Shown: positions 1 to 64,000 of the stretch, one piece after another
Layout of the letters: every line of letters starts with the position of its first letter
How positions within the stretch are numbered: position 1 is the first letter of the stretch
DNA from: Paragordius varius
Taxonomy: Eukaryota; Animalia; Nematomorpha
DNA: 64,000 nucleotides
Direction of reading: 5' to 3'
Assembly: GCA_964247055.1 (NCBI GenBank)
Contig: OZ176059.1
Coordinates: 372,001 to 436,000 of the forward strand
Translations under genes and position numbers: made by a program
The notes under the pieces: model-generated
The model's input: only the letters and a program-made list of their open reading frames with translations
What the model was told of the DNA's origin: nothing
Databases searched by the model: none

Positions 1-558
1 TGTTAATAATATCTAGAGAGCCATGCGAATTAGGTATAGTTTTAGATTCCAGGTTATAAGTGGCATTGTGTTGACACAATAACGAATGATTAAAATGTGT
101 TAAAAAATGTGATCTCCGCACAATCGTTTCATCATTTTCTGTCGTCGACATCACAATTACCCTCGTTTATATCGTATGAATATTAAATTAAAATAGAGCT
201 TCTATCCTGATATTATGTGCAACATAAAATATTTTGTTAACATAGATATATTAAAAAAATGTGAATTATTATTATGTTTAAATATTTTTTATTTCAGGTG
301 TATTACAAACAAATGTAATAATAAATGGTAATTGTTGATTTTTAATACACTTTCCATCCATGGTGTTTGAAACATTTGTGTTGTTTTAGCAATCAAAGAG
401 CAACAACACTCTTTGGTCAATAAAAAATTTCATACTCAAATACCAACCGTGGACTAATAATAGCACATGCGATTCAAATTTTTTTGGAAATGCCTACGTA
501 AAGTTGAATGAATTTTCATAAATCCATTCTAATAATCCTAAAACTTTTTTGTCTAGAT

Positions 559-859
559 CAGTGGTGACTAATATGCGACCTTCTGAGACTATGCGGCCCG
601 CGATAATTTTAGATGTCCCTAATTCACAACACGTTCATAAAATCATAGTATAAGCGATATTTGTTTAATAAATTACTAAATCTATTTAATTGGGACAAAC
701 TAGAGAATTTTACATTGTGCTTGCATTTTACTGTCTTATGTTTGAAATGTAATAAATTAGTTATGAATGTCCATATATATATTTCATATGCGGCTCATTA
801 AGGTTTTTAGGGTAAAATATGCTGTGCACGAAGCCATTTGTGTGGATTATATACCCCTG
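559..859. mobile_element. hAT-like MITE (CAGTGGTG...ACCCCTG ends, GCGGCCCGC subterminal motifs)
   Basis: Termini and GCGGCCCGCG / GAAGCCATTTG motifs recur at ~11645-11878, inside all three family A interiors, and as fragments at ~18315-18350, 35345-35400 and 41895-41925. The hAT assignment rests on end motifs only. Confidence 0.5.
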
Positions 860-1378
860 TTGTAAATTACAGGGTGTCCAAAAATATTTTTCATTATTAT
901 TATTTTTAATAAAAAATGTAAATGAAATCTGGTATTACGCATGTAAGAAATATGTGAATTAAATTTATTAAACCGTTTCCATAATTTTTTTTACCTATTT
1001 TAACACTTGGATACAACGCATTCATTTCAGTCCTTTGATTCTAATTGGGGTAGTTAGATACCCCAGGCTTGCTTAAAATTAATTATTTTGAAAAATATGG
1101 AATAAATTGAAACCATTGCAAAAGTTTGCACTTATATCACATTACTGAACCAAATATAAAAAAATTTATTCAAAAATAATTGATGAAACTTATTCAGGTG
1201 CAAACCTCAAAGGTGAAATTTTAGCCAACATGACATATGTGCCTAAGCTAAATGTGAAAATAATGTAAAATATACCACTTTTTCTGTTTGTATCAATGTT
1301 AAATGTGATTTTACTAAAAAAGTAAAGTTCTTTTTGGGTTTAGAATCAAATAAACGCGATAATTTGCAAATATGTATA

Positions 1379-2848
1379 CCATTTCCCAGTCTAAATAAAC
1401 GTTTTCCCAGTCAATCGAAACATTTTCCCAGTCAATCGAAACGTTTTCCCAGTCAATCGAAACGTTTTCCCAGTCAATCGAAACATTTTCCCAATCAATC
1501 GAAACGTTTTCCCAATCAATCGAAACGATTTCCCAGTCAATCGAAACATTTTCCCAGTCAATAAAAACATTTTCCCAATCAATAAAAACTTTTTCCCAGT
1601 CAATAAAAACGGTTTTATTTTTGATGATAAATATCAAAACAAGACATAAAATTAACTTTTAACCATTATCAGCGTAATATTAGGATATTATTTTTCATGA
1701 AAAAACAATTATTGAATGACAATTTTCCAAGTATATTCCAATGGACAATCATTACTTATTCTTTAAAAGTTATATTTTTTGTAATTTGAGATGTTTATAA
1801 GATAATATTTTTTATTTTATTGATGGTTCGCATTAATATTTGCCCAACGCTTCAACACAATTTTAAAAAGTCAGGTTTTTCCATAAAAATACTGTCGGAA
1901 AAAATATCTAATTTAAAAAATATTTAATAAGATATTTGACTACTAGAGGGGTGTCCTACCAAAAGACTTCGCGGGCCGCATTACTCAAAAAGCACGGTGT
2001 TCCGCATTTGATATATTTCATAAATAATTTTTCGATTAGATATAAGACTGCAAAATACAAAAATTTAACAATTTTTTTTAATTTGTTACCAATTTAATAG
2101 ACTCATTCAGAGTAATTGCGTAAGGAATATGAATATTACTAAGATTTTGTGGGCATATTTTTGCATATGGATTTCTAAATTTTTAGTGGGCCGCACAAAG
2201 ATACTTGGCACTTCGCGTTGGGCACCCTATGAACCAAATGATAAATTTTATAAAATTAGGGTAAAATTTATGTTTAAGATCCAATATGAAGTGTTAAATG
2301 ACCTTTGAGATAAAAATGGTATATTATTAATATTTCATCCGTAACTCTAGATTTTGTAAGTGCCGCATATAATGCGAACCATCAATAAAATAAAAAAATA
2401 TTAACTTATAAACATCTCAAATTACAAAAAATATAACTTTTAAAGAATAAGTAATGATTGTCCATTGGAATATACTTGGAAAATTGTCATTCAATAATTG
2501 TTTTTTCATGAAAAATAATATCCTAATATTACGCTGATAATGGTTAAAAGTTAATTTTATGTCTTGTTTTGATATTTATCATCAAAAATAAAACCGTTTT
2601 TATTGACTGGGAAAAAGTTTTTATTGATTGGGAAAATGTTTTTATTGACTGGGAAAATGTTTCGATTGACTGGAAAAATGTTTCGATTGATTGGGAAAAC
2701 GTTTTGATTGACTGGGAAAATGTTTTGATTGACTGGGAAAACGTTTCGATTGATTGGGAAAACGTTTCGATAGACTGGGAAAACGTTTCGATTGACTGGG
2801 AAAATGTTTCGATTGACTGGGAAAACGTTTATTTAGACTGGGAAATGG
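1379..2848. mobile_element. Foldback-like non-autonomous DNA transposon, family A copy 1 (~460-bp TIRs with 21-bp tandem units)
   Basis: Flanked by TA; ends are CCATTTCCCAGTCTAAAT and ATTTAGACTGGGAAATGG. Each arm has ~11-12 units of CCCAGTCAATCGAAACGTTTT. Arms are ~1379-1835 and ~2370-2848; the interior is non-coding. Confidence 0.9.
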
Positions 2849-3054
2849 TATATTTAAATAAAAATGGCGTCCAGGTAGTTTTATACGGAATTTTTTTTCA
2901 AAACTAAATTTTATTTAGATATTTTGGTGTATTTATATAATTTTTATTAGGATAGAAGCAATATTGAAGTACCGCTTTTTTGAGAGGATTTTTAAAAATT
3001 TTAACTTATAAATTGTCTGGGGTATTTTGATACCCCAAAGAATCGAAATGTATA

Positions 3055-4482
3055 CCATTTCCCAGTCTAAATAAACGTTTTCCCAGTCAATCGAAACATT
3101 TTCCCAATCAAACAAAACGTTTTCCCAGTCAATCGAAACGTTTTCCCAGTCAATCGAAACATTTTCCCAGTCAATCGAAACGTTTTCTCAGTCAATCGAA
3201 ACATTTTCCCAGTCAATAAAAACATTTTCCCAATCAATAAAAACGTTTTCCCAGTCAATAAAAACGGTTTTATTTTTGATGATAAATATCAAAACAAGAT
3301 ATAAAAATAACTTTTAACCATTATCATCGTAATATTAGGATATTATTTTTTATAAAAACACAATTATTATATGACAATTCTAAATATATTCCAGTGCACA
3401 ATCATTAATGACTTATTCTTTAAAAATTATATTTTTGGAATTTGAGATGTTTTTAAGATAAGATTTTTTATTTTATCGATGGTTCGCATCAATATCTGTG
3501 GCTAAATTATAAAATCTATAGTTACGGATTAAATAATAAAATTTATAAAAATATACCATTTTTATCTGAAAGGTCATTTAACACCTCCTATTGGATCTTA
3601 AACATAAATTTTACCCTAATTTTAATATTTATCATTTGGTTTATCGGGTGCACAACGCGGCCTGCCGAGTATCTTTGTGCGGCCAGCTAAAAATTTAGAA
3701 ATCCATAAAATCACAAAATCTTAGTAATTTTCATATTTCTTACGCAATTATAATAAATGAGTCTGTTAAATTTGTAACAAATTAAAAAAAATTGTTATAT
3801 TTTTGTATTTTAAAGTATTACGTCTAATCGAAAAATTATTTATGAAATATATCGAACGGAACGCTGTGCTTTTTGAGTAATGCGGCCCGCAAAGCCATTT
3901 GGTTAGACACCACTGTTTTAGTCAAATATCTTTTTACTTAATATTTTTAAATTTATCGAAAAAAATTTTTGTTTAGAATTTTTTTCCGACAGTATTCTAA
4001 TGGAAAAACTTGAAATGTTTAAAAACTGTTTTGAAGCGTTCGGCAAATATTAATGCGAACCATTAATAAAAAATCTTATCTTAAAAACATCTCAAATTCC
4101 AAAAATATAATTTTTAAAGAATAAGTCATTGATGATTGTGCACTGGAATATATTTAGAATTGTCATATAATAATTGTGTTTTTATAAAAAATAATATCCT
4201 AATATTACGATGATAATGGTTAAAAGTTATTTTTATATCTTGTTTTGATATTTATCATCAAAAATAAAACCGTTTTTATTGACTGGGAAAACGTTTTTAT
4301 TGATTGGGAAAATGTTTTTATTGACTGGGAAAATGTTTCGATTGACTGAGAAAACGTTTCGATTGACTGGGAAAATGTTTCGATTGACTGGGAAAACGTT
4401 TCGATTGACTGGGAAAACGTTTTGATTGATTGGGAAAATGTTTCGATTGACTGAGAAAACGTTTATTTAGACTGGGAAATGG
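3055..4482. mobile_element. Family A copy 2 (opposite orientation to copy 1)
   Basis: Same termini and TA flanks; its interior is the reverse complement of the copy 1 interior. Confidence 0.9.
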
Positions 4483-7400
4483 TATATTTGATAATTATAC
4501 CTACAGTAAAAATTGAAATTATACGGACAAAACGTAAAAATATAAAGACAAAAATTTTTTTTCAAAAGACAACCACACTCTTTTAAATCTTAATTTTTCT
4601 AAAAATCATTTAATAGCAATCTTAAAATACATAATTGATTGTATTATCAATTACCTATTTTATGTTATATTTTGCAGTTCAAAATAATGAGTTATATTCA
4701 AAAAAATCAATAAAACGTATGGTTGTCTTTTAAAGAAAATATTTGTCTTTATATTTTTACGTTTTGTCCGTATAATTTCAAATTTTACTATATGTTCCAA
4801 TTTTAAATAATTATTCATTAAGAAAATATAAATTACAGCATCATTCCCTACATTGTCAAAATTTTTTAGTTGTTTCTTTACAAATTAGCTTTAATCTAAA
4901 TCCAAAAAACAGTTATTTACCTTTTACCCTTTTAATAATTTTAAATATATATATTTTAGAATTATAACATCTATTCAAAAATGTGATATCTTTCAACAAT
5001 TAAAAATTGGGTGTCGATTTGGTTTCTTCATCTAGATTAGTTTAAATGAATGGCTCACACATACCTAAAGAAAAATTTTATTGTGCAAAAATTTTCTCAG
5101 GGTAATAATCCAAACTAGTTTTATATAAGCTGAGACAGTGTAAGATTGGGTTTAAAATAAAAATTAAAAGAAAATCATGGCAATACTCTATTGATAACTA
5201 TGGCATAAAAAGTATGATAGGCTTTATATTCATTGTATTGAATAATAATAATTAAATTAACCATCTTATAGTCGTGCGACACATGCAGTAAAAATCGGAC
5301 AAAATGTAAAGTAGAAGGCAAATATTTATAAAAAATGTAACATACATACTTTTCGAATCTTAACTTTTTTTTCAATTAAAGTTACTTTGTTTTGAACGGT
5401 AAAGATGTAATTTCAATTTAAACTGTATCTTCATAATTTATGTAAGAAAAAAAATCAAGATTTCAAAAAGTAGAGATTAGCCTTTAAAAAATTATATTTA
5501 TATTTTTACGTTTTTTCAGTCTAATCATTCAATTTTCATTGTAAGAATAACGTTAAAATTGAGGGTGTTCATTTATAAACGCTTTTAAATGTAATTTTAA
5601 AAAAGCCATTCAAACTTGACACCATATATTACTATATTTTGCCAAAGAGACCTTGAAGGAAAAAAAAATAGTATGAGGCACTCATAGACCCCCCAACCCA
5701 TAATGAGCTCAGTTATGGGAAAATACATGAGAAATTCCCATTTTTGAGAAAACTTAAATCGAATTTAAAATTAAAACTTAATCATTACGTTTTCACCTTT
5801 TTTTTTCTAGTTTACATTTTGGTGTAATTTCATATACTTCAATTTTGTAAATAAACTACAATTGTGAATTTAGTTAAAATTCAATTATCAAAAGATAAAA
5901 AGCTTATATTATTAAATATGACTTCTCTAGAGAAAATTGGTAAAATCCAAAACATGGTTGAAACGAACTGCAATATTAAAATCAAAGTATATCTATTGTT
6001 TTTGCTGGTAAAATGTTGCTGAAAGCTTTTAAAGTTAATTATTTGATTTTCTAACCATAATATACATTTGTTTGCACATTTTATAACAAATATGATTCTC
6101 ACCATAGAGTAACATGGTATATATGGATGCAATCTGAAGTCTTTAGTTACTTGGTATCACCATTTCAATAAATATCATCCCTTGATATCCTTTAGAAAAA
6201 CTTATCTTTTATTCAAAAATCTTCGACATAAATATTCGTCAATAATTACTAAATTTCATTTTCCATCTCTTAAAGTTAAACCGTTTCCATCTAACATAAA
6301 ATAATATTAAAAGTTAAGTATGCCTGCATTAAGAATTTTTTTTGATTTATAGGACTATAAAAACAGGATCTTAGCTATTTTGCGTTTATTATCTAAAATT
6401 AACCCATTGCAAGTTATAAAAATAGATATGCGGGGCTAACATAATAAACTGTGATATAAATATTGTTTCTTTATATTTACAGTTAATAATTTATTATTAA
6501 AAATGGAATGAAATATTTAGCTGTCCTAAAATTTTTGGCATATTGGTCATCTTTTCGCAATATTTCGGTGTGATGCAGTTGTTGTAAAAGGGAAAAATTG
6601 CTAAAATGATTTGTAAAACAAAAAAATAATAGGACCATGAGGCTAATGAATTTTTCAATATATTTTTATTAGAATAAGATATTTTATAATCTCCGATAAC
6701 GTTCACTATAATTTATTACTTCCTCGGGTTTTATATTTTTTAAAAAAGTGTTTTTTTACGAATTTGAAGTTTACACTGCACACAAAATATCGGGGTTAAA
6801 AATATCTTAATTTTATATATATTTTAGATATATGTATTAGGATTTTCATGCTTTTATGTTACCGGTGATATAAGAAAACCTTTACTTATGTGGAAATTGC
6901 CCGATATTGTAAAATGGGAAAATAAGCGTGCATTATGCTAAATAATTATTGGTAAAAGCTAAATGTTCAAATATCATATTATATATATATATATATATCT
7001 ATATAAATATCCCGATAAAATATATATATTATGATGGAAAAATGAATCATTATCATGGTGCTTTTGGTTTTGGCCCTTATGACGGATATAAGATAATTAA
7101 ACTTTTGTGGATTGCTCGATATCATAAAATGGAAACTTTGCGCACATTTTTATAAAATATAGGTGAAAACTAAATGCCTCATTCCAAAAAAGATCACTAA
7201 AATATATTTTAAAATACATATGAAAGGCAAAATAATATTTTTTTATAAATTTTAATTTTTAGATGTGGGCTCCAAAAGTCGTAAAATTTTTCTCTCTTCC
7301 AAACAACTCTAGGTTTAAAGGTTAAATATAAGCTAAATTTTGTTATCAAATAAAAATATTTAGTATCTTTTTTCAAATATTTAATAGCAAAATTTGGGCA

Positions 7401-7609
7401 AAGCACCGATATTATTTCGAGGCGTGGAAACAGTTTACAAACGCTTTAAGATATTATAAAAATACTTTTTCTATATAATTCAGTAATTCTGAACATTACT
7501 GCGTTAGTAAAAACACAATATATAATTAACATATATTTTAAGACGAACTAAATCGAAATTCTGAGGTGATAGAAATGTTCAGCACCATGCAAAAATAATG
7601 CTTTAATAA

Positions 7610-7875
7610 AATTTGATAACGTGTTTTTTATTGTTGTTCCTAAGGTCGATTCCGACTAACTGCAACATTGAAAATATAGTTTCTCCATTTCGAATACCAG
7701 ATCTAACGTTTAGTTCGGATAGTGATTGGTTGGTTTCTTTGAGGATGTTATCCATCCAACGAGTTCGTCTTCTTCCTCTTTTACGAGGACCATTTAATTT
7801 TCCCACCATCAGTGTATTTTCAAGTGAGTTGGCTCTCATAATGTGGACAAAAAAAGTAATTTCGCCGTATTAAGC
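7610..7875 (-). mobile_element. 5'-truncated RTE-clade LINE (RT C-terminus and 3' end)
   Basis: Minus-strand translation NSLENTLMVGKLNGPRKRGRRRTRWMDNI matches the RTE/BovB C-terminal motif; the 3' end has GTCGGAATCGAC followed by a short (CAA)n/AATAA tail. Confidence 0.8.
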
Positions 7876-8319
7876 TGCCTAGAAGTGACATTTCCGGAAT
7901 TTTATTTAAAATAGTGGTGTTAGAAATTTTGTCTGATCATTTTATTTGGAGAAGTTACCTCCAAACGACTAATTCGAAAAAATTTATTAGTCATTCATAT
8001 TTTTTCAGTGTCCAGCTTTCCCCCATACAGGAATATGACCGTTTCACTCAAAATAGTATGAAACACGCTTCAAACAAATTTTGCCGAAATTTTTGAAAAA
8101 ATCCGCATTTTTGAAAGTATTTTTAGCCATATTAATATTTGGCAAATATTCAAAATATTTATCACGCAATCTCGCCATTTTTGTTTTGTTTTAACAAAAT
8201 TTTAGAACTATCGGCCTTACATCTAAAATTTTTTTCAAATATTTTTTATATCTAGTTTATGATACATTTTAGTGATATTTAAATAATTTGGCTTTCGCCA
8301 AAAAAATTTTGTTAAAACT

Positions 8320-8900
8320 TCGATTCAAATTGGGGTATCTAAATACCCCAGACTAAATTTGAGTTGGGATTTTTAAAAAACTACTGAAGGAATCGATCCC
8401 AATTTAAATTTTTGCTTCTTTCCTAATAATAATTATATTAATATGCCAAAATATCTAAATTAAATTTTGTTTTAAAAAAAAGTTCCATGTCCAACTTCGA
8501 CGCCATTTTTATTTCACAAAATTTTCGCAAGATATTGTCTTAATTTAATTTAAAGGGCAAAATTAAAGCTAATTTTTTTATTTAAATCACATCTAACATT
8601 GATAGAAATAGAAAAAGCTGTTTATTTTATATTTTCTTCAATTTTACCATTGTACGCATGTCACGTTGAGTAAATTTTTACCTTTCGGTTTTATCTTAAA
8701 ATAAGTAATATCAAGTATTTTTGAATAAAATTTTTATATATTTCGGTTTATTAATGTTATATAGGTGCAAGATTTTGCCATGGTTTCGATTGCTTCCATA
8801 TTTTTGAAAAAATTTAATTTTAAACAGGTCTGGGGTATTTAACTGCCCCAATTTAAATCAAAGGACCAAAATGAATGTGTTGTATCCAAGTGTTAAAAAA
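8320..8900 (-). mobile_element. Dispersed repeat family E (GGGGTAT..ATACCCC palindromes near both ends), uninterrupted copy
   Basis: Reverse complement of ~1000-1376 joined to ~2851-3045, i.e. of the element that family A copy 1 interrupts. Confidence 0.7.
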
Positions 8901-9511
8901 AGGTGTGGCCATTTTTTGATATGAGGTGCCTACCACAAAAGAGTTTAAATACAAGTGCCTAAATCAAAAGCACCATAATCTTTACATCATATCAGAATTT
9001 TTATATATGATCAGAATATTTTATGTGTGACTGTAAATGGTGCTAACATTTAGTATGTATTTATGTATTAAACATAGCATACATTACAATTTCCGTGAAA
9101 ATAAAAATCCACTCAAAAGTATTAAAAAATATAATTTTACAGCTAGAAAGGAATTTAGGAATCCCTATTTAATGTGGTGCCCATGAATATATTTTTAAAT
9201 AATATAAAATAATATCTTGTTTGGCCGCTAGATTATTTTAATTTTATTTTATAAAAATTAAGTTAAAAAATAAAATTTATCAAGTTTAAAATGAGAATAT
9301 TTCTCTGCAAATAAATTTAGACCCTCATTTTAATATTAGAACCTAAAGGTTTACCAATTTATTATTAAATAAATAAGTATAATCTTTGATTAGTATCTTT
9401 TGACTATGGGATCCGTATATAATTGTAAAATAAATTCATGTCTAAAAAATTTATCATACTAATGTACCGTTAGCATCATATGGAGCTCTAATCTAATAAT
9501 TTAAACATCTG

Positions 9512-11477
9512 ATGAGCGTGAGGGAAGGTTTAAATTTTTTTAAAACATTTTTTATCAAGCTCGAAAAAATTTCCGTTTAAATTCGTATGTAAACCGTCTT
9601 GATGAATCTAACCGGCTTCGCCGATTAAATAAAAGATTGGAATTGTATGAAAGAGATAATTTCCAGGAAGATCCACATGCCAATGTTACGGTAAACAAGA
9701 AAGCACCTAAATTTGATGAAACAACAGGTATTTATGACCCTTAAAATTTAAATATAGAAAAGAAAAAACGTAAAACTAAAAGTGATTGGAGACGTGAAAA
9801 ATATACCAAAAGTTTAGCGATGCTTATTGAAGAGGTTATTACATTACATTTTTAAGTTAAAACTAAACGACTAATACTTCTATTTTAAAAATGACAACCC
9901 TTGTTTAAATAATCATGATTTTTAAGCTTGCACGACTGGAAATAAACTTGCAAACTCTAAACCAATTATACAGTTTTTGCAGAATCTACGTTTAAATGTA
10001 CATGATTGTCTTTTTAACAATAAATTTGTCTTTTATTTGTTTTATTTTCATAGTTTTAATTTTTATTTTTTACTGTATCATACAGCAAGTTGATAAATCT
10101 AAAACTCCAAATTACTTTTCCATCAAAGCCAAACCATCTCGTTTACCGCCGCGCCATTTTTGCTCAGTTTGTGGATATCCTTTTTTTTCAAAATTATTTA
10201 TGATAATTTCATAGATATATTTATATCATAGATTTTTTTATTGTATCTGAATATTAATTAATTAAAATTTTATTGAAAACTAACAGTTTTAAATTTAGTT
10301 TCTCTACAAAGAGAGTCATGATTCTGATATCGAGCCAATAATTTTTATTCAAAATACATTCATTGTAGAGGTGCGGTTGTCTAATATATATTTCCTTAAC
10401 TCCAAAAATTAATTCAATTGACATGAACATAAACGAATTTTTCGAATTATGTTTGCATACAATGTGGAATACGATATTGCACTGTTAGATGTCAACAGGT
10501 TCACAAAGAGACTAGGTATCTACAATAAAATTTAAATTTTACGGACAAAACGTAAAACTGAAAAGACGACAAAAACATTTTTTAAAAAAAATAACCATAC
10601 TTTAACTCTAATTTTTCTTATTTATTTGTAAAATATATATAATTGGATGTGATTGAAATATATATCTCTATTTCATACTTTGCAATTCTAAACAATGAGT
10701 TGTAACATTAGTTAAAAAGTATGGTTGTCTTTTGAAGAAAAAAATTGTCTTTATATTTTTACGTTTTGTCCGTATTATTCCAATTTTCAATTATAGAACA
10801 TAACATATTTAACTTTAAAATGTAGGGGGTTAAGAACATACAATTTTTTTTCCAACACATATGTTCCCGACTATGGGTTTTTTGGTAAAATATTTTTTTA
10901 CGAAAAAAATTAAACATTTTACCAATCAAACTCAACGCGTTTTCATACAAAACCCTCAATTTATAAAAACTCTAAAAAATGAAAGTTTATCATAAATTTG
11001 ATTTGATTTTATCCTTTTCTTCTAGTATTGAATTAGTCAAAATTAATTTAAATCTTGAGGTGTAACTTTTATTACAATTATAACCGAAGAACTAACTATT
11101 ACATTCAATTAACAATAATAAAATTCATTCCAATAATTAATCATTATATATAAACGCTTATGTAATACTGTAAAAATTGAAATTATACGGATGGAGACAA
11201 TAATTCTTTTTAAAGAGCACAACCCCATCCATATTTTATATTCAAACTGTAATTATATTTGTTCTATATAAGCTATTAGATTATAATTGTGGCATAATAT
11301 ACTTTAAATTTTAGTTTATATTTTAATTTTATTTTTTACGTTTGACAAAGATTACTAGTAATAATCGAAAATTTACCCAATAAATTTAATTTTAGCTAAA
11401 TTATAATTAAATAATAATATTAAACTTTTTGATTTAATCTTTATACTCTATTTAGATGTCTCAAATGGGTATCCTAA
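9512..11477 (+). CDS. ZNHIT1: Zinc finger HIT domain-containing protein 1 (Vps71/Swc6, SRCAP/SWR1 subunit), 6 exons, ~150 aa
   Basis: Exons 9512-9527, 9560-9727, 9758-9834, 10086-10174, 10435-10515 and 11456-11477 join in frame. The product is MSVREARKNFRLNSYVNRLDESNRLRRLNKRLELYERDNFQEDPHAN...PSRLPPRHFCSVCGNFSNYVCIQCGIRYCTVRCQQVHKETRCLKWVS*. I recognise the ZNHIT1 motifs DNFQ.DPHA, the HIT finger CxxC-x7-CxxC-x4-C-x3-C-x3-H-x4-C and the terminal RCLKW. Introns are GT-AG except intron 4 (AT-AC). Confidence 0.95.
10175..10434 (+). other. U12-type (minor spliceosome) AT-AC intron in ZNHIT1
   Basis: 5' site ATATCCTTT at 10175, branch site TTTCCTTAAC at 10391-10400, 3' AC at 10433-10434. Splicing restores CSVCG-NFS-NYVC. 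There is no GT before the in-frame TAG at 10212-10214 and no AG after the in-frame TAA at 10382-10384. Confidence 0.9.
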
Positions 11478-11999
11478 TATACAATTAATCTTAATCCTAT
11501 CTAATTTGGGAAACATGGATATGATAAATGTTTTAATTATTGCTTTTATCATTGTAATATAAATTATACTAGATATTAAAACATGTATGTATATATTGTG
11601 TATTTTATATTAATTAAATTTTTAAAAGAAAATATAAGTAATAAAACAGGGATGGTCAATTAGTAAGCCATGATTTGCAAAAACATGTCTATAAAATTAT
11701 GGAATAATCCAAACAATTTTTATTAAATAAGTCTAAATAGAAAAAAAACGAGAAAATTGTTGAAATTTGTTTTTTTATGTTTGTCAGCTAATAAATTATT
11801 TATCAAATGCCCACATATATATTTAAAATTGAGCTAAAAATGACGCCTGCAAAGCCATTTGAGCTGGAACACCCCCTGATGTAAAAAAATTGGAACTCAG
11901 AATGCTGCCCTGTTGGAAAATAAAAAATTTGTATTGTTTTATTATATACTATTTTTTAATTTTTTTTATCTCATATCTTAACTATATAAAGACAAATCT

Positions 12000-12260
12000 A
12001 TCCCGACAATAGCGTCGCCCTTTTTTTAAAAAAATTATGTCCTCAGTTTGGGCCCACCCCGTGTAAAGAACGGGTTTTTTTGAAAACACAAGTCCACAAA
12101 AATCGTGTCTTTGAGACAATTTACCGGAAAACGTGTTGGACTATTCAATTTCAAATATGACTGTTTACTTATTTTCGATCGCGCCGAACATAGTCCGCTC
12201 GCTTTTTTAATGGCCCTCTTTTTACCCGCCCATGTAAAATGCCATTTTATTAATTTTGTA
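12000..12260 (+). repeat. Dispersed repeat family F
   Basis: An inverted, diverged copy lies at ~57790-58030 (e.g. gtgtctttgagacaattt vs aattgtctcaaagacac). Confidence 0.7.
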
Positions 12261-15200
12261 ACTATTTTTCGCTCAAGTAAACAATATTATAGTATGATGC
12301 ACCGTTTTTCCTATGAGATCAAAGCTATTAAATATTTCGAAATAATCCACATATGTGGATCATTTTTTTGATCCCTTTTCCAAATAACCCCCCCCCCTCC
12401 CCCCGAAGGGGCTGCATAGTAGCAGATTTAAGCTAGTTTTTTTATAAAATTCAACACCATACATTTTTAAACCTTGGTTTTCCCCAAATAAATTATTGAT
12501 TTTCAAGTGGACATATAATTGATTGTGTTACCAATACAATATATCTCTTATACTTTGGATTTTTGCACTGCACAGTTAGTTATAAGTATAAAAATCTTTG
12601 AAGTATGGATGTCTTCAAAAAAAAATGTCTTTATATTTTTACGTTTTATTCGTATAATTTAATTTTTCCCGTAAATGCTGAAAGCATATCAAACCAATTT
12701 GAAATGCCACCTCTATATAAGCCTAGATTTTAAGATTGAATGGAATTTGTTGTTTCTCATTTTATAAGTAGTATTTCATTAGTTTTACTAAGAATTGCAT
12801 AAGATACGATATTGCAAAAAGTCGAGATACATAGGGTGCCATTGTTGAAGTGGCACCGGATTTCAAAAATTTTGATTTTATTAAGAAAAAAATAGGTATG
12901 TAAAAGTTATTTAAATAATACATAAAAAAATCATCTATTTATAAGTGGTCATGATCACGGTTTATTTTTGATTATTTCCTAAAATGCAAGAGGTCCCATG
13001 AAGACGGGGAGCCAGAAATGCAAGCTTCGCTTCTGATTGACAGGGTACACAAATGATACCCAAATGAAATGCAATATACATATATGTTCTATTAATAAAT
13101 GCGGTATTTGAAATTGAGTCTGCGAGTTAAAGAAAGGACATTGTATATGCTGTATATATATATATATATATATATATCTATATCATCGTGCTAAGGTATT
13201 GGGGCTTAGAGTCAAGAAAGATATTATTAATTTGTAACTGATCGCTCCGTGTATGAAAAATGCGCAATACAAGATTATATATTAAATTTATTTTGATAAA
13301 TTTAAAATTACAATATTGTGTTTTATGATATATATATTAGAATTATGAATTTAGGCTCCGAAAGCCGCAAAATTAAGGGTCTTTATCTTCATTAATATGC
13401 CATGTTTGATTAATATTTTTTTACACGGTATACAAAATCGGGGATTAAAAATATCATGTTGAAATATAGATTTATATAAATATTTAATCGAACTTTTGAT
13501 TTTGGTACACAGATAAAAGTTATTACCACTTTGTAATAACTGCCTCATCTCAAAAAATAGGAAATTGGGGAATATTTTGCTGGATTTTTTGCTAAAAGTT
13601 AAATGCTAATTCCAATAAAACATATTACAAGCGATATATACAAAGCAATATAAAGTTCCATTTTTGAGGGTAAGGTCCCCTGTAGACATCCTAAAATGAG
13701 CTAGTGCATTCAAAATAATTTCTAAAAGGCCGAGATTTCGCAAAGTGGTAGATTATGACATTAAAGAAACACTTATATTAGCATAATTTTAATTTAAAAT
13801 ATAGCATAATTAAAGTGTAACCTATGCTTTTTCGAAACAATATATAAACGATAAAAAAGGGCGTTAAGATACTATAAAAAAAACCTTCTGTGTATAATAT
13901 GATGATTTTAACGTTTCTTCATGAAAATTTTCATAAAAAATCCTCCATTCGTCTAATTGTGTGTATATCACAAATATATACCAATATTTTTAAGCATATT
14001 AACCTTTAAACGAAAATTATAAGGTGATAGAAATGCTTAGCTTCTACAAATTGTTTTTACACTTTTCCATCATGCTCTAAAGTTACCTGTAATATTTTTC
14101 AACAAAATTTGAATTAAATTTCTGAAGAAATGCTTTTTTGTCAAAAAGTAGCTAAAATACCTTGGCTTCTTTTAGTGTCAAAGATCCGTTTTAGAGGAGA
14201 GAAAACCTAAGATTTTGGGACCGACCATCTAAAAGTTATATATATATTGTTTGCTTTTCATTATAGTTTATTATGCAGTTAAAATAAAATCTTTTACTAA
14301 AATATGTCAGCGTGATGTACTCTAGTTTTGCCATTGTACGATATTGAGCGATCACCAAAAAATGCAAGGAAAACCATCTTATAACTCGTAAGCCGCATAA
14401 CCAAACAATGAAAATCCTTATATATTTATCTATCATAATATATATATATATTAATATTCAGGGTATTTTTAGACCCTCTAATTCTGTGCGCCGTGTAATG
14501 TGAGACTTTATGCTTTTTTGGTTGTGAAACAATTAATTCGAATATGTAAATATTTTCTTCTATAATTAGTAAGCCCTAAAACCACAGCACAATGAGCCTG
14601 TTTCTATCAGATAATATCAATATATATTTCGCTGCTTATTTTAGATGTTGGATTAGGCATCCTATAAAAGTATTTTTGAAAAATGTATAATAGCTTAAAT
14701 AAATGATTAAAATAATGTTGAAAGGTATTTTATCACTTCAGAATTTTAATGTTAAGATTCCTTACTTTTAAATTTCGGTAATATTTTTAAAAATACAATA
14801 TATATAATATATATGTATATATTGTAAATTGGAATAAATTTAATCAAAATTTTAGGGTGATAGAAATGTTCAGCACATTTAATTGTAAAAAAGTTTTTAT
14901 ATTATATCTTAGCGTTTTAATACCGTTTGATTCAGGCCTAAAAATACGATATATACGATACCACAAAACTTTGCGGAAAAATTATATTTTCGTACAATGC
15001 ATTTTTTAAAATTGTTTTAATGCCAAAATTTAGCATATCTTTGAAAATGTTATTGAGCAATTTCCGGAATTTTCGCATTTTTTAGAAACTACCCCATTTG
15101 AGAAGAGCGAAAAAACGTGGGGCTTTAGGAGCCCACATCTAAAAATTCATTTTTTTAAGATGTAGTTTTGTTTTATGTAGTTTATAATTTATTAAGTAAT

Positions 15201-15884
15201 ATATTTGAAATCGAGCGTCCAGCCTTCAGTCAAAAAAAACTTATTTAAAGGCGCAAGTTTTGCCAATTTTTGATAGGGAGCAGTTACTACAAAAAAGTAA
15301 ATAACTTTTCTCTATCACTTGTGAAAGCCAAAACCTAACTAAATTAAGGGACTGATTCGAAAAAAGGACTTATCACTTTCGGCGCAATTGCAAGTTAATT
15401 AAAATCTCTATTGACTCTGACAGTACCAGTTTTTTGGTATCATGCCAACGATTCTTCCAAAACCCCCAATTTACATAAATGTGGGGCTGTGACCGGCTAA
15501 TCATCTAAAAGGGCGTAATCACGTTCGGCGCATAATAATACATTAGAAAAATATCTTTATTACTGAATGGGCGACCGTCCGAATCGTCTGTCAAACGAAA
15601 AAATTTTAGGGACTTCCATATTTTCGATAAACTTGATTTTAACGCGGTTGGGGCAAATCTTAGATAAATTAAAAAAGAACTTAGTCACTGTCGGTGTATT
15701 AATAAATAGTTAACTGATTTTTACTTTAAAATCTGAATAATCCATTTACCTAAGCCTTGCTCTAAGCTCATGCTTCTCTCATCTTTATTTCACGTGCACT
15801 CAATTTTCATTACATAATGGGTGCTAATTTCAATATTTATTAATATATAATATTTAATGTGTATCAAAATTAATACACTTAAAG

Positions 15885-18800
15885 CTGGGATGCCTTTGGG
15901 AATATATTTATTATATAAATGAATACTTGTTGGTTAACCGATATGGTACTGTTCATACGACTGATTTATTGCATGTGTGGGGAATTCACGTTTCAATACA
16001 CGCGGTGAGCTGCAAGAATGGTATATATAGATGTAATAAAAGGATGCTTTTGTTGAAAGTTTTAGAAACTTTGAGAACAATTTAGATAAGGCTTTATATG
16101 AATTTGATACTTTATCCTTCAATTCAAACGAAATGATGAAAGTTGTCAATCATTTAAATAATTTACTCACAAATGAACAAAGTGAGAAAGTTTTTTCCCA
16201 AATCCAAGATTTAAACACCATTAAAGGGCGAATGTTTGAAGTTAAAAAAGCTATGATTGAGGCTTTGAATTGGGATCGATTGGTAGCACAATTTGACGTT
16301 ACAGTTAAAAATTTGGGGGATATGCTTTCTGAGCCATCAAAATCTAATTCAAACATTATTTTTGATCAAATGAAGTTATGCATAGATCAAACCAACAAAG
16401 TAGAGGCGAGTTTGGTAAATTTATAGTTCTTAATATATAAAATCTAAAAATCATTTTGGTATATGGGTATATATATTGCACAAAAACGCAGTATAAAATA
16501 TAAAAACTTTAAGCTTGGTTTTTTCTGTATGTAATTTATATGATTAAAGATGTAAAATATATCATATACTGTCATACCAATTTCATATTTACACTGTGTA
16601 ATCTAAAACGATAAGCAAATTCAAAATCAATACCTCGTCCCATCTTAAAATTTTTGGGTTATTTTTATTTGGGTTTTTCTCACAAAATTGTTTTCTTTAT
16701 ATAATTAGATTTACGTCTTGTCCGTATAATTTCAAATCAAATATATATTTTTACTCTACATTTATTTTTATGATTATAACAATAAAGCACATTTTATCAT
16801 GTATGCCAACTTATACGGAGAAAAGGGAACACTATCAAACACTTAAACAACGTATATATGATATGGTATGGAACAATTTAACTCAACATATATGTAAGGA
16901 TTTGAAAACTAATCAATTATCCAACATAAAATCTATGGGTAAATTTTTTAATTATATATATATAGCATTTACAGTTTAAATTCACCCTCGAACAATTCGA
17001 AATCACTCTTGAACAATTCAAATTTACCCTTGAACAATTCAAATTCTTAAACAATTCGAATTTACCCTTGAACAATTCGAATTCACCCTTTAACAATTTA
17101 AATTCACTCTTAAACTATTAAAAACCCCTGAACATTTTTATTCACCGTAAAAATAAATTATGTGTTTTCGGGCGGTTAATATAACTTATCATTAATGAGA
17201 AATATATCTTTATGGCATAGTCTATTATTTGTCGGTTTTATATTAATAACGTAATTTCATTTTTTAAAAATATTTAAAAAATATAGGTAATTATTAATCT
17301 TAAAAAACACATTTATTTTAGGGTGAATTTGAATTGTTTAAGGGGGAATTTAAATTCGAGAGTGTATTTGAACTGTAAATGGTATAATATATATATACCG
17401 AAACATATATCTTTTTTAAGATTGAAAAATAGTAAAAATGTTGAAATTAAAATTTAACTACGGAGACAAAACGTAAAAATATATAAAGATGACATATATA
17501 TTTTTTCTAAAAGACAACCAACCCCATACTTTTATAAATGTTTAATTTTTTTAAAATAAAATAAAATTAGTGTGATTGTTTAAAATTGTAAAGTACGAAC
17601 AGGGATGTGAATTAATAACACAATCCATTATGTATATATTTTATGATTGTAATTAAATAAATTTTATTGGATAAATTAGGCTTATTTTTTTAAAAAAAGT
17701 GTATGATGTTGTCTCTTTAAAAAAACAATATCGTTCTGTTTTTATTTTTAAATTTTGTCCGTAGTTTTTATTCAAAAGTTGGTCATACTTAAAAATTAAG
17801 GGGGGGGGGGTTAAAAAGCATGGCCGACTTTAGAATACACTAAAAATGGTTTGTCTTTAAGTTTTTACTATGTAATACATTTTAACTTATCCAAAAGTAA
17901 TTTTATATATTATGTAATTTAAATGTTGAAAAGAATATGATCTGGAAGGGAATCGAAAAAAATTGGTATCGAATTCAATATTATCCATTTTTTTGGGCGG
18001 GGGAGGGGGGGGGTATAAAATCGATTTTCAAAAACTAAAATTATTTTAACAAAATGTAAAAATAAAAAGTATAAAATATTTCCATCAAAAGAAAACTATA
18101 TTTTTTTTAAAAAACGCGGTTTTCCAAAATTTTTATGCAACCTGCGAGAAATAAATTGTAATACAAAATTTAAAAACGTAATCCAAGTTTTTAAATTAAT
18201 TTTCTGATTGGCAATAATAGCAAAAAAATGTTAAAATAAATGGTAGTTTTAAAAGACTAATGTTTTAAATTTTATTAAATACATGTTAATGCATACATAT
18301 ATATACTTTTTGAATGCAGCCCGTGAAGCCATTTATGTTGGACAGCCCTATTTTAAACCATTACCTTTTTATGTTAAAAAATATGGAATAGAGAATATAA
18401 AATGGTATCCAATTTGTAATATGATATCAAGGTTCAAAAAAGTATGATATAATGCCTTTTGAAGAAAAAATGTGGCGTTTGCTTGACAGAATGCGCGTTT
18501 GTTACAAAAATATCGTTTGCTTGAAATAATGTTGCCTTTTACTGAAAATGTCTTTTGAAAGAATGTTGCTATAGACTAAAAAAACATAGTCTTTTTTTTT
18601 AAAAAAATTGTTGCGTTTACCCGAAAAATTTGCGATTACTAGCAAAAATGTTGCGTTTGCTTGAAAAAATGTTACGTTTGTTCGAATAAAGTTGCGTTTA
18701 TTGAAAAAGTGTTGCGTTTAAAAAAATGTCGTCTTTGCAAAAAAATGTTATGTTCACGAAAAAACTGATGCGTTTACTTGAAAACATTGATTTTTTTGAC

Positions 18801-21800
18801 TGGAAAAATGTTTTCTTTGTTTGAAAAAAGTTGCGTTTTCTCAAGAAATGTTGTGTTTGCTTGTTAAACATGTTACTTTTGACTGAAAAATTTTATGATA
18901 TTACTTGTCTCTAATTCTAATACTATAATAGATAAGAACCATATATATATATGTTTATAGATCATGAACTTTGGTTACTAAGCTTGAAATGTTTGAAACA
19001 AGTCTGCAGTGAGGTAGTAAAAGGACTTGAACACGAAGAAGATGGATCATTATTGATTATATCCATATTGGATTATATACGGGTATATTTTACATTCACA
19101 ATAAAATGGCTTACTTTTCTATATATATACCATTTCCAAATCTAAATTCACCCTTGAACAATTCAAATTGACTCTTATATTTTTTAAAAAATAAAATTTT
19201 GTTTTTAATTAAAATAATACTGAAAAAATAATAAACTATGCCATAAAGATATATTTTATATTAATAAAGAGTCATTTTAGTTTGAAAACATGTTTAATTA
19301 TTTCAGGGAGAATTTAGATTGTTCGAGTGTGAATTTCAACTGTAAATGGTATATATATATATATATATAAGTCACACACATTTATTTTAAAATGTAAAAG
19401 GTAATTGTTGTTAGTTTTCATATTCTATTGTATCAATCTATAAGGAGTCAATACCATATATTTTGAAAAAAAATATTTTTTTTTCGTATAATAATTATAA
19501 TATTAATAATGCCGATTGTTATTGGAAAAATACAGTAAAAATTAAAAGTATACGGACGGACTAAACGTGAAAAAAAACGCATAAAGACAAATATTAATTT
19601 TTTTAAAAAACAACAACACTATCCATACTTTGGTAGTTAACCTTAATTTTTTCCTAATAAATATATAATTTTTAATTATAATTAATTATGAAAAATGTGT
19701 AATTGATTGATTGTGTTACCAATATACTTCTCTAATTGCAATTTTAAACAGTGAAATATCATAAGAGCAAAAAAATTACATCTAAAAAGTATATGGGGTT
19801 GTCTTTGAAGAAAAAAAATATTTTTCTTTATATTTTTACTTTTTGTCCGTATATAATTTCAATTTTTACTATATATACCATTTACGTAATTCACCCTTAA
19901 ACAATTCAAATTCACTCTTGAACAATTCAAATTCATTCTAAAAATAGATTATGTGTTTTCGGGCTAATATAACTCATCATCATTATAATATATTCTTATG
20001 GCATAGTTTATTTTTTCAGTATTATATTGATTTTTGAACAAAATTTCATCATTAAAAGCATATTAAAAAATATAGGTAATTGTTAATTTTAAAAAAACAC
20101 ATACTTTATTTTAGGGTGAAATTGAATTGTTCAAGGGGGAATTTGAATTGTTCAAGGGTGATTTTGAACTGTAAATGGTATCACCCTAAAATAAATTATG
20201 TGTTTTCTAAGATTATATATTAGCTATATTTTTTATATTTATAAAAAAAGAAATTTTGTATGTAATCAAAATAATACTGAAAAAATAATAAACTTTGCCA
20301 TAAAAATATATTTAATTTTAATGATGAGTTATATTAGACCGAAGTTTCATAATTTATTTTTACGGTGATATTGAATTGTTCAAGGGTGAATTTGAATTGT
20401 TCAAGGGTGAATTTAAACTATAAATGGTATATAAATATTGTATTATAGATGATTGCAATCGAATATTTGAGTCAATTGATAGCAAACAACACAGAAAATT
20501 TTAATGTAAAGATATCTAAAGTGGGAGAATCAAATACAAGCAATCAAGATAATTTGATACAACTTACAAATTACATTACCAAGTTGTGGCAAGACTTTTT
20601 GGTTTTTGACAAATTTATACATTTTAGTTATTTTATAATTGAGACTGTCTTTTATCATTTTATCTTAACTTTAACAATAAAAAATTTTGTGCAGGGTGGG
20701 GGAAGGAAGGTGGAAAATATATTATTAATCAATATATACCATTTACACTCCAAATTTTTCCCTTGAACTCGAATTCACCCCCTATAAATTTTTATGTGTT
20801 TTTTAATTACCTATAATTTTTGCATAATATTTTTTAAAAAATGAAATTTCTTTTATAAATTAGCATAATATTAAAAAAAGTAAACTATTTAGTGATAAAA
20901 ATATATTTTATAATAATGATGTTTATATTAGCCCCCCGAAAACTAAATTAAATTTTAGGGTATTTGAATTCTTCAAGGGTGCATTTGAGTTGTTCGAGGG
21001 TGAAATTGAATTGTTCAAGAGTGAATTTGAGTTGTTTAAGGGGCAATTCGAGTTGTAAATGGTATATTTTAAAAAAATAGAGTTAAATCAACAGTATAGA
21101 GACTAATATTTGTTAGTTTTATACGGCAAAAATTTTTTTGTATTAATTTCAAATATAGGTAGCAAAGAGCATTGTTTTATTGGTTAATAATACTATAAAA
21201 AGCGAAAAAATTATCATGAGCCAATAATATCTTTGCTATATATTGTGCTATCTAGAGCTATAAGTTATGAAAAAACTATCAAAATACAGTGATTAAATAT
21301 ATACATTGCCAGTTTAATATATAATTTACATTTTTTCAACCAAAAGCAACATTTTTCCAATTTGATTGAAAAAATATGTTGCGTTTGCTTGAAAAAAAAG
21401 TTGTTGCGTTTGCTTGGAAGCTTTTGCTTAAATAATGTTGTTTTGCTTGAAAAATATTGGGTTTTAAAAAATGTTGCGTTTGCTTGGAAGCTTTTGCTTA
21501 AATAATGTTGTTTTGCTTGAAAAATATTGGGTTTTAAAAAATGTTGCGTTATCTTGAAAAAATGTCGCGTTTGCTTTAAAAAATGTTTTCTTTTGCTTTA
21601 AAAAAAGTTCCGTTTGCTTAAAAAAATTGTTGCGTTTGCTTGAAAAAAAAGTTGTTGCGTTTGCTTAGAAGCTTTTGCTTAAATAATGTTGTTTTGCTTG
21701 AAATATTGGGTTTTCTCAAAAAATGTTGCGTTGAAAAAAATGTCGCGTTTGCTTGAAAAAAATGTTGCCCTTGCTTGAAAAAATGTTGTCTTTTGCTTGA

Positions 21801-24800
21801 AAAAATGTTGGCTTTGCTTAAAAAAATGGTGAATTTGCTTGAAAAAATGTGCGTTTGCTTAAAAAAATGGTAAATTATAATAATGATTATTACTAATAAT
21901 ATAGCTAACTCAATACGTTATGGAGGATGTTGTATTACAACAAAAAAATAATGCAAGTTTTCACACGAAAAAATGTACATCACCAACTAACCAATTACAT
22001 TATTTTGGTGAAAAGAATGAAAAAAAGATTAATGAACCCAATAATAAGGAATATAAATTATTACAACTCATATGGCGTCAAGTTATAAAGCCAATCTTAT
22101 TATCAAACTCAATGCAAAATTTTTTATTAACACCTATGATAAAGGAATTTGAACAAAAAAACATTATTGAAAACACCAACAATAAAGAAAACCATCAACA
22201 ATCGCAACAAAAACATTTATTATCAATATCTGGCTCATTAGCTTCGAATTTTGATAATTTAAACCTTGATGAACAATTGTTAAATACATTACAGAAATAT
22301 ATGGTTGTTCTTGATAAGTTTGTTGTAACCAATTTTAAAAGTAAACCATATATATTATGTATATATGCCATTTAAAGTTTTAATTAACCCTCGAATAATT
22401 CAAAAGTCTTGAACAATTCGAATTTACCCTCGAACAATTCAAATTTTCCGTCTAATAATTCAAATTCACCCTAAAAAATAAATTATTTGTTTTTTGAGGC
22501 CTTTAATATAACTCACATTATTAATATATCCTATGGCATAGTAATTATTTTTTAATATTATTATTTTTAAATAAAATTTTATTTTTAAAAGCATATTAAA
22601 AAATATAGGTATCTTTATCGTTAAAAAATATAATAAATAAATTGTTAAAGGGTGCATTTAAAGTTTAAATCCTATATATGTAAATAAATATTATATATAT
22701 ATATATATTTATATATATAATATTTATATGAAATAGATTTACCAGGCCGAAATATAGAATTGGTATATGAATTTTTTGCTATAATATATGGACCATATTA
22801 CACGTATTGTGCCAAACAGCTAAGATTAATATACGATGAAAAAATCAAGCAATTTAATCAAAAAGTTTTATTTTTTTTTCAATTTATAAATTACAGTAAA
22901 AATTGAAACTAATGGTTGCTTATTTTACAACACTGTAGAGTTAAGCAATTTGTAACACACAGTAGTTTATGAAAAAAAGAAAGGAAAAAATTGTTTATTT
23001 AACATTGTTGTTGTTTTTTTCCATACACTACTGTTATGTTGCAAATTGCCCCCAACTTTATAGTGTTGTGAAATAAGCATCCATTAAAAATTAAAATTAA
23101 ACTAAGGACAAAACGTAAAAATATAAAAACGACAAATATTTTTTTAAAAATTATAAAGACTACAAATATTTTTTTTCGTCAAAAGACAACCCCATACATT
23201 ATAAAATAGGGTTAATTTAAATCATTTAATAACAATCGAAAAATATGTAATTGATTGTGTTACCAATATACATATCTATTTTGTATACTTTCCAAGTTTA
23301 AAACTATGAATATCTAATTATATTTAGATTAAAAAGTATGGGGTTGATTGGAAAAATTTATATTTTTTGTTTTGTCCGTAGTATAATTTCAATTTTTATG
23401 TAATACATAATTTTTTTGGAGGAAGTCATATATATAAATTTTTAAAAAAATACTTAAAAATAAAAAACATGTAAAAAATATGGAAGATCTAAATTTTTTT
23501 TAAATATACTGCTTTTTTTCTATATCCATATATAAAAACAATTAAATTTTTCAACAATATGTATAAAGGTTTCATGTCTGTTTTAACTTGCTTGATATAT
23601 TTTTTATTGTGATTTACAGTAAAAACTGCAATTATACCGACAAAATATAAAAATATATAAACAAATATATTTTTTTCTATAAAACAACCATACTTTTTAA
23701 ATCTTGATTTATCATGTAACTCATTGTTTTAAATAACAAAGTGTGAAATAAAGATATATAATACAAACACAATCAATTCTTTTGCAATTATAATAATACC
23801 TTATATGTGAAAAATTAGGGTTTGAAAAAGTATTTTTTTTTTAAAACAATAATTTTTGTCTTTATATTTTTACCTTTTGTCCATATAAAATCAATTTTTA
23901 CTGTAATTGTTTTTTTTGTTTGACTTTATTGTGTATTAGCTCAACCACAAAACTGATATTAATGAAGTGTGTAAAGAATTAATCTTGACCTCTTATGATT
24001 TGAAAATAATGAAAGCATTAACGTTTGGAAGTGGATTTTTGTCCTTTCAAAACTCTTATATACATGTAAATATTTTTTTAATTTTTTATGTACAGTTTAA
24101 ATTCACCCTTGAACAATTCAAATTCACCCTAAAATAAATTAAGTATTTTTTAATAGTAGATATTACTAATATATTTTTATATTTAAAAAAAAGAAGTTTC
24201 GTTTAAAATTTAAAAAATAATGAAAAAATAATAATGCCATTAACATATATTTTATATTAATGATGAGGTATATTAGACTTGTAAATGGTGTATATATCTA
24301 TATATATGTAAATTTTGTTGTAATAGAGTATGCATTTTAATAATTGCTTTTATTTCACAACACAATAGTTGGACAATTGGCAACATCACAGTAGTGTATG
24401 GAAAAAACAACCAAATGTGAATAATTAATTTTTTCCTTTCTTTTTTCATACACTACTGTTATCTTGCAGATTTATTAACTATATTGTGGAATAAGCAACC
24501 ATTAAAATGCATACTGTATATATATTTTTAATAATTTAACATTAATTTGAGTGTATTATTGTTGAATGGGACCATACGTAAACGGAGATTAAGTAAAAAG
24601 AATATATTAATTGTATATTAAAACACGCTTGTTAACTGTATATCAAAATAATTTATATATATATATAACTTAATGAGGTATAAATGTACTCAAATTTAAG
24701 GTAAAGTGCTTGCAATTTTTCAGGTTATTCAATAATATGGTAATACTAAAACATGGTTGCGAGGTTAATATAATAATATATAAAATGTTCATTCAAATGC

Positions 24801-27800
24801 GCGTGTAAGTTACAAAACTATAACATCACTACCCCCTTGTAACGAAAGCGGGCGGGTTTCTGACGAATTCTTGTCGAGTACCGTCTTTTCTGTATTTTTG
24901 TGGGGGAGCCAGTTGTCCTAGGTTCCTAGGTGGGTATTATTATAATCGGTCGGTTTCGTCACTTGGGTTGATCGTGTGTTTGAGATTCGGCATGTATAAT
25001 ATCATTCGTGACAGTGGTTACGTCCTCATCACTTGTGTTGTTGAAAGTGTGGTAGTTTATTGTTGTGGCTGGTATATTATTTGATCGGCGTCTTTTCTAA
25101 CGAGCTCCCAGTTTTATCGGTCTACCGGTCCGGCTATATCAATAGGCAAACGCTCCCGTACAACAGCATTATGATCCCATTGATAAGTGGAATTTTTAGT
25201 TACATTCAGCCTACTACGTTGGCACTATTCGCACAGACTACTGGCTTTTACCAGGTCATTTTCTAATTCTGGCCAATAACACGTAAATCTTGCCATCACC
25301 TTCATGCTCCGTTGTTATGACCGCTGTATAGGTATCTCACCACCTTCCTTTGGAGGGGCTTCGGAATTATAATCTAATCATTTAAAATTAATAAGCCATA
25401 TTGATATGCCAACTCGTCTTTACGGTTTACAAACTTTTCTAATTCTGGATAACTCCAGTCATGGTTGTTTAACGCCTTTGTGACAATTTAAAATTTTCAG
25501 GTATCTGGAAACAGCATAATCTTCATCATAGGCAACGATCTCGTCAATCGGCCATCTCGATAAATAATCAGCTCTATTTTGAGCCCCTTTTTGATGACTT
25601 ATTTCAAAGTCGTATTCATTTATCATATTAATCCACCTTAGTACTTTAGCATTATGTATCTCTTTTAAATTTCGATCTCTATTTATTAACTTTACTAAAG
25701 GTAAATGGTCAGTTAATAATATAAATTTTCTACCATACACGAAACTATGAAACTTTCTTAACGCAAATAATATTGCTTTTAATTCCTTCTCTATAGTGGA
25801 ATAATTCCTTTCAGCGTTGCTAAACTTTTGTGAGGCATACGCTATCGGTATCCTTTCACTATTAACTTCATGACTTAAAATACCCTCGAATCCTAAATCT
25901 GACGCACCAGTTTTTATTATCAATTTCCTATTCGGATTATATGGTGTTAAAAACACTTTTTCGCTTATCAAATTCTTAGCTGCTAACCAGCTTTTCTCAT
26001 GTTTCTCGGTCCAAAACCAATTTGTAGTTTTACTAGTTGGTTCATGTAAGGGACCGACTATAATTTGTAATTTTGGTATAAAACGTTCATGAAACGTCAA
26101 ACCTAAAAAACTACGTAACGACTTTATATCCACCGGCCTTTTTAGTTCCTTAATTGCCTTGATTTTGCTTTTACATAGGCTTATACCCTTCGATATTTCA
26201 AACCCTAAAAAGTTTACTGATTCTGCATCTATCATTATTTTATATTGTATTAAGTTGAATCCGTCATTTTCCGTCCCACCAGTCACTAGGATGTCATCTT
26301 ATATATGCAAGTTCCCGGACTTTCAGTCAGCACTTGTTCCATCACTGGTTGGAAGATGATAGGTGCCGTGGCCAGTCCAAACGGCATGCGTTTGTATCTA
26401 AAAAAATCTTTATGTGTTGATATTGTTAACAATTCCTGACACTCCTCTGCCACTGGCATTTGGAGGTGTGCATTTTTTAAATCAATTTTTGTTAATGTAA
26501 GATCTTCGCCTATTTTTGACACCAACTCATCAGTGGGGATTATATGAGAGTCTGCCTGCAACCACTTATTAATTGTTCGAAAATCACTGCATATTCTTAA
26601 TTCGCCATTCGGTTTAAGTACATTAACCGTAGGCGTGGCCCATGTCACATGTGTAATGTTAGGATCAACCGGTTTTAAGATGCCTAACATTTATATCCTC
26701 ATCAGATCTTTCTCTACCTTTTCACTTAATGGAAAAGGCACCCTGCGACATGGCCATACTTTCGGGATCGCACGCTGCAATGCGAATTTTTACTGGGTCT
26801 TTAAAAACACCCTAACTTATTTTCGAATAAGTTTTTAAAATTTTCACAAATCTTACTCAATATAACATAATTAATTTTAACCTATGGCATCACAATCTGG
26901 AACTTGCCCATCCCAGTCCAGTCCACAGATAAGTGGTGCCATCCCCATAGTTGAGGACACATATGCCCCCCATCATTTGTTTGCCGTTTATCTCCACGTT
27001 TACGGAACCGTGGTATTATTGTACGATTTTACCGGCGGCGTCGGTCTCAGTTTTGGCTTGCCTATTTGTTCTCAAGTTGCAAAATTCATCACGCTGACAT
27101 CTAACCCGGTGTCATAGATGAAATTTTTCCTTAGGCCATTTATTATTAATGCGCTAACTAACGGTGTTTGAGCTTTTGGGCACACATTGATGTATCCTTC
27201 AATAGTTGTTTATTAAAATTAGGTTTCTGTCTTTTGGGTATGCACATTCTTGCAAAATGGTTCAATTTGCCACATTTGATGCGCGCTCGTCTCCACGCTG
27301 TTGTAGGGTGGGTGCGTGGTGCCACAGTGTTTGCATGTAGTAGACGATTTTATTATTGGTTGTCGGTAGTTCTTATTATTGTAGGTATAATGTTGTAAAC
27401 GGTTGATAATATTATTGCTGTTACTATATCGATTGCCAGCTATTGTTATTGTTATTATCATTGTTAGTGCGAGATCTACGATTGTGTTTAATGGGACAGG
27501 AATACCGTTTATCAAAGCATCTGGGTACCTGAAATGGATCTCCATCCACATCTCTAGTTGGGGTTATCGCTGTCCTATTATGAACGCATCAAGTATGCGC
27601 TGTTCTATGGTTTCAATGAATTAGCTTATCTTGACACGCTAATGCGTTAGATTTAGGATTTGGGTGTATTTTAAGTCATGAGGTTATTAGTGAAAGGGTA
27701 CCGATTGCGTATGCCTTACAAAAATGTAGCAACGCTGAAAGGAATCCTTCCACTATCGAGAAAGAATTGAAAGCAATATTGTTTGCGCTAAGAAAGTTTT

Positions 27801-30320
27801 ATAGTTTAGTGTATGGTAGAAAATTTGTAATAACTGATCAATTGCCACTAGTAAAGTTAAATCATAGAGATCGAAACTTAATAGAAATACAGAATTCTAA
27901 AGTGCTAAGGTGGATTAATAAAATAAATGAATACGATTTTGAAATAAGTCATTAAAAGGGGGCTCAAAATAGAGCTGATTATTTATCGAGATAACCGATT
28001 GACGAGATCGATGTCTATGATGAAGATTATGCGACTACCAGATACCTGAGATTTTTGAATTGTCATTACATGCGGTTAAGCAGAGATGAAATTCGAAAAA
28101 AAACCGCGTTAGATCCGGTATTACAAAAAGTAGTTAAAGCTTTAAACAACCATGACTGGAGTTCTCCAGAATTGGAGAAGTTTGTAAACCGTAAAGACGG
28201 GTTGGCATATCAATATGGCTTATTAAGTTTAAATGATCGGATTATAATTCCGAAGCCCCTCCAAAAGGAGGTGGTGAGATACCTACACAGCGGTCATAAC
28301 AACGGAGAGACCATGAAAGCGATGACAAGATTTACGTGTTATTGGCACGTAGTAGGCCTAACGTAACTCAGAATTCCACTTATCAGTGGGATCATATAGG
28401 TGTGTGGGAGCGTTTGCATATTCATATAGCCGGACCGGTAGACGGTTACTATTGGTTGTTGATAACTGATAGTGCCTCTAAATGGGCAGAAGGGTTTACA
28501 TAAAAGTAACCGCAGCAAATATAATCCATAAAGTAGAAGAAACGTTTGCAAGGTTTCGTTTTTCAGTTTTAACATTGAGTACTTTGCGTCAAACCTAAGT
28601 AAGTTAGTGGTTAAACATATTAAGTTACCCCCTATTATCTAAGAGTAATGGATTGATACAAAGGTTAGTGGGTACGATAAAAAATAAATACAAATAAAAA
28701 ATAATGCGATATCCACAAACAAAGCGTTTAATAATAGCCTATGGGCGTATAGAATCTCTATACACACCACAACTAAAGAACCGGCTCAATTGATATTTAA
28801 GCACACACCTCATACCCCCTTAACCTGGTTAAATATTAGGGCAAGATTGTTGGATTCACCCCGACATCATCAGTTTGCGATTAATGAAGCAGTAATGATT
28901 AAAAATGAAGTAAGTCCAGGTTGGCACGCAGGAGAGATCACGGACCGTACAGGGTTATTGTCATACAAGGTGTGGGACATAGACTGAGAGCTGTTAGGAA
29001 AACACGCCGATCGAATAATATACCAGCCACAACAACAAACTACCATTTTCAGCAACACAAGTGATGAGGACGTAAGCACTGTCAGGAATGATATTACACA
29101 TGCCGAATCTCAACCAAACAGCACGATCAACCCAAGTGACGAAACCGAACCCAATTAATAATAATACCCACCCATGAACCTACGACAACCAGCTCCCCCA
29201 CAAAAATACAGGAAACACTGTATCAGATGAGAATTCGTCAGAAACCCGTCCGCTTTCGTTACAAGGGGTTAGTGATGTTAGAGTTTTGTAACATACATCG
29301 CATTTGAATGAACATGTTATATATTATTATATTAACCTCGCAACCATGTTTTAGTATTATTATATTATTGAATAACCTGTAAAATTGCAGGCACTTTACC
29401 TTAAATTTGAATATAATTTATATACAATAAACGTCTGAACATTAATTGAGCTGGGGTTTCTTTAATTGAAGAATATAAATTATTTTCGACACGTGAATAG
29501 TATAAAAATATGGTAATTTATTTAAAACGTATCATAGGATTAGAGTTTCTATACGCCCATAGGCTACTATTAAACGCTTCGTTTGATTCTCTTGCATTTA
29601 TTTTTTATCGTACCCATTAACCTTTCTACCATCCCATTACACTTAGGATGGTAGGGAGTAACCTTAATATGTTTCACTCCTAACTTACTTAAGCTTGACG
29701 TAAAGTAGTACTCATTGTTAAAGTACGATGCGTTATCGCTAACTATCTCTCTAGCAAAACCAAACTTTCAACCGTTTTTACTATATCGGCTGGTTGTTTT
29801 AGGTTTCTGAGTAGTAATATTGTTTATGCTTGAGGTGCTCTGGGTAATCGGTTGGGTTTCATCACTTGGGTTGATCGTGCTGTTTGGTTGAGATTCGGCA
29901 ATTGTAAAAATTACAATTTAAATTTTATAATATCGCGTGAAAAACTTAAAATTTTTTCTTGGCTATTATTTCTTAAATGTTAAGGTTTATTAAAAGATGT
30001 AGTTTTATGGATATAATGGTTTAATAAGACGATTTTATTAAAGATGAAACTAGGTTTATTAGTATAAGGTGGGGAGGGCGGGACATTTATGTATATAACT
30101 TTAGTTAGTGAAAAAGTTACGAATTTATATACAGTATTGAAATTACACACGGACAAAACGTAAAAAAAGGACAAAAAATTTTTTATCCTAATAACAACCG
30201 TACTTTGCTTAATTCCTAATTTATTCCTATTAAAATCATTTAATTACAATCATTAAATACATAATGAATTGTGTTATCAATAAACATATCTAATTCATTA
30301 TTTTGCAATTCAAACAATGA

Positions 30321-30363
<43 letters not shown>

Positions 30364-30528
30364 CTATATAAAAAGTATGGTTGTACCTTTTAGTAGAAAA
30401 TATTTGTCTTTACATTTTTACATTTTGTCCATATAGTATAATTTTCAATTTTTACTGTATCTCCATAGCAATAATAAACTAATCTTTTATTTTTTACGTC
30501 TTGTCGGTATAATTTCAATTTTTACTGC

Positions 30529-30567
<39 letters not shown>

Positions 30568-32555
30568 AATTTGATTACAGAAAATTTTAGAAATTTTAGT
30601 TGCCTATTACACACAAAAATGCAAGAATAGCCAACAAAATTTGAATGTTTCAATTAAACAAGAAAGCCTACAGACTAGCTATGTTAAAACCTATCTTCAC
30701 ACTCAAATCATGGATTCTATGGAAAATATTAGACGTATTGGTAATTTTTTATATGAATCATATATTATATAGTGGTTTTTTTAGATTTTAGACAATTAAA
30801 AATAGTTAATTTATTTTACTTCATTTAATAAATAAATACTAAAACTTTTACATGAATTTTATATGTTTTACCAAAAAGCCTTTTTTTAAAAAAAACCATT
30901 CCACTAGTTATTAGGCAAATAATCCAAACGATATGATTTTAACCCTTGATTTTTTGCGTACAACATCCTTGGCAAAGTTTATTCCCCATTTTTATACAAA
31001 CGTTTATTTTTTGTTTCGAAAATATCTTTAATATCTTTTTAGTTAGATTTTGTTTTATTCCATGTAATACCATTTACAATTCAAATTTACCTTTAAACAA
31101 TTAAATTCACCCTCAAATAAAATATGTTTTTCAAGATAAAAATTGTCTATTTTTATATATGTTTTAACAAAATTTTGTTTTAAATTAAAATAATCTGAAA
31201 AAATAATTATTGGTGTCATAAAGATATATTTCATATTTTTAAAGGACTTATATTAGTTCGAAAACATATAATTTATTTTTAGGGTGAATTTGAACTGATT
31301 AAGGGTGATGAATTGTTCGAGGGTGGTTTAAGGTGATTTTTAACTGTAAATGGTGTTATATATATCTTATCATTAAATTGAAGTTTTACGGACAAAACGT
31401 AACAATATTAAAGCTAAATATTTGTAAAGATAACCATCATACTTTTTTTAAACCTTAATCTTTCCTATATAAATTATTCAATTACAATTATATAATTATT
31501 TGTGTTAGCAATATTCATTTCCATTTTCATAATTTGCAATTTAAGCGCCAATGAGTTACAAGTAAAATAAATTTAGGTTGTTTAATAAAGTGTCGGCTTG
31601 TCTTTTATAAAATATTTTTTTTATATTTTTATGTTGTGGTGTCCGTATAAATTTTATTAATTTTGTTCAATCCACCCATAACAAATTTAAATATTTTAAT
31701 AGTTTAGATTTACCTCAAAAAAACACGGGAAAAAATATAATATTTTAAATTGATTAACACTATTTTTTTTGGAATTATGAATATCCTTATGTCATCATAT
31801 GTCATATGAACCATTTACAGTTCAAATTCACCCTCGAACAATTCAAATTCACCCCAAAAATAAATTATGCGTTTTCGAACTAATATAACTCATTATTAAT
31901 ATAAAATATATATTTATGGCATAATTAATTATTTTTTTCAGTATTATTTAATTTAAAACATAATTTTATTTTTTATAAAATATATTAAAATATAGGTATT
32001 TTTTAATCTTAAAAAACATGTTATTAATTTGAGGGTGAATTTGAATTGTTCGAGGGTGAATTTGAATTGTTCAAGGGTGAATTTGAATTGTTTAAGGGTG
32101 AAATTGAATTGTAAATGGTATATATAGTATATAAATTCCTTCTTGAACAATTCAAATTCACCCTAAAAATAAAATATGTATTTTCTAACCAATATAACTA
32201 ACTCATTATTAATATAAAATATATCTTTATGGCATAGTTTATTATTTTTTCAGTAGTTTTTTAATTTAAAACAAAATTTTATTTTTTTAAATGTATATTA
32301 AAACATGGGTAATTTTTAATCTAAAAAACATGGAATTTATTTGAGGGTGAATTTGAATCTTAAATGGTTATTATATGGGTGTTTGTTTTGAAGGTGAAAT
32401 TATGTGGCATTTAAGTACATACCTTGAAGCACATATTATTAACCTTGACTGGTTAAATGATACACCGAATGGTATAAAAAATAATGAACAACAATCATCC
32501 ATTAATAAAAATGATCGTATTATATTACCACCACAAACCAAGGAAGAATTTCAAG

Positions 32556-32598
<43 letters not shown>

Positions 32599-32924
32599 AT
32601 TTTTTTATTACAATTTTCATCATTTCAAAAAAACAGTAAAAATCGATATTTACGGACAAAACATTAAAATATACAGATGAAAAATATTTTTTTTGATTAA
32701 AATACAACCATACTTTTTAAATCTTGAATTTTTAAATATAACTCATTGTTTTAAACTTCAATGTATAAATTTGAATTGTATAATGGTAAAACAATCAATT
32801 ACATATTTTACGATAGTAATTGAGTGTAATTTTAATAGATTAAGGTTTAAAAAGTATGATTGCCTTTTGGGAAAAAAATTTGTCTTTATATTTTTTCATT
32901 TTGTCCGTATAAAGTCAATTTTTA

Positions 32925-32967
<43 letters not shown>

Positions 32968-35948
32968 TAATAAATTTTACAAAAATTCAATCCAATAAAA
33001 AATAATTTAATTTAATTATTATCTCATTCTACCGGGGTTGCTATATTACCCCTTTGTGGAAGGGGTGGGTATTGTCAACTTTAAACGATATATACCCTTT
33101 GAAAAAAAAATTATAAAAATACACATGTGAATCAATGCGATATTTATTTTTAAAAAAGCTCTAATTATAAGCAGGTAGGGACGGGGGACCGGCACTTTAT
33201 TTATAATGTCTATCTTTATTGTTTCTATTTGTCTTGATCGGACGTGTCTTAAAAACAAATGACTTATTGCCCCGTGTTCGAAATTTAAAAAACCCCCTGC
33301 CTTCCCGCATTCTAAATATGTATATATATATATATATACCATTTACAATTCAAATTCACCCTTGAACAATTCAATTCACCCTCAAATATGTTTTGTAAGA
33401 TTAAAAATTATCTATATTTTTATATATTTTAAAAAATAAATATTTTGTTTTAAATTAAAAAATACTGAAAAAATAATAAACTATGCCATAAAGATGTATT
33501 TCATATTAATAATGAGTTAGATTACTTTGAAAACGCATAATTTTTTAAGGTGAATTTGAATTGTAAATTATATATATATATAGACATAAGCATCCATAAT
33601 TTTATGAGATTTCATACAAAAGACTGTATAAAATACAAGCACAACAAAAAATATATATCAATGTAATTTCATACCACTAAGGGTAGACATATTCAGTAAG
33701 CTTGTTTTTCACGAAATATCAAATCTATTTTACTAAGATTTTATGAGCATATTCCTTACTAATTAGGAATTGCCAAATTTTTCAAGCATTTCGCATACAT
33801 ACACCCCTGGTCTTAACTAAAGTCTATGTATTATCAGTTTTATTTCAATACATTTTAAAATGTTTATAATATACAAATTAATCCTTCCTTGTTTCACCAT
33901 ACATTATTTTTAAGCATTCACTTCTTGATTTAATAGTAACGACGTAACTCTAAAATAGCACAAAATTTATTTTATAAAATTGGAATAAATATACGAATAT
34001 TCTGGTATATATTTTCAATATTATACCTATTATATCATTATCACCATGAACGGAAAAAATAGCAAAATTAAATCAACCCCCTTTCCCTACCAAAAAAGTG
34101 GTCGGATAGTGTACTTTAAAGAATTGAATTTAAATTCAATTATTAGATTATACCATTAACACTTTAACTTCACCCTTGAACGATTCAAATTCACCCTAAA
34201 AATAAATTTTTGTGTGTTTTCGAGTGGCTAATATAACTAACTCATCATCATTAATATTAGGAAATCATAGTCTATTATTTTTTCATTAGTATTAATTATG
34301 TTACTATTAAACGATATTCCTTTAAAATAGGTATAATTTATTATGCCAAAACATACATGTAACGCAAATGTTCATGTCATATCCTCTATTTTGGTTGGAA
34401 ATGCTTGATTTAAGTCCTACATACGCAAGGAATAAGTTTTTTCTACATGGGTCAGCTAACATTGAAGTAGTTATTTCCTAAGCCTCCTTTTTTGTGTGTC
34501 TTTCAACTGATTTTAAGACAAGTTTACGCTTTTAAAGCAATCATTTGGGTACTGATATTTTGCAGGAGTCATATATATTTCAATCGAATAATCTATCTAT
34601 CTATCATATTTGTTGATTGCAAGCAACAATTTCAATTTTATGTCAATTATGTCGTTTTATGATTGGTCCATACTCTCTAACAAAGGAAATATCAGCTTAT
34701 CTTGTAGAATAGAAAATATAAAAAGTTCCAAAATCAGTATTAACGAATAAATTTTAAACACAATACTTAAAGCACGTGATGAATCGTATATTAATCGCTA
34801 AAAACATTACACCAAATGATGAATTATTTTAAAAAAACTTATTCCTTGCATATGCAGGACTCAGGACAATCTTGAAACTGGAAAATTAAGCATTCACAAC
34901 CAAAATAGAGGATATGACAAAACACATAATTTATTTTAGAGTGATTTGAATTATTTGAGGGTGAATTAATGATATATATATAATATAACATAACATAGCT
35001 TAAAAGTTGTCATTATAGATTAACTATATTACATTATATAGAAATTTATATTTTATTATCATTATATTCTTTGATAAATTTGTTAAATGGGAACATGTGT
35101 TATCGTAAAACATGATGTTGTATTCAACAAATGAAAAAATTGTATTTAATCTTATTAGCCATTTTTTGTCAGGATAAACTTTTATACTTAAACAACTGTA
35201 TTCGAATAATTCACAGTGTTTTAACTAATTTTTATGGCCTAGTTTAAGAATATACCCTATTGGTGTTTTAACACTATTTTTCTCACTATAAGGTATAAAA
35301 TCGATATGAAATAAGATTAGATTTTTTATAGTTTATATCATTCGAGGTATCCAACTCCGATGCCCTCAGACTTTAAGTGTGGCCCGCGAAAAATTCGCGA
35401 ATCTCTAATAATTTGCAAAAACGGGCTCCTATAAAATAAAATTTAAGTAAAAATAATATTTTTCAGACAATTTTTCTAAATTAATCAACTACTTTATCCA
35501 ATTGGCATGAACTAAAAAAAGTAAATATATTATATTACATTTGCTTTTTACAGTCTCATGTGTGAAAACTAATAAATTTTATATGATAAATGCTCATATA
35601 CAGAATATGCATTTTAATGGTTACTTATTTTACACTATAGTAGGACGGTTAATTTTCAACACAGTAGTGTATGGAAAAAGAGAAAGGAGGGAAATAATAA
35701 TTGTGTTTTTAACATTTTTTGTTGTTTTTCCATACACTACTGTCCATGTGTTTCAAATTGCCCTATTCTATAGTGTTGGGAAATAGGCAAACCCATAAAA
35801 TGCATAATGTATTTTCTTTCATATTTAAAATTACGGCCGCGAACCCTTTAGAGTAAAATTAGCCAGCTTATAATACACAACTAATTTATAATTGATATTT
35901 ATTCAGTTACATATAAATACAATTAAACTTACTCTCTTTTTCAACCAG

Positions 35949-35980
<32 letters not shown>

Positions 35981-36784
35981 CATTTACAATTAAAATTCAC
36001 CCTTAAACAATTCGAATGAATACACCCTTGAATAATTCAAATTCACCCTAAAAATAAATTAGTTTTTGGGCTAATATAACTCATCATTAATATGAAATAA
36101 TCTATTATTTTTTCAGCATTATATTAATTTTAAACAGAATTTGATTTAAAATAAAGGTTATTTTTAATGCAGAAAAACACATAATTTATTTTTGGGGTGA
36201 ATTTGAATTGTATGAGGGTGAATTTGAACTGTAAATGGAATATATATATATTTTAGAGTTTTGAAACAATGTATGATAGCAATTGAAAGTACGGAATTAT
36301 TTGATGATACCATTAATAGCAATACCCAAGATATGGATAATTCAAAATTGTTTAACATTTGTAAAATGTTACTTGCTTCGCATATCAATGTTATCGATAT
36401 TGATAATAACCAAGCAATAAATATCCAAGATGGAGAACACAGTTAATTTTTTATTTTTTAAACGGTACAAATTGAAATTAAACTACGGACAAAAAACGTA
36501 AAAATAGAAACACAAAATTTGATTTTAAAAGACAACCAACCATACTTTTTAAATTTTGGTTTTTTCCAGATATAACTCATTGTTTTAGATTGTAAAGTAT
36601 AATGTAGAGATGGTATATTGGTAACACTAACAATAAAATATTTTACAATTGTAATTGGATAATTTACTTAAGAAAATTTAAAGGTTTAAAAACAGCAAGT
36701 ATGTGGTGCTCTTTTGAAAAAAATTAGTATTTGCCCTTATATTTTTACGTTTTGTCCGTAGTATAATTTCTATTTTAAATATCA

Positions 36785-36820
<36 letters not shown>

Positions 36821-37669
36821 TTTTACAATAAAAATTAGTATTACTCTCATAATAATAGTAGATAATTAAAATAGATAATATATATGAAATGATTCAATTT
36901 TAGTGTATTCTATTGTTGATTAACTATTATCCCACAATCTACTAAGTAAGCTTGTAAAGATCTGTTCTCATAATTGAATCTATGTGATTAAAACTCAAAA
37001 AATGATTTTATAATACTTTTAAATACTTTATAGAAGGTATAGAAGTTTTAAAATCATCTAGCATTAATATTAATATACAGTAAAAACTGAAATTATACTG
37101 CGGAGAAAACGTAAAAATATAAAGACAAACATTTGATTTCAAAAGCCAACCAACCATACTTTTTTAATCTTGATTTTTTGCAATATAAAAACCATTGCTG
37201 TTAATTACAAAATATGAAATAGAGGAGGCGTATATTAGTAACGCAATTAATCAAATCGTTTTAAACAATAAAATTATGGTTTAAGAAAGCATGGGGGTTA
37301 TTTTTTGATAATACATGTTGTTTGTCTTTATATTTTAACGTTTTGTCCGTATAATTTTTCTATTTTTACTGTATTTATTAATTTATAAATTTAGATGTTA
37401 ATACCCTTGATTCATCAAACCACAAACACCCATACTACACTAATTTGTCTTATGATGGTACCTGGTTTGAATATTTGAATAATTTGTTTGGATTTTTGCA
37501 GTGGACACCCGCAAAAATATATGATGAATATATGGTAAATCAAATTTTTTACAAAATTAGCTTTTAATGCCATATTTAATGGTTTACTATCAATTATTAA
37601 TTTTAACAAAATCTATACTATAGCAACTTTCTATTTTTTATTGGGATTTATACTAGGTAAATTTCTGAA

Positions 37670-37717
<48 letters not shown>

Positions 37718-40700
37718 CAATATAGTTCCCCTCTATTGTAGAGTCCATTTTTCAAGCAAACGCAACATTTTTTAAACAAGCGCAACATTTTATCAGATAC
37801 CCGCTTTAATAATGTTGTCTTTGCTTGAAAAAATGTTGTCTTTCCTTGAAAAATGTTGCTTTTGATAAAGATAGTATAAATACATATAAGGTTTATCAAT
37901 GTCCGTATCATGACGCCTCTTTTTTGTAAACTTAAAATTTTGTTAACTAAATATATACTCCATTTTTTAGGATGATAAAAGAATTTTGTTGACTATTGTC
38001 GGTAAGTTGGCAAAGATATCTGCATAAGCTATTTAGTCATTGTGTTATACCATTTTAAGTGGGTGATATCCACTCTATATATATATATATATATATTTAT
38101 GTATTAATGTATGTATTTCTTATACAACCAAACGAGGGTAAATTAATATAATTTTTCAATTTCTATTTGACTGTACATTTAGAAACATTTTTCACCCCTA
38201 ATTTCAATGGTCCTTCAAGATCAACAATATCTTTTCCAGTATCCTGTTAGACAATGGTTATGTGTTTTAGCACCTCAAACATACCATATAGATTTAACTG
38301 TTGATAAAAACAACAGTAATAGTATAACTCACTCTAATGGCATGGAAAAACATTTAATGCACAGCAATAATTCAATTGGTGTCCCATTACCCTCTGAATA
38401 TATGACAGAGGTTTGGGTTTGTGTTGACTATTTTTTTTTTAAATTCACCCTTGAACAATTCAAATTCACCCTTGAACAATTCAAATTCCCTCTAAAAATA
38501 AGTTATGTGTTTTCGGGCTGATATAACTCATCATCATTAATATGAAATATATCTTTATAGTATAGTTTAGTATTTTTTCATTATTATTTTAAAAGAAAAT
38601 TTCATTTTGTTTAAAAATATAAAAAAATATAGCTAATTTTTACATCTTAAAAACACATTTGAATTATTCAAGGGTGAATTTGAATTGTTCGAGGCTAAAT
38701 TAATTGTTCAAGGGTGAATTTGAGGTGTTAATGGTATATCTTTTTTAATGGACAATTTTTAAATAAATTTAGGAGTTGATACAATAGTAGTAAAATTTAA
38801 AAGTTGCATAAGATGACATGACTGACAATACTCATTTAGACCCTCATTTTTTCTTAACACTATATATATATGTGTGTGTGCTTAACCTGAATAACCACAA
38901 CTCAATGTATAATATATATATATATATATATACAATTTTTTATGAACGTAATTTACATGATATCAAATAAAACCAATACAGCTTAAAATCCATGACGGTA
39001 TATGCATAATACATACAAAGATATACGTGTAAACTAATAGATATGTTATTTGCATTATAATACAAAAATATAATTAAAAATTATAAATATACTATCCTCA
39101 CTACAACTTGTATCATACATATAAAAATGCAAATACAACTAATTTGAATAGGTAACATTACTACACTCTTAAGAGACTTTTGTATACATACAAAAGAAAG
39201 ATAATTAGTTTGAATAGGTAAAATTATGTGTTGGGTGTGTCGACACGTTTCATTTGATTGATCTATGCTTTCTCACGCCATCCGGACCATTACATGTTAA
39301 ACTGGTCTATATCTCACTGAAATATTATCGGTGCTGTTGAGAATTTGAAAGGTATCTCCTTTTGTAACGGAACCATCCTTTTTGCGTTGAAATCGTTAAA
39401 AGGTGTTTTGCGACTTTTTAGACATTGGCATTTGGAGGTAGGCGTCGTTCAGAGATCAATCTTATTGAAAGCTTGTCTTCGCCAATCTTACTTACCCAAT
39501 CATCAAACATTATATGATGTGAAAGTCCTCCGTCAGCCATTTGTTGATCATGATTCTAGAGTCGCTACAGATTCTTAGCTCTCCGTTCGCTTTCAGTACG
39601 TTGACAGTTGGCGTGGCCCATGTAAGTGGTGTGATATTGAAATCTATTGGTTTCCAAAATGTCTAATTTCTGCATATTCTTAGCAATTCTTTCTCCCCTT
39701 TTGGTTTTATGTAAAACGATACTCGTTGACATGGCCAAACCTTGGGTGATGCTATACATCATAACATAACTACATAACATTAGAGGCACCATCGAGATTC
39801 AAACTCGGACGATTGGATCTAGAGTCCAAGCTGCAACTAACATGACAATGCCTCACCTACATGTGCCTCGAAAAATATAATAATAATACGACTAATTATA
39901 ACAATGGCAATAATTTAAATTGATTACAGCACAATAATACTAATAATAAGGCCACGCGTTTACAGCAGCGAAACCTCTACCACATTCCTGCAATCGTTAG
40001 GGGAGAAGCCATAAACCATCCAAATGTCCTGCCTGGAACCGCAGTTGAATAAATGTGTAAAACCCAACCACTTCCCTAAAATGTGTAGATCAAAAAACGC
40101 TGCCAAGAATATGTTCAACCGCCAGATCCATAGAAAAGTAATGCCAATGTCGCCATGGACAGTAAAAAGGATGATAAACAATACAGAACGACAATTTATC
40201 TACGACACACAGGGGACGATATCAGTGTCATCAACTGTAAGGCATAAAAGCAAGTTTTTACAGTGAGCCGGTAAAAATTCATACGGCCTCCCTCAAGGTC
40301 TGGCCTTTTCAACGAGTGCCGTTTCACTTAATTGCAAAAGGGGAAAAGGATTGCCAAGACTGCAGAAATTAAACATTTTGGGAACCAATATAGTAGATCC
40401 CAATATCACACCGCTTACATGGGGGCCACGACAACCATTAACGTACTGAAAGTGAACGGAGAGCTAAGAATCTGTAGCGACCCTAGAATTGTGATAAACA
40501 AATGGCTGCGGAGGACTTCCACATCATACAATGTTTGATGATTGGGTAAGTAAGATTGGTGAAGGACAAACTTTCAATAAGATTGATATGTATAACGCCT
40601 ACCTTCAAATGCCAATGGCTAAAAAGTCGCAAAACACCTTTTAACAATTTCAACGCAAAAAGGATGTTTATGTTACAAAAGGAAATACCTTTCAGATTCT

Positions 40701-43159
40701 CAACAGCACCGATAATATTTCAGTGAGATATGGACCAGTTTAACAAGTAATGGTCTCGGATGGCATGAGAAAGCATAGATGAAAGGAAACTCGTCGTAAC
40801 ACCCATCGCATTTATTTTTTAACAAATGAATTTCGTTTATATTAACTTTAAAAAATACTAGACTATACCATGAAGAATTCATAAGAGTTTTATCAGCCGC
40901 CCAAAAACGCATAATTTATTTTTAAGGTAAATTTGAATTGTTCAATGGTAATGAATTGTTCAAGGGTAAATTTGACTTGTTTAAGAGTACATTTAAATTG
41001 TTCAAGAGTGAATTTGAATTGGTTAAGGATGAATTTAAATTGTTTTGCTGTTAATTTGAATTAACATTTATATTCATTGTTACAGATTGGTCAGTATTTA
41101 TTAATGCTACCCCAATATTTGGATAATTACAGTTTTTCAACTCCATCACTCCTCGCTACCAAAAATGACAATAATGATAATTATTCATTACCAACAACTT
41201 CCAATTACGGTGATTGGGGCAAGAATGCTTTATTAAATGTTTACCGATACTATTACCTGTATTTCGAGGAGGAGGGTAAAAGAATTTTTTTTATATTTAT
41301 GATTGATTCGTTGGTTATTCCCAGTATGGTTATCGTTTAGAAAAAAATATTTGTCTTTAAATTTTTACGTGTTGTCCGTATAATATCAAATTTTACTGTA
41401 ATATTTGTGGTATAAGTATAAATTTCATTTATAATAAGACACAACGTTTCTAATATGCGGCCTATTAAAAATATTTGAAAAATAAAATATAAAAATTGCC
41501 TAATTTGAAAAAAAATATTAGTAAAATTGATATATTATTATCCCATACAAAATGTTAATGAGTTAGTTTTCTATATTTTAGCAACAAAAACTAATTCTTA
41601 TAATATACCATTTGCACTTCAAGCGTGTCCTCAAACTTTTTAAGTTGGTTTTTACATTTCAAATTGGTCCTTAAAATTTCTTATTTTGGATTTAACCATA
41701 AATTTAGCATATTCTTCATATTATAATACTTTTTGTCGGAGGACCAAGTTGAAGTGCTAATAGACACTCTTAAAGTGCAAAAGTTATTATGATTAATATT
41801 TATTTACTACATTTTTAATTTTATTTTTTGCCAATAAAATATTTTTTACAGTAATATTCATTTTAATGCATCTCACCGCACTTCTTGGGTCTATAATCGA
41901 CCCGCGAAGCCATTTATGTTGCAAAAAATATATATTTTTTATCATTTTTATTATAAGGTTAAAGCTGTATATTTGCAAATATATATATATATATATATTA
42001 TTTCGATTTAGAACATGTTAACCATAATAATGAAAACAAACATGTCACATCCAACAATAAGAAAAATAATGATAATGAATTTCCTTATGAAACAGTGGCT
42101 GAATATTGGTTAAATAACCTAATAAGTTACATAAGTCATGAGTTAATGCATTTAATTACAAACCGATTGCATGTGATTGAACCAACTACTCTCCATCAAA
42201 TTCATTGTGATTTAGGTGGGCATTATAATATAATATACCATTTACAGTTCGAATTCACGCTTGAACAATTTAAATTCACCCTTGAACATTTTCAAATTCA
42301 CCCTAAAATAAATTATGTCCTTTTTTAAATTTTAAATTACCTATATTTTTTAATATTTTAAAAATAAAATGAAATATCGTTTAAAATTAATATAGTACTG
42401 AAAAAATAATAAACTATTCCATGAAAATATATTTCATATTAATGATGAGTTATAACTGTCAAGGGGGAATTCGAATTGTTCAAGGGTGAATTTGAATTGT
42501 TCAAGGGTGATTTTGAATTTTAAATGGTATATATATTTTTTATGATATTTTTATAAAACACCTGCCACTTGGCTAACCTCTCTACTTTTTACATTGTTTT
42601 GTTACATTAAAAATTAAAATATACCATTTACAATTAAAATTCACCCTTGAACAATTCAAATTTAACCTAAAAATAAAATAGGTTTTGGGCTAATATAACT
42701 CATCATTTATAAGATAGTTTATTATTTTTTTTATATTATTTTAATTTTGAACGGAATTTCATTTTTTATAATATAAAAAATATAATAATTTTTAATCTTA
42801 AAAAACACATATTTTATTTTAGGTATATATATATATATATATGCTTTTGATAAATATATCTTATCCTTACCATTTTTTAACTTGCAGATTATTTTGCCAA
42901 TTTAACCCAAGATTTGGGTTTTGAACAAAGCGTAAGGGACATTGATAATTTTACCCTGTTAATCCAATTAACTCAATCTGGATCACGGATGGAATATATG
43001 AAATGTCTTCAACAATACTATGGTCTTGTTATAACAACAAGTGATGAAACTACGCTAGATCAATCACTTTTAAGTGGTGAGGAAAGCGCTATTAAATTTC
43101 CACCAAATACTGCCAAACAGTTTATAACTTTGTTTGAACGTATTCAATGGACATCTTAA
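15885..43159 (+). CDS. COG7: Conserved oligomeric Golgi complex subunit 7, ~18 exons, ~1070 aa; start-codon exon not resolved
   Basis: GT-AG exons in continuous frame: 15885-16004, 16043-16414, 16788-16938, 18961-19082, 20449-20601, 21905-22340, 22737-22864, 23940-24065, 30581-30740, 32394-32556, 36257-36441, 37395-37534, 37971-38001, 38037-38062, 38183-38410, 41086-41275, 42012-42215, 42888-43159 (3207 nt). Segments recognised against human COG7 from memory: IKGRMFEVKKAMIEALNWDRL ([21 protein letters not shown]), PSEYMTEIGQYLLMLPQYLD ([20 protein letters not shown]), AEYWLNNL (ADNWLGSI), QIHCDLDYFANL (QLATDIDYLINV). The two micro-exons are less certain. Confidence 0.88.
18440..18890. repeat. 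Family C 21-bp tandem array (AAAAATGTTGCGTTTGCTTGA)
   Basis: About 20 degenerate units with a 21-bp period, in COG7 intron 16939-18960. Confidence 0.8.
21302..21870. mobile_element. Family C element (21-bp array ending in AAATGG|TA)
   Basis: The array includes an internal ~60-bp block duplication. The right end reads aaaaatggta; the left end is a degenerate tacattgccagtttaa. Confidence 0.7.
23617..23903. mobile_element. Tc1/mariner-type MITE family M1 (TA|CAGTAAAAATTGAAATTATACGGAC TIR); representative of >15 copies
   Basis: ~290-bp palindromes with CAGT...ACTG ends and TA flanks. Other copies at ~4504-4790, 10525-10790, 17455-17765, 19532-19872, 30130-30458, 31375-31640, 32634-32929, 36464-36775, 37078-37371, 52310-52570, 58938-59222, 59833-60105 and 60645-60922, plus several halves. 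Confidence 0.85.
24325..24516. mobile_element. MITE family M2 (CAGTATGCATTTTAATGG TIR, ACAGTAGTGTATGG core)
   Basis: ~200-bp palindrome; a second copy is at ~35601-35808 and a third is embedded at ~22910-23085. Confidence 0.75.
24612..27640 (-). mobile_element. Degenerate Ty3/Gypsy LTR retrotransposon, 5'-truncated (gag CCHC remnant, PR, RT, RNase H, partial IN, PPT, 3' LTR)
   Basis: RT WATPTVNVLKPNGELRICSDF...IDLKNAHLQ...RMPFGLATAPIIFQ (26286-26690). RNase H ASDLG..YSTIEKELKAILFALRKFHSFVYGRKFILLTDHLPL (25459-26286). Zinc-knuckle remnant ~27230-27330. Order is PR-RT-RH-IN. The LTR (TG...CA) at 24612-24825 is adjacent to a purine tract. Frameshifts are present. Confidence 0.9.
27643..29425 (+). 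mobile_element. Second Gypsy copy of the same family (RNase H-IN-PPT-3' LTR), inverted relative to the first
   Basis: RNase H at 27650-27990; IN His-His region RIIIPKPLQKEVVRYLHSGH at 28055-28366; PPT ACAAGGGG then LTR starting TGTTAG at 29276. Stops and frameshifts are present. Confidence 0.9.
29530..29905 (-). mobile_element. Third Gypsy fragment (integrase core and C-terminal pieces)
   Basis: Reverse complement of parts of 28500-28760 and 29100-29160. Confidence 0.7.
31811..32118. mobile_element. Family B MITE (CCATTTACAGTTCAAATTCACCC TIR, 21-bp unit TTCAAATTCACCCTTGAACAA); representative of ~19 copies
   Basis: Palindromic 0.2-0.45 kb elements. Other copies are at ~16965-17382, 19130-19349, 19878-20178, 20181-20427, 20739-21062, 22368-22660, 24091-24288, 31070-31353, 32135-32367, 33339-33570, 34153-34970, 35981-36238, 38440-38734, 40905-41060, 42238-42527, 42624-42822, 53401-53721 and 58170-58450. 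Confidence 0.85.
32558..32595. repeat. (TA)n microsatellite; representative of many
   Basis: Similar runs at ~13155, 30325, 30530, 32928, 35948, 36790, 37672, 47525, 58815 and 60612, many abutting MITE ends. Confidence 0.9.
34375..34919. mobile_element. TIR element (TGTCATATCCTCTATTTTGGTTG ends) nested in a family B copy
   Basis: Imperfect inverted arms of ~70-90 bp at 34375-34445 and 34830-34919; B-family halves lie on both sides. Confidence 0.65.
37745..37875. mobile_element. Small palindromic family C element
   Basis: Starts CCATTTTTCAAGCAAACGCAAC, followed by inverted units ATGTTGTCTTTGCTTGAAAAA. Confidence 0.65.
39232..39715 (-). mobile_element. Gypsy RT N-terminal fragment (left arm of an inverted pair)
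   Basis: Reverse complement of 40335-40805; encodes a decayed TWATPTVNVLK.NGELRICSD RT segment of the same family as 26286-26690. Confidence 0.85.
39960..40805 (+). mobile_element. Gypsy remnant: gag CCHC knuckle and RT N-terminal fragment
   Basis: Decayed CNR.GR.H..SKCPAW...NKC.KPNHFPKMC at ~39985-40090; RT segment at 40335-40800 with stops. Confidence 0.85.
41608..41775. mobile_element. Family D MITE (CCATTTGCACTTCAAG terminus; TTCAAGTTGGTCCTTGAACAC unit)
   Basis: Starts TA|CCATTTGCACTTCAAG; the inverted end GGACCAAGTTGAAGTG...TTAAAGTGCAA lies near 41740-41780. Confidence 0.6.
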
Positions 43160-43256
43160 TATATTTGCCCTAGTTTTTTGCACATGCATTATAATATATA
43201 TTTATTTTTCACTGTCATTTTTGCATAACAAAATATTTATTATGCATTATAAATAT

Positions 43257-43938
43257 TTATTTATAAATATACGTAAAATATATATAAGGCGCAAAAGGAT
43301 GTGTATAAAAATTGGGGTTAAAATAATGCAATATGCTTTGGCCATGTATTTTTTGAAAAATTGGAAGAGCTGGGTATTTGGTCATTGTAAATATTCTATC
43401 ACAAGTGTACAAATATCCGTCATGTAATGACACACTATTATTGTCACCTGCAAAATAATGTTTTTTCGGGTAAAAATGTAAATGAATTTTTTTTTACCAT
43501 TGGGATACAGTTGATAACCACCATAAATTTCTATATAATAATTTTAAATTGAAAAATAAAATAACACTTTTTACATTTTAATAAATATTAATCAAATTAT
43601 TAATAGCATTTATTTGTTTTTTTTTCATATTCACTGTATGCCTGTCGTATAATTTAAATATGGGTGGTTATTTTTAAAAACACCTAATTTGGATTTTAGA
43701 TCTGCAAAAATTTACATATACATTATGATAGACATTAATCTAGCAAAAATAAAATTTATTTGCCATAATGTGTGCGAAATTTACCATTAATCAATAATGC
43801 TAAAATATGAAATATTTTAATGCAACTTGTGTGACTTGTAAGGGAGAGAGTTGTGTTTCTTTGACCAGTGTAGAAGTAAAAAGCCTGTCTATAAAAGCTA
43901 TTTGCGCTAACCATGTAATAAATTAAATGATACAGAAA
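43257..43938 (-). CDS. Probable 3' exons of an unidentified minus-strand gene converging on COG7
   Basis: Candidate minus-strand GT-AG exons 43938-43785, 43701-43684 (18 nt, uncertain), 43530-43498 and 43447-43257 join in frame: FLYHLIYYMVSANSFYRQAFYFYTGQRNTTLSL...IYGGYQLYPNGDNNSVSLHDGYLYTCDRIFTMTKYPALPIFQKIHGQSILHYFNPNFYTHPFAPYIYFTYIYK*. The last piece is open for 63 codons in very AT-rich DNA. No family recognised. Confidence 0.4.
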
Positions 43939-44021
43939 CTAATTAAAGAGCTTTGAAAATTATAATTAAACATAAATCAAATTAAAATTTAATTTTTATT
44001 ACATCCAAGATTCATTATATA

Positions 44022-45427
44022 CCATTTCCCAGTCTAAATAAACGTTTTCCCAGTCAATCGAAACATTTTCCCAATCAATCGAAACGTTTTCCCAGTCAAT
44101 CGAAACGTTTTCCCAGTCAATCGAAACATTTTCCCAGTCAATCGAAACGTTTTCCCAGTCAATCGAAACATTTTCCCAATCAATAAAAACGTTTTCCCAG
44201 TCAATAAAAACGGTTTTATTTTTTATGATAAATATTAAAATAAGAATATAAAAATATATGGAGATAATTTTTAATTAAAAACACAATCAAATGATGATTT
44301 TTCCAAGTATATTCCAGTGCACAATCATTAATGACTTATTCTTTAAATGTTATATTTTTGGAATTTAAGTTAAGATAATATTATTTATTTTATCGATGGT
44401 TCGCATTAATATATGCGGCTAAAAAAATCTATAGTTACGGAGGAATTAATAAAATTTATAAAAATATACCATTTTTATCACAAAGGTCATTTAACACTTT
44501 ATATTGGATCTTAAACATAAATTTTAGGCTAATTTTATAATATTTAACATTTGGTTCAGAGGGGGCCTAAGGCGGCCTTCCAAGTACCTTTGTGCGGGTC
44601 GCAAAAAATTTGGAAAACCATATGCAAAAATATGCTTACAAAATCTTAGTAATATTCATATTTCTTACGCAATTATTATGAATGAATTTATTAAATTGGT
44701 AATGAATTAAAAAAAAATGTTATATTGTGTTTGTATTTTACAGTCTTATTAATCAAATTATGTGAATGCCTGTATATATATTTTGAATGCGGAACCGTGT
44801 GCTTTTTGATTTAAAAATGCGGCCCGCGAAGGCATTTAGTTACACCCTTGTTTTAGTCAAATCTCCTTTTTATTAAATATTTTTAAATCAAAAACATTTT
44901 TATCAAAAATATTTTTGTTTAGATATTTTTTCCGACAGTATTTTATCGACAAACCGGACATATTTAAAAACTATTTGAAGCGTTCCGCAAATATTAATGC
45001 GAACCATCGATAAAATAAAAAATATTATCTTAACTCAAATTCCAAAAATATAACATTTAAAGAATAGGTCATTAATGATTGTGCACTGGAATATACTTGG
45101 AAAAATTGTCATTTGATTGTGTTTTTAATTAAAAATTATCTCCATATATTACGCTAATAATGGTTAAAAGTTGTTTTTATATTCTTATTTTAATATTTAT
45201 CATCAAAAATAATACCGTTTTTATTGACTGGGAAAACGTTTTTATTGATCGGGAAAATGTTTTTATTGACTGGGAAAATGTTTCGATTGACTGGGAAAAC
45301 GTTTTGATTGATTGGGAAAATGTTTCGATAGACTGGAAAAACGTTTAGATTGACTGGTAAAACGTTTCGATTGATTGGGAAAATGTTTCGATTGACTGGG
45401 AAAACGTTTATTTAGACTGGGAAATGG
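44022..45427. mobile_element. Family A copy 3
   Basis: Same termini, TA flanks, 21-bp arrays and interior as copy 2. Confidence 0.9.
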
Positions 45428-45574
45428 TATATATTATGTAATGAGGTCATACATTCCCCGGTATCGTGCATTCATATTCAGAATATATACTTTAACAGAT
45501 TATCTACACACCGTTCACAAAAAATAACTTGATGAAATATATATATTGTGATAGAAAAATGCATCAGGATTATT

Positions 45575-46390
45575 ATGGTGCTTTTGGTTTTGCCCCTTAC
45601 GAATAATATAAGAAAGTTACACTTTGGTAAGTGCTTCATATCAAAAATGGCGAAATTTACGCATATTTTTTAAGTATAAAGGCTTCATTCCAAAAAATAT
45701 CTCTGAATATATTTTAAACTACATATAAAAAGCTAAACAGTTTTTTTCAAGTAAAATTATTTTTAGATATAAGCTCCGAAAGTCCTAAATTTTTTTGTTC
45801 TTCTAAAATTGGCTAGTCGTCTATCAATAAATGCAAAAATGCCGGATTTGCCCGATAAAAATTTATATTGCTAAATTTTTATATTAGCTAAAAATATTTT
45901 CAAAAAAATGCATACTTTTTTTAAATTAATTTTTAGCAAAATTTTGTTCAAGTACTTCAAACTACTTTGAGGCACGATGGAATCGGTATAAAAACGCGTT
46001 AAGACATTATAAAATCACTTTTCCTATATAATTCGATGATGCTAAGCATTTCTAAAAACTCAGAATTTTGATTAAAATAATCATTCGTTTTCAAATTTAT
46101 GTACAAAATTGTGTTATTTACGAAATTCACCAAATCTTTAGGCAAACAAACATTCAATTAAAATTCTGATAGAAATGTTAAGCATTATAAAATTATATAG
46201 AAAAGGGTTTTCATAATATGTTAAAGCGTTGTTAAACCGTTTCCATCATAACTCAATGAAGTATGCTTGAGCAAAATTTAGCAGATTTTATTTCGCATCC
46301 CGGCATTTTTGTGTTTATTTTAAGCAAGTCCATTTTAAAAGAGCAAAAAAATTTGGGATCGGAAACTACGTCTAAAAATTAAATTTTTTC
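45575..46390 (+). mobile_element. Dispersed ~0.8-1 kb repeat family G
   Basis: The ATGGTGCTTTTGGTTTTG.CCCTTA.GA start and downstream blocks recur at ~7054-8130 (interrupted by the RTE), ~63021 and ~63477; fragments lie at 13350-15160. The end block (TTTTAGA.GT.G..TCCGA) occurs in both orientations. Confidence 0.65.
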
Positions 46391-47519
46391 AAAAATATTT
46401 TTTGCTTTTTATATGTAGTTTATATTATATTTTAGTGATATTTTGGAATGAAGCCTCTTGCACCAAAAAAATATTTTTTAAAAAATGGGCGGAAATTTTG
46501 CCATTTTCTGATATGGACCACTTATCACAAAATTTAAATAATTTTAAATACCGTAAGAGCAAAAAACAAAAGCACTTTGATAATTCTGATATATTATCCT
46601 ATCAGAATATATATAATATTAGGTTATTTTTGTATACCCACTGATTTTGGACTCAGTTTATATTATTGTGTGCTCTCCGTTTTTATGCACTGTATGTCCT
46701 TGTATTCGGTTATTTAATATATAGGTAAAAATTTTCGGCATGAAAAGTTGTGTGTTTTCAAAACTCATTTCAAATATACAACGAAAATTTTGTCTTCGTC
46801 GATGATTTTAATAATATTGGAAAATTCACTAATATATAATAATCAGTAAATAGTTACCTTATAATATATATTTCGACATTTAATATTTATTGAAATTTTT
46901 GTAATAAAGCTTTGCTCTAACATTTAATTATCCTATTAATAAAACATAAAGAATAAGCTCATGGAAGCTAACTACATAAGGCAGGCTGCGATTATATTGT
47001 AAGTCGTTGTTTAAATTAGTTAGCCACATAACTAAAATTATATGACTACTTTTTATCAGTTAGTATAAAACTAGGGATATATTATATAATATGGTATGTG
47101 ACGAACGAACTATGAAAAAATAAATGATAATAAAACGTAATGGGAAAATCGATAAGTAATATCTAAAAGAAATATAAAATTGTGATAAAAATTGAGATTG
47201 TATGGTTACAGATGTTTCTTTTTTGCCTTGCTCTGAATTGGTTAAAATGGAAAATTGTTTTATAAAATTCTTTATACAACTTTAATCCATATATATACAT
47301 ATGTGTGGGGTAACAGGCACAACGGAAAAATATGTAATAAAAAATAATTATTTATAACACTAAGGTTGACAATTGTTTTCTTAAAATTCCAAACCTCACC
47401 CTAAAACTTTTAAGGTATATTGTTCGGATTTTTTTTCTACTGGTAAATTCGATGTAATAAATGAGGAAATTACTTACGATCATTAAAATTTCTCCAATTC
47501 ATATATCTTTTACTTAAAC

Positions 47520-47558
<39 letters not shown>

Positions 47559-50500
47559 TAAATTAACGACCCCTCTATACTTTATATATGTATATATCTG
47601 TGTATATTAAATTAAAGCATTCAAAAAATAGCTGGAGAGTAAAACTCATTTAATTTTTTAATATATATCTATATATATGCTTAATATGTGATGGGACATA
47701 TCAACACATAAAAGTCAATTTAGTAGGATAAAATAAAGGGAGAAGACACCAGAAAAGAAAACGTTCAAGGAATTCTAATTTGTGATAAAAGCACACGCAA
47801 AATGTTTATTTAGACTGCTGGACTGTTTAGAAAAACAAATGAAGAAAAGCGAAATGGCCAAGTAGCATTCTATCAAACTAACTCAATGCCAAAATAATCT
47901 TTTTAACATCTAATTTATGATATAATCTATTGGAATATTTTTTCTTAACGATGCTAAAAGACAAGATATGGAATTAGGAAAAATATTTTAACAGCTATAT
48001 AAAGTTTTGAATGTTTGTAATAATATGGGATATTGACAGATCTTTGGGTCTAACAAAACTAAGTTGATATATTAAATATAAATTATTTATTTCTTAATAT
48101 TTTAAGTAATAATTAAAACTTTAACAACTTGACCCCTTATAGTCTCCAATGGGCGAAAAAATGGCTTATCCGGATCATGACCACTTTTAGAAAATTTTTT
48201 AAATCAATTTTCTATCAATATTTCCGTTTTTTAAAAGATATATTCATTATTCTTATTGTTTTGGCTCATGAAGGCATACAGAATACATATAAACTTTAAC
48301 TTTACTTATTTTTTAGGACATAAGGTATTTTTTATAGTCACTTTTTATTATAAAGCTCATTATAATGGCGATCATCCTATATCTCTCATTCAATATTTAG
48401 TATTTTAAAATTTGTCCAAGTTATATTATAGGTGTGCTATGTCCGTGTTAATATCATTTACATTACTATATATTCATTCCATGTTTCTTGTTTCAAGCGA
48501 TACTTGATGAAAGTTTTATACTTTTCCTTTTATATTATATTAATTTTTCCTAAATTCAATGCTCAAAAGGAGGACCTCTTTGCATAGGCGACCTTAAAAT
48601 ATAAAATTTAAATTTTTTTAATTAAAGTAGATTGAATCGTGTAAAGGGAATTGGATTTAATCCGGCCTTAATTTAAAATATTAAAAGTTTATATTTTGTG
48701 TGTAACGAATTCTGGATTAATTTATTTATACCAAACACAATTAAAAATATTTTTTACCAGTTTTACAACACGTGATGAACATGTGTTTGAAATTAACCGA
48801 TTAATTTTGAAAACGATCACAGTCACGGTTTCCAGGCGTGAAAATACCCAAATTTATAATATATAATTAATTCCGTTGTAAAAAATATATATTTTGTATC
48901 AAAATTATATATTATTATAGCTACTAATTTTTAGATGTTGTGATATATAAAAAAACAGCTAACATAGGTTAACTAACTCAGAGTGTGTTGTCTCAAAATT
49001 TCATCTTACAAATAATATCTAAAAAAACATAACTAAATATATAGAGAAGATTACACACATATACAAGATAACAATATCAAAAAATGTCTAAAAATGCTCT
49101 GCTTTTAAATTAGAGACAAAACTAGCAGTAACTTTTTTATATTAGTTTTATCAAGAGAGTATCATTTTTTTCCATTTACGTATGAGGCCAGACTAATATA
49201 AAAGGAATATTTGACTCTTACAATTTATACTTATAGTTTGGAATTATGCATAAAGTGTATTTATTTAAACCAATCTTAATATCCTAAAAACGTATTTAAT
49301 ATGAGATATTATAATTTTTACCAAAATATCAGTGATTTTCGCTTTTTTGGCCATTTTATTTGATTCCGTTTCTACAGTCAGATTCATTCCGTTGTATATA
49401 CCACCTCCGTTTAAATATTTTTTTTTAAAAAATATTGGTATAGTATTGTAAATTTATATGATCATAGTTATGGTCCCCTAATAATTTTATGACATTAGAT
49501 TTTAAAAATTTGACTTTCATTTTTTAAAAATATATTATGATTTCTGTTAAACATTGAAAAAAAATAAAATATTTCAATATTTTCCGAATTTTCTTTTTAT
49601 TTTATTGCAGATGCCACATGGATATTTACAACAAATATCATAATTTATTATTCATAATTTGGGCACGTTATACAAAAAAACGACTTATTCCATCGTGTGA
49701 TTCTTTCTTCCGTTTTTATTCCATGCATTAAAACGAAATTGGCATTTTAATTATTTGATATATTAATTCACAAAAACATCATTCCTGAAAAACAACAACC
49801 CTTATAAAAAGTAGTAAAAAATGATTCGATTTCGTGGGTTTAAACCGAGGGCTAAAGGTCCAGGGACCGCTACACTTGTGGCAGCTAGTTTGGATAAAGC
49901 GGCCGCCTCTATGGTCAAACCCACTCAAGACCGAACACAATTTGGGGGTGATTTTGGCACCGGTCTAATGGACCCAACTCAAACTCAAGTAAGATAATAT
50001 GATATCCAGTTTTTATGTGAAATTTTGCTTTATTAAATAGGAAGCTAAAACCATTTTATATATTAAAAACTATGGTTTATGTCGAAACATTATCTGCATA
50101 CACATCTTAATGTGTGGTAAATTCATATATGGATTCTATTTTTTAAATAATTAAGTGGTGGCCCAATTGATCAAATACTTATATATTTTTTAGGTGTGAC
50201 TTACGAAATTTTTGAGAATATGCTTTAACTTGGATTTATATTATAAAAATAATCGAAAATATGGTTTACTTTTTACTTAAAATATTTGGAATTTTTTAAC
50301 CGTCCGGTCTTTCTAAAAAAGTTTAGCTTCCTATATCATAACAACAGTATTTTTCCTAAAAAAACAAATTAATCTATGATGTATATATATATATTTAAAA
50401 TTTATATTTTTTGTCATATATATGTAGCATACAAATTATAGTATGAGTAAGTATACCTTGCTAGAAATTTATTAATTATTGCTGTATAGCATATGCAAAA

Positions 50501-53500
50501 TTATTATTGGCTAAAAATGTTAAAAAGTAAAAAAAATAACTATAAGCCAATTATACTGCCCTTTGCTGCATATGCTATTTGGCAATAAAAAATAACTTTC
50601 TAGCAATGTATACATATTCATACTGTAATTAAAAGTATAAAATTTGTACTTCATTAATATTTTGCCCTGTATTGTTTATTATTGCCTCCCATGTGACAAA
50701 TAAATCTTTTTACCGACTATTGTTTTATTAGTTAATATTAAGCGTGATGTGTGTTTTATATGCTTAGGCGGTAAAACTATTGAAATGGCCTTTGGTTTTT
50801 TTCGTTTTTTAATTTGTATTTTTTTAACAAAAATATATGATTGCGAAAAAAATAAAAATTGTACAACAATTCACGGTTAGTAACGATTGATCGATAATAT
50901 TTTTTTTTCAAATATTACAAGTTTTACAGGTTGTTTTATTCTCAATTATAAATTTTGATAGTAGACACTTAATTTGATAATTTGTAAGCAGGTATCTATG
51001 CCAGGATTGGTATGTTTAAGAACTATAGCTAGAAAAATGTTTTACCATAGCCTAAAACAATTTAAACTGATAATTTTAGCACTATCCTATTATGAACCTA
51101 AGCTGACTCTTTATCATTATAGAGAATAAAATAATGTTTCATATTTGATCCTTTTTGTGTAAAAAACTATTAATACTAACAATAATTGCCACAAAGTCAC
51201 CCAATATATTTGCAGATGACCCATGTGTGAATTAAAAGATGGTTTTTTGAACATTTCTCATTGACTTGCCTTAACTTATCTAGGAATTCAGGCGAATTTT
51301 CATTTAGCTTGAGCTATTATCACATGCATTTTAATAGTTATTTGTATAATCTTATAAATCTATAATTATAATAATAATAAAATTACTATTGCCATAAGAA
51401 AAGATAAGAGGCAAAATTACATTGCGACGCGACAAAATAGGAATTTCGTAGATTTTAGCGGTGTGTGTCTCTTTTATGTTCGCTTTCACTAAACTGTCAT
51501 AGGCTCATCATCCAAAAATCATGATTATATCTTCCTGATGGAAATCATATTAATAAATTATGGTTTTTTATTACCATTTTTTTGAGCCTAGAGACTGGTT
51601 ATTAATTCGTTTGTGTTTTTTGGTAGGAAAGAATTTCATCAGTCAATTTTATCACACAATGGATATAATATGGCACAGTAAAGGCGGCATTTTTATCTGT
51701 ACTACATCTATCTATTTCGCTTCGCTATAGCTCTCTCTTTTAATAATTTATTGTAAGGTTTTATGCAAAGCGAACAGCTTATGTATAAAAGATCTCATAG
51801 GGGAGACTCTATGAGTGCAAAAAATATTGAAAGGTGGAAAAGTTTTAGAATTTATATAAAATCTAAAAACTCTTTTTCTCCCCAATAAGCCGAAAAATGG
51901 CCAATTACCAATTACATCCATTGTTTTTGTATGATCGCGATGAACTATTTATGCATGTTAATAAGTAAAAATTAGTATTATTACTCAGAGTGTCATTTTT
52001 AAAAACCCAAATAGTGAGATGTCACTTTTTTAAATAAATTATTTAGATTTAGACAAAATGGTGAAGCAGTTTATTAATAGAAATTACCTTTTTTGTTCAT
52101 ATTGTAATTTAAAAATATTATTCTAAATTTATGTCTTGCAATTGCAGTGATTGCTTTTAGGTTAGGGGCAATGTAAGCGAGGTTAAAATTTTGTTGGGAG
52201 CATTAAATAATATCTGTTACCACCAAATTATATAAATACTATAGATTTAGTTTTTTAAATCCCATAATGTGTCTGAAATTCATGCCTTTTTTAAATTTTG
52301 GCATTAAAATTTATAGTAAAAATCGAAATTATACGGACAAAGATAAAAATGTAAAGAAATTTTTTTGCAAAATACAACCATACTTTATAAATCTTGATTT
52401 TTCCAAACATAAAATATTGTTAAAAATTCCAAAATATATAAAGATTTATATTGGTTCAAATAATTTATATGTGAAAAATTAAAGTTTTAAAAAGTATAGT
52501 TGTCGTTTAGAAAAAAATATTTGTCTTTATATTTTTACGTTTTGTCTGTATAATTTGAACTTTTACTGTATTTACTTAACATTTCCTTACAGAATTAACA
52601 CTAGACCATCCTGAAACCTTAAGTCTTAAGTGATAATCATTTCGATGCTATGTTTGCAAATTCAACCACACAAGCAAAAGTAATTCATATGCTTCCAGTT
52701 TTATAACCAAAAAATATTTCGGATAGCTTTCAGGTTTACTCGAAACAAAAAGTTGCTTAAAATCAATAACGATTTTCAATCATTTAATTCACTCGAAAAT
52801 AAAATTTATATTTTACTCATACAAATTTTATATCAGTTATCGCAATTTGGAAAATAATTTTGCGGCAAGCAGTTTGAGATGAGGAATTTAGGAATTAAAA
52901 TTTTAAAATTTCTAAAATTATTTTTGTGTATAACCTCCCCAACATACATGCCTACTTAATTAAATTAAATATTAGAATTTAAAATTATCCCTTTGGTCAA
53001 TGGATGTATGCAATAAGAAAAGTTTTGAATTTAGAAAGCTAAAAAAATTTGTTTTTAATACTCCTTAAATTTAACCAAATATGTCGAGGACATATCGAAT
53101 ATATGTGTTGTAAAAAAAGAGTATTGGTTTAAACTACATTTTATCCTCCATGTATCTTTATCTATATATCTATCTATATACTTTTATTTCTTAGCTTAGG
53201 AAAAAGTCATAAATGTTTACAAAGGTCAATAGTCTTCTTTCTCTTGCAAATAACTTTTTATACAAATGCTAAAGCGAAAAAAAACTTTACATACTTACTT
53301 GTTTAAATATAAACCAGGAATAAATTATATATGATACGGTCCGAAAGAAATGGTATCTGCTGTTTTGGATTTTTGGATATATATATATATATATATATTG
53401 CCATTCACAATTCAAATTCACCTTTGAAAAATTTAAATGCACCCTCTAATAATTCAAATTCACCCTAAAATAAATTATGTGTTTTTCTAGGATTAAAAAC

Positions 53501-54652
53501 TAATATTTTTTAATATTTTTTAAAATAGGAAATTCTGTTTAAAATTATTATATAATGCTGGAAAAATAATAAACTATGTCGTAAAAATGTATTTTATTTT
53601 ATTATGAGTTATATTGGCCCAAAAACACATAATTTATTTTAGGGTAAATTTAAAATTTTTGAGGGTGAATTCGAATTGGAGGGAATTTGATTGTTTAAGT
53701 GTGAATTCGAATTGTAAATGCTATAACTTATATTAAGGCATAATAGTTATTTTGAACGGTAAAACCGGTAATTAATTCATAATATAAAGCATGTGGATAT
53801 ATAATTGGAAAAAAGGTTGAGGATATCTATTTGATCCGATACATATAGAAAACCGTGGGCCCATTTAATATCATTTTTTAAAATCTTAAACTTGAGTAAT
53901 TTATGTGATTACTATTTTTTTAAGCGATAGTTTGACATCCCACCAACAATCTTTTTTAATCCGAGCTTTGTTCAAACTTAAATCCGCAGTAATATTTTGG
54001 ACTTTCCCATTCGTTCTTGGCTGTTTTCTGTAAGTCTCCTAAACCCGCCTTGTTTGTTAATCCTGATATGTGTATCATATTAAAAACACACATGGCAAGG
54101 CTTCTAAGCAATTTGCAATTTTTATTAACTCATAACTTATTGCTTCTGAATAATTAAACCTGCGGTGTGTGGTATATCGCTTTAAACATGTGGCCACACA
54201 GATACTACCAGACAAAAGACACTTTTATAAGTTCAATAACAGAATGATTTTCGTCCGCATATTAATATTTCCTTGATGTGTGCGAATATCAAAACCTTTT
54301 GGTGGAAGCATCTACTTGCTGTACTATCGTTGTATAATTTTTAAGTTAGCAGTAACATCTAGATTGATATTTAAATGGCGGGTAAATTATTTTGCCATAT
54401 TCTTGTCAAAATTTTCATCTATTCTGAAACTGAATTAGAGAGTTGTTTAATCGATTAACTTCTGAATCCAAAAATGGCTTCATTCGGTTTATTCGTTGTG
54501 CATAACATTTTATTTTTGCATAAATTTTGTTATGGTCTGGTCGATTTATATTGTATGCTAGCTGGCCCTGTCACGCTTCGCTGTGACCTACTCCGACAAA
54601 TTTTTTTAATAATTTAAAATAGAGGTAAGGGGGATAAAAAAATAATGAAAAA

Positions 54653-55658
54653 AGGGCTTGAAACCCGTTCAAAAAAGTGGAACCGAAACCAGATCGGTTC
54701 CTCAACAAGTAGAACCGGAACCGCGTTGGTTCTTAAGACTATAAAAATAGAACCGGGCGGTTTCTGAAATTTTGGAACCGGAACCGGGATGATTCCTGAA
54801 CAAATGGAACTGGAACCGCGCTAATTCCTTAAAAATTTAGCGGTTCCGGGACCGGTTTTTTACATTTATAACCTGTTCCATTATTGGATCCTGACTTTTG
54901 ATTAAATAATTTTCTTACAAAATTATTAATATAACAACCAACATATTAACAATTATAAATCAAACAATTTATTATAAGTTGCCAAATGTGTATTGAAAGA
55001 AATATAATGTAGCATAATAAATGAAACAAATTAAAAAAATAATAGTAAAATGTGTAACAAAGGTATAAAATGAGAGTTAAATTATTTATGGAATCTAAAA
55101 AATTCTTTATTTAATTTAAAAAAATATTGCACCAAGCAATTCGCTGCTCAAACTGCTTCTCAGGTCTGAAAATCAATTAAGGGTTAAACTTCTTTCAAGA
55201 GAGACCTATATATACTAACATGTGAAAAACTTGAGTCATGCCTATTAATTTTTTTAAACAGCCGAATCACCCAAAATTTAGAGATTATCGCTAATATAAT
55301 AGAAGGCGCTTAGTTTTAGGCTTAAAGTTTGAAGTATATAAGATGTAGTGGTACAATCAAATTTATATAATAATAAAATAAAATTTTATAATAAAAATCA
55401 TATGGGAACCAGAAATTAAGGGGGGTGGAACTGGAACCGGGTTGGTTCCTAAACGGTTGGAACCGGAACCGGGTCGGTTCTTAAAAATTTATTGATAGAA
55501 CCAGGGTGGTTCCTGAAATTTTGGAATCGGTACCGGGGTGGTTCCCGGAGAAGTGGAACCGGAACCGCGTTGGTTCCATCCCAATGGAACCGGTTCTTGT
55601 TAAAATCCCAGGAACCGGGTTCCGGCTCCATGCGGTGCCGATTCCAATCCAAGCCCTG
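54653..55658. mobile_element. ~1-kb element with AGGGCTTG/CAAGCCCTG ends and subterminal GGAACCGGAACC...GGTTCC hairpin arrays (hAT-like MITE)
   Basis: Arrays of ~31-32-bp self-complementary units at 54675-54860 and 55425-55630, an AT-rich centre and short inverted termini. No clear TSD. Confidence 0.55.
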
Positions 55659-56149
55659 AAAAAACATTTTAATAAAAAGTATGTCTTTAATTATTCTTCT
55701 ACGAATTTTTGCATTGGCTCAAATATTGTTTTCTCAAAATTGACCATATTTAAACTATTCCTTACTAAAGTTAATATTTTTAACTATAATTGGATTTATA
55801 TTAAGATTTTCATTTTACGAAATCATGGTTAAATGTTTTATTTTGAAATTGTGTTCACACAGCTGGGATCAAGGGATATAATCAGTTAATCATTTGTGGC
55901 CCTTTTAAAGGAAAAATGATATTATACAAATTCCTAAGAAATGTATTTAACTGTACCCGTATGGCTTCTTAAGTTTTTGAAAATTTGCTCCGAAACCACC
56001 CTATTTTGGTTAGCTCAGCTTTAAACCTGTAAACCCTCACCCATAGACCTATATGGAAAAAGAAATTCTTTGCCTTTATTGGGTAAATATTTGGAATCAT
56101 TTTTGATACCATCGTCTCATGGGTTATTCGAAAAAATACCTCTACACTA

Positions 56150-57750
56150 AATAATCGTTAAATGATGGCGTATTTTAGGGCATAAAGGCCCCAAATTAAC
56201 CGCTAATAAAAGAACGCCTGACCTTATTTTTGCTTAGTTACGGGTAATATTTCAAGATTTTAATGAACTCATATGGCTTCATAAATTTTCTGTATATTAC
56301 AAACGCAATTTCTATATAGTGGCGCAGTTTTTGGCGGGTACCCAGGGGCAGGTATAAAAAAGCGTTAAGCAAAATTTTAGCCTTTTTATGGGGAATATCT
56401 GGAATTATCATAAATCCCATATTTTCATATTAGGATCATAGGTTTTCTAAAATTTCCAAAGGCATGCTGTATCGATGGATGACTCAGTTTTACGCGGGTA
56501 GCCCCTCACCAGTGGGGAAACAAAAAAACGCTCAATTAAATTTTTGCCATTCGGGTAACTGATATCATGATTGATTTCATATGCTCTCGTAAAATAAAAA
56601 AATATACAGTTTGAGTCTCTTTTTTCCTTTTTTAATAAAGGGTAAGGACTTAAATTTGTATCAGGAAATGTGAAGGCTTTAACACTCGCCTGCCCAGGGC
56701 TGACAGTGATGATGGAAAAAATGCGTAGTTTCGGGGTTCGAACTCTGGCACGCAGAGTTAGAGTCCGGCGCCCTACCTACTATACCATCACGCCTATATA
56801 CAATTCGAAAATTTGCTCAAAATCAATAAGTCATTCTATAATAGCGCATTTTCAGTGCAAGGGCCTAATTAAGGGGTAATTTAATCAAACCGCTCTACTT
56901 ATATTTTTGCCTTTTTACTAATATTTTAAGCCCTTATTGACTCACATGACCTGATAAGTATCTAAAATTTGCCTCCTAAGTGACGCTCTATAGATATGGT
57001 GGCGCAGTTATAGGCGGGTAGCCCCCTATCCAGAGGCCAATATAAAAAAGACGTTCGATAAATTTGCCTTTATAGTGGGAACCTAAAATCATCACTCAAT
57101 TCATATGCTTAATAATTTTTGGTGGCTACAAAACTAAATAATAGTTCAATGATAGCGCATTTTAGGGCGTAAAGGGCCTAATTAACGGCTAATTGAAAAA
57201 AACAACTCGATTCAAATGTTTGCCTTTTTACGGGTAATAAGGCGTTTATTAATGTGGCTTGATAGGTTTTCTGAAAATTAACTCCTAAACAACGCAATAT
57301 GGTGGCGCAGTTTTAAGCGGGTAGCTCCCTACTCAGAGGTTCATACAAAAGCGTTTGATTAAGTTTGCCTTTTTACGAAGAATATCTGGAATCATGATGG
57401 ATTCCATACGCTCTCATTAGTTTTCGGAAAAATTTCCCCAAAACTTAAAAATCATTATATGGTGGCGCATTTATCAGGGCGTGAAGGGCTTAATTGAGGG
57501 CTAATTTTAAAAAGCCGCAAGACCTAAATTTTTGCCTTGTTACGGGTAATATTTTAAGCAGCTATTGAATTAATATGGCCTGATAGGTTTTCTGAAATTT
57601 AGCCCCGAAGGCACGCTATTCCGATATGACGGGTCAGTTTTTAGCGGGTGTCTCCTTACCCGGCAGCCAATATAAAAGAAACGCTTGCCTTTTAACTGAA
57701 AATACTTGGAATTCTTATTTAATTTTTACGTCTCATACTTTGGGGGAAAG
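56150..57750. repeat. Diverged tandem array, ~310-bp unit built from two related ~155-bp halves
   Basis: ATAGCGCATTTTAGGGCG anchors at ~56165, 56841, 57152 and 57462; TGGCGCAGTTT..GCGGGTA anchors at ~56320, 57000, 57302 and 57630. Confidence 0.75.
56722..56794 (-). pseudogene. Degenerate tRNA-like sequence (tRNA pseudogene or SINE head), Gln-like, CTA at the anticodon position
   Basis: Minus strand reads GGCGTGATGGTATAGTAGGTAGGGCGCCGGACTCTAACTCTGCGTGCCAGAGTTCGAACCCCGAAACTACGCA then T6. It has an A-box, a B-box and an anticodon arm CCGGA-CTCTAAC-TCTGC. The T-stem and acceptor stem are broken. Confidence 0.5.
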
Positions 57751-60604
57751 TTAGGTTCTAAAAATTATTTTTGTACACTTGATTTTTTTAAAATGGCATT
57801 TTATTGGGGGGAGCGGGTAAAAGAGGGCCTAAATTAAAAAAGCTAGCCGATGTTCGGCGTAAATCAATAAAAAAATCATATTTGAAATTGAATGGTCCAA
57901 CACTTTTTCAGGAAAATTGTCTCAAAGACACAATTGTGGACTTCTGTTTTCAAAAAAACCGTTTTTTACACGGGGTAGGTTCTGGGGGCCTAAAAAAGGG
58001 CGAAGCTATTGTCAGGGCATTCATTAATGATTTTATTTTTCAACATTTGGATTTGAATGGGTCTATCGGTTTTTCATAAATAGATCACCAATTCCATTTT
58101 ATAAATATATAGATCTCCATTTAAATTATGTCGATAAGTTTTTAATATGGATACATCAATTTATATATAATTTACATTTCAAATTAACACTTGAACAATT
58201 CAAATTCACCCTTAAATAAAACAATTCTAATTTATCCTAAAATAAATTATGTGTTTTTTAGGATTAAAAATTACCTTTATTTTTTATATTTTTTTAAAAA
58301 ATTAGATTTTATTTAAAATTAACATAATACTGAAATTATACTATGCCATAAAGATATATTTCATTTAAATGATGAGTTATATTAATCGGCCGAAAAATTA
58401 TTTTTTAAGGTGAATTTGAATTGTTGAAGGGTGAATTCGAATGTAAATGGTATATATATACAGTTTGGCCCTAGTTTTTTTGACAATCAACACACATCAA
58501 ATGAACAAACATTTAAATTTTGGCGAATTTCTTCTAGAGCGCACACTTTATTTCGAATCATGATAGATACGCTGTAAAAAAAAGTTTAGTTTAAAAAAAT
58601 TACATTATCAAAATTATTTTATTAAAAAAATGAGATAAATTTAAATGATCAAAGTAATGTTTTAAATAAAAATAATTCATTTTGTTCATAATTTAAAATA
58701 AATATTTTGGGCTAATCGAAAAAAATTCACTTTAGCGGATTCTAAAAATAAGAGACCTTTGCTTGCATATAATATGAAAATAATTAACATTTATTATAGA
58801 TATATTGTTTGTAATATATATATATATATATATGTTACAAAAATTGGAACGAAACTTTAGCTTCCATCACAAGTTGATATAATAATCACTAATTTTAAAA
58901 TAATTTTTTAATTTAGCGCAATTATTAAAAAAAAATACAGTAAAAACTGAAATTATACTGACAAAACGAAAAAATATAAAGACAAACATTTTTTTCTAAA
59001 AGACATCCTACTTTTTTTTGGAATATAAACCATTGTTTATAATTGCAAAGTATGAAATAGAGATGTATATTGGTAACGCAATCAATTATATATTTTGCAA
59101 TTTTAATTAAATAGTTTATAAGGGAAAATTTAAGGTTTAAGAAAACTTGGTTGTCTTTTGAAAATACAAGTTTGCCTTTATATTTTTAGGTTTTGTTTGT
59201 GTAAATTTAATATTTATTGTATTTTTATCGAAAATCGAAAAATTATGTATGAAATCTGATTCATTCTTTAATATTCCTTTATTAATATTTTTGTATCAAC
59301 TCTATATATAAAAATGTAATAGTTTTAAAATTATATTAATAACTGCAAAATTCGGAAATTATAAATTTTTACAATCTGACCTGTTATTTTTATTAGATGG
59401 GTCAAAATGAAATTATAAAGCCAAAACGTAAAAACTAAGAGTTGAAGATTTTTTTATAAAGACAAATATATACATATATTTTCATATTTAAATAATCCAT
59501 CGTTTTAGGAAAAGAATACTTAAGTAAATTATATGATATCTTTTACAATGATTTTAATTTGGGTCCTATAAATCAAGAAAAAAGTTACATACCTTTATCA
59601 AAACATACATCGATGTAAATTGCTTCTTTTCAGGTTTATTTTAATCACACTCTGTTCTGTCAGATGTTAGAGAAAATTATGATCATAGCTTAACTTCTTT
59701 AATCCAGCGCGCGTTTTCCCATACCACTTTTTTTTGTGGCCTTCCATTTTTCCTATCATGAGCTGGTAAAAATTCCTTGGTTCTGTTAAGAAAGTTTTAT
59801 TTTAAAAAGATAGAGATCCGAACATGGATATGTACCGTAAAATAAAAAATATACGGACAAAATGTAAAAAAAGACATATATTTTTATCTAGGATAGCCAC
59901 ACTTTTTTAAACCTTAATTATTCCTACATAAGCTATTTAGTTACAAAAAGATATAGAATTGATTGTGCTAATAATATCACACTTTATAATTTAAAACAAT
60001 GAGTTATATTTGAATAAATAATTAAAAAAAATGGTTGTCTATTAAATAAAATTTTTGTCTGTATATTTTTACGTTTTCTCCGTAAAATTTCGGTTTTTAC
60101 TGTATGTTTCAGAATTTCGGTGTTTTTAATTCCTTACAATCGATTTACTATCTCCTACTCGGTTATTTCAAAAGCAGTTTAATTGTCTTTTTTGTTTAAC
60201 CTTTTTAATGTCTAATTGTCTGAAACGATGCTTACTCAAGATATATAGCTGACCTAAAATTTAATTTATACATTGTATATATAGAGATTAAAGTAAAATA
60301 TTTTTTTTTCCAAAGTGAGCCATACTTTTTTAAACATTAATATTTTCTAAACTATTTTTTCTAAATGTCCATTTCATATTTAATGACTATTGAATCAAGC
60401 TCCAAACGCGAGAGCGGTAGCGGTTTTATAATAAAATATATTTGTCTTCATATGTTTACTCTTTTTTCATATCATTTAAATTTTTGAAATTTGCCTTTCA
60501 CCCTTCTCTAATGTCCAACTCTGTGCTACGTAAAGCATACTACTTTGGATGAGAGATATGACTGTCATATATTGTTTATCAATCTCAATTAATTTATACA
60601 CCTG

Positions 60605-60643
<39 letters not shown>

Positions 60644-60942
60644 AATTGAAATTATACGGACAAAATGTAAAAATATAATGACTAATATTTTTTTCAAAAG
60701 ACACCATCCTTTTTAAATCTTAATTCTTTAAATATAACTCATCGTGTTAACTCTTTAGTGTAAAATACAAATGTATACTGGTAAAACTATCGATTCCATA
60801 TTCTACGATTGTTAAATAGCTTATATAAGGAAAAACTAAGGAAAGTTTGAAAAAGTATGGGTGTCTTACAATATTTGCCTTTATGTTTTTTCCGTTTTGT
60901 CCGTACAATTCCAATTTTTAGTAAACATATGTATATATGTAG

Positions 60943-61271
60943 GATCGCCGTTTTTTGGGTGTTGCCGAAGAAAGTAGTGGCTTACAACCTGGACGACGGA
61001 GAAAAAGTTCCATTTTTGCGGCTGCGTCCGGTCGAGCCCGTCGTAAACGGGAACATGAACGCCGTCGAGCCCGTAAAGGCGATCATCAACAGGGAGGTGG
61101 TGGTGTTGTTGTTGATGATACCTCATCCGAACAATTAATGCAAAGGGCAGAAACTGTTACACCGCACATTTACGTTAATCCCATGTTGGATGGGGATGGG
61201 GATGTGGAGACAGCCCTCACCCACCCGGCACGGAAAACGCCATCCATGTTTGACATTGCGAGAATGGCTGA
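60943..61271 (+). CDS. Internal coding exon of an unidentified gene (basic, Arg-rich; RRKSSIF motif)
   Basis: GC-rich island bounded by a tag| acceptor (60941-42) and a |gtaagt donor (61272). Open for 109 codons: DRRFLGVAEESSGLQPGRRRKSSIFAAASGRARRKREHERRRARKG...RKTPSMFDIARMA. It could instead be a terminal exon ending at TAA 61273-75. Neighbouring exons not found. Confidence 0.55.
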
Positions 61272-61387
61272 GTAAGTATCAACATATTTTATTGTAGTAA
61301 ATCTTTATTATGTGTGTTGTGTAGTTTAAACGGGTGAAGTTGGTATATTAACATTTCAATATTGTCTTATGGGTATAATTCTAAACA

Positions 61388-61970
61388 ATTGCACTTCAAG
61401 AGTATCCTTTAATATTTCAAGTCCTTGAACACTTAAAGCTTTAAGTTGGTCCTTGAAAACTTAAAGTTGACTTCAAGTTGGTCCTTGAACACTTTAAGTT
61501 AGTCCTTAAAATTTTTAAATATTTAACAATAATTTTTGCATTTATTATTTTTTAACTTATTTCTCTTTATTTATTATATATTTAATCATTTAAATTATTT
61601 TTATTCAAGAAACTTTTTTTGTTTTTAACTAATTCAATTTAACAAAAGTATTAAATTTTAAATGTCTTTAATGAAAATTTGTAATAATAACACACAAAAC
61701 TTATATATTTTAAATTACATGTTAAAACCATAAAAATGAAGATATACGGTTTCTGAATGATCGAAAGTCGGTAGTGATTTAAAGTTCATGTTAAATAAAA
61801 AATTTGGTAAAAATGAGAAAGATGAATAATACACGATTTGATTGATAATTAAAAACAGAACAAAAAAGTTAAAGGTTAACTTGAAGTTTACAAGGAGCAA
61901 ATAGTGTTCAAAGACCAACTTAAAATGTTCAAGCACCAACTAGAAGTGTTAAATGAAGTATAACTTTGCA
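61388..61970. mobile_element. Family D element, longer copy
   Basis: Left arm has TTGCACTTCAAG plus several GTTGGTCCTTGAA units ~21 bp apart; the right arm has inverted GACCAACTT/CACCAACT units. Confidence 0.6.
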
Positions 61971-64000
61971 TTTTTAGCAAATATTTCTGTAAATTTTAAA
62001 TTTTTCATCGATAGATATACTATAATGAACAAAACATATTATTCGATTCAATAATATGCATCCGAATTAATCTTAACAAAATATGTATTCTTTTAATTTA
62101 ATTTTTTAACGCTTTTGCACTATAAAACCACCCTTTATATTAATAGACACCAATTTTGTATACCGTGACTTAGATTTTGACTTATGCAGTGTCTAATATT
62201 AAAAAATATCGGTTTGTTGCATTTTAATATTGTATATCATGGCTTTATACCTGATAAATTAGTTTTATATTAATATGAAGAAAAAACTTGTAGACCCAAT
62301 TTTATATCATAAAGTAATTTTTATAGTAATATTTGACCATAATTTAAGTTGGGGGTTATACGTTGGAATTCATGGACCTGTTTTTAGCATATTAAAAAAC
62401 ACATTTTTGCACTTAAATTTATTATCATTATCGCTAACAAGTTCTTTTTTTTATTAGATCACTAAATGGTGCTCTTATATGAAAATGCCTCGATTAAAAA
62501 CCTACGACTTTATTTTAATAGGAAAGCGTGTGGCTAAACTATTAAAGTCTTAGCTAATGGTTTATTAATTTATATTAGTTATTTTAAATTAGGTATGATA
62601 AAATTCCTCTATAAAATTTATTTTGTAGCTATAAACTCATACCAGTTAAAATTTAAGATATATAATAAATACGCTGACAAAAATATGTATTCAATTATTA
62701 CAGATATAATTTGTCAGTTCGGGTCAATTTTTGGTAATGTTGTTATGTTATCCTCTTTTAGAAAATATTATCGATAAGATGGAAACAAACTATTTATAAA
62801 GACGCAAATTATAGATAATAGTAGATAATATGCTGGTTTTTACTAATTAACTTTTATATTATAAAACAGCTAATATCCAAATTTAGACTTTTGCTCATAT
62901 AGAAATTTTTTATTATGTGGCTTGGCAAATGGTTTAATAGTTTTTTGCTTTGCAAAATGGCTTAAGTGCACATTAAAAATATCTTTATATGTTCTAATAG
63001 ATAAATGCATTAGAATTCTCATGTTGCTTTTGGTTTAAGGCCCTACGAGTCATATAAGAAAGTTATAATTTGGTGGTTTTAATATCAGAAAATGGCAAAA
63101 TTTGAGCATATTTTGTTAGATGTGTGCGGACTTCAAGAATCTAAAATTTAAGATGTCTTTAAAAATGTAAAACCTTTTTTACTAAAATTAAATGATGCTG
63201 ATTTTTATCAAGCCAGATATTTGATTAAAAAATTTGTAGGCATACAAATTCAAGTGATATAGATGGATATGTTTAGCATCTTGATTTTTAAAATATCTTA
63301 AAGCGATTTCTGCCGTTTTCCATGCTCTCCAAAATAAAAATTTTGCTAAAAATTGAAGAAGTATGCATTTTTGAGACATTTTTTTCATACTTTAGCATAT
63401 AAACTGCTTTCAAAATCGGAGGGTTTGAAATATATTCTGATGTTAAATTTTTGATAAGAAAACTCAGGATTAATTTGGTGCTCTTGTTTTTGGCCTTTAC
63501 GAGTGTTTTAAGATGTTATTTGCATTTGTGTAAGTGCTCCATATCAAAAAATGGCAACATATTTTTTAAAATTTCTTGAAAACTAAATGCTTCATTCCAA
63601 AAATTATCATTTAAATACATCTTAACTACATATAAAAAGCAAAACAATATAAATAAATTAATTTTTAGATGTGAGGTCCGAAAGTCTTAACTATTCTCGC
63701 CCTTTTAAAATGGGTCAGTTCTCCTAAAATAATTGTATGCTGAGATTGTGTGAATTCAAGTATATGCTAAATTTTAACATCGAAAAAATATATTTTTAAA
63801 AATATACTTATTTATATAGATTAGAATTTTTAACAAAATTTTGTTGAAGCAAACACCATACAATTTTGATATAAGCTATTAACGTTTTTTCTATTAAATT
63901 TGATAGTGCGCACAATATAAATTTTAAATGCTTATGATAAATTATTGTAAACACACAATTTATATTTAACATAAATTTGAAGACGCACGAATATTTTAAT

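What the first reader, a model, noticed from the sequence alone, without database searches (positions are those of the whole stretch)
1379..61970. One foldback transposon system: shared TA|CCATTT terminus and 21-bp subterminal units in four sequence flavours
Seen: families A, B, C and D look unrelated at first, but all begin TA|CCATTT (A: CCATTTCCCAGTCTAAAT; B: CCATTTACAGTTCAAAT; C: CCATTTTTCAAGC at 37745; D: CCATTTGCACTTCAAG at 41608). All carry tandem units of 21 bp. Hand alignment gives A vs C 15/21 and B vs D 16/21 identity, and A and B share CCC...CAAT(T)CGAA. Known: foldback elements (Drosophila FB, Galileo) have long TIRs with tandem subunits; 21 bp is two turns of B-DNA. Inference: one or a few related transposases mobilise all four families, and the 21-bp period is conserved because it phases binding sites on one helix face while the unit sequence drifts. 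I recognise no described family with this combination. No transposase ORF is in the window.
Basis: partly seen in the sequence, partly recalled or inferred. Interest (0 to 1): 0.78.

Follow-up and report, generated by a model that had tools for sequence, protein, structure and literature searches.

The report
Related TA-flanked MITE/foldback transposon families
About a sixth of this AT-rich eukaryotic window consists of small, non-coding DNA transposons whose arms are stacks of ~21-bp repeats ending in the same TA|CCATTT tip; this is a familiar kind of mobile-element group, of interest mainly to transposon specialists.

Summary
The repeats are real. Family A (3 copies, about 1.4 kb, 420-444-nt arms) is a true foldback element. 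Family B (about 17 loci, 200-420 bp) is an ordinary MITE. C (3 loci) and D (2 loci) are older and decayed. TA|CCATTT ends are solid for A (6/6) and B (18/24 exact). They are weak for C (2/3, one not TA-flanked) and D (1/4). The 21-bp period is strict only in A and B. Units fall into two lineages, {A,C} and {B,D}. All cross-pairs are at chance, so the claimed A-B unit motif is not supported. The only link between the lineages is the tip, plus one B copy with an A-like end. In every family the terminus is that family's own unit shortened by one base. Flanking direct repeats are only TA or TATA, which excludes FB/MULE, Galileo/P and hAT-type duplications. The 300 longest ORFs contain no transposase. 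The best reading is non-autonomous cut-and-paste elements moved in trans, probably by a Tc1/mariner-type enzyme. This superfamily call is inferred from the TA flanks alone. No copies were found outside the window, and the organism is unknown. Helical phasing is untested and is not needed to explain the data.

The parts
1379..2848 (.). Family A copy 1: foldback element of 1470 bp. Arms of 444 nt carry 11-12 units of 21 bp. Flanked TATA|...|TATA.
   Evidence: (I1)
3055..4482 (.). Family A copy 2: 1428 bp, arms 422 nt and 99% complementary, 10 units per arm. Folds as one long hairpin.
   Evidence: (I2)
44022..45427 (.). Family A copy 3: 1406 bp, 9-10 units per arm.
   Evidence: (I6, I12, I23)
16965..17382 (.). 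Family B copy B1: MITE with about 7 units on the left arm and 2-3 on the right. The first base of the left end is mutated (GCATTT).
19130..19349 (.). B2: its left end is A-like (CCATTTCCAAATCTAAAT) and its right end is B-type. It lies inside a (TA)n tract.
19878..20178 (.). B3: complete copy. It abuts the end of a family E MITE on the left and B4 on the right.
20181..20427 (.). B4: copy lacking its left arm. The right end reads CCATTTATAG.
20739..21062 (.). B5: complete copy, flanked TATA|...|TATA.
22368..22662 (.). B6: left end CCATTTAAAG with flank TG. The right end is decayed.
24088..24275 (.). B17: fragment (left arm and part of the core).
31070..31351 (.). B7: complete copy, flanks TA / TG.
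31811..32118 (.). B8: complete copy, flanks AA / TA. The right arm has 3.9 units at 95% identity.
33339..33564 (.). B9: the left end is intact and the right tip is missing.
34127..34318 (.). B18: weak internal fragment.
35980..36238 (.). B10: complete copy. The left end reads TCATTT, and the flanks are TA / AA.
38438..38734 (.). B11: the left tip is missing and the right end reads CCATTAACAC.
40816..41062 (.). B12: fragment with a decayed right-arm array of about 6 units.
42238..42527 (.). B13: complete copy, flanked TATA|...|TATA.
42624..42826 (.). B14: left arm and core. The right arm is replaced by (TA)n.
53401..53721 (.). B15: decayed complete copy with ends CCATTC and GCATTT.
58168..58450 (.). 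B16: the left tip lacks CC and the right end is intact.
18459..18893 (.). C1: one-armed, decayed array with period 20-22. It contains A-like units, and its right tip GACTGAAAAATTT|TA resembles the A tip.
21329..21870 (.). C2: short left arm (2 units) and long right arm (about 25 units), with TA on both sides. The right tip is CCATTTTTTTAAGC. It includes an exact 70-bp duplication.
37745..37872 (.). C3: small foldback remnant. The left tip CCATTTTTCAAGC is preceded by GT, and the right tip is decayed.
41608..41784 (.). D1: 177-bp element with left tip CCATTTGCAC, right tip ACTTTTGCAC and TA on both sides.
61385..61956 (.). D2: decayed 572-bp element with tips ACAATTGCAC and TCATTTAACAC. Its arms carry irregular 21/32-bp units.

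Best explanation
A-D are non-autonomous cut-and-paste (class II) DNA transposons. A is a 1.4-kb foldback family. B, C and D are MITE-like families.

Shown:
- Each arm is a head-to-tail stack of a unit of about 21 bp.
- The outermost unit is a one-base-shorter variant that starts CCATTT and abuts TA, usually TATA or a (TA)n tract.
- Units belong to two unrelated lineages, {A,C} and {B,D}. In both, the tip has been changed from the internal unit (ACATTT(T) or CCCTTG(A)) to the same hexamer.

Inferred:
- The tip is what the transposase needs for recognition and cleavage. The families are therefore served in trans by one transposase, or by closely related ones, encoded elsewhere in the genome.
- That enzyme is most likely of the IS630-Tc1-mariner/pogo group, because these are the eukaryotic elements that duplicate TA.
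- The inner units are extra copies of the terminal binding site, multiplied and lost by slippage or unequal exchange. The 21-bp period is inherited within each lineage and need not be selected for helical phasing.
- Arms of a single A copy are kept nearly identical by intra-element repair or conversion.
For: - Dispersed copies have defined ends. TACCATTT is enriched fourfold, and the excess is fully accounted for by the families.
- 12 of 15 complete copies have TA on both sides (9 have TATA), and none has a 7-9-nt duplication apart from TA-microsatellite contexts.
- An alignment of 37 ends shows a common TATA|CCATTT.
- In every family the terminus is the family's own unit minus 1 nt (P<0.001 for A, B and C; P=0.006 for D).
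- There are two unit lineages: A-C P=0.004, B-D P<0.001, and cross-pairs at chance. A aligns with array C1 in register over 112 bp.
- The left end of B2 is A-like while the rest of that copy is B.
- There is no coding capacity.
- A2 folds into a stem of about 420 bp at -537 kcal/mol.
- Unit number differs between copies and between arms, and higher-order repeats of 63 bp and 70 bp occur.
- A arms are 96-99% alike within a copy, against 91-93% between copies.
- Literature: TA is the Tc1/mariner duplication (PMC5199201). Many MITE families can share TIRs with a smaller set of transposase families, and TA-flanked foldback MITEs exist (PMC3814204).
Against: - No transposase was found, so the superfamily rests on the flanks alone.
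- No empty site is available. TA cannot be separated from TATA (4 bp) or from a shifted AT.
- Apart from the hexamer, termini are not significantly similar (A-B P=0.07, others P of 0.2 or more).
- C and D rest on 3 and 2 decayed loci, and CCATTT is seen at only 2/3 and 1/4 of their ends.
- Tc1/mariner ends usually start CAGT or similar, as family E in this same window does, and they rarely carry long tandem arrays.
- All searches outside the window were blank.
Confidence: 0.55

Rival explanations
1. There are two independent transposon lineages, {A,C} and {B,D}. Each has its own autonomous partner and a transposase that binds its own 21-bp unit. CCATTT next to TA is only a superfamily-level cleavage motif, like CACTA in En/Spm elements, and not a sign of one shared enzyme.
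For: Units of the two lineages are at chance similarity. Termini beyond the hexamer are not significantly alike. Family-specific subterminal binding repeats combined with a conserved tip are the rule in CACTA, hAT and P elements (established knowledge).
Against: The left end of B2 carries an A-type tip on a B body, which suggests the tips are interchangeable. Both lineages altered different internal unit sequences to reach the same hexamer, which argues for a very similar requirement at the tip.
Confidence: 0.3
2. The duplication is not TA. Either it is a 4-bp TATA, or the elements start one base further out and duplicate AT. In that case they belong to another superfamily: a 4-bp-TSD group such as Sola (recalled from memory, unverified), or ISL2EU of the PHIS group.
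For: 23 of 30 A/B ends read TATA|. Position -4 is T in 13/15 ends, against 3/8 in the control family E. 9 of 15 complete copies have TATA on both sides. ISL2EU duplicates AT (PMC4482050).
Against: B3, C2 and D1 match for TA only and not for TATA. The ISL2EU target is A|AT|T, whereas the base before AT here would be T. A TA duplication with a preference for ATATATAT targets, as known for Sleeping Beauty (own knowledge), gives the same flanks.
Confidence: 0.12
3. These are not mobile elements. They are dispersed hairpin-forming mini-satellite arrays spread by recombination or segmental duplication.
For: Arrays change by whole units, and one-armed arrays exist (C1, B12).
Against: About 25 loci have the same sharp ends and TA flanks in unrelated contexts. 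B has a conserved unique core. The flanks of A1, A2 and A3 are unrelated beyond a few bases.
Confidence: 0.03

Closest known systems
Stowaway-like / Tc1-mariner-derived MITE groups that share TIRs (rice Stowaway-Osmar; Aedes Gnome/Elf/Goblin-Ozma)
   Same: They are short, AT-rich and non-coding, with TA flanks. Several families with different interiors share the tip and are mobilised in trans or by cross-mobilisation (PMC3814204; PMC5199201).
   Different: Here the arms are strict tandem stacks of 2-12 units of 21 bp and the tip is CCATTT. Usual tips are CTCCCTCC (Stowaway) or CAGT (Tc1/pogo). No matching transposase is known.
TA-flanked palindromic/foldback MITEs (PALTA_CE families of C. elegans, Mirza of Culex, CeleTc2/Tc5 derivatives)
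   Same: Almost the whole element is one inverted repeat, and some of these families are TA-flanked. This resembles family A (list in PMC3814204).
   Different: I could not check whether those families carry tandem sub-repeats or a CCATTT tip. No sequence comparison was possible.
Drosophila Foldback (FB) and Galileo/Kepler/Newton
   Same: Long arms are built from tandem sub-repeats, copy-to-copy structure is variable, and arms within a copy are homogenised (Galileo: PMC3573991).
   Different: Their duplications are 9 bp (FB, MULE-related) and 7 bp (Galileo, P superfamily) (own knowledge). Here only TA/TATA is repeated.
IR-DR Tc1-like elements (Sleeping Beauty, Minos, Paris, Bari3)
   Same: They duplicate TA, and the transposase-binding site at the tip is repeated further inside each arm (own knowledge).
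   Different: Those have 2-3 spaced sites in an arm of about 230 bp and they encode the transposase. Here up to 12 abutting sites occur and there is no gene.
En/Spm (CACTA), Ac/Ds, P: conserved tip plus family-specific subterminal repeats
   Same: The logic is the same: a short shared cleavage tip and iterated subterminal protein-binding motifs.
   Different: The duplications (3 bp, 8 bp, 8 bp), tips and superfamilies all differ.

Membership tests
Tc1/mariner/pogo (ITm) non-autonomous elements (Stowaway-like MITEs) | TA target-site duplication | tested here: inconclusive
   12 of 15 complete copies have TA on both sides. However, 23 of 30 ends read TATA and many lie in (TA)n tracts, and no empty site was found.
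Tc1/mariner/pogo (ITm) non-autonomous elements (Stowaway-like MITEs) | Terminal inverted repeats, small size, no coding capacity | tested here: met
   There are TIRs in all families. B is 200-420 bp. No Pfam domain is found in 300 ORFs. A, at 1.4 kb, is larger than a typical MITE.
Tc1/mariner/pogo (ITm) non-autonomous elements (Stowaway-like MITEs) | An autonomous DD(E/D) element with matching TIRs in the same genome | not testable with these tools
   Only this window of the genome is available.
Foldback elements sensu Drosophila FB (MULE-related) | Long TIRs made of tandem sub-repeats | tested here: met
   A has arms of 420-444 nt with 9-12 units of 21 bp. The arms are short in B, C and D.
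Foldback elements sensu Drosophila FB (MULE-related) | 9-bp target-site duplication | tested here: not met
   The longest flanking direct repeat is 4 nt for A1, A2, B1, B5, B13 and B16. Longer ones occur only inside TA microsatellites.
Galileo / P superfamily | 7-8-bp target-site duplication | tested here: not met
   Same flank analysis.
ISL2EU (PHIS superfamily) | AT duplication within an A|AT|T target (PMC4482050) | tested here: not met
   If the elements are read as ACCATTT...AAATGGT, the flanks are AT. But the base outside is T in 26 of 30 ends, not A.
piggyBac / Kolobok | TTAA duplication | tested here: not met
   None of the 37 aligned ends is flanked by TTAA.
hAT / Mutator | 8-bp or 9-bp duplication | tested here: not met

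The most novel reading that the evidence does not exclude
One transposase reads only the TA|CCATTT tip together with the 21-bp (two helical turns) spacing of whatever units follow. Unrelated 21-bp arrays could then be recruited as transposon arms simply by evolving the tip. The stacks would act as phase-dependent, largely sequence-independent scaffolds for cooperative transposase assembly. A side reading is that long perfect hairpins of exact 21-nt repeats are diced into one dominant small RNA.
Probability: 0.07. Interest if true: 0.65.

Novelty: new member of a known kind. Interest (0 to 1): 0.3.

Why it matters
If one enzyme moves all these families, the window gives a compact natural experiment on what a transposase needs at a transposon end. 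Two unrelated repeat units have both been reshaped into the same 6-bp tip, and up to 12 phased copies of the putative binding site stack behind it. In practice, the families cover 17% of this window and fill the introns of a gene, so they matter for repeat annotation of this genome. Otherwise this is one more case of the well-known pattern of MITE families sharing ends.

Tried and rejected
**Finding more copies or the organism**
- All routes were blank.
- The RT/RNase H ORF gave hits of at most 38% identity.
- Host-gene exon 16040-16423 gave two weak, uninformative hits.
- The ZNHIT1-like exon found no candidate in the search for homologous proteins.
- Exact scans for a B unit dimer, the A tip and an A unit dimer found nothing in viral, metagenome and prokaryote-genome collections.
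- Literal searches for the sequences in the paper library found nothing.
- The Rfam scan and the tRNA scan found nothing.

**Empty-site search inside the window**
- It returned only (TA)n microsatellite matches.

**Other checks**
- Pfam hits to coiled-coil families in ORFs across the A arrays are artefacts. 21 bp equals 7 codons, which produces heptad-like repeats.
- The TACCATTT sites at 330, 18245, 18407, 29041, 38048, 42868, 51572 and 53355 have no arrays or partners, and their number matches chance.
- The paper by Bao et al. 2009 on Sola/Zator duplications is not held. The Sola alternative therefore rests on memory.
- Exons were searched one by one by reference.
- The window is not human-like: 26% GC with an insect- or invertebrate-style repeat content.
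Full report
**Context**

The window is AT-rich eukaryotic DNA: 27% G+C, CpG observed/expected 1.04, no tRNA genes and no Rfam match. It holds few long ORFs. The only protein domains in the 300 longest stop-to-stop ORFs are RT and RNase H of a decayed LTR retroelement. I could not identify the organism. An exon at 9544-9741 matches human ZNHIT1 (E=4.7e-8), and a non-LTR RT tail is present, so an animal is likely. That is inference only. The contig is not human-like.

**The observation**

Tandem Repeats Finder reports many arrays with a 21-bp period. TACCATTT occurs 34 times against 8.4 expected. Sorting the 34 sites gives 6 A ends, 3 sites inside A centres, 15 B ends, 1 C, 1 D and 8 unrelated sites. 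The 8 unrelated sites match the chance level.

BLAST of one member of each family against the window gives the following:
- A: 3 full copies.
- B: 17-19 loci.
- C: 3 loci.
- D: 2 loci.

Together A-D cover 11.06 kb, or 17% of the window. A fifth, unrelated MITE family (E, ends TA|CAGTAAAAATTGAAATTATACGGAC) has about 20 loci.

**Family A**

A is a genuine foldback element of 1406-1470 bp. Its arms are 420-444 nt long and 96-99% complementary. Each arm begins with CCATTTCCCAGTCTAAATAA, followed by 9-12 units of ACRTTTTCCCARTCAATMRAA with no indels. A2 folds into a single stem of about 420 bp (-537 kcal/mol). The order of unit variants is conserved between copies, so the arrays were inherited whole. 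Copies are 91-93% alike overall and 85-90% alike in the centre. That is less than the identity between the two arms of one copy.

**Families B, C and D**

- B is an ordinary MITE of 200-420 bp with a conserved unique core. Its arms carry 2-7 units of CAATTCAAATTCACCCTTGAA. The period is strict: identity at lag 21 is 0.62-0.88.
- C has a smeared period of 20-22 bp. It contains an exact 70-bp duplication, and one locus is a one-armed array.
- D has only 2-4 irregular units per arm.

**Ends and flanks**

I aligned 37 ends.
- All 6 A ends read TATA|CCATTT.
- 18 of 24 B ends have exact CCATTT, and 17 of 24 have TATA.
- C: C2 right and C3 left start CCATTTTT. C3 is preceded by GT, and the C2 left end reads CATTTT.
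- D: only the D1 left end is exact.

Among 15 complete copies, the longest exact direct repeat of the flanks is 2 or 4 nt. The exceptions lie inside TA microsatellites. 12 copies have TA on both sides and 9 have TATA. This excludes duplications of 7-9 bp (P/Galileo, FB/MULE, hAT) and TTAA.

It does not separate TA from TATA or from a shifted AT, and no empty site exists in the window. As a control, family E ends show T at position -4 in 3 of 8 cases, against 13 of 15 for A/B. A/B therefore have either a stronger ATATAT target preference or a 4-bp duplication. The ISL2EU pattern A|AT|T (PMC4482050) does not fit, because the outer base here is T.

**How the families are related**

*Unit comparisons.* Best ungapped matches over all rotations and both strands are A-C 14/21, B-D 15/21 and A-B 10/21. 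Null tail probabilities are about 0.04 for 14/21 and about 0.01 for 15/21. For 10/21 the tail is about 0.83, which is the chance level.

I then fixed the orientation as outward to inward and compared three-unit concatemers against shuffles. A-C gives P=0.004 and B-D gives P<0.001. A-B, A-D, B-C and C-D are at chance, with P between 0.73 and 0.95. A also aligns in register with array C1 over 112 bp at 71% identity, and C1 contains A-like units. So there are two unit lineages.

*Termini.* After the hexamer, nt 7-23 are not significantly alike: A-B P=0.07, the others P of 0.2 or more. The link between the lineages therefore rests on two things:
- The hexamer itself. CCATTT has a frequency of 8.6e-4 per site in the window and about 3e-4 from base composition.
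- The left end of B2, which has an A-type tip (CCATTTCCAAATCTAAAT) on a B body.

*Tip versus unit.* In each family the tip is the family's own unit shortened by one base (shuffled-unit P<0.001 for A, B and C, and P=0.006 for D):

| Family | Tip | Own unit |
|---|---|---|
| A | CCATTT-CCCAGTC | ACATTTTCCCAGTC |
| B | CCATTTA-CAGTTCAAATTCA | CCCTTGAACAATTCAAATTCA |
| C | CCATTTTT-CAAGC | ACATTTTTTCAAGC |
| D | CCATTTGCACTTCAAG | CCTTGAACACTTAAAG |

Two unrelated internal sequences (ACATTT and CCCTTG) thus become the same hexamer at the tip. This is what a shared requirement of the cleaving enzyme would produce.

**Mechanism**

Shown: these are non-coding, dispersed TIR elements with TA(TA) flanks, arms that are stacks of the tip unit, and two unit lineages.

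Inferred:
- They are mobilised in trans by a transposase encoded elsewhere.
- That enzyme is most likely of the Tc1/mariner/pogo group, because TA is that group's duplication (PMC5199201).
- The tip unit is the recognition and cleavage site. The inner units are extra sites or by-products of slippage and unequal exchange. Supporting signs are variable unit numbers, 63-bp and 70-bp higher-order repeats, and unequal arms.

The period is not kept in C and D, and within each lineage it can simply be inherited.

**Comparison with known systems**

- Many MITE families sharing TIRs with fewer transposase families is well documented. Rice has 36 Stowaway families against 25 Osmar families.
- Foldback-type MITEs are also described, including TA-flanked ones such as PALTA_CE and Mirza (PMC3814204).
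- Galileo shows long, internally repetitive TIRs but belongs to the P superfamily (PMC3573991).

What is less usual here is the combination of a TA-type flank with long, strictly periodic stacks and a CCATTT tip. Whether these exact families are already in Repbase or Dfam could not be checked.

**Limits**

Everything rests on one 64-kb window. Exons of the host genes were searched singly by reference.

**Verdict**

This is a new member of a known kind, of modest interest.

Noticed in passing
window 4502-4793, 17450-17800, 19529-19874, 36470-36776, 37075-37375, 52312-52572, 58934-59223 and other sites: A fifth MITE family (E) has about 20 loci and ends TA|CAGTAAAAATTGAAATTATACGGACAAAACGTAAAAATATAAAGAC. 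The tip is Tc1/pogo-like (CAGT), there are no 21-bp arrays, and it is unrelated to A-D.
   Followed up: partly
window 1379-2848, 3055-4482, 44022-45427: The two arms of one A copy are 96-99% identical. Different copies are only 91-93% alike, and their centres 85-90%. This suggests intra-element homogenisation (hairpin-templated repair or conversion) or separate master copies.
   Followed up: partly
window 2314-2321 (-), 3554-3561 (+), 44467-44474 (+): The unique centre of all three A copies holds a third, unpaired TATA|CCATTTTTATC site. It could be the relic of an original end that became internal when the foldback formed. Alternatively it could be chance: about 0.07 such sites are expected per centre.
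   Followed up: no
window 9544-9741 (+) and 9996-10211 (+): These look like two exons of a ZNHIT1/Vps71-type zf-HIT gene. The first matches human ZNHIT1 in PDB 8x15_L at E=4.7e-8. The second ends in the start of a HIT zinc finger (Pfam E=0.017).
   Followed up: partly
window 25307-28366: Decayed LTR-retroelement pol pieces (RT, RNase H, integrase-like) are arranged as an inverted duplication with arms 87-93% alike. They are broken by stops and frameshifts. I described them only and reconstructed nothing.
   Followed up: partly
window 39300-40750: A second decayed retroelement fragment is present. Its ORFs show gag zinc-knuckle-like and RT-like features. The reading is by eye only.
   Followed up: no
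window 7606-7869 (-): This ORF carries the C-terminal tail motif typical of non-LTR (RTE/Jockey-type) reverse transcriptases (…GRRRTRWMDNI…). It has no Pfam hit.
   Followed up: no
window 16040-43156 (+): A long, multi-exon + strand gene has introns packed with B, C, D and E elements. One exon (41065-41337) has a faint COG7 hit (E=0.33). Exon 16040-16423 has almost no relatives in 1.8 billion representative proteins.
   Followed up: partly
window 1382-1616, 2591-2845, 44025-44217 and other A arrays: Because 21 bp equals 7 codons, ORFs running through the A arrays translate into heptad-like repeats. These give spurious coiled-coil Pfam hits (FlaC_arch, DASH_Duo1, Prefoldin and others).
   Followed up: yes
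window 18320-18345, 41895-41925; compare 3880-3900: A short GC-richer motif (CCCGYGAAGCCATTTATGTTG) recurs at two places. It resembles GCGGCCCGCAAAGCCATTTGGTTAG in the A centre and may belong to another repeat family.
   Followed up: no
whole window: CpG observed/expected is 1.04, so there is no CpG depletion. GG/CC is over-represented (1.46-1.48). There are many (TA)n tracts, several of which directly abut B ends.
   Followed up: partly
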